This document shows positions 1 to 64,000 of a stretch of 64,000 nt of DNA, one piece after another. The notes beneath the pieces are model-generated. The model worked only from the letters and a program-made list of their open reading frames with translations, did no database searches and was not told the origin of the DNA. How positions within the stretch are numbered: the first letter of the stretch is position 1; the number at the start of each line of letters is the position of its first letter. Position numbers and translations under genes: made by a program. Origin of the DNA: Promethearchaeota archaeon (GTDB lineage Archaea > Asgardarchaeota > Lokiarchaeia > Sigyniarchaeales > SOKP01); assembly GCA_048938855.1 (NCBI GenBank), contig JBHLLT010000001.1:128001-192000 (forward strand), written 5' to 3'.

Positions 1-1302
1 TAAATTAAAAAGTTTTATAGATTTTGTTTGACCATCGAAAATTAATTTCCAATCTAATGTTCTACAAGAGATCATTATAAAGAATTTGTAAGAATCCTTA
101 TTATAAGCTGTATAACTAATTTTATTATGATGCAATATAATACTTATAGCATATTTAGAATTTTTAAATCCATTTTCCTTTTTGATAATATTTACTAAAT
201 TTCTTCCTTGATAGTTCTCATCTTTTGGAAGTTTAAATAAATTTAGAATTGTAGGCCCTATATCCAATAATTGTACTTGTTCTTGTAGAATTTTTGCTTT
301 ATTTAATGAAGTATTGAGTTTAATTAAGAGTGGCACCCTAAGAAGTTCATCGTAAAGACTAGGATAATGGCTTAAGCAATTATGTTCAAACATTTCATCA
401 CCATGATCCGCGGTAAGAATTATTTTAGTGGAATCATAAATGCTTAAGTTTTTTAAATATTTGATTAAAATTCCTATGTAAAAATCGACATAATTAAGTT
501 CTGCATTATGTAATATTTCTATAGTCTTCCCTATTTTTTTTTTATCTAAATCTTTTGACCAATCTGGATTTGTGCTAATTTTATTTATAATTTGATTGAT
601 AAACAATTTAGTGTCGTCAGAGATATGTTGATCCGATACATTTTTAATAGATTTATTGGATGGAAAATAGGGAGTATGTGCATCCATAAAATGGATCCAT
701 AAAAAAAAATTTTTATGATAATTTCTTTTTAACCATTCAAGTGATTTTGCAGTAATGTTCCTAGCATTTAAATAGGGAGATTCTACTTTTTTTATAACAG
801 ATCTTTTTAAAGTGTGTTTAAATATTTTTGAAAATATATTTCTAATTTTTTTACCATATTCTTTAAGGGAGAAAAATTCGAGGATTTTCTCGTTTATTAA
901 ATATATTAGATTAACAAATTGTTTTTTTGAACTATAATATTGAGGTTTTTTGAACATATCATAAAAATCATCAAAACCAAGATTGTAATTGCAATAATTT
1001 CCTAAGTGTGGATTAGAATGAATTCCACAAGTTTTAATATTGTTTTCGCTGAGAATTTTATAAAAAGTTTTTTTATGCAAAGGTAAAGGTGCATAGGAGA
1101 CCTTCATTGCAGGTAATTCAGAAGTAAAAAGAGAATAAAAGGATGACGCAGTATTTGAACCATTTGCAATAGCATTATTAAAACAGTATGATTCTTTCGA
1201 CAACTTGTTGACATTAGGTAATATATCTTTATCATAACCATAAACTTTTAAGCAATCTCTTCGGCAGCAGTCAATTGTTATTAATATTAGTTTTTTTACC
1301 AT
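1..1302 (-). CDS. Sulfatase-like alkaline-phosphatase-superfamily protein (C-terminus runs off the left edge)
   Basis: Not in the ORF track; translated by hand. ATG at 1302 gives MVKKLILITIDCCRRD...LPNVNKL...NAIANGSNTASSF...WIHFMDAHTPY...ILTADHGDEMFEH...LYDELLRVPLLIK. The frame is still open at position 1. Confidence 0.85.
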   Translation of the reverse strand, partial: MVKKLILITIDCCRRDCLKVYGYDKDILPNVNKLSKESYCFNNAIANGSNTASSFYSLFTSELPAMKVSYAPLPLHKKTFYKILSENNIKTCGIHSNPHLGNYCNYNLGFDDFYDMFKKPQYYSSKKQFVNLIYLINEKILEFFSLKEYGKKIRNIFSKIFKHTLKRSVIKKVESPYLNARNITAKSLEWLKRNYHKNFFLWIHFMDAHTPYFPSNKSIKNVSDQHISDDTKLFINQIINKISTNPDWSKDLDKKKIGKTIEILHNAELNYVDFYIGILIKYLKNLSIYDSTKIILTADHGDEMFEHNCLSHYPSLYDELLRVPLLIKLNTSLNKAKILQEQVQLLDIGPTILNLFKLPKDENYQGRNLVNIIKKENGFKNSKYAISIILHHNKISYTAYNKDSYKFFIMISCRTLDWKLIFDGQTKSIKLFNL

Positions 1303-1613
1303 GACTTATATTAACCATTTGCTAATCTTAAAGTGAATTTTCTTGAAAGCGTTTTATTTGTTATTTTGGAGAGTCTTATTTAAAATTTATAATTTTTTAA
1401 TAAAAATCATAAATTGTCATAACAATTCATTAATTCTATTTATTTCAAAAAGTAGGAGTAACAATAAATAATCTATTAAATGATGGTTTATTTGGATTAT
1501 CAATAATGAGTAATTACTTGGATCTTAATCTGTATAAAATTGTATAGTCAATTTCATCTAAGCTTGGACATATGTAATTCTAATTTAATTATTGAAAAAA
1601 GAGAATAAAATTT

Positions 1614-2771
1614 ATGAATTTTATTGCTAATGAACAATCGAGTTCCAAAAGAAACTTAAGAGTATTATATTTCACGCCAGTTTTCAATCTGAAAAATACT
1701 AAAATCGATACATATATGACGAAGGAAGTTAAATCTGTAGTGGCAAATTACCCAAATATAGAATATCTGGTATACTTGGCAAATCCTCGAAAAAATAATG
1801 AAGTAATTATGTATAATGAGAGAATCCTGCAAGTAAATAGAAAAACATATAAAAATATTCATTTTTTAAAGGAAGCAATAAAAATATTTGTTAAATTTAA
1901 ACCGCATATAGTTCATTCACATTATGTTGTTCCATCAATTATTATCAATTTTTTTGCTAAAATATTCAGAGTACCTACAATTCTCCATGGGAGAGGACAA
2001 GATGTAAATTATCGCCCATATCGAAACGTTAAGAGTAAAATTCTATTATTGATAGCAGGAAAATTAAACACGCTTATTTTAACAGTTTGTAAATCGATGA
2101 AAAAAGATTGTATGCAATTTAAAATAAGAAGAAATAAAGTTAAGGTGATTTATAATGGAATTGATTACATGTTTTTTGTTCCAAAAGAGAAGGATTTTTT
2201 TTCAATCCAACGCCCTTTGGAATTAATTCATGTTGGAGCGTTAAATCCCAGAAAAGCCCAACACTTAATCATTGAAGCATGCAAAAAGTTAAAAGAAAAC
2301 AACATTAAATTTCATTTAACTTTAATTGGAGAAGGGATTCTAAAACAAAAATTAATTGATTTAATTAATAAATATAAATTAAAGGATTCTGTTGATTTAT
2401 TGGGAAACATAGAGCATTATAACCTCCCAAAATATTTACAAAAAGCAGATTTAATGGTTTTTCCATCATTGACCGAAGGTTTACCAAATGCAGTATTGGA
2501 AGCAATGAGTATGAAGTTAGTTGTAATATTTACAAGAGTTGATGGTAATTTGGAGCTAGTTCAAGATGTTGGAACTATTTTAGTAGACATTAATAATCCT
2601 CAACAATTATTCGATGCAATAATGCATTATTATAACAATCCTAGTAAATTTAAAATTGGAGGAGAGATAAATAGAAATTTCATTGTTAAAACATTCAGCT
2701 GGGATAAACACGCAAAAGAGTTATATCATGTGTACAATTTATTATCACATAAAAAAAAGGACAAAAAATGA
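1614..2771 (+). CDS. Glycosyltransferase family 4
   Basis: VIYNGID, VGALNPRKA and FPSLTEGLPNAVLEAM (GT4 E-x7-E) motifs. Confidence 0.9.
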   Translation: MNFIANEQSSSKRNLRVLYFTPVFNLKNTKIDTYMTKEVKSVVANYPNIEYLVYLANPRKNNEVIMYNERILQVNRKTYKNIHFLKEAIKIFVKFKPHIVHSHYVVPSIIINFFAKIFRVPTILHGRGQDVNYRPYRNVKSKILLLIAGKLNTLILTVCKSMKKDCMQFKIRRNKVKVIYNGIDYMFFVPKEKDFFSIQRPLELIHVGALNPRKAQHLIIEACKKLKENNIKFHLTLIGEGILKQKLIDLINKYKLKDSVDLLGNIEHYNLPKYLQKADLMVFPSLTEGLPNAVLEAMSMKLVVIFTRVDGNLELVQDVGTILVDINNPQQLFDAIMHYYNNPSKFKIGGEINRNFIVKTFSWDKHAKELYHVYNLLSHKKKDKK

Positions 2772-3589
2772 CAATTAATAAAAAAATTCGTAGAATCTTT
2801 TCAAAAACTTTCGCAATAGCAGAGAAAAACACACGTATGCAATTTAGGTTTAAGTATAACGTGATATTTAGATGGTTTACTCCCATTATAACAATTTTAA
2901 TGCCTATTATTATTTTGGATCAGTTTTTTAATGCTAGTATTGATATTTATCCTTGGAACGCTCAAAATTATATGATATTTGTATTTATTGGATATAACAT
3001 ACTATTAATGCAAAAGATGCTTAACAACATTCCAGTATATTTATTAAGAGAAAAATACTGGAAAACACTTCCTGCTCTTATTACAGCACCATTCAATAGA
3101 TTTTATTTATTATTTGGTTATATTCTTTCTGAATTTTTAGGTATTATTATACCATTTACAATTTTTTTTGTAACACTTCTAATCTTTTTTCCTATCTCAA
3201 TAACTACAATATTAGCAATATTAGTTATGTTTATTGGAGTTGGAATTGTATTTTCAGGGGTTGGATTATTTTTAGGAGTATTTGCTATCTCAAATGAAAA
3301 TTACTTATATATCTTTGATTTTACACTTAAACTTATTTTTTGGTTTAGCTGTGTTACTTATCCTTTTCAATTATTTCCCTCTGTAGTCCAAAATATTATT
3401 AACCTAAATCCAATTTATTATTTAATTGATATTATTCGTTGGACTTGGATTGAAAATAATCTCATTTTAACTGCAATCTCACACCCGTTGCATATTTTAA
3501 TATTTTCACTTTCTTTAGTTATCTTTCCGATTATATGTGTTCTTGTTTTTGATTATATATATAAAAAATTAGGTATTACGGGGTATTAA
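2768..3589 (+). CDS. ABC-2 type transporter permease
   Basis: About 6 hydrophobic segments, YPFQLFP..Q.II.LNPIYY ABC-2 motif, directly upstream of an ABC ATPase. Confidence 0.85.
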   Translation: MTINKKIRRIFSKTFAIAEKNTRMQFRFKYNVIFRWFTPIITILMPIIILDQFFNASIDIYPWNAQNYMIFVFIGYNILLMQKMLNNIPVYLLREKYWKTLPALITAPFNRFYLLFGYILSEFLGIIIPFTIFFVTLLIFFPISITTILAILVMFIGVGIVFSGVGLFLGVFAISNENYLYIFDFTLKLIFWFSCVTYPFQLFPSVVQNIINLNPIYYLIDIIRWTWIENNLILTAISHPLHILIFSLSLVIFPIICVLVFDYIYKKLGITGY

Positions 3590-3590
3590 T

Positions 3591-4505
3591 TTGAATAAAT
3601 ATATAATAGAGACTTTTAACTTATCCAAAAATTATCATCTGAAAGGAAATAAACTAATCCGTGCTTTAGATAACGTGAATATTAAAATAGAAGAGGGAGA
3701 AAAGTTTGGTTTATTAGGCCCAAACGGAGCAGGTAAAACTACAATGATATCTATTTTAACTACTCTAATACAACCATCAAGTGGTTATGCAATCATAGAT
3801 GGTAATAATGTTATAAAAAATCCTAATAGTATCAAAAATAAAATTGCACTCATGCTCGGAAGTGACATGATATATTATAGAATAACAGGATATTCAAATT
3901 TAAAATTCTTTTGTAAAGTTTGCGATGTAAAGAATTATAAAAAAAAGATTTTAGAGGTATCAAAAGAGTTAGAAATAGAAAAATGGCTTAATGAGTATGT
4001 TGAGCGTTACTCATCAGGAATGAAAATTAAATTATCATTATGTAGAATTCTGCTTATTGATCCAAAGATATTATTTTTAGATGAGCCGACCTTGGGTCTT
4101 GATATCAAAACAACAAATTTTATTATTGATAAATTAAAAACCTTGAATAAAACAATATTTATAACTAGTCATAATATGGATGTTGTTGAAAAATTATGTA
4201 CAAAATTTGCTTTTATTAATGAAGGTAAAATTCTTAGAACAGGGACTAAGGAGGAATTAAGTAAAGTATTACAAAAAGGCATAAAAATTTCAATTGGTAT
4301 TACTGAAAATAAAGATAAATTTAAAGAAGAATTAGAAAAACAACACTTTATAACAAATATAATTGATGAAACAGATGGGTTAGTTATTGAAATTTTAAAG
4401 AGAAAATTCTATACTCAATTATTTCCAATTTTTCAAAAATACAATATTACAAAAATTCAAGAATTAGAACTATCTATTGAAGATTTATTCTTTAAAATAA
4501 TATAA
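3591..4505 (+). CDS. ABC transporter ATP-binding protein
   Basis: Walker A GPNGAGKTT, signature YSSGM, Walker B LFLDEPT, H-loop TSHNM. Confidence 0.95.
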   Translation: MNKYIIETFNLSKNYHLKGNKLIRALDNVNIKIEEGEKFGLLGPNGAGKTTMISILTTLIQPSSGYAIIDGNNVIKNPNSIKNKIALMLGSDMIYYRITGYSNLKFFCKVCDVKNYKKKILEVSKELEIEKWLNEYVERYSSGMKIKLSLCRILLIDPKILFLDEPTLGLDIKTTNFIIDKLKTLNKTIFITSHNMDVVEKLCTKFAFINEGKILRTGTKEELSKVLQKGIKISIGITENKDKFKEELEKQHFITNIIDETDGLVIEILKRKFYTQLFPIFQKYNITKIQELELSIEDLFFKII

Positions 4506-4565
4506 AGTATAAAAGAAATTAAGACAACATAGAAAAGACAATTAAAATAAGATAAAATGTAAAAA

Positions 4566-5447
4566 ATGTTAAAATTTTTCTCAAGAGTGAGAACATTTGA
4601 AAATTTAAAAGAATATTTTTTTTTTAAAATAATATCTCTTATCTTTAAAACAAAAAATAAGGGTTTCCATATCTTTGATGAGGATTGGGATAATCTTATC
4701 ATCTTAGATGCTTGTCGATATGACTTTTTTAAGAAAATAATACCTTCTATAAATATCGATGGAGTGCTTAAAAAAAAAATATCTTTAGGTAGTCATACAG
4801 CTCAATTCCTAAAAGAAAATTTTAAAAACAGAAAATATGAAAATATCGTCTATTTAACAGCGAATCCCGTTGTAAATCAGTTACTAAATGATAGGTTTTA
4901 TCAAATAATTTCAGTATGGGATCAAGGATGGGATAAGAAATTTCATACTGTACTTCCAGAAGTTATGTATCAATACACTCTAAACGCAATAAAGAAGTAT
5001 CCAAATAAAAAATTGATTATCCATTTCATGCAACCACATTTTCCATATATTGGTTATGATATTAACAAAGGAATAATTAATACCGGTATTAAAAAAAGTA
5101 TTTTTTCTATATATCACAGTGATCATTGGACAAAATATAATCTTCTTTCTCTTTTGAAAGGATACTTGAAAAGTCTACAAATTTCTTTGTTTTATGTTAA
5201 AAAATTAGTTAATGTCTTATCAGGTACTACTGTTATTACATCAGATCATGGAGAGTCTTTTGGTGATTATATTCATCCTTTCTTTCCAATTAAGTTTTAT
5301 GGTCATGAAATTAATGTGAAAATGCCTGCATTAACCGAAATTCCATGGTTTGTCATTAAAAAACAGAAGATTGAATTAACTGAAAAAAGAAGTATGGAAT
5401 TAGAAAAGGAAATCTTAAGAACATCTATTAAAAAGCTTAAATTATAA
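4566..5447 (+). CDS. AlkP-superfamily (sulfatase-like) protein of archaeal glycosylation clusters
   Basis: LIILDACRYD, HFMQPHFPY and ITSDHGE metal-binding motifs. Confidence 0.8.
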   Translation: MLKFFSRVRTFENLKEYFFFKIISLIFKTKNKGFHIFDEDWDNLIILDACRYDFFKKIIPSINIDGVLKKKISLGSHTAQFLKENFKNRKYENIVYLTANPVVNQLLNDRFYQIISVWDQGWDKKFHTVLPEVMYQYTLNAIKKYPNKKLIIHFMQPHFPYIGYDINKGIINTGIKKSIFSIYHSDHWTKYNLLSLLKGYLKSLQISLFYVKKLVNVLSGTTVITSDHGESFGDYIHPFFPIKFYGHEINVKMPALTEIPWFVIKKQKIELTEKRSMELEKEILRTSIKKLKL

Positions 5448-5482
5448 ATTTATTTCTTACCATATGAGAGCCTTTAAATTTA

Positions 5483-6694
5483 TTAATTTGTCTTTTTAGC
5501 ATTTTCAGAAAAATTACTATTTAAAAATTGAGTTTTTATAAATCTATTGAGTTTATATCTTTCTCTAGCAAATTTACCTTCTGATAACAAATAATTTAAA
5601 GGACAACCATTGATAGGAATTTTAAGTTGATTTCCTATTAAATCATTGATTGTATGTATAATGTCAAATAGTGTAATGTCCATGTTAATCTTTAAACCTC
5701 CGAAACTACAAGATGGGAATTTTATTAAAAATGGAACCTGTTTTTGGAAATCGTAACCACCATTATGAAAAAAAGCATTGAATTGTAGTCTATTAGGAAT
5801 TTTTTTAATTTTGGGGAGTGTTTTTAATAGTCTCCTAATTCTATTATAAATTTTAAAAAACAGTGCATAAATTTTTAAAATTTTAGGGGGTAATCTGGAT
5901 CCAATATCCCCTAATCCTTCACCATGATCAGATGTAATGATTATTAAAGAATTATGATATAAATCTTTATCTTTTAAGATTTTAATCAAAGCTAGAATAT
6001 GATTATTCATAACTTCAATAATCCGTTTCTCATAAACCATTTTAACAAATTTAATACTTATTTCTCTTTTTTTTATTTTATTAATTAATTTTTTACCAAT
6101 TTCTCGATAATTTTGTCCAGTGATTTTGTCTTTGAAAAAATCGTTTATCCCATAATTATGATGCGTTTTCCAAAAATGCAGGAAAACAAAATTAGCATTG
6201 TCTTTATTTTCTATAATATAATTTTTCCATACATCTGGTATCATTCTAAATTCATCATCTGCGGAACCTACATAATCTTCTACATTATTACCTAAAAACT
6301 CTTTATCCCATACAAACATTGGTTCAAGGCCTAAATGATCGATAATCTGTTTACGAAATGGGATAACACTATCTTGTCCAACTATATTCTCATACTCTAA
6401 TGGATAATTTGTGAATAAAGCAGAATTACAAAAAGATTTAATCTTAAAACCAATTTTTTGTAATTGATAAGGAAAATCGAAGTATTTTGATTTAAAAAGG
6501 TAATCGCCAAAAAAAATTGCATAATGAGAATTAAATGTGTTTGTATATATTGAATTGCAGTTAGAGAAACTTACAAAATCATTTTGAATTTCATTACACA
6601 TATTTTGCATGTTAGAATAAAACACATCTCTTCTAACACTATCGAGTACGATCAGAAAAATGTTTTTTATATTATTTTTATCAATATCAGACAT
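5483..6694 (-). CDS. Sulfatase-like hydrolase/transferase (AlkP superfamily)
   Basis: LIVLDSVRRD, FLHFWKTHHNY, IITSDHGEGL, VPFLIK. Confidence 0.8.
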   Translation of the reverse strand: MSDIDKNNIKNIFLIVLDSVRRDVFYSNMQNMCNEIQNDFVSFSNCNSIYTNTFNSHYAIFFGDYLFKSKYFDFPYQLQKIGFKIKSFCNSALFTNYPLEYENIVGQDSVIPFRKQIIDHLGLEPMFVWDKEFLGNNVEDYVGSADDEFRMIPDVWKNYIIENKDNANFVFLHFWKTHHNYGINDFFKDKITGQNYREIGKKLINKIKKREISIKFVKMVYEKRIIEVMNNHILALIKILKDKDLYHNSLIIITSDHGEGLGDIGSRLPPKILKIYALFFKIYNRIRRLLKTLPKIKKIPNRLQFNAFFHNGGYDFQKQVPFLIKFPSCSFGGLKINMDITLFDIIHTINDLIGNQLKIPINGCPLNYLLSEGKFARERYKLNRFIKTQFLNSNFSENAKKTN

Positions 6695-6708
6695 TAATGA
6701 TCCAAATG

Positions 6709-7263
6709 TTATATTTTTTGTAATATTACCTCCATTTCCTTAGGGAAGACTAATCTTGATATGTATCTTTCATAAAAATGAGGATGCAGGTTTGCAAAAG
6801 AGGTTACAAGTCTACTAATGATATTACTTTCTGGATTAAACGAAATCCTACGAATAGTGAAATTAATTTTTCTATCACTATGGTAATATGAAAGATAATG
6901 TCTATCTGATAAATAATTAAAGGTTTTCATTGCGAAGAATCGTACATGAGTAGGATCTGCATATGCATTAATACTAGAAAAATGGGGGACCATTACCCTT
7001 AGGATTCCTTCAGGTTTTAATATTCTATATATTTCTTCCATCACGCCAAAGAAATTTGCTATATGTTCTAAAACATGATTAGCGATAACAATATCAAACT
7101 GGTTATTCTCAAATGGGTAGGGAATTTCATTTAAATCATGAACAACATTTACATCAGGGAGGTCAACCTTATCTAGCCCTATAACCTCAGTATTTTTATT
7201 ACTTGACTTATATTTATTTGTCCCACATCCTATATCCAAAATCTTAAGTGAATTCCTTTTCAT
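6709..7263 (-). CDS. Class I SAM-dependent methyltransferase-fold protein
   Basis: LDIGCG, FDIVIANHVLEH, RILKPEG. The ATG at 7263 avoids overlap with the upstream gene (the track uses 7320). Confidence 0.85.
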   Translation of the reverse strand: MKRNSLKILDIGCGTNKYKSSNKNTEVIGLDKVDLPDVNVVHDLNEIPYPFENNQFDIVIANHVLEHIANFFGVMEEIYRILKPEGILRVMVPHFSSINAYADPTHVRFFAMKTFNYLSDRHYLSYYHSDRKINFTIRRISFNPESNIISRLVTSFANLHPHFYERYISRLVFPKEMEVILQKI

Positions 7264-7279
7264 ATCTAAATTCAATTTA

Positions 7280-8404
7280 TTATTTATTTTTTCTTTTATT
7301 ATTTTCAAAACAACTTTCAAGATAATTTAAAAAATTAACTCCGGTATTTTCAATAGAATATTCATTTTTAATGTAGTCTACAGTATTTTTTGGTTTTGAA
7401 AAGTCTCCATCCCTTACCAATTTCATTTTATTCACGAGATCATTAACATCTCCAGTTTTAAAATATAATGGATAATCTCTTAATATTTCTCGATGTACAT
7501 AAGTATCAGATGCTATTACAGGTTTGTCTAGATATAGTGCCTCTACAGGTGTTAATCCAAATCCCTCAAAACTTGATGGATCCACGTAAATTCTTGATTG
7601 AGCAATTGCTTTCAAAGCTTCTTTATGGGATAAGGGATAATGATCACAATTCAATTTTAAATTTTTATCATGGTGACGCCCTATAACTACTATTTTTAAT
7701 CCCAGCTTTTTTGCAGCTTCAACAAATATTTTTTGGTGTTTATGTGGAGTAATTCTACTTACATTTATCGCATCGTATTTTATTTTTAGATCTTTTGGGA
7801 TGCTACTTAAAAGATCTGAATCAACACATAAATGCCAGACTTTACTGTCGATATTTAGATATGTTTTAAGACATATTTGTGTAAATTTTGAAATCGATAA
7901 GTTCAAATCTGATTTTTTTAGGAAGTTACGATAATTTTTATAGTAAGTTATTTTATTGTAAGGATTCAAATTGATTTTACTGTATAAACTCAATGAGTTA
8001 GATTTATTATTTTTTCCTATGCCCTTCTTTTGGTTATTGGCTTCTCTTTTTTTATATATAAACTTTTTAAAGATATCAAATATCTTCTTAATTTGATTAT
8101 TATTATGAATATGATAATAGATTAAGTGGTATAAAAGTTGTTTTCCATACCACCAGGGTTTATTATATTTGTATTGATTAGTTAAATGATGCGGTGGAAT
8201 ATCAAGGATAATATTTACAACTTTGATATTATTTTTTTTAATAAGTTTCCAGACTTTTAGTACCTTGTACATGTGAGAAACACTCTCACATATAACAACA
8301 TCGACATCAGTAGAAAAGTGATTAAGAAGAACATTATGGTTATTATTTTCAAGATAATTTATTAACGGTCTAAGATACTGTGCGCTAAATAATGTGATTT
8401 TCAT
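7280..8404 (-). CDS. Glycosyltransferase family 4
   Basis: VSRITPHKHQ and PSSFEGFGLTPVEA. Confidence 0.85.
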   Translation of the reverse strand: MKITLFSAQYLRPLINYLENNNHNVLLNHFSTDVDVVICESVSHMYKVLKVWKLIKKNNIKVVNIILDIPPHHLTNQYKYNKPWWYGKQLLYHLIYYHIHNNNQIKKIFDIFKKFIYKKREANNQKKGIGKNNKSNSLSLYSKINLNPYNKITYYKNYRNFLKKSDLNLSISKFTQICLKTYLNIDSKVWHLCVDSDLLSSIPKDLKIKYDAINVSRITPHKHQKIFVEAAKKLGLKIVVIGRHHDKNLKLNCDHYPLSHKEALKAIAQSRIYVDPSSFEGFGLTPVEALYLDKPVIASDTYVHREILRDYPLYFKTGDVNDLVNKMKLVRDGDFSKPKNTVDYIKNEYSIENTGVNFLNYLESCFENNKRKNK

Positions 8405-8601
8405 AATTACAGTATTATATTTTTTAGTGCTTATTTTTTCATAAGGATAAAAACTCCAATCAATATACTCAAATGAGTATAATAACTGATAAATTTTTGG
8501 GAATATTAAAGAGCTCTTAAATAAAATAGAAGGATAATCTCAAATTGATAAAGTTTTTTATCTTTCTTATTTTAATTAATACTAATTATTAAAGGGAATG
8601 A

Positions 8602-9669
8602 ATGGGATTGACCAGAGTATTAGTGACAGGTGGAGGGGGCTTTATTGGTTCACATTTAGCAGAATTTTATGCTAATCAAAATGATATTGATGAGATTACA
8701 GTTATAGATAACCTTTCTAGATCAATATTATTAAATAAAGAAATCAAAAGTTTAAGATACAATTGGGATTATCTACATAAATACAAAAATATAAAATTTA
8801 TTGAAAAGGATATAACTGATTTTGAATTTTTAAAAAAGTTATTAGATGTTAATTCTTTTGACTATATATTTCATACAGCTGCTCAAACAGCCGTAACAAC
8901 TTCTATTATTAAACCAATTCCAGATTTTAGAAATAATGTCATAGGAACTTTTAACTTGCTTGAATCCATAAGACTATCCAAACAGGACCCATGTGTAGTC
9001 TTATGTTCAACAAATAAAGTCTTTGGTAATAATGTAAATAATTGTGAAATAATAGAAAATGAATCTAGATATTCCTTTACTGAGGATAACCGCTATGGGA
9101 TTTCTGAAGAGTTTCCTATTGATTTATGTGAACATACGCCTTATGGAACTTCAAAACTGTGTTCTGATCTTTATTTTCAGGAGTATGGTCATCTTTATGG
9201 GATGAAAACAGCTGTTTTTCGTATGTCTTGCATTTATGGAACCAGGCAGTTTGGAATAGAAGATCAAGGGTGGATTGCACATTTTATTATTTCAGCAATA
9301 TTGGGAAAGCAAATTACGATTTATGGTGATGGTAAACAAATAAGAGATATCTTACATGTATCTGATTTAATACAAGCATTTAATTCCTTTGCACAAAAAG
9401 CAAAATCTATTAAACACGAAGTTTTTTGTATGGGAGGAGGATCAGAAAATACTCTTTCCCTTTTAGAGCTTATTGAGATTCTAAAACAAGAGCTAAAAAT
9501 GAATATTTCTTATGATTTTGGGGAATGGAGGTCAAGTGATCAGAAAGTCTATATTTCTGATATTAGAAAAGCTAAAAGAATTCTAGACTGGAGCCCTAAA
9601 ATGTCTGTTAATGAGGGAATTAAAGAATTGATTAATTGGGTCAAATTTAACAAAAAATTGTTCTCATAG
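8602..9669 (+). CDS. NAD-dependent nucleotide-sugar epimerase, CDP-paratose/tyvelose 2-epimerase-like
   Basis: TGGGGFIG, AAQTAVTTS, STNKVFG, YGTSK, RMSCIYGTRQFGIEDQGWIAHF. Confidence 0.85.
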   Translation: MGLTRVLVTGGGGFIGSHLAEFYANQNDIDEITVIDNLSRSILLNKEIKSLRYNWDYLHKYKNIKFIEKDITDFEFLKKLLDVNSFDYIFHTAAQTAVTTSIIKPIPDFRNNVIGTFNLLESIRLSKQDPCVVLCSTNKVFGNNVNNCEIIENESRYSFTEDNRYGISEEFPIDLCEHTPYGTSKLCSDLYFQEYGHLYGMKTAVFRMSCIYGTRQFGIEDQGWIAHFIISAILGKQITIYGDGKQIRDILHVSDLIQAFNSFAQKAKSIKHEVFCMGGGSENTLSLLELIEILKQELKMNISYDFGEWRSSDQKVYISDIRKAKRILDWSPKMSVNEGIKELINWVKFNKKLFS

Positions 9670-9688
9670 ATTTAATCAAAAATATAAG

Positions 9689-10450
9689 CTATTTTTTTAA
9701 AATCCCAATACCTCCAGCCTTTTGATTTCTATCCTCAATTATTTCCTCGAAATCAAAATTTTTTTTAATAGTTTCCCAAAATTTATATACATTTTCTCCG
9801 TGTGGAGTAGGTACAATATCATGGAAAGCAATTAGTCCACCCTTTTTTAAAAGGGGACTATACATTTCAAAATCTTTCTTAACTCCATTAAAGGAGTGAT
9901 CTGCATCTATAAATATAAAATCCAATTTCTTACCCTTTAAAATTTGTTTTATGCGATGTAATGTTGTATTATCATGAGAATCCGCCCTTATTAATTCTAA
10001 TCTTTGATTTACATGCGAGAATTGTTTAATTATATGGATTCTCCAGTCAGAATAAACTCTCCATTTAGAGCCTGGACCTCCAATTTTACCTTTGGGTAAA
10101 TCTATACTTAATAACAACGCATCATTTCTAGCAATTCTTGAAAATAAAAAGAGTGTTCCTCCATCTAAAGTGCCTATTTCGAGTATATATTTTGGATTAC
10201 TTTTTTTGACCATTTTTAATAATTGAATGATTTCGGATCTAGTCTGTTGCAAATTTAAAATTTTTTTTTTCTTTTGCAATAAAGTGAAATCAACTAAATC
10301 ATCAATTTTATAATTTCTAAGAGATATATTCTTTATTCTAATAACAAGTTTAAAGAGGCTTAAAATTCTCAAAAAAATAATTATTGGATTTCTAACTTGG
10401 TTTTGTATAAAGTCTTTAATTCTGGAAAATAAATTTAACATGATTAACAA
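9689..10450 (-). CDS. Class I SAM-dependent methyltransferase (Methyltransf_24-like)
   Basis: LEIGTLDGGT, DFIFIDADHS, GGLIAFHD. Confidence 0.85.
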   Translation of the reverse strand: MLIMLNLFSRIKDFIQNQVRNPIIIFLRILSLFKLVIRIKNISLRNYKIDDLVDFTLLQKKKKILNLQQTRSEIIQLLKMVKKSNPKYILEIGTLDGGTLFLFSRIARNDALLLSIDLPKGKIGGPGSKWRVYSDWRIHIIKQFSHVNQRLELIRADSHDNTTLHRIKQILKGKKLDFIFIDADHSFNGVKKDFEMYSPLLKKGGLIAFHDIVPTPHGENVYKFWETIKKNFDFEEIIEDRNQKAGGIGILKK

Positions 10451-10454
10451 TAGG

Positions 10455-11729
10455 TTATTTATTTTGCCTTATCGTTTTTTTAAATAAATTGATATATTCA
10501 TTTATTAAGGATTCCCAATTAAAATCATTTATAACTCTTTTGTAGCCATACTCCCCCATTTTGTTTCGTTCTTCTTCATGTTCATACAAATAGATAATTG
10601 CTTCTACTAATTCAGTCAAATCGTTTGGTTTTATTAATAATCCAGATTTTTTATGTTCAATTGCCTCAGTTATTCCTCCAGACATTGTTCCTATTACAGG
10701 TATTTTAAAAAAATTAGCTTCCAAAAATACAATCCCAAATCCCTCAATAGTTTTATTTGTTGAAATGGAAGGTGTAACAAAAATATCTGAAGCTTTTAGA
10801 TATTTATTTTTCATTTTATCATCGACAGCCCCGATGAATATTACTTCTTCTTCTAATCTCAATTTTTTTGTTAAATCTTTTAAATTCTGAGTTTCTGGTC
10901 CTTCACCTAGTAAAAAGTATTTTATATTCAAGTGGGGATATATCTCCTTTATTTTCTTCATTGCTTTTATAACAATTTGGAAGTTTTTTCTTGTAGCATG
11001 ACGACCAACACTAATTAAAACAAATTCATTATCAGGAATATTTAAAGCTTCCCTAAGTTCCTTTTTACCCTCTTTCAAAACAAAATCTGATGGATAAAGC
11101 CCACGGTGAATTATAGTTAATTTATCATCAGTCAAATGATTAACCCTTTTAATTAGATCTTTCATTTTATTACAACTTAAAACAATACGATCAAATGATC
11201 TTAAATAGTAAGTTTTTAGTGAATAGCGTGAGCGTACAAGTATATCATCACCATGACCCCAACAAATGCATTTTTTTTTTATCACCCTTGATAAAATATA
11301 TCCTAATGGCATAATAATATTGCCACATGCACTTACAAGCACTAAATCAGGATTAATTGTTTTGATATATGGATTGATTAAAGATAGGTTTTTAACAATA
11401 TGTATAAGAACATGAGGTTTAATTAGAAGATATAAAACCATGTTAAGTCTGAAATAAAATTTTACTTCTTTATCTAAGGTAATTTTCCAGAAAGAACGGA
11501 TTAAGAATAATAAGAAGGATTTTTTTTTACACAGAAGAAGTAAATCCTTAAAATTATATCTTTTTTTACTTTTATGCAAAATATTGAAAATATTTTTTCC
11601 TTTGTAATTATAATTAAAGATATAGAGTTTTTCTTGCCTCCCTTTAAAAGCTTTACACATATTTGTAAAGGTTTTTGCCACTCCTCCATGTGTGGGATAA
11701 AATTCATTTGTAATTAAGCAAAGTTTCAT
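10455..11729 (-). CDS. Glycosyltransferase family 4
   Basis: N-terminal EFYPTHGGV, VGRHATRKN, EGFGIVFLEA. Confidence 0.9.
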   Translation of the reverse strand: MKLCLITNEFYPTHGGVAKTFTNMCKAFKGRQEKLYIFNYNYKGKNIFNILHKSKKRYNFKDLLLLCKKKSFLLFLIRSFWKITLDKEVKFYFRLNMVLYLLIKPHVLIHIVKNLSLINPYIKTINPDLVLVSACGNIIMPLGYILSRVIKKKCICWGHGDDILVRSRYSLKTYYLRSFDRIVLSCNKMKDLIKRVNHLTDDKLTIIHRGLYPSDFVLKEGKKELREALNIPDNEFVLISVGRHATRKNFQIVIKAMKKIKEIYPHLNIKYFLLGEGPETQNLKDLTKKLRLEEEVIFIGAVDDKMKNKYLKASDIFVTPSISTNKTIEGFGIVFLEANFFKIPVIGTMSGGITEAIEHKKSGLLIKPNDLTELVEAIIYLYEHEEERNKMGEYGYKRVINDFNWESLINEYINLFKKTIRQNK

Positions 11730-11918
11730 ATAGTCAGTAAAGCATCTCTATTACAATTAATAGTTTTAAGTAAATTAATAGGAACTATCTAAAAAACATT
11801 ATGTAGGGAAGGTAATATAATGCTTGCCTTAAACAAAACTTTTAATATTTCCCTATAATTATGGGTCATTACATAACATTAAATATAATGAAATATTATT
11901 GATGATAAATATCTTAAC

Positions 11919-12170
11919 ATGGTAATTTTAATGTCCGAAGATGAATATAAAGTAGAATATACTACGGTTTCAATTCCAAAACCTTTAGCCGAAAAAATAA
12001 AAGAGAGAATGAGAGGTACAGGTTTTGCGTCTGTATCAAGCTATGTTACATATGTATTAAGACAAGTGTTATCGTCTATAGAAGAAGAAGAGAGATCAAA
12101 ACAAGCATTTAGTAAAGAAGAAGAAGAAAAAGTTAAACAACGGTTAAGAGATTTAGGATATATTGATTAG
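11919..12170 (+). CDS. CopG/ribbon-helix-helix transcriptional regulator
   Basis: YTTVSIPKPLAEKIK..GFASVSSYVTYVLR is an RHH pattern. The start may be the second ATG at 11931. Confidence 0.8.
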   Translation: MVILMSEDEYKVEYTTVSIPKPLAEKIKERMRGTGFASVSSYVTYVLRQVLSSIEEEERSKQAFSKEEEEKVKQRLRDLGYID

Positions 12171-12224
12171 AAATGAAAAATTTTCAAAATGAGACTTTTT
12201 AATTAGAAGAGGTTATGAGCTTAA

Positions 12225-13373
12225 ATGATAAAACCACATGGTGGAACACTGATTAATAAGGAGTTACCCAGAATTGAAAAGGATCGGATAATGGAAGAAA
12301 TCGATGAATTTGAGAAAATTGCTGTTAAACCAGAGACACTTAAAGTAATCAAAAACATTGCTTTTGGAGTTTTTAGTCCCTTAGAAGGATTCATGAATGA
12401 AAATGATTATCATTATGTATTAGATACAATGTACTTGGAGAATAATATTGCTTGGCCCTTTCCAATTACGCTTGATGTCTCAGAGGAAGAAATTCAAAAT
12501 TTAAAACCTGATGATAAAATTATTCTGACAAACGATGCTGATTTTCCAATTGCATTAATGAGTATTGAATCAATTTATCATTACGATAAGAACCAATATG
12601 CTGAAAAGACTTATGGGACATTGGATAAGAATCACCCTGGAGTAACGAATGTTTTTAATTACAAACAACTCCTTATAGGAGGAGAAATATTCTTAATTAA
12701 CGAGCCTAGACCAATTTTCCCAGATTTAGATCTAAAGGCTGTTGAAACAAGAGTACTTTTTAAAGAAAAGGGTTGGGATAGGGTTGTAGCATTTCAAACT
12801 AGAAATCCTCCTCATTTAGGTCATGAATATGTTCAAAAAGCAGGATTGACATATGTAGATGGCCTATTTATCAATCCTGTTATTGGAAAGAAAAAAAAAG
12901 GCGATTTCTTAGATATTGTAATTATTGAAGCATACTTGTCACTTATAAAAGAATATTATCCTAAAAATAGAGTGGTGTTAAGCACATTTGAAACTGAAAT
13001 GAGATATGCAGGACCAAAAGAAGCTATTTTTCATGCTATAACACGAAAGAATTTTGGTTGCGATCATATAATAATAGGACGAGATCATGCGGGAGTTGGT
13101 AATTATTATGGGCCTTATGATGCTCATGATATATTCGATAAATTCCCTGATTTAGGTATTGAACCAATTAAATTCAGATCATTCTCAAAGTGTAGTAAAT
13201 GTAATGCCGTAGTTAATGATAAAATTTGTCCGCATCCACCTGAAATGCAAAATTATTTTGCAGGAAGAGAAATTAGAGCCGCATTACAGGCAGGAAAACC
13301 ACCTAGCATCGAAGTTATGCGCCCTGAAGTCGCAGAAGTTATTTTAAAATATAAAAACCCATTCGTAGAATAA
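12225..13373 (+). CDS. sat: Sulfate adenylyltransferase (ATP sulfurylase)
   Basis: PHGG, FSPLEGFM, AFQTRNPPHLGHE, MRYAGPKEA, GRDHAGVG. Confidence 0.97.
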   Translation: MIKPHGGTLINKELPRIEKDRIMEEIDEFEKIAVKPETLKVIKNIAFGVFSPLEGFMNENDYHYVLDTMYLENNIAWPFPITLDVSEEEIQNLKPDDKIILTNDADFPIALMSIESIYHYDKNQYAEKTYGTLDKNHPGVTNVFNYKQLLIGGEIFLINEPRPIFPDLDLKAVETRVLFKEKGWDRVVAFQTRNPPHLGHEYVQKAGLTYVDGLFINPVIGKKKKGDFLDIVIIEAYLSLIKEYYPKNRVVLSTFETEMRYAGPKEAIFHAITRKNFGCDHIIIGRDHAGVGNYYGPYDAHDIFDKFPDLGIEPIKFRSFSKCSKCNAVVNDKICPHPPEMQNYFAGREIRAALQAGKPPSIEVMRPEVAEVILKYKNPFVE

Positions 13374-13409
13374 ATTATACTGAAAATACAATTCAAATGT
13401 TGAATTTTT

Positions 13410-14792
13410 GTGAATAAAAAAAGATTGGTCATAATTGGTCTAGACTGTGCCACCCCTAGAACTCTTTTTGAAGATTTTATTAATGATTGCCCTAACATAA
13501 AAAGACTGATAGAATCAGGGGTTTATGGAAAACTGAGAACTTGTGATCCCCCTATAACGATACCAGCATGGATGGTAATGGCAACAGGAAAAAAAGCAGG
13601 TACTTTGGGATTATACGGTTTTAGACATAGAAAGATAAATACTTATAACGATTTCTGGATAGCCTCCTCCTACAACATAAAAGAACCAAAAGTTTGGGAT
13701 ATTATTGCTAAAAAGGGATTAAAGTCATGTGTTTTAGGATTACCACCAACTTATCCACCCCAAAAAATAAATGGATGCCTAGTATCAGGATTTATTACTC
13801 CCGACAGTAAGGCAGAATTTACATATCCCCCAGAACTTAAAGAAGAGATTTTAAAAAATATAGGAGAATATTTGTTTGATGTCAATTTTAGGGTTGAAAA
13901 TAAAGAGATTTTATTGGAAGAAATCTATAAAATGAGTAAAATTCAATTTAAGACAATAAAATTTCTAATACAAAATAAAGAATGGGATTATTTTAAATTT
14001 GTAATCATTGGATTAGATAGATTCCACCATGCATTTTGGAAATACTATGATAAAAAACACCATAAATATGAACCAAATAATCCTTTCGAATTTGAAATGA
14101 AAAAATATTATAAATATTTAGATAAAGAAGTAGGTGAACTCTTAGAGATATTGGATGATGATACGGTTATAATGATTGTTTCAGATCATGGCGCAAAAGC
14201 AATGAAAGGTTTAATTTGTGTGAATATGGCACTTGAAGACTTAGGTCTTCTGAAATTTAAAACAAAACCAAGACCTAGAACCAGAATTGGAGAGGCAGAC
14301 ATTGACTGGGAGAATACCTATGCTTGGGGTTGGGGTGGATATTATGCGCGGATATTTTTAAATTTGAAAGGTAGAGAACCAAATGGAATAATAGAAAAAG
14401 AAGACTATGAAAAAATTCGAGATGAAATTATAGATAAAATAAAATCTATTAAAGATCACAAGGGTAACAAAATGAATACCAAGATATACAAACCTGAAGA
14501 TATCTTTGAGATTATTCGGGGAGATACTCCTGATTTAATGGTATATTTTGATGATTTAAATTGGAGATCTGCGGGAACCGTGGGATATGATTCAATGTAT
14601 TTAGATGAAAATGATACAGGTCCTGATGATGCAGTTCATGATTGGTATGGTGTATATTTGATTTATGATCCAAAAAAAAAAATAGGTAAAAATTTAGGAG
14701 TAAAAAGCATTCTCGATATAGCACCTACTTCACTTAATATTTTGGGAATAGATATTCCTTTTGACATGGAGGGCAAAATTATTAAATTTTAA
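13410..14792 (+). CDS. Type I phosphodiesterase/nucleotide pyrophosphatase family protein (AlkP superfamily, COG3379-like)
   Basis: IIGLDCA, PPITIPAW..M.TG, DRFHHAFW, VSDHG. Confidence 0.88.
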   Translation: MNKKRLVIIGLDCATPRTLFEDFINDCPNIKRLIESGVYGKLRTCDPPITIPAWMVMATGKKAGTLGLYGFRHRKINTYNDFWIASSYNIKEPKVWDIIAKKGLKSCVLGLPPTYPPQKINGCLVSGFITPDSKAEFTYPPELKEEILKNIGEYLFDVNFRVENKEILLEEIYKMSKIQFKTIKFLIQNKEWDYFKFVIIGLDRFHHAFWKYYDKKHHKYEPNNPFEFEMKKYYKYLDKEVGELLEILDDDTVIMIVSDHGAKAMKGLICVNMALEDLGLLKFKTKPRPRTRIGEADIDWENTYAWGWGGYYARIFLNLKGREPNGIIEKEDYEKIRDEIIDKIKSIKDHKGNKMNTKIYKPEDIFEIIRGDTPDLMVYFDDLNWRSAGTVGYDSMYLDENDTGPDDAVHDWYGVYLIYDPKKKIGKNLGVKSILDIAPTSLNILGIDIPFDMEGKIIKF

Positions 14793-14812
14793 TAAAAAAG
14801 GTTAAAAAAAAA

Positions 14813-15355
14813 ATGGAGCATAAAGGATTTACATTATGGTTTACTGGACTTCCATGTTCAGGTAAAACTGTACTAGCAAACTCAGTTGCGGAGGACTTGA
14901 AAAGAAGAGGAATGAAAGTAGAGCGCCTTGATGGTGATATAGTAAGAAAGAGCTTAACTAAAGATTTAGGCTTTAGTGAAGAAGATAGAAATATGAACAT
15001 TGAAAGGGTAACATTTGTAGCTAAATTATTAACTCGAAATGGTGTTGCTGTGCTAGCTTCTTTTGTATCACCATATAATAAGATAAGAGCATATTCGCGT
15101 AAAGAGATTGGAGAATACATTCTTGTGTATGTAAAATGTTCGTTAGAAGAATGTGAAAATAGAGATGTAAAAGGGATGTATGCAAAGGCACGAGCAGGAG
15201 AAATAAAAGATTTCACAGGAATTGATCATCCTTTTGAAGAACCTGATCAAGTTGAGATTGTAGTAGAAACTGATAAACAAACAGTTGAAGAAAGTAAAGA
15301 AGTTGTTTTGAAAGCTTTAGCAAAACTAGGGTATCTTCCTAATCAACATAAATAA
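14813..15355 (+). CDS. cysC: Adenylyl-sulfate (APS) kinase
   Basis: WFTGLPCSGKT, LDGDIVR, DLGFSEEDR, RDVKGMY..ARAGEI.DFTGID.PFEEP. Confidence 0.97.
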   Translation: MEHKGFTLWFTGLPCSGKTVLANSVAEDLKRRGMKVERLDGDIVRKSLTKDLGFSEEDRNMNIERVTFVAKLLTRNGVAVLASFVSPYNKIRAYSRKEIGEYILVYVKCSLEECENRDVKGMYAKARAGEIKDFTGIDHPFEEPDQVEIVVETDKQTVEESKEVVLKALAKLGYLPNQHK

Positions 15356-15377
15356 TGAATATCAAGTAATCAAATTA

Positions 15378-16304
15378 TCAATTAATTAATTTTTTTATTT
15401 GTTCTAAAATTTCTTTTTGATTTATATTATAAGCATCCAATAGTTTCTCTCTTCTTCCGGATTCTCCAAATGAATTATTTATTCCAATAAATTTCATCGG
15501 AATTGGATGATTTTTAGAGATAATTCGTGCAATTATACTTCCAAACCCACAATAGACATTATGTTCTTCTATAACTATAATCCCATTAGAGTCTACTACC
15601 TCCTCCAACAGAGATTTATTGTCTATAGGTTTAACAGTAGGAAGATTGATAACTTTAATAGAGAGATTTAACTCTTTTTCGATGGATATCGCAGAATTGA
15701 TAGCTAATATACTACCATATCCGGTTCCTATTAAACATATATCTTTTCCTTCCTTTAATATATCTGGTTTTCCAAATTTAAAAATATAATCATCCTTATG
15801 AATTTTAGGAAATGCACCTCTGGGCAATCTTACATAAAATGGTCCATTTGTATTAATAGTATATTCTAGTATTTTTTCAAGTTCAATATTATCTGAAGGA
15901 ACTAAGACGTTTAAATTTGGTAAAATAGCCATTAGACTGAGATCCTCTAATGCATTATGAGTGCTACCATCCTCTCCAACTAAACCAGCATGGGTTGTAA
16001 TTATTTTTACATTCAAATTATCATGACAAGCAAATCTTATGAATTCCCATGCTCTTCCAGTTGTAAATATAGAAAAACCACTTACTACGGGAATTTTTCC
16101 AGAAATTGAAAATCCTAATGCAGTACCCAACATATTTTGTTCTGCAATTCCCATATCGAAGAATCGATTTGGGAAGGTTTTAGCAAATTTAAATGTTTTT
16201 GTAGATAATGATAAATCGGCATCCAAAACAACAATATTCTCATTTTTGTGACCTAATTCCACTAAGAAGTCCCCGAAAGTATCTCTAAGAGCTTGTTCTT
16301 TCAT
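15378..16304 (-). CDS. Transketolase, C-terminal subunit
   Basis: LDADLS.ST, GIAEQNM, GEDGSTH, EEHN...GFGS. Probable start is the ATG at 16304 (track 16316). Confidence 0.93.
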   Translation of the reverse strand: MKEQALRDTFGDFLVELGHKNENIVVLDADLSLSTKTFKFAKTFPNRFFDMGIAEQNMLGTALGFSISGKIPVVSGFSIFTTGRAWEFIRFACHDNLNVKIITTHAGLVGEDGSTHNALEDLSLMAILPNLNVLVPSDNIELEKILEYTINTNGPFYVRLPRGAFPKIHKDDYIFKFGKPDILKEGKDICLIGTGYGSILAINSAISIEKELNLSIKVINLPTVKPIDNKSLLEEVVDSNGIIVIEEHNVYCGFGSIIARIISKNHPIPMKFIGINNSFGESGRREKLLDAYNINQKEILEQIKKLIN

Positions 16305-16308
16305 CGAG

Positions 16309-17163
16309 CTACACACCTTTTAATATTTCTTCTTCTATATCTTCGAGTTCTTTAAGAGCTAAGTTGTATTCATCTTTATTTGGGGCACGCCCATGATATT
16401 CTCTTGTGTGTTGCATAAAAGAAACATCAGCTCCTTTGATTAGATAAGAGATGATAACTTTAGGTTTTCCAATAACTGATTTAATTTTTTCAAATCCATG
16501 TAGAGTTTCTGTTAAGCTTGAGCCATTTACTTCAATAACTTCCCAGCCAAATGCTTTCCATTTATGTACTAAAGGTTCTAATGCCATAATTTGTTCTGTA
16601 GACCCATCAATTTGAATCCCATTGCGATCTACTATTGCAATTAGATTATCTAATTTATAGTGACTAGCAGACATGGCTGCTTCCCAAATGACCCCTTCAT
16701 TTAACTCTCCATCTCCTAACAAAACATAAATATTTCTTTTTATATTATCCAATTTGGCACTTAAAGCACATCCAATCCCAATAGATAATCCCATTCCTAA
16801 AGAGCCCGTTGATATTTCTATTCCAATTTCAGGATTTTTAACAGGATGACCTTGTAATTTTGAACCAAATTTTCTTAAAGTAAATAAATCATCCTTTTCA
16901 ATAAAACCGATACTGGATAAAACGGCATATAGCGCTGGTGCCGCATGTCCTTTACTTAAAATAAAAATATCTCGTTCTTCCCATGTTGGATCATCAAAAT
17001 TAATTTTCATAATATGGTTATAGAGGAGATAAATTATATTAGCACATGATAATGAACCACCTGGATGCCCCGATTGGGCCTCATATATCATCCTTAAGAT
17101 GTTTTTTTTAATTTCTATAATATCTATTAGGATTTTTTGTTCTTGGTCCTTAGATAATTCCAT
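16309..17163 (-). CDS. Transketolase, N-terminal (TPP-binding) subunit
   Basis: SGHPGGSLS, LSKGHAAP, LQGHP, TGSLGMG, GDGELNEG. Confidence 0.95.
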   Translation of the reverse strand: MELSKDQEQKILIDIIEIKKNILRMIYEAQSGHPGGSLSCANIIYLLYNHIMKINFDDPTWEERDIFILSKGHAAPALYAVLSSIGFIEKDDLFTLRKFGSKLQGHPVKNPEIGIEISTGSLGMGLSIGIGCALSAKLDNIKRNIYVLLGDGELNEGVIWEAAMSASHYKLDNLIAIVDRNGIQIDGSTEQIMALEPLVHKWKAFGWEVIEVNGSSLTETLHGFEKIKSVIGKPKVIISYLIKGADVSFMQHTREYHGRAPNKDEYNLALKELEDIEEEILKGV

Positions 17164-17185
17164 TCTAACACTTAGAGTGTGTAAA

Positions 17186-18184
17186 TTATGATTTATTTAT
17201 TTTAGTTAAAATATATTTAGAAAGCTTCTCAATATTATAAAATTCAACTGGAGGAAGTATTGCAGCAAAAGCTGCAGCAAATAAGGCTATTTTTACTCCA
17301 TCCAAAATAGAAATTTCTGATGCAAATGATAATCCTAATGCAGCCATAATTACACTACCCACGGCTACATAACTTCTGACTGGTTGATTTAAAATGGGAC
17401 TAATTTTATTAACCATTTCAGTATCTTTAGAAAAAAGATAAGATTCTAATTCTAAATAATTTAATAAGAGATTTTTACATTTTGATGAGTTCAATATCCT
17501 CCTTCCCGCAATATTAACACTGGTTTCATTACAACAGTCAATTGAAAATGTATTTAAAGCTTTTTGAATATTCATCTTGATTAATTCTATATCTTCATAT
17601 AGATAATAATCAAATTTTGTAGGACGCGCGATGATAGGAATATTTTTAAAGTGTCCTTTTAAAAATCTCACCAATTTTTGAATATATAAATCTTTGAAAA
17701 TTCCTTCTAAACCATAATCTAAAATTAATATCGCTCCAACATCATTGGACTGATCAGATATGATATTGATAAATTTTTCTATCAAGGATTCAGAAATACC
17801 ATCATTGTAATTAGTTTCTAGTCGTAAAAGATGTTGATTCATAGCTTTTATTCGAGTTATTTGAGGTGTTCTTACCTTTTCATTCACCAAGATACCAGAG
17901 GTATTAATCTTTAACTCTTTCATTTTCTTCAAAAAAAATTGACCCTCAAAATCATCACCAATAATACTGCATGTATAAGGTATTCCACCTAAAGATTGAA
18001 TAAAGCGTAATACTAATCCAGTTGCACCAATATAAATGTTGGTTCTCTCTATTTTGACATTTGGAACAGGAGCATCTGGAGAAATACTATTTGTATACCC
18101 AAATATGTACTTATCAATTAATGCGTCTCCAATAACTAATATTTCTTTACCCTTCCATTTAGAAATCTCGTCTATAAGAGCCAT
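17186..18184 (-). CDS. HldE/RfaE kinase-domain homologue (PfkB family), catalytic motif degenerate
   Basis: ILVIGDALIDKY..G..SISPDAPVP and TRI....QHLLRLE match the HldE kinase domain. The GAGD motif is replaced by AVGS. Confidence 0.8.
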   Translation of the reverse strand: MALIDEISKWKGKEILVIGDALIDKYIFGYTNSISPDAPVPNVKIERTNIYIGATGLVLRFIQSLGGIPYTCSIIGDDFEGQFFLKKMKELKINTSGILVNEKVRTPQITRIKAMNQHLLRLETNYNDGISESLIEKFINIISDQSNDVGAILILDYGLEGIFKDLYIQKLVRFLKGHFKNIPIIARPTKFDYYLYEDIELIKMNIQKALNTFSIDCCNETSVNIAGRRILNSSKCKNLLLNYLELESYLFSKDTEMVNKISPILNQPVRSYVAVGSVIMAALGLSFASEISILDGVKIALFAAAFAAILPPVEFYNIEKLSKYILTKINKS

Positions 18185-18193
18185 TTTACTATT

Positions 18194-18850
18194 TTACTTT
18201 TTCAAATCTCCTTGTAATTTTTCCCAATCTTTAAGAAAGTCTTCCAATCCTTTATCTGTATTAGGGTGTTTGAACATTTTTTCAAGCACAGAAAATGGAA
18301 TTGTGGCAATGTGTGCTCCTATTTTAGCAGCTTCAATGACATGTCTAGTATTCCTCACAGAAGCTACTATTAATTCCGATTTAAAATCATATGCATTTAA
18401 AATATCCATAGATTCCCAGAGAAAATCAATTTCATTCTGACCATTATCCATAAGTCTACCTATAAAAGGACTTATATATGAAGCTCCTGCTTTAGCAGCA
18501 ATTAAAACTTGATTTTGGGAAAAAACAAGAGTGACGTTTGTTTTAATTCCTTCTGGTTCGAGTATTTTAACAGCTTTAATTCCATCCTTTGTAAAGGGAA
18601 TCTTTACTACAATATTTTGAGCGATTTTAGATAATTCACGAGCCTCTTTAACCATTTCTTCAGTTGTTAGACCTATGACTTCTCCGCTAACAGGTCCATC
18701 AACAATTTCACAAATTTTTCTTAATTGTTCAACAGGTTCAGCTCCTTCTTTAGCTAAAAGAGTAGGATTTGTAGTAACCCCATCAATTATCCCTAATTCT
18801 TGCATTTCTTTTATCTGGTCTAAATTCGCAGTATCAATAAAAAATTTCAA
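18194..18850 (-). CDS. tal: Transaldolase (TalC/FSA family)
   Basis: [20 protein letters not shown] (Schiff-base Lys). VSGEV Glu and SPFIGR Phe are the transaldolase-type residues rather than FSA. Confidence 0.92.
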
Positions 18851-18894
18851 AATGTTTCACGAGTGTTTTTAATTGATTATAATAATAATTTGTT

Positions 18895-19437
18895 TTATAT
18901 ATTTATAGCAAATTCTTTTAAATTTTTAAATATCATGTCTGGTGCTATTGCACCAATTTTTTTTTTTTCTTTCTTTCCATATCCCGTTAAAACCAGAACT
19001 GTTCTGCAATTTGCGGCTTTACCAGTTTGAATATCATTTATTGTGTCGCCAACCATATATGATTCACTTAAGTCAATTTTATATTTAGACTGTGCCTTTA
19101 AAATCATTCCTGGATTTGGCTTCCTACAATCACATGAGCCAGTAAATTTGGGATGGTGCGGACAATAATAAATATCATCTAATTGCACATTATTTTTTTT
19201 TAATATATTTTCCATCTTTTCATGAATAGCTGAAAGCGTTTCTTTAGTAAAAAAGCCCCTCGCTATACCTGCTTGATTTGTTATAATTATTAAAAGAAAG
19301 CCCTTCAGTTTAAGAATTTTTAAAGCCTTAATTGATCCTTTAATAAATTTAAAATCTTTTGGATCTGAGAGATATTTAACTTCTTTATTTATAACACCAT
19401 CCCGATCTAAAAATATTGCCTTATTTTGGCTAGTCAT
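18895..19437 (-). CDS. gmhB: D-glycero-D-manno-heptose-1,7-bisphosphate phosphatase
   Basis: FLDRDGVIN, TNQAGIARG, CPHHP...CDCRKPNPGM, MVGD...D. Probable start is the ATG at 19437. Confidence 0.92.
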   Translation of the reverse strand: MTSQNKAIFLDRDGVINKEVKYLSDPKDFKFIKGSIKALKILKLKGFLLIIITNQAGIARGFFTKETLSAIHEKMENILKKNNVQLDDIYYCPHHPKFTGSCDCRKPNPGMILKAQSKYKIDLSESYMVGDTINDIQTGKAANCRTVLVLTGYGKKEKKKIGAIAPDMIFKNLKEFAINI

Positions 19438-20065
19438 TAAGATCAGATTCTTTAAGTAATTTAATAATTTTATTGGGATTTTTAGCATGCAGAATAGTAC
19501 TCGAGCTAGATAAAATATCTGTATTTTTTAACAATTTTGCGTTTGATAGATTAATCCCACCATCCACATCAATAAGAAATTCATATTTTCTTTTATATTC
19601 AGCTAACTCATTTATTTTATTTACAGTGCTTGGTATAAATTTTTGACCTGACCAACCAGGATTAACACTCATTACTAGGACAAAATCGATTTTATCTAGA
19701 TATGGTACAATCTCAGTAATAAGAGTCTCTGGTTTTATAGCAAAACCAACTTTCTTATTTTTCTTTCTAACTTCTTCTATAATTAATGCTTTATTGTCAA
19801 GAATTTCAAAATGGAATAAAAAAACGTCAATAAAGTTAATAATTTTTTTAATATAATCAATCGGATTTATAACCATCAAATGAGCTATTATGGGAATGTT
19901 ATAAATTCCTTTTAAAGTTTTAAAAACATCTAAATTATTATTTGTATTATTTACAAATTTACCGTCCATAATATCTACATGAATGTAGTCTAAACCTTCT
20001 ATTCCTTTTAATATATCTACATTGAAGTTTTTTGTTGCATGAATAGAAACTGCGACTTTTTTCAT
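19430..20065 (-). CDS. rpe: Ribulose-phosphate 3-epimerase
   Basis: HVDIMDGKFV, AHLMV, LVMSVNPGWSGQKF, VDGGIN. Probable start is the ATG at 20065. Confidence 0.92.
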   Translation of the reverse strand: MKKVAVSIHATKNFNVDILKGIEGLDYIHVDIMDGKFVNNTNNNLDVFKTLKGIYNIPIIAHLMVINPIDYIKKIINFIDVFLFHFEILDNKALIIEEVRKKNKKVGFAIKPETLITEIVPYLDKIDFVLVMSVNPGWSGQKFIPSTVNKINELAEYKRKYEFLIDVDGGINLSNAKLLKNTDILSSSSTILHAKNPNKIIKLLKESDLND

Positions 20066-20075
20066 GAAGTACCAA

Positions 20076-20642
20076 TTATCCAAAAAGTTCTTTTTCAACT
20101 AAATAACAAATAATATGTCCAACGGTTATATGTCCTTCTTGAATTCTCGGCGTATCGGTTGAGGGTATCTTTAAACAAATATCTGTAATATCTTCAACTT
20201 TGCTTGGTTTTTGCCCAGTAAAACCCACAGTTATAGCGCCTTTTTCTTTAGCTTTTATCAAACCTTTTATTACATTAGGAGAGTTCCCAGATGTGCTAAT
20301 TCCAATTACTATATCTCCATTTTCTACAAATGAGGCAACTTGTCTCTCAAAAACTAAATCATAGCCAAAATCATTAGCTGTAGCAGTAACAACAGATGTA
20401 TTAGTGTGGAATGCAAGTGCGGGGAGAGAATCTCTATCTTTATAGAATTTCCCAACGAATTCAGCAGCTATATGCTGCGCATCTGCAGCACTTCCACCAT
20501 TACCGAAAAGGATCACTTTTTTCTTATTCTTATAGGCATTTATGATTTTCTTAGATATATTTGCTATAATCGGTGTTAGATTCTTAATGCTTTTTATAAC
20601 TTTAGTATTTTCATCTAAAATTAAGTTTATTTTATTTTCCAT
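20076..20642 (-). CDS. gmhA: Sedoheptulose-7-phosphate isomerase
   Basis: FGNGGSAADAQHIAAE, ANDFG...VFERQ, ISTSGNSPN, TPRIQEGH. Confidence 0.96.
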   Translation of the reverse strand: MENKINLILDENTKVIKSIKNLTPIIANISKKIINAYKNKKKVILFGNGGSAADAQHIAAEFVGKFYKDRDSLPALAFHTNTSVVTATANDFGYDLVFERQVASFVENGDIVIGISTSGNSPNVIKGLIKAKEKGAITVGFTGQKPSKVEDITDICLKIPSTDTPRIQEGHITVGHIICYLVEKELFG

Positions 20643-20673
20643 TATCTCATCTTTTTTAGTATATTATTCATAA

Positions 20674-21684
20674 TTATTTAATTTCCCAAACTTCAAGACC
20701 CCTTGGATTAAAGTGAAAATTGACAATTTTGCCACCAATTTTTTCTAACTCCTGAATTACTTTATATTTTTGATTGGGTTCAGAAAATAGTAATAAATGG
20801 CCTCCACCTCCAGCACCTAATAGTTTTCCACCCAAAACACCGAATTTTCTTGAAGTTAAATAAAAATTTTCTATTGCTTTATTTGATATTTTACTGCTTA
20901 AGCTTTTTTTAGCTAACCAACCTTTATGTAAGAGTTCTCCAAATTCATTTAACATTTTTAGATTATTAGATTCGATAATACTTCTCATCGAATAAGCAAC
21001 TTCTTTTAGGTCTTCCATCGCTTCAATATACGACTTCTTTTCGATTTTATATCCTTTCAAAACCTCATCTTGTATCTCAGAAGAAAAATGAGAACCCCCT
21101 ATATAACATAATATTAACCGAAATTGGAGCTCATTGATCATTTCTTGACTTGTGTTTATTGGAATTAAATTCACCTTATCAGTGAATTCTATAAAATTAA
21201 AGCCTCCATAAACCGCAGCAAATTGATCTTGATATCCTCCTTTCTGTTTTAATTCAATTCGTTCAATATCGTATACTTTTTGGGCAATATCATATTTCGA
21301 AAATCCTAAATTATAATATTTATTTAAAGCACCAATTAATGCAACTGACAATGAAGAAGATCCCCCCATTCCAGAACCTGCAGGAAGTTCTGAATGTACA
21401 ATAATATTTAATCCCTCTTCTATTTTTAAAACATTAATTATACCTTTAAATAATTCAAAATCAGTTGAATAATCTCTATCTCCTATTTTAAACTCAAATT
21501 CTTTATTGAAAGCTGTTGAAAAAATATGAATCTTATTGTCCTTTCTTGGTTTTAAAGTGATGTATACATGGCGATCAATAGTTGTACTTATAACACATCC
21601 ACCATGTTCAACACAATATGGAGCCATATCAGTACCACCTCCACCAAAACTCACTCTAAATGGTGCCTTTGAACGTAATATCAT
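20674..21684 (-). CDS. hddA: D-glycero-alpha-D-manno-heptose-7-phosphate kinase (GHMP family)
   Basis: APFRVSFGGGGTD, PAGSGMGGSS, GGYQDQ, GKLLGAGGGG; adjacent to gmhA. Probable start is the ATG at 21684. Confidence 0.88.
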   Translation of the reverse strand: MILRSKAPFRVSFGGGGTDMAPYCVEHGGCVISTTIDRHVYITLKPRKDNKIHIFSTAFNKEFEFKIGDRDYSTDFELFKGIINVLKIEEGLNIIVHSELPAGSGMGGSSSLSVALIGALNKYYNLGFSKYDIAQKVYDIERIELKQKGGYQDQFAAVYGGFNFIEFTDKVNLIPINTSQEMINELQFRLILCYIGGSHFSSEIQDEVLKGYKIEKKSYIEAMEDLKEVAYSMRSIIESNNLKMLNEFGELLHKGWLAKKSLSSKISNKAIENFYLTSRKFGVLGGKLLGAGGGGHLLLFSEPNQKYKVIQELEKIGGKIVNFHFNPRGLEVWEIK

Positions 21685-21872
21685 ATAAAGCACTTTTTTT
21701 GGAATTGTAAAATACAATCAAATTTGTTCATGTTAAATCATTAAAAAATTTGATTATGAATTCACATAATTAATCAAATTTCTAATTCATTTCTAATAAG
21801 TTATCATATTCTTTAATTTAAATAATAACTTAAGTACTATTGAAATATCAAAACTAATCTTAAATAAATGAT

Positions 21873-23006
21873 ATGACTAAAAAAGTATTAGTGACGGGTG
21901 GAGCTGGTTTTATTGGTTCCCATTTGGTGGATGATTTAATCAAACAAAAAGGGCATGAAGTGACTATTGTTGATACTTTAGAAGAACAGGTTCATGGAAA
22001 ATTAACACATCCTCCAAACTATCTTAATAAAGATGCTAAATTTTATCGTAGTTCTGTAACTGATTATAAAACGTTAGAAGATTTAGTACGAGATACTGAC
22101 ATCATTTTTCATTTAGCAGCTAAGGTAGGAGTTGGACAATCAATGTATAAAATTAAAGAATATATCAACAATAACATACTAGGATTGGGGAATTTACTTG
22201 ATATTTTAATCAATAGTACACATAATGTGAAAAAAGTTATTTTAGCATCATCTAACACTGTTTATGGAGAAGGAAAATCAGTTTGTGATAAATGTGGGAT
22301 AATATTTCCAGAATTAAGAACAATAAGTCAATTAAAACGCCAGATTTGGGATTTAAAATGCCCTAATTGCGGATTAGTTGTAAAACCTCTTTTAACAGGA
22401 GAAAATTCGTCATTAAATCCTAGTTCGATTTATGCATACACGAAATTAGCTCAAGAAAAGATTGGCTTAATGATTGCAAACACTTATGGAATTAAAATGT
22501 CTGTTTTAAGATTTTTTTTAGTGTATGGTCCTAGACAAGCACTTTCAAATCCATACACGGGAGTGTGTTCTATATTTTGCACTAGAGCTCTTAATGGAAA
22601 ACCTCCCATAATATTCGAAGATGGAAAACAAACTCGAGACTTTGTGAATGTAAGAGATGTTTGTCATGCTTTAGTTCTGGCCATGGAAAAAGCTGAAACT
22701 AATGGTGAAATTTTTAATGTTGGTACAGGTGTACCAATGACAATAGCAGAAGTAGCAGAGATTATTACTAAAAAAATTAACCCAAATTTAAAACCAATAT
22801 ACAATCTTAATTATAGAATTGGTGATATCCGACATTGTGTTGCTGATATTTCTAAAATAAAGGAAAAACTAGGATTTTCACCAATGGTAAGTTTTAGAGA
22901 AGGGATAGATAATTTAATAAATTGGGTGAAGTCTCAAAAAAAAGATATAATAAAACCTTCGGATATTGCTATACAAGAATTAAAAGAAAAAGGATTATTA
23001 AAATAA
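21873..23006 (+). CDS. NAD-dependent nucleotide-sugar epimerase with a CxxC..CxxC insertion (WbiB-like)
   Basis: TGGAGFIG, AAKVGVGQSMY, YAYTK, GPRQALSNPYTGV, CDKC...CPNC. Confidence 0.85.
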   Translation: MTKKVLVTGGAGFIGSHLVDDLIKQKGHEVTIVDTLEEQVHGKLTHPPNYLNKDAKFYRSSVTDYKTLEDLVRDTDIIFHLAAKVGVGQSMYKIKEYINNNILGLGNLLDILINSTHNVKKVILASSNTVYGEGKSVCDKCGIIFPELRTISQLKRQIWDLKCPNCGLVVKPLLTGENSSLNPSSIYAYTKLAQEKIGLMIANTYGIKMSVLRFFLVYGPRQALSNPYTGVCSIFCTRALNGKPPIIFEDGKQTRDFVNVRDVCHALVLAMEKAETNGEIFNVGTGVPMTIAEVAEIITKKINPNLKPIYNLNYRIGDIRHCVADISKIKEKLGFSPMVSFREGIDNLINWVKSQKKDIIKPSDIAIQELKEKGLLK

Positions 23007-23039
23007 ATCATAATCTAATTTTTTAACTTATAGTTTAAT

Positions 23040-24104
23040 ATGGAAAAAATTCTTATTTCTGGAGCCAATGGTTTTTTAGGATCACATTTAATTGATTTTG
23101 CCATTAATCAAGGCAAAATGGTATATGGGATCGATCTTCCTGATCGTCCTCGATACAACTTAGCACATTACACTGAAGGAAAGATTCGCTTTACTTTAAA
23201 AGAGAAATTGAAAGCATTTGAAGATTTTATTCAAATTCCAACATCCAACAAAGCTTTTATTTTTCTTGAATGTAACCTAAATAATGCAGAATTGTTAGAA
23301 AAAATACTCCTAAAATTTAAACCAAGATATGTTTTTCATTTTGGAGCTCAGCCATTAGTTATTCCTTCATGGAAAGATCCTGTAGGGACTATTGAAACAA
23401 ATGTTATAGGAACTATTAATCTTTTTGAGATAATTAAAAAACACAAAATAAATAGTAGAGTGATAACTGCTTGTACAAGTGCTGAATATGGATCCAGCAC
23501 TGCATTTAACCGACCGTTAAGAGAAACTGATCCATTATTAGCAATACATCCCTATGGTATTAGTAAAATAGCCGCTGAATTACTTGCTCGTCAATATTAT
23601 ATTAATTTTGGAATTGAAATTATAAATCTCAGGTTTTTTAACCAAACAGGTCCTAGAAAAAAAGGAGATGCATGTGCTGATTTCATGAGCAAAATCGCAA
23701 AAATTGAATTAGGATTATCAGAACCAGTAATCGAGGTTGGAAATTTAAATGCATATCGTGATTTTACGGGAATAAAGGATTCACTTAAAGCAATTTGGAA
23801 AGCAGCAACAAACGGTAAACCTGGAGAGACATATAACGTCTGTTCAGGTAGAAAAATTCAAATAAGACAAATTTTAAAAATTGCATTAAGTTTTTCATCG
23901 AAAGATATTAAGGTTATAGAGAATGTACCTCAAAAATTAAGAAAAACCGATGAGGATATTATCATCGGAGATAACTCTAAAATAAAAAATGAGCTAGGAT
24001 GGGATATTTCAATTCCTATTGAGGAAACCCTAAAAGATATGTTTGATTATTGGATAAATTATTACAAGAAATATGGAATAGAAGAACAGCCCATAAGTAA
24101 ATGA
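23040..24104 (+). CDS. GDP-mannose 4,6-dehydratase / GDP-4-keto-6-deoxy-sugar reductase (Gmd/Rmd) family
   Basis: SGANGFLG, TSAEYG, PYGISK, RFFNQTGPR, VGNLNAYRDF. Confidence 0.82.
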   Translation: MEKILISGANGFLGSHLIDFAINQGKMVYGIDLPDRPRYNLAHYTEGKIRFTLKEKLKAFEDFIQIPTSNKAFIFLECNLNNAELLEKILLKFKPRYVFHFGAQPLVIPSWKDPVGTIETNVIGTINLFEIIKKHKINSRVITACTSAEYGSSTAFNRPLRETDPLLAIHPYGISKIAAELLARQYYINFGIEIINLRFFNQTGPRKKGDACADFMSKIAKIELGLSEPVIEVGNLNAYRDFTGIKDSLKAIWKAATNGKPGETYNVCSGRKIQIRQILKIALSFSSKDIKVIENVPQKLRKTDEDIIIGDNSKIKNELGWDISIPIEETLKDMFDYWINYYKKYGIEEQPISK

Positions 24105-24106
24105 TT

Positions 24107-27100
24107 TTATTTTCTTCTAAAATTAAACTTAATTTTTTTAATTTTTTCTCTAGTTATTCTAGATTTACAATGTGGACATTCAATTTCAGAACCCTTCTTT
24201 AATTTTGATATTATATTATCTTTTAAGGCAGCAGAACAATCTTTATTTGGACATATATTTAAAATACCAGATATAAGATTTTTCTCTTCAGAAAAATCTT
24301 TAGATAGAATCTCAAGATCTTCAATATTAATTTTTTCTGTGATTGTGTTTTGATTTCTATCCAGAAACTCCTTCAAATAGTTCGATTCTGTGCCAATTCT
24401 TAATACTATCTTTTCATCAACCTTATATCCATGCTTTTTGCGGATGAATTGTATATTTCTAATTAAATCATTTACCACTCGCTCAGCTAATATAGAATCA
24501 TCAACAGATATATCTAGATAAACATTACAGAATTTAGATTCCGCTTTAATTAAATGGTCGGATGGCTTAATTGAATTGACAATTTCCAATTCTTTTACAT
24601 TCCCAATTTTCTTAATAATTTCAGGAAATTCCAGTTTTGGCATATCTTTTTTTGCTTCTAATATGATTTTTTTATTTGGCCACCTTAATCTAATTCTGTT
24701 TTCATCTTTTATAGCTCTCACAATTTCTATTAATTCTCGTGTAAAATGCATTTGTTGTTCTAATTCTTCTTGTATTAATTTTTCATCATATTTTGGCCAA
24801 TCTTGTAAATGAATACTTTCTGATTCTTCAAAACCAATTGATTTTAAGTGTGATTTGAACATTTTGAGAAAAATCTCTTCACTTATCATAGGATTAATCG
24901 GCGCTAATAATAAAAGAACTTTATATAACACATGGTAAAGAACTTCCATTATTAATAATTTATTTGGATCTTCTGAATAAATATCAAGTTTTTCCCGGTT
25001 TAGCATTATATACCATCTGCTAATGTCATTTACAATTAGATCCCTTAACTCCTCTGTAATCCATGGAAGTTGATATTCATCTGATAATTGTGTTATTTTC
25101 TTAATTGTAGAATTTAGTCTTGAAATAATCCATTTATCTAATTTACCAATCCTTTTTAGATCCAATCTATTCTTTGAAGGATTAAAATCAGCCAATTTAA
25201 ACTTTTCATTTGCGTATACATAGACATTCCATATTGTATTAATAATTTTATAGGTGTCGGTATATTCTTTAAGATTAAAATTGAAATCTCGGCCAGGTTG
25301 AGTTACGCCTATACAATAAAAGCGAAAAGTCTCAGCTCCTTTAATATCAGAATAAGATTTCTTTTTTTGCAATTCTGGAACTGTACCTTCTATAAGATCT
25401 TCAGGATTTATAACAGTACCCTTCGATTTACTCATTTTAGCTTTTTCCATTAACACCCAACCATGCATATAGCATGCATTATAATTCTTGCGACCTGAGG
25501 ATACCATTGCACTATTTAATAAACTATTAAACCATCCCCTAATTTGATCTTTTCCTTCTATTATGAAATCTGCTGGTACCCAAGTGTCATAATGACTCTT
25601 ACCATCATAAATTTCTTGAGCTGCCCACATAACTGAACCAGAATCTAACCATACATCTAGAATATCTGGTATTCTTCTCATTGTGCCTTTATTACAATCC
25701 TTACAATTCCAAGTAACTTGATCAATCCAAGGTCTATGTAAATCCTCAGGGCATTCTCCTGCAATTTCTTTTAATTCTTGACTGGAACCAATTACTTTAA
25801 CTTTTTTACAATCTTCATTATCACATATCCAAACACTTAAGGGAATACCCCAAAAGCGTTGCCTAGATATACACCAATCCTTTAAGGTTGTTAACCAACT
25901 TTTAAACCATCTGTTTCCTGCCCAATCCGGTATCCAATAGATTTCTTCATTTTTTTCAAGTAATTTTGGAATTAAACTTTCGGTTTTAAAGAACCATTGA
26001 TTTGTAGCTCTATAAACTAATTTTGAATCACACCTCCAACAATGTGCATATTCATGTTCGATTTCACGGGTTAAAATCAGCATTCCCTTTTCTTTTAATA
26101 ATTCTAATATTTTTTTATTGGCATCAAAAACATACATCCCTTCAAATTTTCCTGCTTCCTTCTTATATACACCTCTAATGTTAACAGGGTTAAAGATGGG
26201 TATATTATTAGCAACCCCGACTTCGAAATCTTCAGGACCATGTCCTGGAGCTGTATGTACTAAGCCGACTCCCTCTGATGCTGAGACATATTCTTCCGAA
26301 AGTATTATAGAATGAATTTTTTCACTTTGTTTTGCTAATTCTCGTTGGAAGGGAACTTCATCCAATAAAGGATGTATATATTTTTTACCTTCTAATTCTT
26401 CTCCATAGAAATCTTCCACAATTTTATATTTATATCCTAATTCTCCAGAAATTAGGTGTGTTATTGAATTTTTTGATAATATCCAATATTCTTTTAAATC
26501 TTCAATATATACTTTAGCATATTCAGCAACAGGATTTACCATTATAGCAGAGTTAGCAACTAATGTCCAAGGAGTAGTAGTCCAAATAATATAATAAGTA
26601 TCATCCATATCTTCTGATTTAATTTTTAAGAATAAACTTGTATCCTTAATATTTTTATATTCATGCTCATGTTTCGCTAAAGCAGTTGCACATCGAGGAC
26701 AACAATTCAAAGGTCGATAAAACCTATATAATAAATCATTTTCCCAAGCTTTCTTTAAAGTCCACCAAATTCCTTCAATATAACTATTTTTAAACGTTAT
26801 GTAAGGATTATCCCAATCCCAAAAATAACAGCCTAATCTTTTAAATTGGTCGTTCATTATTGCTAGATTTTTTAAAGCGAATTCTTTACAATTCACAATA
26901 AATCTATCCATCCCGTATTTTTGGATTTCTTGCTTGTTTTTGATTCCTAATTCTTTTTCCATTTGAACTTCAATAGGTAATCCATGAGTATCATAACCAG
27001 GAGTATCGGTAACTTTAAAACCTTTCATCCGTTTATATTTTATTAAATAATCTTTTAGTATTTTATTCCATGCTGTTCCTAGATGAATAGAACCAGTAGT

Positions 27101-27253
27101 ATAAGGAGGCCCGTCAATAAATCGCCATGTTTTCTTACCCGCTTCTTTTTTTCTAATTAAGGAATAAATATCTTCTTTATTCCAGAATTGCAATATATTT
27201 TCTTCTAAATCTGTTAAATTGAGCTTTTTATTCAATTCTTCCACGAAAATCAT
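24107..27253 (-). CDS. ileS: Isoleucine--tRNA ligase (archaeal/eukaryotic type)
   Basis: DGPPY, HLGT (HIGH), GYDTHGLPIE, WTTTPWTL, DWCISRQRFWG, EGKDQIRGWF, KMSKS. Confidence 0.98.
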   Translation of the reverse strand: MIFVEELNKKLNLTDLEENILQFWNKEDIYSLIRKKEAGKKTWRFIDGPPYTTGSIHLGTAWNKILKDYLIKYKRMKGFKVTDTPGYDTHGLPIEVQMEKELGIKNKQEIQKYGMDRFIVNCKEFALKNLAIMNDQFKRLGCYFWDWDNPYITFKNSYIEGIWWTLKKAWENDLLYRFYRPLNCCPRCATALAKHEHEYKNIKDTSLFLKIKSEDMDDTYYIIWTTTPWTLVANSAIMVNPVAEYAKVYIEDLKEYWILSKNSITHLISGELGYKYKIVEDFYGEELEGKKYIHPLLDEVPFQRELAKQSEKIHSIILSEEYVSASEGVGLVHTAPGHGPEDFEVGVANNIPIFNPVNIRGVYKKEAGKFEGMYVFDANKKILELLKEKGMLILTREIEHEYAHCWRCDSKLVYRATNQWFFKTESLIPKLLEKNEEIYWIPDWAGNRWFKSWLTTLKDWCISRQRFWGIPLSVWICDNEDCKKVKVIGSSQELKEIAGECPEDLHRPWIDQVTWNCKDCNKGTMRRIPDILDVWLDSGSVMWAAQEIYDGKSHYDTWVPADFIIEGKDQIRGWFNSLLNSAMVSSGRKNYNACYMHGWVLMEKAKMSKSKGTVINPEDLIEGTVPELQKKKSYSDIKGAETFRFYCIGVTQPGRDFNFNLKEYTDTYKIINTIWNVYVYANEKFKLADFNPSKNRLDLKRIGKLDKWIISRLNSTIKKITQLSDEYQLPWITEELRDLIVNDISRWYIMLNREKLDIYSEDPNKLLIMEVLYHVLYKVLLLLAPINPMISEEIFLKMFKSHLKSIGFEESESIHLQDWPKYDEKLIQEELEQQMHFTRELIEIVRAIKDENRIRLRWPNKKIILEAKKDMPKLEFPEIIKKIGNVKELEIVNSIKPSDHLIKAESKFCNVYLDISVDDSILAERVVNDLIRNIQFIRKKHGYKVDEKIVLRIGTESNYLKEFLDRNQNTITEKINIEDLEILSKDFSEEKNLISGILNICPNKDCSAALKDNIISKLKKGSEIECPHCKSRITREKIKKIKFNFRRK

Positions 27254-27558
27254 CTAATGAAAATGTGAATGTATATATTAAGAAGCTCAAATTAAAAAAT
27301 TTAATTAATTCATCTAAAAACTTATATATGGAGACTTTAAATTTAACAATAATATAGAATCTTTCAATAGAATGCTCTATTTTTAAATTGGGCATTATTA
27401 TAAATCAGATTTTCAATAAATATAATGATTTTTTAGTTCTCTTGATTAATTCAAAATTCGAATCATAATCTGTTCAGTTTAATTCTACTAAAATTAATCA
27501 AAGAGAACTCTCAATTTTTGAAAACAAATAATAAATCAAAAGAATATAAAGCTTCTTT

Positions 27559-29217
27559 TTATCTTAAACAAAAACCACATTTTCCAAACGATTTTATAGT
27601 CTGCTCCCAGCAATGATTATGATAAGCTCGATTACAATGTGGGCATTCTGTATGACAACTGTCATCTCCAGCTATTTTTTTAGTACAACTAGGACATTCA
27701 ATTTTGTGGCATATAACACATGAAACCACTGATACTTCGAAAATCTTTTTTGAAATTAAATTAAATAAATCAACGAGATAACTAAAGGGGGTCCATTCTT
27801 TAAAAAAATCATTGAAGGAGGCATGTAAATCATTCTTAATTTTTTCATGAGCTTCAAGTTCAAATTCATTAATAACCTTCACTTCTGGCATTTTCATTGG
27901 ATAATCAATTGGCAGATTAATTTGAAAGTTAAATGTAAGATCTTCTGTCTTCATTTTTCCCTTCATTTCAACATTTAAAGTGGCTGTTGTTTGATCAAAT
28001 TTTATGTTTTTATAATGATCCTTTAATAAATCAATTTCAAAATTAATTCTTGAATTTTTATCGACTAACCAGGAGATTTCTCTGATGATTTCAACTGGTT
28101 CAGTTTCATTTTCCATCCAACCTTGATAAGCGTTTAATTCCTCAATAGGTTTTTTAATAATATCCAGTAATTCAGGATCCAATTCAATAATCGGAGGATT
28201 TGGATAGGGATCTAAATCAATTTCCATTATATACTCTTTAAATCCATAAGTCAGTAGATTGACCTTCAATTTTGTTAAACTATTCGGAATATTTTCACAT
28301 TGATACTCTCCAGATATTTTCTTAGACTGTATTTCAATTTCTTTTACAAAAAAGAGTTTCTTTTCTAACTCATGTAATACGTCTACAATATGTGGAGACT
28401 TTTTGGAATCCCATTCTTTTAAATTGTCAATTGATGTATAAGGATCTCCTAAAATACTCCTTGTCTCGTCTGAGAATGTTATGATTGGTCTTTCTGGATA
28501 ATTCATGAAATCTATTGTAATTATAAATGTTTTTGTAAGAGTTATAGTTATATAAATATTGACTACTGCTCGCCTAGAATCAATTTGATCATAAGCATAT
28601 TCTTGTTGAATTAAACTAAGTTCGGTGTTGATAAGCACCCCTAAATCTTCACTATCTTCTATTATATATTCATCTTGAACTATATTCGATCCTAAATTTT
28701 GTCTAAGTTCTTGAGGTGAACTACTTGATGAATTGTCTGTATAAAATAAATCATCTGTCTTTTCTAGGGAAGTGATATTTTCATCATATTGAAAATCTGG
28801 AGGATAAGCATTTAGATCGGGCGTTATAAATTCTTCTTCTTCGGTTGTAATTTTATTAACATATTCATCACTTATACTTTTTTCTTCTACATCTTTTTCT
28901 AAAGATTTAACAGCACTTTCAATTTTAGATCTCAACTCTTCAACAACATCAACTACAGTAGAGTTTGGTGTCCATTTAATTAAATTATTTAACTGAAAAT
29001 CACCTAATAATTTAGTTATTTCATTATGATAAATCATTTGAGGAGGAGAATTTGGAAACTCATCATCAAATTTAATCTCTAACTCATACTTTTTATCTTG
29101 AGCTTCATAAACATAACCATAAAGGTGTGATATTTCACCTGAAACCATCCAAAATGAAAACTCTTTGGCTATTTTTTGAGCTTCTCTTAATATTCTTTGC
29201 CTATCCATAAAAGTCAC
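27559..29217 (-). CDS. Tandem UEV/RWD (E2-like) repeat protein with C-terminal RING finger; putative ubiquitin E3
   Basis: Four [FY]P..[PM]P ... W.. repeats. The C-terminus is CVIC..CPSC..CPHC..YHNHCW..CGFC. Confidence 0.7.
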   Translation of the reverse strand: MTFMDRQRILREAQKIAKEFSFWMVSGEISHLYGYVYEAQDKKYELEIKFDDEFPNSPPQMIYHNEITKLLGDFQLNNLIKWTPNSTVVDVVEELRSKIESAVKSLEKDVEEKSISDEYVNKITTEEEEFITPDLNAYPPDFQYDENITSLEKTDDLFYTDNSSSSSPQELRQNLGSNIVQDEYIIEDSEDLGVLINTELSLIQQEYAYDQIDSRRAVVNIYITITLTKTFIITIDFMNYPERPIITFSDETRSILGDPYTSIDNLKEWDSKKSPHIVDVLHELEKKLFFVKEIEIQSKKISGEYQCENIPNSLTKLKVNLLTYGFKEYIMEIDLDPYPNPPIIELDPELLDIIKKPIEELNAYQGWMENETEPVEIIREISWLVDKNSRINFEIDLLKDHYKNIKFDQTTATLNVEMKGKMKTEDLTFNFQINLPIDYPMKMPEVKVINEFELEAHEKIKNDLHASFNDFFKEWTPFSYLVDLFNLISKKIFEVSVVSCVICHKIECPSCTKKIAGDDSCHTECPHCNRAYHNHCWEQTIKSFGKCGFCLR

Positions 29218-29321
29218 ATTGAAATTAAATAAATTTAATTCTTTATAAACAAAGATAAAATTTTATCTTAAATGTATTTGCACATATTGGATTATTATAT
29301 TTTTTAATATTAAAAAAGAGT

Positions 29322-30848
29322 TCAAATTTGAGAATTTGAATTCTTAAATATTAAACTTCTTAATAAAGCAATGAAATCTTTAATTTCTTTGAAAGTTACT
29401 GCCTTTAATAACAATATTACAATCAAAAATATACCAAAATAAAATCCTGAAAATACTAATAATATCAATACATTGGTTAGATTAAATTGAAAGAAGAGAT
29501 TAATAAGATAGATAAATACCAGCACAGAGGCTGCTGAAATTACATATTTAAATATTGTGGGCAACATATTTGAATCAAAATTTATCTTATTTTTTTTCTT
29601 TACCAAGATGGTTGAATATATTGTATATATTGAATTTGGAATCATTATTGATAATATTGCACCCACAGTGTAAAAAATAGGGATTAAGATGAAACTTAAG
29701 GTGATGGTAAAAACAGAGGCAATAGCGTAAAGTTTATATACTAGCTTTGGTTCGTTAGAAGCCCATAAGAAATAACCCCCAGCTACATCAATTATGTTGA
29801 TATTAAGAAAAAATATATACAACTTTAGATAATCAGCAACAGGAGCATAACTAGGAGCAAACATTAATGCAATTAAAGGATCTGAGAAAAATAGAAAATA
29901 AAAAGATATTGGAATTGTTAACAACAAACCATATTTAAAAATTAAATTATAAATTGTCTGAATCTTTCCTCTTTCCTCAGGCACATCTTTTTGAATATAA
30001 TGAGAAACATAGGGGAGTATAAATCTCGAGAAAATTATTGCAGGGATGGAAAAACTCACAATCATCCATTGTACAATCGTATAATATGCTATTTCACTGT
30101 CATCATAAGCAGCTAAGATAAATTGATTAGAGTATGTGATAACATTTTGAAAAAATACATAAAGAAAAATAAAAATTGAAAATTTCAAGAGAGTTCTCGA
30201 TAACTCACGATTAAATTTAAAAAAGGATGATAAGTAATTGTATTTAATTTGAGCAAAAATTAAGATTACAATTAATTGAATTAACAGGGCAAAGGAAAAT
30301 AACATGACAATTTGAGGCAATGACATATTAACAATAAAGATAAAACTTACAATGATAACTTTTATCACTTTAGAAAAGATAAATGATATAGCGAATAGAT
30401 TAAATTTCCATAAACCTTGAAATATGCTTTCAAAATAATTAACAATATTATTAGAAATTAAGATTAAGGAGGTAAATTTTAGGACAATACCTAGACCTGG
30501 CATATGATAGAATGATTCGAATAAATCAGCACATAAAAAGAGTATTACTGAAAATATTAACGTAAACAGAATAATCCATTTTAATCCTTCAGAAAATAAT
30601 TTAACAAGTTTATTTGGATCTTTATCTTTTTCTGCTGATAATTGCTGGATTATAGTTGTACTTAACCCTACATTTGAAAAAATTGTAAAAAAAGTTAAAA
30701 ATGTCAAAGAAAACTGATAAACCGCATATTCTCCAGGAGGAAAATTATGTGTTAATATTAAAACAATTAATAAATTGGATATAAAGGCTATTAATAAAGT
30801 GATTGAAATTATAAAAAAACTCTTGAATGCCTCTTGTTTATTCTTCAT
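29322..30848 (-). CDS. Oligosaccharide flippase (Wzx/MOP family)
   Basis: About 14 hydrophobic segments, PGEYAVY...FSNVGL pattern, glycan-cluster context. Confidence 0.85.
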   Translation of the reverse strand: MKNKQEAFKSFFIISITLLIAFISNLLIVLILTHNFPPGEYAVYQFSLTFLTFFTIFSNVGLSTTIIQQLSAEKDKDPNKLVKLFSEGLKWIILFTLIFSVILFLCADLFESFYHMPGLGIVLKFTSLILISNNIVNYFESIFQGLWKFNLFAISFIFSKVIKVIIVSFIFIVNMSLPQIVMLFSFALLIQLIVILIFAQIKYNYLSSFFKFNRELSRTLLKFSIFIFLYVFFQNVITYSNQFILAAYDDSEIAYYTIVQWMIVSFSIPAIIFSRFILPYVSHYIQKDVPEERGKIQTIYNLIFKYGLLLTIPISFYFLFFSDPLIALMFAPSYAPVADYLKLYIFFLNINIIDVAGGYFLWASNEPKLVYKLYAIASVFTITLSFILIPIFYTVGAILSIMIPNSIYTIYSTILVKKKNKINFDSNMLPTIFKYVISAASVLVFIYLINLFFQFNLTNVLILLVFSGFYFGIFLIVILLLKAVTFKEIKDFIALLRSLIFKNSNSQI

Positions 30849-31099
30849 TTTAATTTCAAGATTGCTATTTTTTCTTTAATAGATGTAATATTTTTATTGA
30901 TCTTTATTTTCCAATTAAAAGAAATTGTAAATATAATAATATTTGATTTAAAATAACTATTTTCAATATTATTCTATTTAATGTAAATTACCAACTTTTT
31001 TTGTCTATATCAATTTTTAGAATTAATTTTATCAAAAAAGAATAATTAAAAATATAAAGTTAAAACCTAAATCGCTTAATAATAAATTAATGGTTAAAA

Positions 31100-31969
31100 T
31101 TGCCCTCAAATCATACTCAAAAGCTTCCAAATTTTTTATGCATTGGAGCTGAAAGAAGCGGTACTACGTGGTTATATGAAGTGCTAAAAAATCATCCAGA
31201 GGTTTATTTATATCCTTACCTTAAAGAGATTAATTTTTTTAGTGAACATTATAAAAAGGGATTGAATTGGTATAAACAATTTTTTGTGAACTCACAAAAA
31301 TTTTCATATAAAGCAATTGGAGATATTTCTCCTCAATATTTTCACGAAAAGGAAACCTCGTCTCGTGTTGCTAATGATCTGCCAGATGTTCGTTTTATTT
31401 TGATTTTAAGAAATCCTGTGAATAGGGCTTTTTCTGAATATACTTATAATAAATTGATTTTGAACATAGAAGATTCTTTTATGGAATTCTTGAAGAAAAG
31501 ATCTCGTGCATACGAAATTGGATTTTATTCTCAGCATCTCAAAAGGTGGTTTGAAGTTTTTCCAAAAGATCAATTTTTAATATTTATATTTGAAGAAATG
31601 ATGGATGATAAAATTAAGTCCTTAAAGAAAATATCCGATTTTTTGAATATTCAATTTAATCTTTTTGATAGGAATATCGTTTTGAGTAAAATTCATTCCT
31701 CTGATATTCCTAGATTCCATGGATTATATACTCATGGATACAAAGTTGCTAGTAAAATGAATGAATATCTTGTCTCGAAGGATTTATATCTAATTTCATC
31801 AAATCTTAAGCGATTTAAAAAATTGTTTGATTTATTTAGTAGTAAAAGTGAGAAAGAAAAGATAAATCCGATCTTACAGAAGAAACTGTATTTAAATTAT
31901 AAAGAAGATATTCTAGAATTAGAAAATATATTAGGGAGAGATTTAAATCACTGGAAATTTGAAGATTAA
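31100..31969 (+). CDS. PAPS-dependent sulfotransferase
   Basis: LPNFLCIGAERSGTTW (5'PSB loop), KEINFF, LRNPVNRAFSEY (3'PB motif). Confidence 0.9.
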   Translation: MPSNHTQKLPNFLCIGAERSGTTWLYEVLKNHPEVYLYPYLKEINFFSEHYKKGLNWYKQFFVNSQKFSYKAIGDISPQYFHEKETSSRVANDLPDVRFILILRNPVNRAFSEYTYNKLILNIEDSFMEFLKKRSRAYEIGFYSQHLKRWFEVFPKDQFLIFIFEEMMDDKIKSLKKISDFLNIQFNLFDRNIVLSKIHSSDIPRFHGLYTHGYKVASKMNEYLVSKDLYLISSNLKRFKKLFDLFSSKSEKEKINPILQKKLYLNYKEDILELENILGRDLNHWKFED

Positions 31970-33180
31970 GCTGATCTCTTTAATTTTATCTGATTTATTA
32001 GTAAATTTTTAAATTTACGCATAATTAGTGGCCAAGAATAATATTTTTCTATTAATCTATAACCATCTTTACCTATCTCTCTTAGCTTTTCTTTATCTAA
32101 GCTTAAAGGTTTAATTTTTTTAATAAGTTCTATTTGATTTTTAGCATAGATTACTCCATTATCTTTACCAATTTCATTAACCACTCCTGGTAAACTATTT
32201 GATAAAACTGGTTTTTTCATAGCCATATATTCCATAATCTTAACGGGAGTAATTTCTCTTGTGATTTCATTCAAATCAAAACTCATAAGACATAAATCAG
32301 CTAACTCTATGTATTCTGTAATTTCAAAGAATGGAAGTCTTCCTGTAAAATATACCCAATCTGCTTTTATTTTTTTACAATGTTTGATTAATTGATTATA
32401 AATGCCCCCATCTCCAACTAAAAGAAATTTAAATCTTAATTTGCCCTTAAGAACGTCTGGGTTATAATAATCGATAATCTCTTTTAATCCAGCAAAATCA
32501 TAAAAATAACCCATAAAGAATAATACAAAATCATTTTCGTCGATTGAATATTTTTTTTTTAAAGTTTCAAGTTTATCCTCATTAACAACTGTATTTTCTA
32601 AAGAAACTCCATTTAATAGAAGCATAACCTTTTCTGGTTTAACTCCTTCATTTAAAACATAACTTTGAAGCAATTTTGTAACAACAATAATTCTATCTGA
32701 ATATTTAAATAATAAGCGTGAAAAAAACATAGCAATTTTTCGGACAAATTGAATAGGAACGAGAGTATGAAGTTTATCTATATAATAAAAAATAAATGGA
32801 ATTCCATATAACTTAGATAAAAACAAACCAATTATTCCATTTGTCAGGGAAAATCCATATATTATATCGGGTCGATTTTTTCTAAATAATTTAAGCATTC
32901 CAAAGAAATTGGTTATCAATGATGATATTCTTCTAAGATAAGGAACTTGAATATGAGCAGTTCGAATTAAAGTTATCTTTGAATTATCTACTGCACGCTG
33001 GATATTAGTATAGGAATGATATTTTATAAATATAGAGTTAGAACGCATTATTTTATCAATATCATAATCAAAAACTGTGATTCTAATATTAGAGTTCCTC
33101 GAAATTCTCTCAAAAATATGATGTTGAGTATTTGGTCCTCTTGTAAGCCAATCAGTTTCTTGAAGGACAAGAATGTTCAT
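31966..33180 (-). CDS. Glycosyltransferase family 4
   Basis: LLNGV, LVGDG, PVKIMEYMAMKKPV. Confidence 0.88.
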   Translation of the reverse strand: MNILVLQETDWLTRGPNTQHHIFERISRNSNIRITVFDYDIDKIMRSNSIFIKYHSYTNIQRAVDNSKITLIRTAHIQVPYLRRISSLITNFFGMLKLFRKNRPDIIYGFSLTNGIIGLFLSKLYGIPFIFYYIDKLHTLVPIQFVRKIAMFFSRLLFKYSDRIIVVTKLLQSYVLNEGVKPEKVMLLLNGVSLENTVVNEDKLETLKKKYSIDENDFVLFFMGYFYDFAGLKEIIDYYNPDVLKGKLRFKFLLVGDGGIYNQLIKHCKKIKADWVYFTGRLPFFEITEYIELADLCLMSFDLNEITREITPVKIMEYMAMKKPVLSNSLPGVVNEIGKDNGVIYAKNQIELIKKIKPLSLDKEKLREIGKDGYRLIEKYYSWPLIMRKFKNLLINQIKLKRSA

Positions 33181-33540
33181 CAGATAACTCCTATCTTCAG
33201 AATTATTAGAAAATCTTAGGTAATGTACATTGATTAGTGTTTATGAATTATTAACATGCACTAAATATAAAATTTGATATATCACTTGAAAAAATAGGAG
33301 TCTCATAATTAAAAATCAAGAATAATGAATTAAATATGTAATTAGGATGCAGTACAATTAAAAGAACCATTATACAGAACTTAAAATCTCAAAATTACTT
33401 AGAGTTATTCCAAAAATCACAAAAAAAAAACCAATATTTTCAGAGAAGGGAAAATTAAATTAATTTTTATTTTTAGTTGAATTTAAATTTATATTAAAAT
33501 GTGAAATAAGATTTGAGAAAACTAATTTAATAAAAATCAT

Positions 33541-34941
33541 ATGAGATTTACCATGGCAAAAAAAATTTTAATTCTGGGTGGACTTGGATATATAGGAAGC
33601 GTTTTATTTGATATAATAAAAAAAGAGGAATGGGAAGTTGAAATCTTAGATAATCATCTTTATAAGGATCTTCATCCTCCAAATCCTTATATTGAAGCAG
33701 ATATACGAAATAAAGGTCAAATTGAGCAAATTATTAAGAATTACGATATAATCATAAATTTAGCAGCTATTGTTGGAGATCCTGCTTGTTTAATCGATAC
33801 AAATTTAGCTATTGATATTAACTGTATAGGTGCTAGAAATGTTGCCGAAGTTTGCAAAAAATACAGAAAATTTATAGTCCATATTAGCACCTGTAGTGTT
33901 TATGGAAGTGAACCGAATAGGATTGTTAAAGAAGAAGATGAAGGCTTTCCAATTGACTTTTATGGCCAAACAAAATATACACAAGAACGATTAATTAGAG
34001 AAATATGTGTTGAAAATCATTGTATTTTGAGATTAGGTACTGCGTTTGGATTGAGTCCTAGGATGCGATACGACCTAGTTGTTAATACTTTTGCAGCAAG
34101 AGCATTAAAATTTAGAAAAATAACCGTATTTGGAGGAGAACAAGAACGTCCATTTGTCCATATTCGGGACATATCTCGAGCAATTATTCATGTAATTAAA
34201 AATAACTTACGTGGGATTTATAATATAAGAGGTGAAAATCTTAGTTTAATAAAATTAGGAGAAATCGTAAGAGATATTACAAATTGTGAGATTGAGATAA
34301 ATAGAAATATTGTTGATAAAAGGAGTTATATGGTTGATAGTAGTAAAATACTGAATACTGGTTTTGAATTCAAATACAATGTTGAATATGCTATAAACGA
34401 AATAATCAATTCCCCTACAGCACAAGAGTTTCATAAAGGAATATATTCAAATTTAAAGGTAGCCGAACGCGTAAAAATAGCTGAAACAATTGGTAAAAGG
34501 AATTTAGCCCTAATAAAAGGAGGAGTTGCTGTTGATGATAGAGGGTCATTGAATTTTGCAAATGATTTCAATTTTTATGGTGTTAAACGTTTTTATCAAG
34601 TTCAGAATTTCAGTACATCAACAATTCGAGCTTTCCATGGTCATCTAAATGAGGCGAAATATGTTTTCGTTTCAAAAGGTTCTGCTATAGTTGCGGTTGT
34701 TATGTTGGATGATATAAAATCACCTTCAAAAAACCAAAAAGTCAATCGTTATGTTTTATCTGAAAGGGATCCGCAGGTGTTATTTATTCCTCCGCGATAT
34801 GCTAATGGATTTAAACCACTTGAAGAAGATACTCGGATAATATTCTTTTCGACAAGTTCACTTGAAGAAAGTAAAGGAGATGATTATCGATTTCCAGCAG
34901 ATTATTGGGGAAATGAAATATGGGAAGTAGAAAATCGTTAA
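33541..34941 (+). CDS. SDR nucleotide-sugar epimerase/dehydratase fused to a C-terminal cupin (RmlC/FdtA-like)
   Basis: GGLGYIG, LAAIVGDPAC, STCSVYG, YGQTK, then DDRGSL...RAFHGH...LFIPPRYANGF. Confidence 0.82.
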   Translation: MRFTMAKKILILGGLGYIGSVLFDIIKKEEWEVEILDNHLYKDLHPPNPYIEADIRNKGQIEQIIKNYDIIINLAAIVGDPACLIDTNLAIDINCIGARNVAEVCKKYRKFIVHISTCSVYGSEPNRIVKEEDEGFPIDFYGQTKYTQERLIREICVENHCILRLGTAFGLSPRMRYDLVVNTFAARALKFRKITVFGGEQERPFVHIRDISRAIIHVIKNNLRGIYNIRGENLSLIKLGEIVRDITNCEIEINRNIVDKRSYMVDSSKILNTGFEFKYNVEYAINEIINSPTAQEFHKGIYSNLKVAERVKIAETIGKRNLALIKGGVAVDDRGSLNFANDFNFYGVKRFYQVQNFSTSTIRAFHGHLNEAKYVFVSKGSAIVAVVMLDDIKSPSKNQKVNRYVLSERDPQVLFIPPRYANGFKPLEEDTRIIFFSTSSLEESKGDDYRFPADYWGNEIWEVENR

Positions 34942-34960
34942 TAAAACATTTAATTAAGGT

Positions 34961-35872
34961 TTGATGAGTATGACGAATATTTTGGTTCTTGGTGTAAGTG
35001 GAATGCTGGGTTCAATGGTTTTTGATTATTTATCGAAAAATTCTATCTTCAATGTTTATGGCACTGTAAGGAACTCTAAATTTTTAAATAATAAAATATA
35101 TCTTTTTGATGCTAATGATATTTCTCAGTTAGAAAGTAAACAATTTCTTGATTTAAACATAGAATACATTATTAATTGTATTGGAATTACAAAACCTTTT
35201 TCAAAGGATGATGATCCTGAAGGTGTTAAGCGAGCAATCCTCATAAATGCAGATTTTCCATGGAAATTAACTGGTTATGCCAAAAAATATAATATTAAAA
35301 TTATTCAAATTGGTACTGATTGTGTGTATTCTGGTAAAAAAGGAAAATACCTTGAAAACGATCCACATGATCCTCTTGATGTCTATGGTAAGACAAAAAG
35401 CCTTGGTGAGGTATTTGACGGACCAATGTTAATTATTAGATGCTCAATTATTGGCCCTGAATTTAGAAAGGAGACAAATTTCTTACTTGAATGGTTTTTA
35501 AATCAACCAAATGAGGGTACTATTGGAGGTTTCGAACACCATATTTGGAATGGAGTAACCACACTTCAATTTGCCCAATTATGTGAAAAAATAATAATGT
35601 CAAATCTTTTTACTCAATTAAGACAAAAATCTTTTATCCATCATTTTATACCAAATAATACTGTAAACAAATATCAATTAATGCACATATTCAATGACAT
35701 TTTTGAAAAAAAATTAAAAATCAATAGAGTTAATAAACCAGAACAAAAAGTTGACAGATCTTTAGATACAATATACTCAGATTTAAACAAATTCGTAGAA
35801 GAAAAAGATATGGAGACTGCGATTTCAGAACTTAAAGATTACATGTTAAAATCTAGTAAATTTAGAGTATAA
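34961..35872 (+). CDS. dTDP-4-dehydrorhamnose reductase (RmlD)-like SDR
   Basis: GVSGMLG, INCIGI, TDCVYSG, YGKTKSLGE, RCSIIGPE. Confidence 0.85.
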   Translation: MMSMTNILVLGVSGMLGSMVFDYLSKNSIFNVYGTVRNSKFLNNKIYLFDANDISQLESKQFLDLNIEYIINCIGITKPFSKDDDPEGVKRAILINADFPWKLTGYAKKYNIKIIQIGTDCVYSGKKGKYLENDPHDPLDVYGKTKSLGEVFDGPMLIIRCSIIGPEFRKETNFLLEWFLNQPNEGTIGGFEHHIWNGVTTLQFAQLCEKIIMSNLFTQLRQKSFIHHFIPNNTVNKYQLMHIFNDIFEKKLKINRVNKPEQKVDRSLDTIYSDLNKFVEEKDMETAISELKDYMLKSSKFRV

Positions 35873-35882
35873 AAGTTAAATA

Positions 35883-36953
35883 TTATCTTTCTAAATTTTT
35901 ATAAAAATTTAAAGAATTTCCAATTAATATGTTGCATATTTTTTCTGATATATTCTCCCCATAGTGAGAAACAGGTTTAATTTTTCGAGATAATGCTAAT
36001 TCTGCTGCATTAAGCATGTGTTCGGTATTTATACCAGTTAGTACATTAACACCAAGTTCAATTAAATCAATTCTTTCAGTACTTTCACGAATTGTCATGC
36101 ATGGGGTTCCTAAAATTGCACATTCTTCTACAACAGTTCCACTATCAGTAAGAACTAATAAGGCTTCCTTTTCCATACCTAAAAATTCTAGGAAGCCTTG
36201 AGGTGGAATCGGATTAATACCTTCTGGAAACTTTAGGCTATACTTTTCCATCATATTTTTTGTTTTTGGCATCAATATTAATTTAATCTCAATTTTTTTC
36301 CGCTTATAGAGTTCTCCAAGAAATTTTAAAATTATATTTAAATTCATTTCATTTTCAGTATTTTCTGCACGATGACACGTTACCAAGTAAAAAGGAGCAT
36401 CTTGCTTAAATTCAGTTTCAACAGCATGAACCACTTCTATAATAGGATTACCTACAACCCAACATCGACGAGGATTTATTCCCTCTCTGATTAAATTTTC
36501 CCTATGCTCAGGTAAATAACAGATATTTAAATCAGCAAGATGATCAATAATAACCCTATTCTTCTCTTCTGGCATTATCCAATTTTTACTTCGCATACCT
36601 GCTTCAATGTGAACTAAGGGGATATTCAATTTAGAAGTAGCTAATGAAAAACCCAAACTACTATTATTATCACCTAAAACTACTACAAATTCTGGTTGCA
36701 CATCAACTAGTGTTTTTTCAAACTCAATCATCAACTTAGCGACTTGAGAAGCGTGAGTACCACTTTTTATATTTAGATTATAATCAGGAGGACGGACTTC
36801 TAACTGTTCATAAAATATTTTGTTTAAATTATAATCATAATGTTGACCACTATCAACGATAATATTCTCAAAGTATTTATCTAAAGTTTTAATAATTTGG
36901 GATAGACGTATAATATCTGGCCTTATTCCAATACAGGTGATTATTTTTCTCAT
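35883..36953 (-). CDS. wecB: UDP-N-acetylglucosamine 2-epimerase (non-hydrolysing) family
   Basis: GIRPD, SGQHYD, HIEAGMRS, MPEEKNR, HRAEN, TDSG.V.EE, RESTER. Confidence 0.88.
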   Translation of the reverse strand: MRKIITCIGIRPDIIRLSQIIKTLDKYFENIIVDSGQHYDYNLNKIFYEQLEVRPPDYNLNIKSGTHASQVAKLMIEFEKTLVDVQPEFVVVLGDNNSSLGFSLATSKLNIPLVHIEAGMRSKNWIMPEEKNRVIIDHLADLNICYLPEHRENLIREGINPRRCWVVGNPIIEVVHAVETEFKQDAPFYLVTCHRAENTENEMNLNIILKFLGELYKRKKIEIKLILMPKTKNMMEKYSLKFPEGINPIPPQGFLEFLGMEKEALLVLTDSGTVVEECAILGTPCMTIRESTERIDLIELGVNVLTGINTEHMLNAAELALSRKIKPVSHYGENISEKICNILIGNSLNFYKNLER

Positions 36954-36967
36954 CGTATCTTAGAAGC

Positions 36968-37825
36968 TCAACGTTGTTTTATTCTTGAAGGTTTTTTTAT
37001 TGATAATTTAATTTTCTGGATGAAATAGTAGAAGATACAAGAAAATATCTTTCTAGCTAATTTTGTTAGAACAATGCCAGATGATCCATGTTCGCGTCTA
37101 AATACTTTAATTGGACATTCTTTAATCCTGAAATGTGCTAAAGCCATAATTATAATTTGTTCTGTACAAAAGGCATACCCATGATATCTAGTGTTCTTAA
37201 AAACCGGAAGAACTTTTCTACTGAAAGCTCTGAATCCAGTTTGATTATTCAATACTCTTGGGCCAAATAAAATTTGAATCAACTTTTCTACAATAATTTC
37301 TCCTAATCTTGTTAGAAAAGGTAATTTATAAAAATATGTACCTTCATATCGTGAACCAATTGTATAATCTGCTTCTCCATCCAAAATGGGTTTAACCATA
37401 TTAAAGATATCATCAGAGCTATGCTGTCCATCTGAATCCATTGTTACAATAATATTGCCTCTTGCGTGCGAAAGTCCTGACATGATTGCATTACCATAAC
37501 CTCGATTTCTTGTATTAGTTACGACTCTAATCTCCCTTTTTGATTTAACTTTTTCAATTTCTTTTAAACTGTTGTCAATTGAATGATCGTTAACAACAAT
37601 AACTTCTATTGAGTTATCATTAGGAAGTTCCTCTAAAACCTTCTTAATCGATTTTTCTTCATTATACATTGGTAAAACAATTGATAAAAGCACTGGATCT
37701 TCTTTATTTTTGAAATTTTTGAGATAATTATATAAATTTTGATGTAAATCTTCTATAGCACCATTTTTTGTTTTAGAACTATCTAATAGGCTGTTAAGAT
37801 TCACATTATTATCTAAGGTTTTCAA
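36968..37825 (-). CDS. Glycosyltransferase family 2 (DPM1-like, polyprenol-phosphate glycosyltransferase-type)
   Basis: LPMYNEE, VNDHSIDNS, NRGYGNA, MDSDGQH, IGSRY, QTGFRAF. Confidence 0.88.
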   Translation of the reverse strand: MKTLDNNVNLNSLLDSSKTKNGAIEDLHQNLYNYLKNFKNKEDPVLLSIVLPMYNEEKSIKKVLEELPNDNSIEVIVVNDHSIDNSLKEIEKVKSKREIRVVTNTRNRGYGNAIMSGLSHARGNIIVTMDSDGQHSSDDIFNMVKPILDGEADYTIGSRYEGTYFYKLPFLTRLGEIIVEKLIQILFGPRVLNNQTGFRAFSRKVLPVFKNTRYHGYAFCTEQIIIMALAHFRIKECPIKVFRREHGSSGIVLTKLARKIFSCIFYYFIQKIKLSIKKPSRIKQR

Positions 37826-38027
37826 AAATAGGGCGCCTTTTACTTTATTTCAAGTGTTTAAAGTTAAAGTTTTTTAGATTTTTATTTAATAAATATTAAC
37901 TTTATTCAATTTAAAATTTATTCAATTAGTAAATCTTTTAAATAAATCGAGTTAAACGAATATGAGTATTTAATTTGAAGCATTTTGATAATGAATATAC
38001 GGATTTAAAAAAAATTTTAAAATTAAT

Positions 38028-38999
38028 TCAATGTTTTGAGAATTCTTTATTCTGCCATTTGTATTGATTCATCAAACCTTCGTCAATATCAACTTTGGGC
38101 ATGTAATTTAGCAGATTTTTAGCTTTATTTATATTTGAATATGTAATGTTTACATCTCCTTGTTGCTTTTCTATGTATTTAATCTTCTTTGGACTATTTG
38201 TTATACTATACATTTTCTCGATTAAAGCGTTAACACTGATTGGATTTGAACACCCTAGATTGAATATTTCTCCATTTGATACAGTCTTTTCACATGCTAA
38301 TATCAATCCATTTATAATATCTGATATATAAGTAAAATCTCTGAGTTGTTTACCATCTCCAAATATTGAGATCTCCTTGTCATTAAGCATTAAATTAAAA
38401 AATTTATAAATAGACATATCCGGTCGACCTCTTGGTCCGTAAACAGTATAAAATCTTAATGATGTAATTGGTAAATTGTATTCTCTAAAATAATAATTGG
38501 CGTAGATCTCTCCACACAATTTTGATACTGCATAAGGTGAAATTGGATTTTTTGGATGATCCTCATCACAAGGGGTATAAATAGGGTTCCCATATACTGA
38601 TGATGAAGATGCATATGCAATTTTTTGAACATTATCAAGCTTAAGAGCATATTCAAAAATATTTACAGTGCTAATAATATTATTGTTAGTAACTTCTGCA
38701 GCTTTATTAATTGAATATCTTACACCAGCTTGAGCCGCTAAATGAAATATATAATCAATATTATCTGTAATTTTCAAACTGAATGATTTTTTTGTGAGGT
38801 CTTCTTTTATTATTATATAATCCTTTTTATTTTGATAAGTTTTCAATATCTTTTCTAGTCGTTGTTCCTTACCTAAATAATATTTATTAAAATTATCAAT
38901 CAGAATCAAAAAATTTCCATTTTTCAGTAATATCTCTGTCAGATGGGAACCAATAAAGCCGGCTGCTCCTGTTATTATAATGTTTTTGTTTTTTAGCAT
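38028..38999 (-). CDS. UDP-glucose/UDP-glucuronate 4-epimerase family
   Basis: TGAAGFIG, HLAAQAGVRYS, SSSSVYG, YAVSK, RFYTVYGPRGRPDM. Confidence 0.88.
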   Translation of the reverse strand: MLKNKNIIITGAAGFIGSHLTEILLKNGNFLILIDNFNKYYLGKEQRLEKILKTYQNKKDYIIIKEDLTKKSFSLKITDNIDYIFHLAAQAGVRYSINKAAEVTNNNIISTVNIFEYALKLDNVQKIAYASSSSVYGNPIYTPCDEDHPKNPISPYAVSKLCGEIYANYYFREYNLPITSLRFYTVYGPRGRPDMSIYKFFNLMLNDKEISIFGDGKQLRDFTYISDIINGLILACEKTVSNGEIFNLGCSNPISVNALIEKMYSITNSPKKIKYIEKQQGDVNITYSNINKAKNLLNYMPKVDIDEGLMNQYKWQNKEFSKH

Positions 39000-39157
39000 G
39001 ATTTAAGATAAATTTTAAATTAAAATTAATATTCTTTTAATGATAATTATTGATTGCTCTATTAAATCTTTTAACAAATATAAAAGAATAAGCTAAAGAA
39101 CTTTTATTGGATAATTATTAAATAATTTAAAAAAAAAGTATAAAATCTTTTAGTAGA

Positions 39158-41443
39158 ATGAAAATTACAAATCTGAAAGTAAATAATATAATATTTTACT
39201 TAAAAGTAAGGATTAACTTACTAATAATCTTAATCTCTTCAATATCATTAATTTTTATTTTACTCAAAATCCTAAATTTTAATAGTATCATAGGAATATC
39301 AACAATCCCATTTTTAAATTGTTCCTTTTATATATTTGTATATTTGAGTATGATATTTACCCTTTTATTCCTACCCACATACCCTTTATTTTTTATTCTG
39401 TTTAAAGAAAAGAACATGAATTTCTTAGAAAGACTGTCTATTACAGCAGTTATGAATATGTCTTTTTATATTATATTAGGTATTAGTGGGTTTTATTTAG
39501 GATTTGCTTTAACAGAATGGTTTTTCTTTATAGTTTTGGTTGTGTTCTATTTTACTATCATTTTTTGGATTCTGATTATTGATATTAAAAAGTGTAAATT
39601 TAATACATTCAAATTTAATATTACTGAGGAGGACAAGAAAGCCTTTACTAAAAATTTTTCAATTGTAAACTTGATTAAAAGGATTAAATTATCAAACTCT
39701 GTTTTATTAGGGATTTTTATCTTTTTACTGTGTCTCTTTGCTGTTTTTGGCACTAGTATATTTATAGGTACTGATCCATGGATGCACATTTCAATTATTA
39801 AATTTATCACAGATATTAATTACTTACCATTAGGTGATTATTTTGGTACTTTTGGTTTTCACATTATTGGTGCTTTGATTCATTTCTTTTCAGGTATGGA
39901 TTTTATCTTAATCCCTAGATTTTTTGTATTCTACACATTTCCTATAACAACTTTAATTTTATATAATCTATTTATGAGGATTTTTAAAAATAAATCCTTG
40001 GCACTATTTGGAATTTTTATTCTTGGAACTTCATCTCTAGGATTCTTAAATTTAATGTTCCAGTATTGGCCTTCCAGTTTAGCATTAATTCAAGGAATTA
40101 CAATGTTTTTTCTTTTATATAGAAGGTTACAATCTTTTACCCAAGTCAAAGAACCGCAAAAGAAACAAATCTTCTCAAATATGATTTTTTCTTATATTTT
40201 ACTTATTAGTATTTATGTAAGCTGCATATTTGTTCACTCATTAATCGCAATGATTTTTCTTATAACATTTTTGTGGGTATATTTGATATATTTTTTTAGA
40301 AGTTATAAGAGAGGTTTCGATTTCATATTAGTATGTATTTGTATTGGAATTTTTGCTATGTTTTATTTTCTGGATATAAGTACAGGACATTTAAATGTAT
40401 TTGTGAGATTGGGTGCTCTCCCATGGTATTATATTTTATTCGCGATTATTGTATTTGGAATATTTGAAGGTTTAATCCTTTTACATTATCGCAAATCATT
40501 AGATTTTAGTAAAGGCAGATTCTCTTTAATTATAACTGGAGAGAAAAATAGAATTTTCAAAAAAATCGAAGAAAAATTTTTATTTCCTCTTATTTTTTCA
40601 TTAGCTATAATTTTAACTATTGCTTTTGGTTTGGTCAATTCATTTTTATTTAAGTTTGACAATATCGTTATTTTTACAGGGTTAGAAACAATTCTCATTT
40701 GTTCATTTGCAATTTGGGGGCTTTTATTGTTTCAATATAAACCTAGAGGAAAACCATTGTTTTTATGGGGATTTGCTTTTGGAATTGTTCTGATGGCAGG
40801 TCTTTTATTTGATTTTATTACAGGAACATTTACTTTCTCTTCAAGAATTTTCTATTTATCATCTATAGTTTTATCGATTGGATTTGTATCTTATTTCTAT
40901 AAATTAATAAAAACAAAATCTATCAAAAAGTTAAAGATAAAAATTTTTCTGATTTTCTTAGTTTCGTTTTCCTCAGTAGCAACAAATTTAGAAGCTTATT
41001 CCTCTTTTGAATTTTATAGTTTGAAAAATAGAGAAGTAAATATCATTGAATGGTATGCTAATTTTTCTCCTTCTCAATATGTTGTAATTGGAGAATTTGG
41101 ATGGAGTTCAATAATAATTTATTATGATTATCCTTTTGAGAACAAAAATGCGAGCCTTCCACTTAATTCAGTTTTGTTTTTTGTTACTGCTTCAAATGAT
41201 TATCTAAATCCTAATATGCAAGTTCAAAATAATACAAATATCCTTCTTGAATTAAAAAAAAATTCGAAAAGAGAAGTATTTCTGATTCTAACTGATAGTT
41301 ATCTTTTAATAAATAGCTTGGAATTGTTTGGGCATTTAACAAGTAAGGAGATGGAGATGTATTATACTCTAAATTATCTAAATAAAATATGTTCTACTAA
41401 AACCGAGAACAACAAGGAAGTCCCTTTATATTGGGTCATTTAA
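39158..41443 (+). CDS. Multi-pass membrane protein, putative GT-C fold glycosyltransferase
   Basis: More than 15 hydrophobic segments, loop GTDPWMH followed by Y..GFH, soluble C-terminal domain. Confidence 0.55.
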   Translation: MKITNLKVNNIIFYLKVRINLLIILISSISLIFILLKILNFNSIIGISTIPFLNCSFYIFVYLSMIFTLLFLPTYPLFFILFKEKNMNFLERLSITAVMNMSFYIILGISGFYLGFALTEWFFFIVLVVFYFTIIFWILIIDIKKCKFNTFKFNITEEDKKAFTKNFSIVNLIKRIKLSNSVLLGIFIFLLCLFAVFGTSIFIGTDPWMHISIIKFITDINYLPLGDYFGTFGFHIIGALIHFFSGMDFILIPRFFVFYTFPITTLILYNLFMRIFKNKSLALFGIFILGTSSLGFLNLMFQYWPSSLALIQGITMFFLLYRRLQSFTQVKEPQKKQIFSNMIFSYILLISIYVSCIFVHSLIAMIFLITFLWVYLIYFFRSYKRGFDFILVCICIGIFAMFYFLDISTGHLNVFVRLGALPWYYILFAIIVFGIFEGLILLHYRKSLDFSKGRFSLIITGEKNRIFKKIEEKFLFPLIFSLAIILTIAFGLVNSFLFKFDNIVIFTGLETILICSFAIWGLLLFQYKPRGKPLFLWGFAFGIVLMAGLLFDFITGTFTFSSRIFYLSSIVLSIGFVSYFYKLIKTKSIKKLKIKIFLIFLVSFSSVATNLEAYSSFEFYSLKNREVNIIEWYANFSPSQYVVIGEFGWSSIIIYYDYPFENKNASLPLNSVLFFVTASNDYLNPNMQVQNNTNILLELKKNSKREVFLILTDSYLLINSLELFGHLTSKEMEMYYTLNYLNKICSTKTENNKEVPLYWVI

Positions 41444-42224
41444 ATACATCATATTCAACAAAATTTCTTATTTTCTTAAGAATCTGATACCTATCTCCCT
41501 CTATTTTTATAAATTTAGGCAACTTACCAGTTTTACCTACTTTATTTTCTCTTGAAATAAAAGCACCTAGTACGCCACTAATTTCATCTATAGCATCTAA
41601 GCCCTTTTTAATAGATTTTTCAATATCCTTTCCCTTAACTATATTAGCAATTTTAGTAGCTGCAGCATCTGCTAAAGCTGCATTTTTAGCAAATATTGTG
41701 ACAGCATCTGCTTGTCCAAAACTTATTGCATGTCCTATTGTTGCTGAACTTGTACCAATTCCAATGGGGCAATCTTCTTTTCTAATTAAAAACCCAAGAT
41801 TAAAGTTCAATTCATTTTCTCCAGCATATAATGCTACCTTAATTGGTCTTTCGCTATCAATTGAGATTTCTCCTCCATTTTCAACTAAAGCAACTTTACA
41901 AGGAGAAGAAGCAAGTTCTTCCTCAGAATCCTGATATTTCATTGAATTACACATTAAATCTGCTAATGCTCCTGCTACAGATGCCATAGGCCCAACATCA
42001 CATATATCTGATACTTCTGCCATAATGTTAATGATTTGGAAATCTGTGTGTACTTTTATTGGAGATAAAGAATTGAGAAAAACTGAATTTTTTGTTACAA
42101 ATTTCACAAGATTCCTTCGGTGGAAGTAAAAACTCTCTTTTGCTTTTAGGATAGCTGTTTTTGAGTCAGATATAATAGAAATGTCTGATTCTTTTTCTGA
42201 AAAATGTGTTTTGTAGGTTTTCAA
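41436..42224 (-). CDS. UPF0280 (ApbE-superfamily) protein
   Basis: VGPMASVAGA, ENGGEI, TSSATIGHAISFG.ADAVT, LADAAAT. Confidence 0.9.
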   Translation of the reverse strand: MKTYKTHFSEKESDISIISDSKTAILKAKESFYFHRRNLVKFVTKNSVFLNSLSPIKVHTDFQIINIMAEVSDICDVGPMASVAGALADLMCNSMKYQDSEEELASSPCKVALVENGGEISIDSERPIKVALYAGENELNFNLGFLIRKEDCPIGIGTSSATIGHAISFGQADAVTIFAKNAALADAAATKIANIVKGKDIEKSIKKGLDAIDEISGVLGAFISRENKVGKTGKLPKFIKIEGDRYQILKKIRNFVEYDVFK

Positions 42225-42332
42225 ATTAAAATCTTAAATTACTTCAATATTACAAGTATAAGGTGTCTAATAACTAAACAAATATAAATAAATAGATTTT
42301 CATTATTAATTTAAAACCAATATTTCTCAAAG

Positions 42333-42824
42333 ATGGAACAAATTAATTACGAGGAAATTATCTCCCAGTTAAAATCTGATTTAAATGCTGAAAGTGCTAT
42401 TGCAAATAAATATGGAATTATCCTAGGCTCATTAATTAAGGAATTCGCTAAAGGAAAAGTCATTCCTCAAGCGATTTTATCCTTGATTGCTAATTCTAAA
42501 GAAATTGCTAATGAATTAAACATGAAAAAGATAAATTCTTTCGCATTAGAGGCCCAAAAATATAATTATTTATTTACTTTTAGCAAAGAATTAATTCTTA
42601 TTTCCAAATTAGATTTAAATGTAAATTTAGCAAAATTCATGCCTAACATTAGTTTGTTTTTAAAAAGATTAAGTGAGAGTATCACAGAAGAGGACATAAA
42701 AAATTTTTCAATGTTTGATTTTTCAAAAGAAGTTGCAAAAATTGAAGAAACATTAGAAGAAGAAAAAGTTAGAAAAGATAAATACTCAATAATAAAAGAT
42801 CTTGTAAAATATATTTCAAAATAA
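42333..42824 (+). CDS. Roadblock/LAMTOR-like domain protein
   Basis: Helix - ESAIANKYGIILGS - helix - three short strands - helix; resembles the roadblock segment of 43819..45876. Confidence 0.5.
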   Translation: MEQINYEEIISQLKSDLNAESAIANKYGIILGSLIKEFAKGKVIPQAILSLIANSKEIANELNMKKINSFALEAQKYNYLFTFSKELILISKLDLNVNLAKFMPNISLFLKRLSESITEEDIKNFSMFDFSKEVAKIEETLEEEKVRKDKYSIIKDLVKYISK

Positions 42825-42864
42825 TATTTTATATTAAAAAAAGAAAGCAAAGTAATATTAAAAC

Positions 42865-43617
42865 TTATTTTCTTTTGCCTTTTGGTTGTTTTTGATTCTT
42901 TAATTCTTCAATTTTTTGATCTTTTATTTTTAATTGAATTTCTACCGTATCGATCCTTTTTTTTATTTTTTCATTCTCTTTCTGCAAATCTTCAATGGTA
43001 TTTTTCTGGGTTTTAATTATATCTTTTTGATTATCTATTTGTTTTTGCATTGAAAAAGCTAACTTCTTTTCAATAAGTTTTTCTTGTTCTTTTAATCTAT
43101 CATTAAATTCATTTAAGTCAATATGCTCTCTTTGTAAATTGTGGATTATTGATTTTTGTTTGTTTACTTTATCTTGCAATTCCTTTACTAAGATCTCCAA
43201 TGGTTGATTTTTTCTTAAATCTTCCGTATTAATTACAATCGATGTTGATTTATTTTTTCTTTTTATTGTTTCAAGTTCTTGTTGGAGTTGTACTTTTTCT
43301 TTCCTTAAAAAGCCCATTCTATTTTTTAGATCTCTTATTTGTCTCTCGTTTTCTTCTATTTCTAGAGCCATTTTAGATTCAATTAATTTCTGTTTCTTAC
43401 TTTTATTATCATCATCCTCGTCTGGAAATAATGACTCCAGTTTCATAATTTGATCTTCCAGATTTTCTATCACTTCTAGATATTCAGAAATTTCATTTTC
43501 TTTCTTATTAAGCTCTGCTTCAAGTTCGTTAATTCGAGCCTTTAAAGCTTTAATTTCATTATTGGAACACTCATTCTTATCAGATAAATCTTCTGTCAAT
43601 TTTTGAAGAAACCCCAA
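42865..43617 (-). CDS. Coiled-coil protein
   Basis: Continuous E/K/Q/L heptad-type composition, basic C-terminus KQPKGKRK. Confidence 0.7.
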   Translation of the reverse strand: MGFLQKLTEDLSDKNECSNNEIKALKARINELEAELNKKENEISEYLEVIENLEDQIMKLESLFPDEDDDNKSKKQKLIESKMALEIEENERQIRDLKNRMGFLRKEKVQLQQELETIKRKNKSTSIVINTEDLRKNQPLEILVKELQDKVNKQKSIIHNLQREHIDLNEFNDRLKEQEKLIEKKLAFSMQKQIDNQKDIIKTQKNTIEDLQKENEKIKKRIDTVEIQLKIKDQKIEELKNQKQPKGKRK

Positions 43618-43818
43618 ATTTATTTTATACTTTAAATAAATTATCTTAATACAGATATTAAAATTTTATTTAACTAGATTATATCATTTAATCTTTTTTA
43701 CTTGTAATTAATTGATATTTTTTGATTTTTATATGATCGTTTAGTACATGAAGAGGGATATTTAGATATTTAAGAAACGATTAAGTTTATTTTTGAAAAA
43801 GTATATATGTTAAGAGCA

Positions 43819-45876
43819 TTATTTTACAGATACTAAAAATCTATAAGCCATAGAAAAGAAGGATTCATTAACATTTTCACCAGTTTTAGCAGAAGTAAGA
43901 ATATATTGAAAGTCATAATGATTTGCTAATTTTTTTATTTGGCTTTCACTGATAACAATTTCATCTTCTAAATCAGATTTATTTCCTACTATGATAGTAT
44001 TAACTACCTTTCCAATAAACCTGGTTATTTCATAATTCCATTTCTGAATTGACTCTAAACTATCCTGTTTTGTTCTATCTATAACTATAAATGCTGCATT
44101 GGCCCCCTCATAGAATCTTTTTCTATATGGACTCATTTGCTGGATTTGCCCTCCAACATCCCATATAGCAAAGTTTACTTTTGTATTTTTACCTAATTCT
44201 ACGGTTTTTTTAGAAATTTCTACTCCTACAGTACTCTGATAACTCTCTTTAAAAAGGTTTTTTACGAAGCGAAATATTAGTGAAGTTTTGCCCACTTTAT
44301 AGTCTCCTACTAATATCAGCTTTAAAGAATATTCACCCCTAGGTATTTTTCCATCCTTAGTTTTAGATAAAGTTTTTACTATTTCAGGAATTTCAAGAGA
44401 GACATTTTCATTCCCCTCTAGGATCATTTCTATTTTTCCTGCTATATGTTCTGAGAAAACTCTTAATTCGGTATCTGAGCTAGATAAATCTGAAATTGTT
44501 AACAAAATTGATTTTAATCCCATTGAACAATAAGAAAACTTTTTATCACTAATAGTCGTAATATTAAAAAAACTGGTTTGTTCTTCAAATTCTTTCTTTA
44601 TTCGATCTATATAACTATCAACCGAAGCAGCTATTGCTCCCAATACAGTCTCATCTCCTGCTTCTCCTTTACTCTCCGAAGTAATAATTAATCCTTCTCT
44701 ATCACATATAATTACAGCAATTATACTTTCAAGATTATCCATAAAATTTTTAATAAGAATTTTTAAACTAGTTTCTAGGTTTGATAATCCTTGATATTGA
44801 TTATCCTGACTTAAGGATGGAATACCTAAATTAGTTTTGATATCAGATAATTCAATCTTTCTGATACTTTCTTTCATTTTCAATTGCATTCGATAAAATG
44901 GTTCAGTATTATCTCCTAATTTTGATGAAATATCAATTAATTTGTTTAAAAGGTTGTCTACAGACTTAAGATTCTCATTCTTTATTGTATCTTCTAATTC
45001 ATTAATAAGTTTTTCTTTTTGAAAAAATAAATCCATTAATGGTAAAATGTTTTCTTTCATCATCAGAATCTCTGAGATTAAGAGAATTAGTTTATTTTTG
45101 TAATTAGAATCTATTCCAATAATTGGATATGAGTCTAATTCTAAAATCTCCTGGACTCTTGATACAGCAAGAGCATTTTCTAAATCTTGTTTATTTGCTA
45201 TTGCTATTGTATAGGCATATGGAACTTCTTCTTCTATTTTTTTTAAAAATAGTCTAGATTCTTCTGCATTTTTTAATGTAGAATCTGTAATTATAAATAC
45301 AGCATCGCTATCTCTAATAAAATTATTCCATAAAAATCCAATTTTCTCATCACCAGTAAAATCACGAATATAAAAGTATAAAGGCCCCACTTTTAATGTA
45401 GCAATTTCTGCTGAAATCTGAGGTTTGTTTTCTATAAAAATTTCGTTTGTTCTAAGAAGATTAGTAATCGTGGTTTTTCCCACTCCAGAATATCCAACTA
45501 AAGAAATAATGGGAGGAAATTTATTTTGAATCGTGTAAATTAATCGATCAATTTTTTCGATATGTTTTTCATCATCAAAAGAAAAGGAATCTGTTTCAAT
45601 TAATTCAAGAAAATCATCTTTAAACCTAATTATTTCCTTTTTAACTTTTTCAAAAGGATTATTCATAGTATTGATGAATATGAATAAAAAACTGTTTTTT
45701 AAGGCATAAGTAGTTCTAAATTTATAATAATCTTTAAATTCAACATCTTCAATTACACTAGACTCCTCTATAAGTGGTTTTATTAATTCTTCAACCAATA
45801 CATCATCTAAAGCGATTCCAAAACGTTTTACATAAATTTGGCTTTTATCTTTGTATATATACACTTCTTGTAAAAT
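43819..45876 (-). CDS. Multidomain GTPase: longin-like + Arf-like GTPase + helical + roadblock + Rab-like GTPase
   Basis: GYSGVGKTT/DFTG/NKQD; IIAVIICDREGLII (roadblock); GDYKVGKTS/STVG/WDVGGQ/NKSD/TSAKTG. The start is the GTG at 45864 or possibly the ATT at 45876. Confidence 0.85.
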   Translation of the reverse strand: MLQEVYIYKDKSQIYVKRFGIALDDVLVEELIKPLIEESSVIEDVEFKDYYKFRTTYALKNSFLFIFINTMNNPFEKVKKEIIRFKDDFLELIETDSFSFDDEKHIEKIDRLIYTIQNKFPPIISLVGYSGVGKTTITNLLRTNEIFIENKPQISAEIATLKVGPLYFYIRDFTGDEKIGFLWNNFIRDSDAVFIITDSTLKNAEESRLFLKKIEEEVPYAYTIAIANKQDLENALAVSRVQEILELDSYPIIGIDSNYKNKLILLISEILMMKENILPLMDLFFQKEKLINELEDTIKNENLKSVDNLLNKLIDISSKLGDNTEPFYRMQLKMKESIRKIELSDIKTNLGIPSLSQDNQYQGLSNLETSLKILIKNFMDNLESIIAVIICDREGLIITSESKGEAGDETVLGAIAASVDSYIDRIKKEFEEQTSFFNITTISDKKFSYCSMGLKSILLTISDLSSSDTELRVFSEHIAGKIEMILEGNENVSLEIPEIVKTLSKTKDGKIPRGEYSLKLILVGDYKVGKTSLIFRFVKNLFKESYQSTVGVEISKKTVELGKNTKVNFAIWDVGGQIQQMSPYRKRFYEGANAAFIVIDRTKQDSLESIQKWNYEITRFIGKVVNTIIVGNKSDLEDEIVISESQIKKLANHYDFQYILTSAKTGENVNESFFSMAYRFLVSVK

Positions 45877-46181
45877 AATGTAACACCAAAAATTTCGACT
45901 TTTAAATTAATATATATTAATATAAATATATTATTTCTGAATGAAAAATTTAATCTTTCTATTTATTTTTAATAAAGTGTTTATTTCTAATTGCTAAAAT
46001 TAGGAATTATGTTTCTCTTTTTAATGGTAAAAACATATTTATTGTATATTTATTAATCCTCAAGCAAATTGGTTTCTATACATGCAAGATCCTCTAAATA
46101 TAAATACTTATAATATCTATCAATTTATTAAAGCTATTTTGTATTTATCTAAATTTAATAAAAACAAAAACTATCTCTAAA

Positions 46182-49100
46182 ATGAAAATCTACAGAAAAT
46201 TATCAGAGTATAAAATAAACTCATTATTAATTTTACTGATATTTCTTATTATTCCAGCAATTCTTAGTACACCCTTATTAACGTTTCAAACCTCTCAAAG
46301 AAATGAGGATGAAGAAAATATTATAACACCAAAATTGAGTTCACCATCTCATGCTAACTATTTTTCTTTCTATAAAGAAATAACGATTGATCACAATAAA
46401 GTTGCAGGATCAAGTACTTATACAGATTTTCCAGTTCTAATTTCAATTACAGATACAGATTTACGAGTTAAAAGTCAAGTTGACGGAGATGATATTGCAT
46501 TTGCTTATGATAATAATTGGTTAGATCATGAAATTGAATTATTTGATCAAGCTTTCAATTCAACTCATGCTAGATTAGTTGCGTGGGTTCTAGTCCCTTC
46601 TTTGTCTGGTATTACTGACACAGTTATCAGAATGTATTATGGTAATTCAACTATGAATTCCCAACAAAATCCTTCGGGAGTATGGATAAAAGATTATAGA
46701 GGTGTTTGGCATTTAGATGAACAAACTGGTGGAACAGATGCTATAATTGATTCAACTTCATATTCAAATGATGGAACAGACGTCAATAGCCCTCAGCTTG
46801 GTCAAAATGGTCAGATTTATGACTCTGTGGGGTATACTGATTCTTCAGGGCAGAGAATTCAAGTTGCTGATGATACAAGTTTAGATATCTCCAATGAACT
46901 GACTGTGGAAGCATGGATAAATCCAAGTTATAATAACAAATGGATGACCATAGTAAGTAAAATGGCTGGGTCATGGGGAGGTGGATTATTATCCGATTTT
47001 GACATTTATGTTGCAGTTAATGATTGGGGGACTTTCGATATTGGACTTGCAAACCCTTCAGATTCATATAATGAATGGCAGTCTTCTGTATATTTTTCTA
47101 CTGGAACTTGGCAACATTTTGTCTTTACTTATCAAAGCTCAACTTCAATGGGGCGAATTTTTGTAAATGGTGTATTTATGGAATCACACGATTTTGGAAT
47201 TGGAACAATTGGTACGAATGGAAATCCTTTTTATATTGGTTTTAATAGAGGATGGACGGGAGAAGTTTTTGATGGATTAATTGATGAGGTTCGAATTTCA
47301 AGTATACCTCGGTCATCTGGATGGATATACACCGAATATCAAAATCAAAATGATCCTAGTTCATTTTATTCAATTGGATCAGAGAAAATTGTAGCTTCAA
47401 CACCACCTAATGCTGATTTTTTTACATTCTATAAAATTATCTCAATTGATCATAATAGAGTAGCAGGAACTGGCAGTCATAGTAATTTTCCAATCCTATT
47501 ATCTTTGATTGATAATGATTTAAGATATCATACTCAATCAGATGGTGATGATATAGCTTTTTCAATTGGAGGTGATTGGTTAGATCATGAAATTGAGCTC
47601 TTTAATCAATCTTATAGTGCTACTCATGCTCAACTCATCGTATGGGTTCAAGTACCATTTTTATCTACAAGCACAGATACAATAATCACTATGTATTATG
47701 GTAATTCTACCATGAGTTCCAGAGAAAATCCGAATGGGGTATGGAGTTCAGATTATGTAGATGTGTTGCATTTAAAGGAAGACCCATCAGGAACCATATA
47801 TGATAGCACCTCTTATTCTAATGATGGTAGTTGTTTGGGATCTATGAATTCTTTAGATTTGATACCGAGTAAAATTGGCGAGGGCTTTGAATTAGATGGA
47901 GTTGATGATATGATTAGTGTTTCAGAAAGTTCTAGTTTGGATTCGATTAGTGATGGGGGCACTTTATCAATATGGGTAAAATGGGTTGATCCAACTGCCG
48001 GAAGATACCAACGTGTGATGACTACTAGTAATAGATTCCTTGCTAATCCGACTCCTCCACCTACACTCATCCAAAGTGATGGTTTTGAATGGGCTGTACA
48101 ACCTGATGGAGATCATTTTTTTTATCCCTGGGGAGGAGATAGCATAGATTATAATCTTGCTATAAATCCTTTTGCTAATAGTTATTGGCATTATCTTGTG
48201 TTAACTCTTAAATATTCAACAAAAAGTGTAATAATTTATTTAAATGGATCAGCTTTAAGTCTTTATACAGAAAATGTACCAACCCATTGGACCCAATTAG
48301 CTAATCTTGATGATTGGTTATGGGGTGGAAATAACATCGCAACTGGCGATCAGTTTCAAGGAATATTTGATGAAATCAGAGTTTCTAACGTAGCGCATTC
48401 AAGTGATTGGATATTAACTGAATTTAATAACCAAAATGACCCAGCTTCATTCTATTCGATTGGAGCAGAACAACTTGTTTTAACTAATCCAGTACATAGT
48501 AATTTTTTCAATTATTATAAGATAATTACTATTGATCATACAAAAGTTAATGGAATAGGGAGTCATATTAATTTTCCCCTTTTAATATCACTTTTGGATG
48601 AAGATTTACACTATGATGTACAAACTGATGGATATGATATTGCCTTTGCTTCAGATGGTAAATGGTTAGATCATCAAATAGAAAGCTTTAATCAAGATTA
48701 CAGTGGAACTGAAGCGGAATTAATTGTTTGGGTTCGGATTCCTTTCTTATCCACGGCTTTTGATATAAATATTACTATGTTTTATGGAAACTCTACAATG
48801 AGCTCACGAGAAAATCCCTCTGGTGTATGGATCTCTGATTATGTTGGTGTTTGGCATTTAACTGAAGACCCTTCAGATACTCCGCCACAGATAAAAGATA
48901 GTACAGAACCTCCTACTGATGGTTCATCATCTGGAACCATGTCTTCTTCAGATCAAGTTACAGGAATAATTGATGGTGCTTTAGATTTTGACGGATTTGA
49001 CGACTATGTTGATTTTGGAAACACAGGTGAAGTACAAATTACAGGAGAATTTACTGTTCAAGCATGGTTCAAAGCAGACATTTTTATAGATAATGATTAT

Positions 49101-52100
49101 TTAGTTGCAAAACATGATGGATCTGGTTTTCGAGGGTGGGATCTTAGTCTTGATGATGATCCTGGTATCAATCCTGATGGGTGGATAATGTTTAGATACT
49201 CACCTGATGGAACTAATATGGTTACAACAGGTTATGAAAGAGTAACAGTTGGTAAATGGTATCAAGTTGTAGGTATTTTTAAACCAAATGATTATTCGAA
49301 GTTTTTTTTAAACGGTACGCAAGTAGCTATAACAACAACTGGCGTTCCATCATCTATGAATGATCCCCCATACCCTTTACGTATTGCGAGAAGATCTGAT
49401 AGTTCTGCTTCTTGGTTCGACGGAATTATCGATGAAGTAAGAATTTCTAATGTAGCTCGTTCAAATGGTTGGATTACGACGGAATATAACAACCAATTTG
49501 ATCCTCTTTCTTTTTATTCTGTAGGATTAGAACAAACATCGAAACCCATGATATATGTAGATGCTCAAATTAATGCATTGGATTTATATGGTAATTTACT
49601 TCCAAATGTAACAATTTCAATGTATAAATTTACTCAATTAATAGAACGAGGCATCACTAATATTAACGGCATTGTAAGTTTCACTAACATTATTGAAGGG
49701 GACTATAATTTTACCGCAACCATTCGTTCAAATCTCGGGGATATTGTTGAAATTGTCAATTCAACATCTCAAGCAATTATGCTTGATCAACCATTTCAGA
49801 CCGTTGATTTAGTTTGCGATGTGAGTAGTCATTTCTTTGAAATAATTGATTTGGATCTTAACCCTGTTGAATCGGGATGGATAATAGTCGGGAACGCTAC
49901 ACATCCGCTTCAAAAGTGTATAATCGATCCCACAGGGCACACTACATTTTGGTGGGTCAATGTCTCTCCTTCTACCTACAATTACACGATCTACTATAAA
50001 AACCCTAATTATAACCCTCCTATAATTGAACTTGCTTCAGGCGACATAACTACTGTTAATGCGACCATTCAAGTGCAAGTCGAATTAACCACCGTAGGAT
50101 TAATTGTACAAACTATTAATGCACCTATTACGCCTGTTAGTGGCGCGAAACTTAAACTGACTCTAAACAATCCATTAGGACCAAGTATTGTAAATTTAAC
50201 CACGAATATAAATGGGCAAGCAAATTTAAGGTGGTTAACGTCCTTAGAGATTGGGGGGGATTATTCACTTCAAATTGAATTTTTTGGAGCTAATAAACTC
50301 TTTAATCAATCAGTTGGAGGTCCCGCTGAAGTTAATAATATTAGTTTCACAGTAACAAATCAAGATTACCTAGAATTTAGAATTTTAATTGATTTGAGTA
50401 AATTTCAAACTGAATTAATATCATTGAATCCAACAGATTATATTGAGGTCGAGTGGGGCACATTATTGAAGCTAAGGATGTTATTTAATGTGAGTAAAGT
50501 AGAAGTAGGGTATGAATCTCTTTTGGGACCAGTTTATGCAGACTCAATGAGTTATACTTTATTATTAGGGGGGAGTACTGTAATATCAGGAGCATTTTCC
50601 ATGGAAGAAAATAATGAAGGGAGGCATTTTGTAGATATTGATACCAAACTACTTGATAGTGCCGAGAGCTATATAATTATAATATCAGCCTATAAATCAG
50701 GATACACCATTCCTTCTGATAAAATATTTCAGCTAAATATTTTAGAAAATGAAGTAGAATTAAATCAATCAAGCAACGATGATTCAGATACACAAACCTA
50801 TTGGTCGGAAAATGTGGATATAACTTTAAATTCTTATGGCAGTAATTCTGAAACTCTTACTGTAGAAAATTTGGTCTTCCAAAGTATCGATCACGAATTT
50901 GATTTCTTAATTTCTGATATAGAAACTCATTGGAATTTATCAAAGATTGTATTAAATCTTTATAATATCTCTTGGAATGTTGGTATTACTGATATTAATG
51001 TTACAATCGAAGATCCTTATGGATATATTTACTTTTTCGATAATTCTACTCATCTTGGATGGGATTATGCTCAAGGTACATGGACAGGAATCGTTTTAAA
51101 TCTAAATAGAGCCAGTCGCACGAATGATAATAAGTTTGAGTTTCTCATCAGCGGAACCTTTGATAATACTATTGATATTATTGCAGATGCTTATTTTATC
51201 AGAGATAAAATAAATGTACAATATTCAAAATTCAATATCAGCAACGAAATTTCCCTTCTAACTAAAGGAGAAGGATGGGTTATTAGTAATATCACTTTTG
51301 AAATTTTTGACTGTTATGATAGTTCCGATTGGAGCGTCGTAGATTTAAGTTTAACTGACCTAAACATTACTACCAACGAGGGGTTCACATATTCATTAGA
51401 TTATGGGTATCCAGATGGAACTGGTCTCTTAAGCATTGCCGATTCCTTTATATACCCTATAGGAAATCAATTCTTATTTACAGTTGAAACGGATCCTAAT
51501 ATCATCTTTAACGCCATTATTAAGGTGGAATATATTCAAGGTTTTTATAGGAATCAATTTTTAGAAACTTTAAATTGTACAAAAACAGAACGAGGGATTA
51601 CAAATGGAGGGTCGTTTCAAATAAGTGCTTCCGGGAGTAACTGGAGTGAACATGAAGCTATATTATGGATTAAAAACATAAAAAGTGGTCCAACTTATTA
51701 CTTTCCCTCTGAGATTGCAATGAATATCACGATTGGAGGGCAAAAATATAGTATTTCGGATTATGCTTCAGGAATAGGGACTTTATCACTTTCAGGATTC
51801 TCTAAAGAACAACTCTTACATGCAGTTATTGAAACCTCTTTAATGGTGGATTTTACTCTTTTACTTTCAATTCAATATTCACGATTAGCCTCTTATGAAA
51901 TAATTGGTTCATTAATTTATACTATTGTTGAAGCCCCTTCTATTTATGGTTCAGTGCAATATGATTCAGATTTGGGATATTATCTAAAGACAATCGATAC
52001 TTCTTTACTTGATGCTGATGAATACACTGTTAGATTCACGGTAAATAAACCCCATTATAAGATGACCGCTAAAGATTTTAAATTAATCGTCTTAAATCGC

Positions 52101-54200
52101 CCCACATTGCTAAATCAATCCTCAGAATTTTTCAGAAAAATCGAAAGTGTTTATGTGAAGGATGCTGTAAATTTTACCCTTGTCTATACTGATGCACTTA
52201 GAGGAACTAAAATTGTCAACTTAAAGTCTCAATATTATGTGTGGGAACGTTATGATAGTGAGGGGAATGTAATTGAAAATGGTTATGGAGATATAATTAC
52301 TGCTATAGATAATACTTATATCTTGGATTTTAACACAGAATCCAGAGCTTTGGGTGATTATCTCTTAATTGTTACTTTAGAAAAACAAAATTATGATTAC
52401 AAAAATGCAATGATGCTTTTAACCATTAAGAAAAGAGAGATCAGTGAGCCTATTTTGAGTAATAATTTTCAAAATAGGAAAACGAGTGCAGTAAAAGGTA
52501 CTCCGGTTCCAATTCAAATAATCCTGACTGATCCTACTAAATATGATAGTAGATTATATAACGCTACAATAACTCTAACAATAAGGGGAAATCTCTATAA
52601 TTTTACGGAAATTGGAAATGGAACCTACATATTAAATTTTCCAACATATAATATAAATGCCTTTTTCGCATCAAATACACTCACAGGAACTATAAATATT
52701 ACAAAGGAAGACTATATTTCTCAAGAATTTAATATTATCATTGTTGTAGAGATGGAACAAATCTTTCCTGGTGTTCCTACATTCTATTTCTTACTAATAT
52801 TATCTGCAGTTCTTGCTATAGTTGGGAGCATTGTAGGATATAGAGTTGTCCATTATGCTAAAATACCCGCGTTCGTAAGAAAAGTAAGGGAAATTGAAAA
52901 AATCATTAAAAAAGATAAAAATATTTCAGAATCACTTTTATATAACGACAAAGAAGTATTAATAGCAGAAATTTTGAAAAAGGACTGGGCTAAAATTGGG
53001 TTATCAATAGAAAATGTACTTGGAATAACTGTTGAAAAAGAGGAAAAGAAATCAATATCAAAAAGAAGGGTCTCTAAAATAACTGAAGTACACGATAAGA
53101 AACCTCTTGGTTTATTAGTGATGAAATGGGACGAAAGAATTGGGACAGAAATTTTAGCTAAATATCCAAGAGATATTCAAATTTCAGAAAAAACTTTAAT
53201 GCAAGTTTATAGCACTCATGAATATAGTGGAGAAAAAGGAACAATAACATTATCCGCAGAAGTAACAAATGTATTATCTTATTATACAGGACCAGAACAA
53301 GGATATTATCTCATTTTACTCTTAAATACAGATGACGACCCTGATCTTTATGAAGGAGGAATGGCTGACATTTTAAGTGATGTGTTAGAAAATCTTGAAG
53401 ATGATTCTTATATTCAGATGATTCCAACACTTTTTCAGCGTATATCATTATATCCATCACTTAGTTCTGAAGAAATTCTTGCGCTAGCTTATCAAAACAA
53501 GGTTATAAGAACAATTATCAATTTGTTAAGAGAAGATGGAGTTATCACTAAATCAGAATTAAATATATTACTCAAAGATAAGTTTGTAGAGGGATTTTTC
53601 GATTTGGATGCAATTTTAACAGAACTTATAAAACTAGAAATTTTAAAAGTTAGTTCTGTTAAAAATATTCCCTCAGAACTAATTTTACTTACTACTGATA
53701 TTTTTATGGTAAGAGCTCCGCCTCTTAATTTGCTAGATAATCCGGCTAGTCATGGTTTACCTTCTCAATTTGCTAAGGAATACTCTAATGATGTTAAAGA
53801 ATTTTTCCAGAATTATCGACCTACAGAAGAAGATAATGTGAAAATTGTTGAGAACATTGTTAATCCACAAGTATATGAAACCTTAAAACTTTTAAGGACT
53901 GCAATAGTTACAAGGCAAGATCTTGAAAAACTTAGAAAGAAAGGAGTTGAAGATGTTTATAGTGTTTTGAAACTACTTTGGGATAACCAGATGATTAAGG
54001 TATTTCATGATGAGAAAAATATTGAATACTATGTTCTTCTTTCTGATTTTTATATTGATTATATTTTTCCAAAATACTTATTGAAAGCAGTAAAAATTGA
54101 ATATGAGCAAAAATCAAAAAATAAGAGAGTCTTGATTGAATATCTTAAAAACCTTGAAGAAGCTTATCTTAAATTAAAAGACATGGAAAAAATGAAATAA
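46182..54200 (+). CDS. Giant receptor-like surface protein A: 3x(DUF2341+LamG-like), beta-rich stalk, TM helix, cytoplasmic longin/uDENN-like + winged-helix tail
   Basis: N-terminal hydrophobic segment; three repeats of ITIDH..FP.L..DG.DIAF..LDH.IE..WV..P.LS..MYYGN followed by W.H...F.G.IDEVRIS..W..TEY.NQ; TM FYFLLILSAVLAIVGSIVGY near 52780-52840. Confidence 0.85.
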   Translation: MKIYRKLSEYKINSLLILLIFLIIPAILSTPLLTFQTSQRNEDEENIITPKLSSPSHANYFSFYKEITIDHNKVAGSSTYTDFPVLISITDTDLRVKSQVDGDDIAFAYDNNWLDHEIELFDQAFNSTHARLVAWVLVPSLSGITDTVIRMYYGNSTMNSQQNPSGVWIKDYRGVWHLDEQTGGTDAIIDSTSYSNDGTDVNSPQLGQNGQIYDSVGYTDSSGQRIQVADDTSLDISNELTVEAWINPSYNNKWMTIVSKMAGSWGGGLLSDFDIYVAVNDWGTFDIGLANPSDSYNEWQSSVYFSTGTWQHFVFTYQSSTSMGRIFVNGVFMESHDFGIGTIGTNGNPFYIGFNRGWTGEVFDGLIDEVRISSIPRSSGWIYTEYQNQNDPSSFYSIGSEKIVASTPPNADFFTFYKIISIDHNRVAGTGSHSNFPILLSLIDNDLRYHTQSDGDDIAFSIGGDWLDHEIELFNQSYSATHAQLIVWVQVPFLSTSTDTIITMYYGNSTMSSRENPNGVWSSDYVDVLHLKEDPSGTIYDSTSYSNDGSCLGSMNSLDLIPSKIGEGFELDGVDDMISVSESSSLDSISDGGTLSIWVKWVDPTAGRYQRVMTTSNRFLANPTPPPTLIQSDGFEWAVQPDGDHFFYPWGGDSIDYNLAINPFANSYWHYLVLTLKYSTKSVIIYLNGSALSLYTENVPTHWTQLANLDDWLWGGNNIATGDQFQGIFDEIRVSNVAHSSDWILTEFNNQNDPASFYSIGAEQLVLTNPVHSNFFNYYKIITIDHTKVNGIGSHINFPLLISLLDEDLHYDVQTDGYDIAFASDGKWLDHQIESFNQDYSGTEAELIVWVRIPFLSTAFDINITMFYGNSTMSSRENPSGVWISDYVGVWHLTEDPSDTPPQIKDSTEPPTDGSSSGTMSSSDQVTGIIDGALDFDGFDDYVDFGNTGEVQITGEFTVQAWFKADIFIDNDYLVAKHDGSGFRGWDLSLDDDPGINPDGWIMFRYSPDGTNMVTTGYERVTVGKWYQVVGIFKPNDYSKFFLNGTQVAITTTGVPSSMNDPPYPLRIARRSDSSASWFDGIIDEVRISNVARSNGWITTEYNNQFDPLSFYSVGLEQTSKPMIYVDAQINALDLYGNLLPNVTISMYKFTQLIERGITNINGIVSFTNIIEGDYNFTATIRSNLGDIVEIVNSTSQAIMLDQPFQTVDLVCDVSSHFFEIIDLDLNPVESGWIIVGNATHPLQKCIIDPTGHTTFWWVNVSPSTYNYTIYYKNPNYNPPIIELASGDITTVNATIQVQVELTTVGLIVQTINAPITPVSGAKLKLTLNNPLGPSIVNLTTNINGQANLRWLTSLEIGGDYSLQIEFFGANKLFNQSVGGPAEVNNISFTVTNQDYLEFRILIDLSKFQTELISLNPTDYIEVEWGTLLKLRMLFNVSKVEVGYESLLGPVYADSMSYTLLLGGSTVISGAFSMEENNEGRHFVDIDTKLLDSAESYIIIISAYKSGYTIPSDKIFQLNILENEVELNQSSNDDSDTQTYWSENVDITLNSYGSNSETLTVENLVFQSIDHEFDFLISDIETHWNLSKIVLNLYNISWNVGITDINVTIEDPYGYIYFFDNSTHLGWDYAQGTWTGIVLNLNRASRTNDNKFEFLISGTFDNTIDIIADAYFIRDKINVQYSKFNISNEISLLTKGEGWVISNITFEIFDCYDSSDWSVVDLSLTDLNITTNEGFTYSLDYGYPDGTGLLSIADSFIYPIGNQFLFTVETDPNIIFNAIIKVEYIQGFYRNQFLETLNCTKTERGITNGGSFQISASGSNWSEHEAILWIKNIKSGPTYYFPSEIAMNITIGGQKYSISDYASGIGTLSLSGFSKEQLLHAVIETSLMVDFTLLLSIQYSRLASYEIIGSLIYTIVEAPSIYGSVQYDSDLGYYLKTIDTSLLDADEYTVRFTVNKPHYKMTAKDFKLIVLNRPTLLNQSSEFFRKIESVYVKDAVNFTLVYTDALRGTKIVNLKSQYYVWERYDSEGNVIENGYGDIITAIDNTYILDFNTESRALGDYLLIVTLEKQNYDYKNAMMLLTIKKREISEPILSNNFQNRKTSAVKGTPVPIQIILTDPTKYDSRLYNATITLTIRGNLYNFTEIGNGTYILNFPTYNINAFFASNTLTGTINITKEDYISQEFNIIIVVEMEQIFPGVPTFYFLLILSAVLAIVGSIVGYRVVHYAKIPAFVRKVREIEKIIKKDKNISESLLYNDKEVLIAEILKKDWAKIGLSIENVLGITVEKEEKKSISKRRVSKITEVHDKKPLGLLVMKWDERIGTEILAKYPRDIQISEKTLMQVYSTHEYSGEKGTITLSAEVTNVLSYYTGPEQGYYLILLLNTDDDPDLYEGGMADILSDVLENLEDDSYIQMIPTLFQRISLYPSLSSEEILALAYQNKVIRTIINLLREDGVITKSELNILLKDKFVEGFFDLDAILTELIKLEILKVSSVKNIPSELILLTTDIFMVRAPPLNLLDNPASHGLPSQFAKEYSNDVKEFFQNYRPTEEDNVKIVENIVNPQVYETLKLLRTAIVTRQDLEKLRKKGVEDVYSVLKLLWDNQMIKVFHDEKNIEYYVLLSDFYIDYIFPKYLLKAVKIEYEQKSKNKRVLIEYLKNLEEAYLKLKDMEKMK
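49670..52915 (+). repeat. Copy 1 of a ~3.2 kb near-identical direct repeat (stalk + TM coding region)
   Basis: For example caaccattcgttcaaatctcggggatattgttgaaattgtcaattc occurs near 49717 and near 57871; similarity is collinear through ttcgtaagaaaagtaaggga. Confidence 0.9.
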
Positions 54201-54211
54201 TAATAAAACTA

Positions 54212-54221
54212 TTTTTTTTTT
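54212..54221 (+). terminator. Archaeal poly-T terminator (putative)
   Basis: T10 tract 11 nt after the stop of gene A; a matching tract follows gene B. Confidence 0.45.
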
Positions 54222-54365
54222 AAATTATTTTTAGCTTGTAAAATAACTATAATTAATAACTAATCTATATCCTTACAAACTTCAAATATAAATATGTAAT
54301 ACGCTATTCTTTTTTTAATATATATATTTTACACAAACTAATTTTATATTTGAATTTGATCAAAA

Positions 54366-57300
54366 ATGAAATCTAATAAATTTAGATCAATCAATACGAA
54401 AAAGAAGATTGAGGCACTTCTGTTCTTATTGTTCACAATTATAATCCCAATGTTAATTAGCACACCATTATTCTCAATATCACCATATAATGATTCTTTA
54501 AATAATAAAGATACTAACGATGATCTCAAAGAAAAACTGAATTTAAATGCTCCCCTCAATGCCCGTTATTTTGATCATTATAAATCAATAACGATAGATC
54601 ATACTCAAGTTTCAGGAGCGAGTGGTTTAATCAATTTTCCTTTTCTCATCTCAATTTTTGATACAGATTTACGTTTTGATGTACAATCCGATGGAGACGA
54701 TATTGCTTTTTCCTCCAATAATGTTTGGTTAGATCATGAAATTGAGTTATTTGATCAAACATATAATAGTACACATGCTAAACTTGTAGTTTGGGTTCGA
54801 ATTCCCGTACTCTCCGTTACTATTGATACTAATCTTAGAATGTACTATGGTAACTCCACAATGAATTCACGACAAAACCCAACTGGAGTATGGAATAGTA
54901 ATTATGTAGCGGTATGGCATATGAATCAAGATCCTTCATCTTCTAATATTTTAGATAGTACTTCAAATAATTATGATTTAACTACAACTGGATTTATAAG
55001 TGATACACGTATCTATAATGGAAAGGTAGGCACAGCAATTTCTGTTGATGGAAGTAATGATTATTTTTATATAAATAGTATCAATGGTCCTATTAATGAC
55101 ATGGCATTTCAAACTTGGTTTAAACCTGATAATAAGATCGATAATACCACCGCTAGAATGGATTTTTTCCAAGGTAATACACCTGATGTTTCACCAGAGA
55201 TGAGATTTACAACAAGTGGAACGGTTAATGTTTATTTAGAAGTAACTTCAGATAATAGTGAAGGATCTTATGGAATTACAGATTCCTGGGCCGCCGGTTC
55301 ATGGTCTCAATTTACTTATATAAGGGATATAAGCTTATCGAGAGCATATCATTATATAAATGGCACATTAGATGTAACAGATAGTAGCTCAGATAATGCA
55401 AATCCACACTTACCATGGAACCAATTTTCAATTTTAGCTGGGATTGGTGGATCAAATATTTGGGGTCCAGGGGCAATTTCAGAGTTTAGGATTCTAAGAA
55501 CTGTTCTTCCAAGCGGTTGGATATTAACAGAATATAATAATCAATATAATCCTAATTCTTTTTATACTATTGGAGAGGAAACTAGTGTTGTTTGGGAACC
55601 TCCTAATTCCCAATATTTCTCATATTATAAACTTATTACAATAGATCATAATGAAGTTTCTGGTAGTGGAATCCATAATAATTTTCCCTTTTTGTTTTCA
55701 TTTGTAGACAAAGATTTAAAATACCATGCTCAGCCAGATGGAGACGACATTGCTTTTGCTGCTAATGGTGATTGGTTAGATCATGATATTTTAATATTCA
55801 ATCAAACATATAGCAGCACAGAAGCTCAATTAACTGTATGGGTCCAAATTCCTAATTTATATTCTGATATAAATACAACTATTGCTATGTATTATGGAAA
55901 TTCAACCATGAGTTCTCGAGAAAACCCAGAGGGAGTTTGGGATAGTAATTATGAAGCTGTATATCATTTTGACAATGACTTTTTAGATGCCACCTCCCAT
56001 AATAGGGATGGAACAAATACAGGTTCTGTGAATGTCAAGGGGAAGATAGGGAATGGTCAAGATTTTGAACATGATGATTCAAGTGATAATATTAATATAG
56101 GAACGTGGAGCGTTTCGGGAAGTAAGATTACAATTCAAGCTTGGGTTAAATATGAATCTTTCGACTCAATTTGGTCAGGGTATAGTGATGCTCGTATTTT
56201 GTCTAAAAACTCAGGTACAAGTGATGGATCAGAATATCATGTTTGGATGCTCGGAACATATAATCAATCATTAACCAAAAACGGCCCGTATTTCTTGCGA
56301 GGAAGGATAAAGACTGGAGTTGATGATGCAGCTGGAACATCCACTGTAGAAGCTACATCAGGTCCTCTTTCAATCAATACATGGTATTTAGCTTCGATCA
56401 GATATGATGGCTCAAATATAAATCTTATTTTGGATGGAAACAATGTCTTAACATTAAGTAAAACAGGACCATTACGTGAAAATAATTGGCCAATTACAAT
56501 TGGAAATAGCCCAACGGGAGATAGACCTATTGATGCGATTATTGATGAGGTTAAAATTTCATCGACAACTAGATCAAATGATTGGTTAAAAACAGAATAT
56601 GATAACCAAAATGATCCTAGCACATTTGGTTCAGTAGGAGGAGAACAAATAGTAAATGATATTACTTCAAATGCTGATTATTTTGACTTTTATAAAATCA
56701 TTACTATTGATCACACAAAAGTTGATGGAACAGGAAGTCATGTTAATTTTCCTTTTTTGGTTTCGATTTTCGATAAAGATTTACATTTTGATGTTCAATC
56801 TGATGGAGATGACATTGCATTTTCATCTGATGGTAAGTGGTTAGATCATCAAATAGAATCATTTAATCAAAACTATAATAGTACACATGCTCAGTTAATT
56901 ACTTGGGTCCGTATCCCTTTTTTATCTACAGTAGAGGATACTGAAATAATCATGTACTATGGTAATTCTACTATGAATTCTCGTCAAAATCCAACTGGAG
57001 TATGGTTGGACTATAAATCAGTATGGCACCTTAATGAGCCAAGTGGAACGGGTGACTACATAAAAGATTCAACTTCAAATGGTTACGATGGAACCCCTTT
57101 TGGTACTCAATTTTCTGGAACAAGTATTATAGATGGAGCGAGATATTTTACAGGATCGGGTGATAATAGAATACTTATCAATCAAGGTTCTCAATTTTTT
57201 AATGGAGATCCTACATTTACATTTTCATTTTGGGTTTACCCAAATTATGCAACTGATGCAGAAATGGAAGCAACAGAAGGGAGAGTATTTTACAAACAAT

Positions 57301-60300
57301 CTTCTGTTAGAATGAATCGATTTTGGCGTCAAAATTGGATGCCTGCAGGTGATGCAAGATATCAATCTGATATTCAATTTACTACTTATGGTACGACATA
57401 TAATAATGTAGGGGTCAATCGGTTAAAATGGAACTATATTACATATTCCTATGATGGAACCTACCTAAAAACGTATGTTAATGGTTCACTAGGTCCTTCA
57501 TTAAATACAGGAGGATATCCGCTTATTGCAGATACAAGTTCCTTTTATCTTGGTGAAGCTTCAAATAGCTTTAAAGGATATTTAGATGAATTTAGGGTAT
57601 TAGATAGCTACAGATCTGATGGATGGGTTGCAACTGAATATAATAATCAATACAATCCTAATAACTTTTTCAATATAGGCAGTGAACAATATTCAAAACC
57701 GATTGTAGAAGTGGATGTTTCAGTTAATGCGTTGGATTTATATGGTAATTTGCTTTCTAATGTTACCATTTCAATGTACCAACATCTTGATCTAATAGAA
57801 CAAGATATTACGGGGATTGATGGTAATGTAAGTTTCACAAACATCATTGGAGGAGCCTATAATTTTACTGCAACCATTCGTTCAAATCTCGGGGATATTG
57901 TTGAAATTGTCAATTCTACATCTCAAGCAATTATGCTTGATCAACCATTTCAGACTGTTGATTTAATTTGCGATGTGAGTAGTCATTTCTTCGAAGTAAT
58001 TGATGTGGATCTTAACCCTGTTGAATCCGGATGGATTATAGTCGGGAACGCTACACAGCAGCTTCAAAAGAGTATAATTGATCCCATGGGGCACACTACA
58101 TTTTGGTGGGTCAATGCCTCTCCTTCTACGTACAATTACACGATCTACTACAAAAACCCCAATTATAATCCTCCTATAATTGAACTTGCTTCAGGCGATA
58201 TAACTACTGTTAATGCGACCATTCAAGTACAAGTTGAATTAACCACCATAGAGTTAATTGTACAAACTATTAATGCACCAATTACACCTGTTAGTGGCGC
58301 GAAACTTAAGCTGACTCTAAACAATCCATTAGGACCTAGTATTGTAAATTTAACCACGAATATATATGGGAAAGCAAATTTAAGGTGGTTAACCTCCTTA
58401 GAGATTGGGGGAGATTATTCACTTCAAATTGAATTTTTTGGATCTAATAAACTCTTTAATCAAACAGTTGGAGGTCCCGCTGATGTTAATAATATTAGTT
58501 TCACAGTAACTAACCAGGATAACTTGGAATTAAGAATCTTAATTGACCTGAGTAAATTTCAAACTGAATTAATATCGTTGAATCCAACGGATTATATTGA
58601 GGTCGAATGGGGCACGTTATTGAAGCTAAGGATGTTATTTAATGTGAGTAAAGTAGAAGCAGGGTATGAATCTCTTTTGGGACCAGTTTATGCAGATTCA
58701 ATGAGGATTACCTTGTTATTAGGGGGGAGTACCGTAATATCAGGAGCATTTTCCAAGGAACAAAATAATGAAGGGAGGCATTTTATAGAAATAGATACTA
58801 CACAACTTGATAGTGCATTGCGCTATATAATTATAATATCAGCCTATAAATCAGGTTACACCATTCCTTCTGATAGAATCCTACAATTAAATATTTTGGA
58901 AAATGAAGTAGAATTAAATCAATCAAACAACGATGATTCAGATACACAAACCTATTGGTTGGAAAGTGTGAATATGACATTAAATTCTTATGGCAGTAAT
59001 TCTGAAACTCTTACTGTAGAAAATCTGATCTTCCAAAGTATCGATCATGAGTTTGACTTTTTAATTTCTGATATAGAAACTCATTGGAATTTATCAAAGA
59101 TTGTATTAAATCTTTATAATATTTCTTGGAATGTTGGTGTTTCTGAGATAAACATTACTATTGAGGATCCTTTCGGAACAATATACTTTTTTAATAGTAC
59201 TACTCATTTGGGATGGGATTATGCTCAAGGTACATGGACAGGAATTATTTTAAATCTAAACAGAGCTAGTCTTACGAATGATAATAATTTTGAGTTTCTC
59301 ATCAGTGGTACCTTTGATAATACTATTGATATTGTTGCAGATGCTTATTTTATCAGGGACAAAATAAATGTACAATATTCAAAATTCAATATCAGCAACC
59401 AAATTTCCCTTCTAACTGAAGGAGAAGGATGGGTTATTAGTAATATCACCTTTGAAATCTTTGACTGTTATGATAGTTCCGATTGGAGTGTCGTAGATTT
59501 ATCAAGTCTTACCGACCTAAACATTACAACCAACGAAGGGTTCACATATTCATTAGATTATGGGTATCCAGATGGAACTGGTCTCTTAAGTATTGTCGAT
59601 TCCATTATATATCCTATCGGAAATCAATTCTTATTTACAGTTGAAGCGGGTCCTAATATCATTTTTAATGCCATTATTAAGGTGGAATATATTCAAGGCT
59701 TTTATAGGCATCAATATTTGGAAACTTTCAATTGTACAAAAACAGAACGAGGGATTACTAATGGAGGGTTGTTTCAAATAAGTGCTTTCGGGAGTAGCTG
59801 GAGTGAACATGAAGCTATATTATGGATTAAAAGCATAAAAAGCGGTCCAACTTATTACTTTCCTTCAGAGATTGCAATGAATATCACGATCGGAGGGCAA
59901 AAATTTAGTATTTCGGATTATGCTTCAGGAATAGGTACTTTATCCCTTTCAGGATTCTCTAAAGAACAACTCTTGCATGCAGTTATTGAGACCTCTTTAA
60001 CCGTGGATTTTACTCTTTTACTTTCAATTCAATATTCACGATTAGCCTCTTATGAAATATATGGTTCATTAATTTATACTATTGTTGAAGCCCCTTCTGT
60101 TTATGGTTCAGTGCAATATGATCCAGATTTGGGGTATTACCTAAAGGTAATAGATACTTCTTTACTTGATGCTGATGAGTATACTGTTAGATTCACGGTA
60201 AATAAACCCCATTATAAGATGACCACTAAAGATCTTAATTTAATCGTCTTAAATCGCCCCACATTGCTAAATCAAACCTCAGATTTTTTCAGGAAAATCG

Positions 60301-62354
60301 AAAGTGTTTATGTGAAGGATGCTGTTAATTTTACTTTTGTCTATACTGATGCACTCAGAGGAAACAAAATTAGCAACTTAAAGACTCAATATTATGCCTG
60401 GGAACGTTATGATAGTGAAGGGAATGTAATTGAAAGTGGTAATGGAAATATAATTACTGCTATAGGTAATACTTACATCTTGGATTTCAACACTGAATCC
60501 AGAGCTTTAGGTGAATATTTCTTGATTATGGCTTTAGAAAAAGATAATTATGACCGTAAGAATGCGATGATTATTCTAACCATTAAAAAGAGAGAAATAA
60601 ATCAACCTATTTTAAGTGATAACTTTCAAAATAGGAAAACGAATGTAGTAAAAGGTACACCGGTTCCAATACAAATCATTCTAACTGATCCTACTAAATA
60701 TGATAGTAGATTGCGTAATGCTACAATAACTTTAACAATAAGGGGAAATCTATATAATTTTACGGAAATTGGAAACGGAACCTATATTTTGGATTTTCCA
60801 ACATATAATATAAATGCTTTTTTCACATCAAATACACTCACGGGGACTATAAATATTACAAAAGAAGATTATATTTCTCAAGAATTTGATATTATCATTG
60901 TTGTGGAGATGGAACAAATCTTTCCTGGTGTTCCTACATTTTATTTCTTACTGATTTTATCTGCAGCTCTTGCCTTAGTTGGGAGTATTGTAGGATATAG
61001 AGTTGTCCATAACGCTAGAATACCCGCATTCGTAAGAAAAGTAAGGGAGATTGAAAAAAGCATTAAAAAAGGCAAAAAAATTGATGAATCTTTATTGTAC
61101 CGCAGTAAAGATGCTTTTATTGTAGAGAGAGTAAATTACAAATGGAAAAATCTTGATTTGTCGTTGGCAGAAATATTAAATCTCAAGATAGAGAAAATTA
61201 AGAAGAGTGAACAATTACAAAAGAGATCTAGTGATATTGCAAAAGTTCATGAATTAAAGCCAGTTGGATTAGTGTTGATGAAATGGAATGAAAGAATAGG
61301 AACAGAAATTTTAGCAAAATATCCGGAAGAAACCATAATTTCAGAAAAAACTTGTATGCAAATATATAGTACACATGAATATAGTGGAGAAAAAGGAACA
61401 ATAACATTGACAGTTGGTTCTCTGAATATTATTTCGTATTACACAGGACCTGAACAAGGTTATTATCTTCTTTTAATTTTAGAGTTAGAGGATGATTCGG
61501 ATCTTTATGAAGGAGGAATGGCTGATGTTTTACGAAACATCTTAGAAAATGTTGAAGATGATTCATATAAAACGCTTATACCATCTTACTTTCAGCGTCT
61601 ATCGTTATATCCATCTTTTAGTGATGAGGAAATATTAGCACTTACCTATCAAGATGACGCTAAAAGAATGATTATTGATAATTTAAGAGAAACAGGAGTG
61701 ATAAGTAAATCAGAATTAGATATCTGGTTTAAGGATAAGTACCTGGAAAAGTTTGTTGATGTAGAAGCCACTGTATCCGATTTGCTAAAGAAAGGAATTA
61801 TTAAACAGTTTTCTGTAAAAGGATTACTCTCAGAATTAATTGCTTTAATTTATGATGTTTTTATGTTGAGGGTTCCTCCTTTAGATTTAATCGAAGATCC
61901 TATTAATCGTGGACTTCCAACACAATTTAAAAAAGAATATATAGATTTGGTGAAGAAATTTTTCCGAAGTTATATCCCAACTAATGAGGATAATTTAAAG
62001 ATTGTTAAACTTTTGAGTAATCCTCAAGTTCACTTAACACTAAGGTTATTAAGAAGTACTATTGTCTCAAGACAGGAATTAGAAAAATTGAAAGTAAAAG
62101 GAGTTGCTGATCCATATGGTGTAGTTAAAGCTTTATGGGATAACCAATTGATTGCAGTTTTCCAAGATGAAATGAAGAATGAGTATTATGCACTTCTAAC
62201 TGATTTTTATATAGATTTGATATTTCCAAAATATATTTTACAAATCATTAAGACTTCATATGAACAGAAATCATTGACAGATAAAGTATTGATAGAATAT
62301 CTTGAAACCCTTGAAGACGTTTATTATAATCTAAAATCAGAAGAAAAAAAATAG
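54366..62354 (+). CDS. Giant receptor-like surface protein B (paralogue of A, same architecture)
   Basis: Same three DUF2341+LamG-like cassettes and stalk; TM FYFLLILSAALALVGSIVGY near 60940-61000; tail GLVLMKWNERIGTEILAKYP. Confidence 0.85.
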   Translation: MKSNKFRSINTKKKIEALLFLLFTIIIPMLISTPLFSISPYNDSLNNKDTNDDLKEKLNLNAPLNARYFDHYKSITIDHTQVSGASGLINFPFLISIFDTDLRFDVQSDGDDIAFSSNNVWLDHEIELFDQTYNSTHAKLVVWVRIPVLSVTIDTNLRMYYGNSTMNSRQNPTGVWNSNYVAVWHMNQDPSSSNILDSTSNNYDLTTTGFISDTRIYNGKVGTAISVDGSNDYFYINSINGPINDMAFQTWFKPDNKIDNTTARMDFFQGNTPDVSPEMRFTTSGTVNVYLEVTSDNSEGSYGITDSWAAGSWSQFTYIRDISLSRAYHYINGTLDVTDSSSDNANPHLPWNQFSILAGIGGSNIWGPGAISEFRILRTVLPSGWILTEYNNQYNPNSFYTIGEETSVVWEPPNSQYFSYYKLITIDHNEVSGSGIHNNFPFLFSFVDKDLKYHAQPDGDDIAFAANGDWLDHDILIFNQTYSSTEAQLTVWVQIPNLYSDINTTIAMYYGNSTMSSRENPEGVWDSNYEAVYHFDNDFLDATSHNRDGTNTGSVNVKGKIGNGQDFEHDDSSDNINIGTWSVSGSKITIQAWVKYESFDSIWSGYSDARILSKNSGTSDGSEYHVWMLGTYNQSLTKNGPYFLRGRIKTGVDDAAGTSTVEATSGPLSINTWYLASIRYDGSNINLILDGNNVLTLSKTGPLRENNWPITIGNSPTGDRPIDAIIDEVKISSTTRSNDWLKTEYDNQNDPSTFGSVGGEQIVNDITSNADYFDFYKIITIDHTKVDGTGSHVNFPFLVSIFDKDLHFDVQSDGDDIAFSSDGKWLDHQIESFNQNYNSTHAQLITWVRIPFLSTVEDTEIIMYYGNSTMNSRQNPTGVWLDYKSVWHLNEPSGTGDYIKDSTSNGYDGTPFGTQFSGTSIIDGARYFTGSGDNRILINQGSQFFNGDPTFTFSFWVYPNYATDAEMEATEGRVFYKQSSVRMNRFWRQNWMPAGDARYQSDIQFTTYGTTYNNVGVNRLKWNYITYSYDGTYLKTYVNGSLGPSLNTGGYPLIADTSSFYLGEASNSFKGYLDEFRVLDSYRSDGWVATEYNNQYNPNNFFNIGSEQYSKPIVEVDVSVNALDLYGNLLSNVTISMYQHLDLIEQDITGIDGNVSFTNIIGGAYNFTATIRSNLGDIVEIVNSTSQAIMLDQPFQTVDLICDVSSHFFEVIDVDLNPVESGWIIVGNATQQLQKSIIDPMGHTTFWWVNASPSTYNYTIYYKNPNYNPPIIELASGDITTVNATIQVQVELTTIELIVQTINAPITPVSGAKLKLTLNNPLGPSIVNLTTNIYGKANLRWLTSLEIGGDYSLQIEFFGSNKLFNQTVGGPADVNNISFTVTNQDNLELRILIDLSKFQTELISLNPTDYIEVEWGTLLKLRMLFNVSKVEAGYESLLGPVYADSMRITLLLGGSTVISGAFSKEQNNEGRHFIEIDTTQLDSALRYIIIISAYKSGYTIPSDRILQLNILENEVELNQSNNDDSDTQTYWLESVNMTLNSYGSNSETLTVENLIFQSIDHEFDFLISDIETHWNLSKIVLNLYNISWNVGVSEINITIEDPFGTIYFFNSTTHLGWDYAQGTWTGIILNLNRASLTNDNNFEFLISGTFDNTIDIVADAYFIRDKINVQYSKFNISNQISLLTEGEGWVISNITFEIFDCYDSSDWSVVDLSSLTDLNITTNEGFTYSLDYGYPDGTGLLSIVDSIIYPIGNQFLFTVEAGPNIIFNAIIKVEYIQGFYRHQYLETFNCTKTERGITNGGLFQISAFGSSWSEHEAILWIKSIKSGPTYYFPSEIAMNITIGGQKFSISDYASGIGTLSLSGFSKEQLLHAVIETSLTVDFTLLLSIQYSRLASYEIYGSLIYTIVEAPSVYGSVQYDPDLGYYLKVIDTSLLDADEYTVRFTVNKPHYKMTTKDLNLIVLNRPTLLNQTSDFFRKIESVYVKDAVNFTFVYTDALRGNKISNLKTQYYAWERYDSEGNVIESGNGNIITAIGNTYILDFNTESRALGEYFLIMALEKDNYDRKNAMIILTIKKREINQPILSDNFQNRKTNVVKGTPVPIQIILTDPTKYDSRLRNATITLTIRGNLYNFTEIGNGTYILDFPTYNINAFFTSNTLTGTINITKEDYISQEFDIIIVVEMEQIFPGVPTFYFLLILSAALALVGSIVGYRVVHNARIPAFVRKVREIEKSIKKGKKIDESLLYRSKDAFIVERVNYKWKNLDLSLAEILNLKIEKIKKSEQLQKRSSDIAKVHELKPVGLVLMKWNERIGTEILAKYPEETIISEKTCMQIYSTHEYSGEKGTITLTVGSLNIISYYTGPEQGYYLLLILELEDDSDLYEGGMADVLRNILENVEDDSYKTLIPSYFQRLSLYPSFSDEEILALTYQDDAKRMIIDNLRETGVISKSELDIWFKDKYLEKFVDVEATVSDLLKKGIIKQFSVKGLLSELIALIYDVFMLRVPPLDLIEDPINRGLPTQFKKEYIDLVKKFFRSYIPTNEDNLKIVKLLSNPQVHLTLRLLRSTIVSRQELEKLKVKGVADPYGVVKALWDNQLIAVFQDEMKNEYYALLTDFYIDLIFPKYILQIIKTSYEQKSLTDKVLIEYLETLEDVYYNLKSEEKK
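57826..61072 (+). repeat. Copy 2 of the ~3.2 kb near-identical direct repeat
   Basis: Collinear with 49670..52915, mostly single-base differences plus one codon indel (DLSLT vs DLSSLT). Confidence 0.9.
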
Positions 62355-62364
62355 GAAATATCAA

Positions 62365-62374
62365 TTTTTTTTTT
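62365..62374 (+). terminator. Archaeal poly-T terminator (putative)
   Basis: T10 tract 10 nt after the stop of gene B. Confidence 0.45.
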
Positions 62375-62805
62375 ATTTTATTTCCAAATAAGAAACAATC
62401 TTACATATTTATTTAAAATTTTTATCTAAATAATTCTTAAAAGAAATTATCTTAAATTCCACAAGAATAATGAAATTATTCTTATTAACCCATAAAATGA
62501 TAATAGCGCTACTTTATTTCATATTTTATTAGGATTAATATTATTAAAAATTTAGTTTAATGGCAAAAAAAAATAAATAACTAGATTTACATTAATTGAA
62601 CAATATATATCTGTAAATTTTTTTAGTGATATTAAGAATATTTTTAATAAAAAAATATAAAAGTCTAAATAAAAGGAAATTTGGTATTAGTTATTTAATC
62701 AAAAATAAAATAAAAGCCAATTAATAATTAGTATTAAACATAATATTGTAATTGAATATATATTAGTTGTAATGTGAATTTTTAATAAATATTGCATACC
62801 TCATC

Positions 62806-62810
62806 GGTGA
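62806..62810 (+). promoter_or_regulatory. Shine-Dalgarno-like GGTGA upstream of a putative ATT start
   Basis: GGTGA-aataac-ATT CTA AGG; 6-nt spacer. Confidence 0.5.
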
Positions 62811-62816
62811 AATAAC

Positions 62817-64000
62817 ATTCTAAGGCAAATTTTAATATATAAAGGTACTGAGCTCTTATATTATAGACATTTTGGTAAAGCTCTTAAACAAGAAGTCTTA
62901 AATTATCTCGTTTCAGAGATTATAAAAGATGAAGATACAAGAAAGGAGGACAGAGTTGAATCTTACGATTATTATAAATTCAAGGTTTCTTACATAACAA
63001 AAAAAGATTTAGGTATAATAATATTATTCCTTTCGGGTTTAACAGATAAATTTGAAAATATAAAAAAGGAATTATTAAGATGCAGAACTGATTTTATTAA
63101 TTTATTTGAAGAAATCTTAAATGAAAGATATGACAAAAAAACTTTTGAGGTTTTTGATCCAGTTGTTGATTCAATCCATAAAAATCTTCGACCAAAAATC
63201 TCACTAGTTGGATTTTCTGGAGTTGGCAAAACAACTATAACAAAATTAATAAGAGCAGAAGAGATCCCCGTACAACATATTCCTACAATTACAGGTGATA
63301 TTGCAACCGTTAAAATAGGAAAGTTGCATTTTCATTTATGGGATTTTGCTGGACAAGAACAATTCAGTTATCTCTGGAATAACTTTATTAAAGGTAGTGA
63401 TGCGGTTATTTTAGTTACAGATTCTACTTTAGAAAATGTTGATAAGAGTAAGTTCTTCTTAGAATTAATTAAAGAGCAAGCACCTTATGCTCACACAGCA
63501 ATAATTGGGAATAAACAAGATTTAAAAGAAGCTTTATCGCCCGTTCAAATTGAGAACTTTTTGGGTTTAAAAGCCTATTCAATGATTGCAAATGATCCTA
63601 ATAATCGAGATAAGATGATTAAAATTATCGCGGATATATTAGAAATGAGTGCTGAAGTTTCACCCTTATTAAAGCCTTTATTAGAAAGAGATAAATTGAT
63701 AGAAGAAGCTAGTACTGCTTTAAAATTAGCTGATTTTGATAAAGCAGCTCTATTATTTGATAAAATAAGCTACTTATGTATTGAATTAGGTGATGATTCT
63801 CTTGGAAAAGAATTTTTTGAGAAGTCACAGAAAATTATAGAGATGTTGGAAAAAACAGAACCATCTCAACTAAGTCAACAAGGTTTAGGTATTTCTGAAG
63901 AAGTTGAACCGATAAAAAAAGAACAAAAAGTAAAACCACAAATCTCAATTAAAGCAGTAGAGGTTCCTCAACCATCATTATCTGGAAGATCTCAATCGGA
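62817..64000 (+). CDS. Longin-like + Arf-like small GTPase + TPR-like helical protein (runs off the right edge)
   Basis: Not in the ORF track; translated by hand: ILRQILIYKG..HFGKAL..KISLVGFSGVGKTT..HIPTITGD..WDFAGQEQFSYLWNNFIKGSDA..GNKQDL. It is a paralogue of the N-terminal half of 43819..45876. Confidence 0.88.
   Translation, partial: MLRQILIYKGTELLYYRHFGKALKQEVLNYLVSEIIKDEDTRKEDRVESYDYYKFKVSYITKKDLGIIILFLSGLTDKFENIKKELLRCRTDFINLFEEILNERYDKKTFEVFDPVVDSIHKNLRPKISLVGFSGVGKTTITKLIRAEEIPVQHIPTITGDIATVKIGKLHFHLWDFAGQEQFSYLWNNFIKGSDAVILVTDSTLENVDKSKFFLELIKEQAPYAHTAIIGNKQDLKEALSPVQIENFLGLKAYSMIANDPNNRDKMIKIIADILEMSAEVSPLLKPLLERDKLIEEASTALKLADFDKAALLFDKISYLCIELGDDSLGKEFFEKSQKIIEMLEKTEPSQLSQQGLGISEEVEPIKKEQKVKPQISIKAVEVPQPSLSGRSQS

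Follow-up and report, generated by a model that had tools for sequence, protein, structure and literature searches.

The locus, from a Loki-type Asgard archaeon, raises the question of how two giant surface proteins might be coupled to the small GTPases encoded around them. The initial annotation of the window, the whole 64,000-nucleotide stretch of DNA analysed, had proposed that glycan or cell-contact binding outside is relayed through the cytoplasmic tails to these GTPases. The features on which the analysis rests are collected in Table 1.

Table 1. Features of the locus, numbered by position in the window.
Feature	Position	Strand	Basis or remark
Roadblock-like gene, 163 aa	42333..42824	+	Atlas structure matches to Robl_LC7/LAMTOR3 clusters
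~20-kb block with the coiled-coil gene, A, G1 and G2	42825..62816		Junctions approximate
Coiled-coil protein, 250 aa, companion of A-type genes	42865..43617	-	Pfam
GTPase A, 685 aa, probable ATT start	43819..45876	-	Pfam
Giant surface protein G1, 2672 aa	46182..54200	+	ORF, Pfam, TM call
G1 TM helix and juxtamembrane motif	52782..53050	+	Motif common to adaptor-adjacent surface proteins
G1 adaptor domain, 367 aa, longin and two winged helices	53097..54197	+	AF2, Foldseek, VIA
Giant surface protein G2, 2662 aa, plan as G1	54366..62354	+	ORF, Pfam, TM call
G2 TM	60939-60995	+	TM call
G2 adaptor domain, 366 aa	61254..62351	+	62% identity with G1 adaptor domain
GTPase B, 5' part in window	62817..64000	+	Gene continues to 64697, ~626 aa in total

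Structure of the giant surface proteins

The two giants, G1 and G2, are 63% identical. Each begins with an N-terminal hydrophobic segment and three DUF2341+LamG_3 repeats and has one TM helix (residues 2201-2219 in G1 and 2192-2210 in G2), after which 453 (G1) or 452 (G2) residues follow. N-glycosylation sequons number 36 (G1) and 41 (G2) outside, compared with 1 (G1) and 0 (G2) inside. The first description of the pair as giant membrane-anchored LamG proteins with ~450-aa tails was thus borne out by the ORFs, Pfam and the TM calls. The head of G1 reaches about residue 1120, and a beta-rich stalk lies between head and TM helix. The heads of G1 and G2 are 12-70% identical per 100 aa, whereas the stalk is 81-94% identical.

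Each tail is composed of a ~70-aa juxtamembrane motif and the longin/two-winged-helix domain, here termed the adaptor domain; neither the motif nor the winged helices had been noticed in the initial annotation. The motif consists of [RK][IFY]P with a basic amphipathic helix behind it. It recurs in surface proteins encoded next to adaptor genes in Loki, Odin, Njord and five more family groups, and it is conserved behind ectodomains that are unrelated to one another. In some relatives, anchors of 151-156 aa with the inner motif accompany an adaptor gene and are nearly without an ectodomain. The motif is probably the docking site of the adaptor. No kinase-like domain was found in the tails or in the neighbouring genes by Pfam or predicted structure.

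Fold and conserved residues of the adaptor domain

The AF2 model of the adaptor domain (pLDDT 94.9) comprises a longin and two winged helices, which confirmed by fold the longin suspected in the tail. The top Foldseek matches were GATOR1 chains (NPRL2/NPRL3, E 2e-4), and NPRL2/NPRL3 were also the best eukaryotic matches in the Atlas. Comparison of the adaptor longin with 8fw5_B by VIA gave a Z of 11.7 (rmsd 2.7 A, 118 aligned), with other longins within 1 Z; the longins of the AP/COPI adaptors and of SRX-SRbeta were also among the fold matches. Matches to DENN proteins spanned residues 1-121 alone, and DENN-module Rab GEFs are built of a uDENN longin, cDENN and dDENN instead of a longin and two winged helices. 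The tail has an NPRL2/3-like plan and is not a DENN module. NPRL2/3 were absent from the top matches when the winged-helix part was searched alone, a result compatible with kinship. The NPR2/NPR3 Pfam models did not match the window tail and were not among the 25 families listed for 106 homologues, and Pfam yielded no useful family for the adaptor.

The adaptor alignment shows a conserved W11-D12-x3-G16 motif (W11 in 92%, D12 in 79% and G16 in 95% of 106 rows). Its spacing equals that of W33-D34...G38 in C9orf72, a comparison of motif spacing and not a structural superposition. The beta4-beta5 loop, taken as the site of an arginine finger from the model and the eukaryotic site, holds any Arg in only 19 of the 106 rows, so the finger is not conserved. 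A GP motif is present in 15/106 rows, with mostly GT, GA or GV in its place. Without a conserved arginine finger, this chain is unlikely to act by itself as a catalytic GAP. The adaptor is probably a scaffold that holds a GTPase.

Linkage of adaptors to longin-Arf GTPases

The adaptor domain is present in 182 of 251 Asgard genomes, mostly as a stand-alone gene. The start of a longin-Arf-like GTPase gene lies within 3 kb of the adaptor in 55 of 107 adaptor loci (1.1 expected) and the linkage is seen in 10 of 17 families (0.3 expected), counts that overstate independence since the longin-Arf profile was made from adaptor-adjacent genes and the genomes are related to each other. It holds in the window's own family too. 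If any small GTPase is counted, the expectation rises to about 17 (an estimate from ~75 candidates per genome); the adaptor-linked GTPases always belong to one and the same family. In the other 7 families, Odin included, no adaptor gene was found within 3 kb of a longin-Arf gene.

Other adaptor genes come after single-pass surface proteins carrying the same juxtamembrane motif, and on one contig (C74) the surface protein and adaptor genes overlap, stop to start, three times. Full trios of surface protein, adaptor and GTPase were observed in five families (e.g., L061, L058, L047 and L195-L201), while several families have the adaptor-GTPase pair without a surface protein within the flanks read. 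Receptor, adaptor and longin-Arf GTPase are thus kept together across Asgard lineages far beyond chance, and the conservation of the neighbourhood, on which the initial annotation depended, was upheld. Searches of four families (f6, f15, f17 and f23, possibly Heimdallarchaeia) did not find the module, an absence that bears on any claim of eukaryotic ancestry. In the tree, the fused tails form one clade nested among two-gene forms (support 100/99), and the fusion of surface protein and adaptor in the window is a single derived event.

The insertion block and GTPases A and B

In 11/11 family genomes, as in G213, the roadblock-like gene is the neighbour of the B orthologue at a distance of 21-168 bp, and the block is absent from the roadblock-B site in L182-L192. 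The arrangement of roadblock, block and B found in the window recurs in G132, and the same block occurs in another context in G204; the unit of A and a giant is repeated in G243. From gene order, the 20-kb block appears to have been inserted between the roadblock-like gene and B. The roadblock-like gene is the usual direct upstream neighbour of B and not a fixed member of the receptor block. The GTPases and roadblock gene had been described as bracketing the giants; the genes are placed as described, but since the roadblock-like gene and B are normally adjacent, with the block inserted between them, the bracketing is partly incidental. The two genes, which are adjacent without a receptor in 11/11 relatives, are probably no more than the insertion site. 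The GC3 of the block is the same as that of its flanks, so there is no sign of foreign origin.

Predicted structure marks the 163-aa product, which has no Pfam match, as roadblock-like (TM by query 0.55-0.58 against Robl_LC7 clusters), and the 250-aa product gave Pfam matches to coiled coil only; both agree with the first assignments. A homologue of the coiled-coil gene adjoins A in G132 and G243 and, weakly, in G192, and a similar 250-aa ORF follows A in G204.

The reading of A as a fusion of Arf-like, roadblock and Rab-like parts also stood. Behind an N-terminal domain, Pfam placed first an Arf-like GTPase, then Robl_LC7 as a weak match (E 0.022) and last a Ras/Rab-like GTPase; a helical part separates the Arf-like domain from the roadblock. 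A is nested in the B-type clade (100/98). Its Arf half has PQIS and DFTGD instead of the switch I Thr and switch II Gln; among A-type Arf domains the switch II Gln is missing in 7/7 and the switch I Thr in 6/7, while the Rab motifs are intact. Residues ~365-685 of A match stand-alone genes of ~325 aa at 50-62% in most family genomes. By these relationships, A is a chimera in which a copy derived from B, its Arf switch degenerate, is joined to a roadblock-Rab gene.

B, the paralogue of A, consists of a longin-like domain, an intact Arf-like GTPase and a helical, low-complexity, coiled tail. Its G1-G4 motifs (GFSGVGKT, PTITG, WDFAGQ and NKQD) include the switch I Thr and switch II Gln, and the best PDB match of its GTPase domain was Arf1 (E 2e-28). 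The N-terminal amphipathic helix of Arf proteins is lacking, and a longin-like domain of ~120 aa is in its place. Paralogy and the Arf-like domains of A and B, both proposed at the outset, were substantiated; assignment of their N-terminal domain to the longins is weakly supported. Clat_adaptor_s matched the GTPase N-terminal domain in 10 of 49 homologues, and Loki Arf-fusion proteins aligned to the longin of the tail in the Atlas. Comparison of the GTPase N-domain with the adaptor longin by hhalign was not significant (probability 2.3), and the Atlas feature search with the B N-domain gave no usable match.

The most likely starts of A and B are ATT codons (45876 and 62817) instead of the GTG/TTG given with the ORFs. 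The probable start of B is preceded by a GGTGA motif; a frameshift at this point was considered and rejected, as no stop interrupts the frame from 62811 onwards and ATT/ATA serves as the start in orthologues. Genome-wide, ATT/ATA codons after Shine-Dalgarno-like motifs were in 1.25-1.45-fold excess, compared with 5.7-fold for ATG, a weak excess with respect to general use of such starts.

Predicted complex of adaptor and GTPase

The expected contact between tail and GTPase received weak support from structure prediction, in which the G2 adaptor with B and GTP/Mg gave a complex score of 0.36 against 0.00 for the best control. Contact agreement between runs was at least 96%, and partner pLDDT was at least 80. 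The mark used for a complex was reached by 58 of 80 solved and 2 of 110 mismatched pairs, with 7 of the 80 solved pairs and both mismatches lying at 0.60 or below. Similarity to solved longin-GTPase complexes may contribute to the score. B was earlier entertained as a dedicated partner of G2 and was dropped, given the roadblock-B adjacency in relatives and the nesting of A in the B-type clade; the modelled pair is therefore probably not cognate.

Comparison with known systems

NPRL2/NPRL3 (Npr2/Npr3), subunits of GATOR1/SEACIT, the GAP for RagA/Gtr1, have an N-terminal longin with winged helices in tandem behind it (PMC3521125), a plan that the adaptor seems to share. They are its best structural matches in the PDB. 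The likeness is structural and not at the sequence level, with a whole-chain TM of 0.22-0.37. The adaptor differs in having two winged helices instead of three, in its lack of a conserved arginine finger and of a regular GP, in its linkage to an Arf-like and not a Rag GTPase, and in being joined to a surface protein, by fusion or, as a separate gene product, probably by docking. The C9orf72-SMCR8 ARF GAP resembles the adaptor in placing WD four residues ahead of the hairpin Gly, in having no arginine finger on that chain and in its Arf-type client (PMC8213707, PMC12290439); the C9orf72 W33G/D34K substitution abolishes ARF GAP activity (PMC8213707). In contrast, the adaptor has no DENN domain, an SMCR8-like catalytic partner was not identified, and the second longin here would be the GTPase's own.

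Related parts have been described in Asgard archaea. One report describes NPRL2-like longins and a DENN-roadblock-Rab operon (Liu et al., 10.1101/2020.10.19.343400), and another finds GTPases fused to longins in MK-D1 (Tran et al., PMC10933270). In common with the present locus are the NPRL2-like longins, longin-fused Arf/Rag-like GTPases and roadblocks; the portions available feature fusions to two-component domains and the DENN operon, whereas the partner here is a surface protein. Tran et al. (PMC10933270) class similar fusions as Rag-like, by structure, and find MK-D1 GTPase genes generally without operon links to longins. The actinobacterial conservons or G protein systems (CvnA-D) and MglA-MglB are prokaryotic systems in which one operon unites a sensor protein with a small GTPase and a roadblock (PMC13343842, PMC13621833), conservons also including CvnC. 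Their sensor is histidine-kinase-like and their GTPase a small Ras-like one, whereas the membrane part here is a giant lectin-like glycoprotein without a catalytic domain and the regulator is longin-based; the likeness is considered an analogy and not homology.

Proposed mechanism and alternatives

The module is best explained as a membrane-anchored GTPase platform, a reading that we hold to be moderately probable. The ancestral Asgard form would be a single-pass surface glycoprotein with a swappable ectodomain and a short conserved inner motif, onto which a separate adaptor docks. The longin of the adaptor would pair with that of a dedicated Arf-like GTPase and hold its switch regions, as C9orf72 does with ARF1, so that the GTPase is tied to the membrane site of the surface protein. 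Contact of the adaptor with the inner motif is very likely, and contact with a longin-Arf GTPase likely. In the Loki sub-lineage of the window, surface protein and adaptor were fused once and duplicated, and would have gained a private partner, A, whose Arf half, its switch residues lost, is probably a constitutive docking unit delivering a roadblock-Rab output. B may still cross-react because it is the parent of A.

Among the alternatives, outside-in signalling is a tentative candidate, in which the binding of a ligand to the LamG heads, or their clustering, would act through the adaptor to alter exchange or hydrolysis by the GTPase, with the adaptor as a GEF or half of a GAP. It extends the platform reading, and the physical module is common to both. 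The topology is receptor-like, diverged heads on a conserved stalk are as in receptors of variable specificity, longin dimers are GEF/GAP platforms (PMC3747258, PMC10933270), and conservons provide a bacterial precedent of a sensor-roadblock-GTPase operon (PMC13343842). It is weakened by the rarity of the loop Arg and of GP, by the anchors almost without an ectodomain, and by a 1000-residue stalk on a single TM helix, which offers no obvious path besides clustering. That the heads bind glycans and that a signal runs inward, as the initial annotation supposed, is an inference.

The opposite direction, in which the GTPase-adaptor pair would serve the giant adhesins as a cargo adaptor, sorting or exporting them or fixing them to protrusions or the actin cytoskeleton with the inner motif as sorting signal, is somewhat unlikely. 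It draws on the AP/COPI and SRX-SRbeta longins among the fold matches, on tandem winged helices reminiscent of ESCRT-II, on the proximity of the GTPase domain to Arf1, and on the co-precipitation with Lokiactin in L. ossiferum of an ARF GTPase that may differ from the family here (PMC13716822). One adaptor gene per surface protein, and outright fusion, fit a permanent partner better than a recycling adaptor.

A membrane-tethered transcription regulator, with the winged helices on DNA and the longin as sensor, is improbable. The best matches of the winged-helix part were ArsR/MarR-type regulators (Z 7-8), and HTH Pfam matches were scattered and weak; these Z values, however, are at the level of the common fold and include winged helices of cullin, ESCRT-II and MAGE. 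Acidic residues are conserved at the start of the recognition helices (median net charge 0 and -2.5; median pI 5.1), and the link to one GTPase family would be left unexplained. A chance neighbourhood, suggested by about 100 small GTPases in the genome (102 small-GTPase-like ORFs) and by an insertion that made the roadblock-like gene and B neighbours of the giants, is very improbable and, for the adaptor-GTPase link, largely refuted by 55 observed against 1-17 expected within one GTPase family and by A accompanying fused giants in G132, G204, G210 and G243; it stands for the free roadblock gene and B only.

A bolder extension of the platform reading, which we regard as doubtful, is that these are ancient Asgard receptors in which variable lectin-like surface proteins govern an Arf-like GTPase by way of a longin adaptor of the NPRL2/C9orf72 type, one that shares ancestry with the eukaryotic longin GAP complexes. 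The system would here have been rewired by receptor-adaptor fusion and by a pseudo-Arf that serves as a plug, so that a Rab-like GTPase becomes the output.

Significance

No description of a surface protein-adaptor-GTPase cassette was found in the non-subscription literature covered. Asgard genomes encode dozens to over a hundred small GTPases whose regulators, according to published work (PMC10933270), cannot be matched to them by gene order. Loki cells in culture show adhesion and crawling, and an ARF GTPase is recovered together with Lokiactin, no membrane link being named (PMC13716822). The module points to a defined surface protein, adaptor and GTPase family that are open to expression and assay, and the fused form in the window is a source of one-chain constructs. 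It provides a prokaryotic counterpart to the longin and winged-helix plan of the GATOR1 subunits, and a connection, open to testing, between the surface of the cell and a eukaryote-like switch.

Architecture of the giant surface proteins

From position 42333, the source genome (3.95 Mb, GC 30%) encodes in order a roadblock-like protein, a coiled-coil protein, the chimeric GTPase A, the giant surface proteins G1 and G2, and the longin-Arf-like GTPase B, a paralogue of A. G1 and G2 follow one plan of a signal segment, three DUF2341+LamG_3 repeats, a stalk, a single transmembrane helix and ~450 inner residues, and the split of N-glycosylation sequons agrees with this topology (36 and 41 outside versus 1 and 0 inside, respectively). 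Identity between them per 100 residues was 12-70% in the heads and 81-94% in the stalk, and was about 60% in the tail. The similarity of the stalks next to far less similar heads and tails suggests exchange of heads, with homogenization or gene conversion of the stalks. Tail-less DUF2341-LamG genes also occur on contigs C3, C32, C76, C87 and C91.

The tail comprises a ~70-residue juxtamembrane motif ([RK][IFY]P, then a basic amphipathic helix) and the adaptor, the last 367 residues, predicted to form a longin domain followed by a pair of winged helices (pLDDT 94.9). The longin domain matched GATOR1 chain 8fw5_B (Z 11.7, rmsd 2.7 Å, 118 residues), tied with other longins. GATOR1 chains were the best Foldseek matches of the full-length adaptor, NPRL2 clusters were its best eukaryotic matches in the Atlas (TM 0.37), and the C-terminal part alone matched ArsR/MarR, cullin and ESCRT-II winged helices (Z 7-8). 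For Npr2/Npr3, a longin domain with three winged helices has been described (PMC3521125), against two in the adaptor model. A DENN module was ruled out as the identity of the tail, since in the model the longin is continued by the two winged helices.

Among 106 homologues, W11, D12, G16, P24, H41 and S61 were conserved, and no conserved arginine was found in the beta4-beta5 loop. At the motif level, the WDxxxG spacing equals that of W33-D34...G38 in C9orf72, whose face holds ARF1 while the arginine comes from SMCR8 (PMC8213707). Judged from this motif, the adaptor would be a GTPase-holding, noncatalytic domain. Its recognition helices are acidic in the same homologues, and binding of DNA by the winged helices is considered very improbable.

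Distribution and linkage of the adaptor

The profile search detected the adaptor in 182 of 251 Asgard genomes, including the Odin, Baldr, Jord and Njord groups and a 59-genome family, presumably Thorarchaeia; a deeper profile found none in four other families (13 genomes). It is mostly encoded by a stand-alone gene. On contig C74 of the source genome, three such copies each overlap the stop codon of a single-pass protein (1220-1463 aa) carrying the same inner motif as G1 and G2, with a 361-aa longin-Arf-like gene among them. At least eight families retain the inner motif with unrelated ectodomains in front of it. Among the families searched, fused adaptors occurred only in that of the source genome, as a single clade (100/99) nested within two-gene forms, a topology indicating that fusion is the derived state. 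Such a receptor-adaptor fusion argues that both proteins work together.

A longin-Arf-like gene started within 3 kb of 55 of 107 full-length adaptor loci (48 genomes outside the source family) versus 1.1 expected from copy numbers, or about 17 by estimate if any small GTPase were counted; these counts exaggerate independence, given the relatedness of the genomes and a GTPase profile derived from adaptor-adjacent genes, but the family-level spread is still wide (10 of 17 versus 0.3 expected). The adjacency was absent from Odin-type and six other families. Several families had the pair with no surface protein within the flanks read, and full trios were found in five (see table). The initial annotation's placement of surface proteins with longin tails beside longin-Arf-like GTPases was thus borne out by synteny.

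Odin- and Njord-type loci carry, between adaptor and surface protein, a basic gene with the look of a winged helix. Remote adaptor paralogues also adjoin surface proteins on contigs C16 and C62, with 646-aa and 736-aa proteins downstream; the C16 protein starts with a TrmB-like winged helix (E 1e-5).

Coordinates and loci of the features
Feature	Location	Description
Left-flank gene set	38028-42224	NAD-dependent epimerase-like gene (by eye), 761-aa multi-pass membrane protein, 262-aa protein
Roadblock-like gene	from 42333	163 aa
Coiled-coil gene	42865-43617	250 aa
Coiled-coil paralogue	C49:195762-197084	441 aa; 60% over 150 aa
GTPase A	43819-45876, minus	Probable start at 45876
G1	46182-54200	2672 aa
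G2	54366-62354	2662 aa
Stalks of high identity	49500-52800 (G1), 57650-60950 (G2)	
GTPase B	62817-64697	Runs past window end; probable start at 62817
Other B-type starts	L182-L192	
Repeat protein	L001:13026-19394	2122 aa, 7 kb beyond window end; recurring helical stretches and charged coils, TPR-like by eye
Trio	L061, L149	Surface protein, adaptor, GTPase
Trio	L058, L047	GTPase, adaptor, surface protein (reverse order)
Trio	L195-L201	Adaptor, one or two surface proteins (2100-2400 aa), GTPase; one of seven split into two ORFs
Trio	Source family	C74-type arrays
Basic gene	L029:6622-7041, L031:7307-7792, L060:7064-7558	140-165 aa
Remote adaptor paralogues	L003:7505-9442, L004 (C16:35505-37442, C62:55120-57327)	
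Five tandem fused giants	G210:C9:430346-464784	
~295-aa gene	L037:14303-15187, L156-L181	
Short anchors	L202:13304-13771, L203:12729-13196, L204:8008-8460	151-156 aa

Insertion and the two GTPases

In 11 of 11 family genomes (chosen via their B orthologue) and in genome G213, the roadblock-like gene precedes B at a distance of 21-168 bp and no receptor intervenes; in the source genome and its close relative G132, the two are separated by a 20-kb block (coiled coil, A, G1, G2). This block occupies a different context in G204, a head-to-head unit of A and giant is present twice in G243 (L215, contig C129), and the five giants of G210 are flanked by an A-like gene on one side and a stand-alone roadblock-Rab gene on the other. 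On these gene orders, the 20-kb block is an insertion whose landing site is the free roadblock gene and B, and A is the constant companion of the fused giants. The proposed bracketing of the giants by GTPases with a roadblock nearby therefore held for A, and is probably incidental for B and the free roadblock gene.

Relatives keep the left-flank set, of which the 761-aa and 262-aa proteins had no Pfam match. On the other side, an E1/ThiF-like gene follows the 2122-aa protein.

The Arf part of A forms a long branch nested within the B-type clade (100/98), A and B share a probable ATT start, and the C-terminal ~320 residues of A match the stand-alone roadblock-Rab gene of most relatives. No separate copy of the latter was found in the source genome (best match, 35%). 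Directly after it there is nearly always a conserved ~295-aa gene of unassigned family, which the source genome keeps on C47 without a close stand-alone roadblock-Rab. All 7 A-type Arf domains have lost the switch II Gln, and 6 of these 7 the switch I Thr; the Rab domain is intact. B-type genes start with ATT/ATA after a GGTG(A) motif in 13 of 13 family genomes examined, and with ATG in G213 and in C74- and C43-type paralogues. Such conserved initiation at a non-AUG codon could restrict or regulate translation.

Proposed mechanism

Complex prediction of tail against GTPase was obtained for the G2 adaptor with B, GTP and Mg, which scored 0.36 (best control, 0.00) with contact agreement of at least 96% from run to run and partner pLDDT of at least 80. 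The calibration mark was attained by 58 of 80 solved versus 2 of 110 mismatched pairs, but scores of 0.60 or below comprised only 7 of those solved pairs versus both mismatches. The score is thus weak support for contact, given little weight, and may derive from resemblance to longin-GTPase complexes of known structure; the cognate partner is probably not B.

Asgard NPRL2-like longins and a DENN-roadblock-Rab operon are described in 10.1101/2020.10.19.343400, and longin-GTPase fusions in PMC10933270; conservons are a bacterial precedent as a sensor-roadblock-GTPase operon (PMC13343842). In the openly accessible literature, no description was found of a surface protein, adaptor and GTPase cassette.

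Fixed at the membrane by the surface protein, the longin adaptor would capture a longin-Arf GTPase by longin pairing. This physical platform is the most likely reading, favored with modest confidence. The genes noted initially stood, and the interpretation did so in part: that ligand binding outside alters the nucleotide state of the GTPase is possible but doubtful, and that the GTPase positions the adhesin from inside is slightly less likely. Three relatives encode anchors of two helices that carry the juxtamembrane motif but hardly any ectodomain, and an adaptor gene comes after each of them; unless these are decaying deletion remnants, they are evidence that the module can be kept in headless form. 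Outside-in relay and inside-out positioning are two uses of the one proposed platform.
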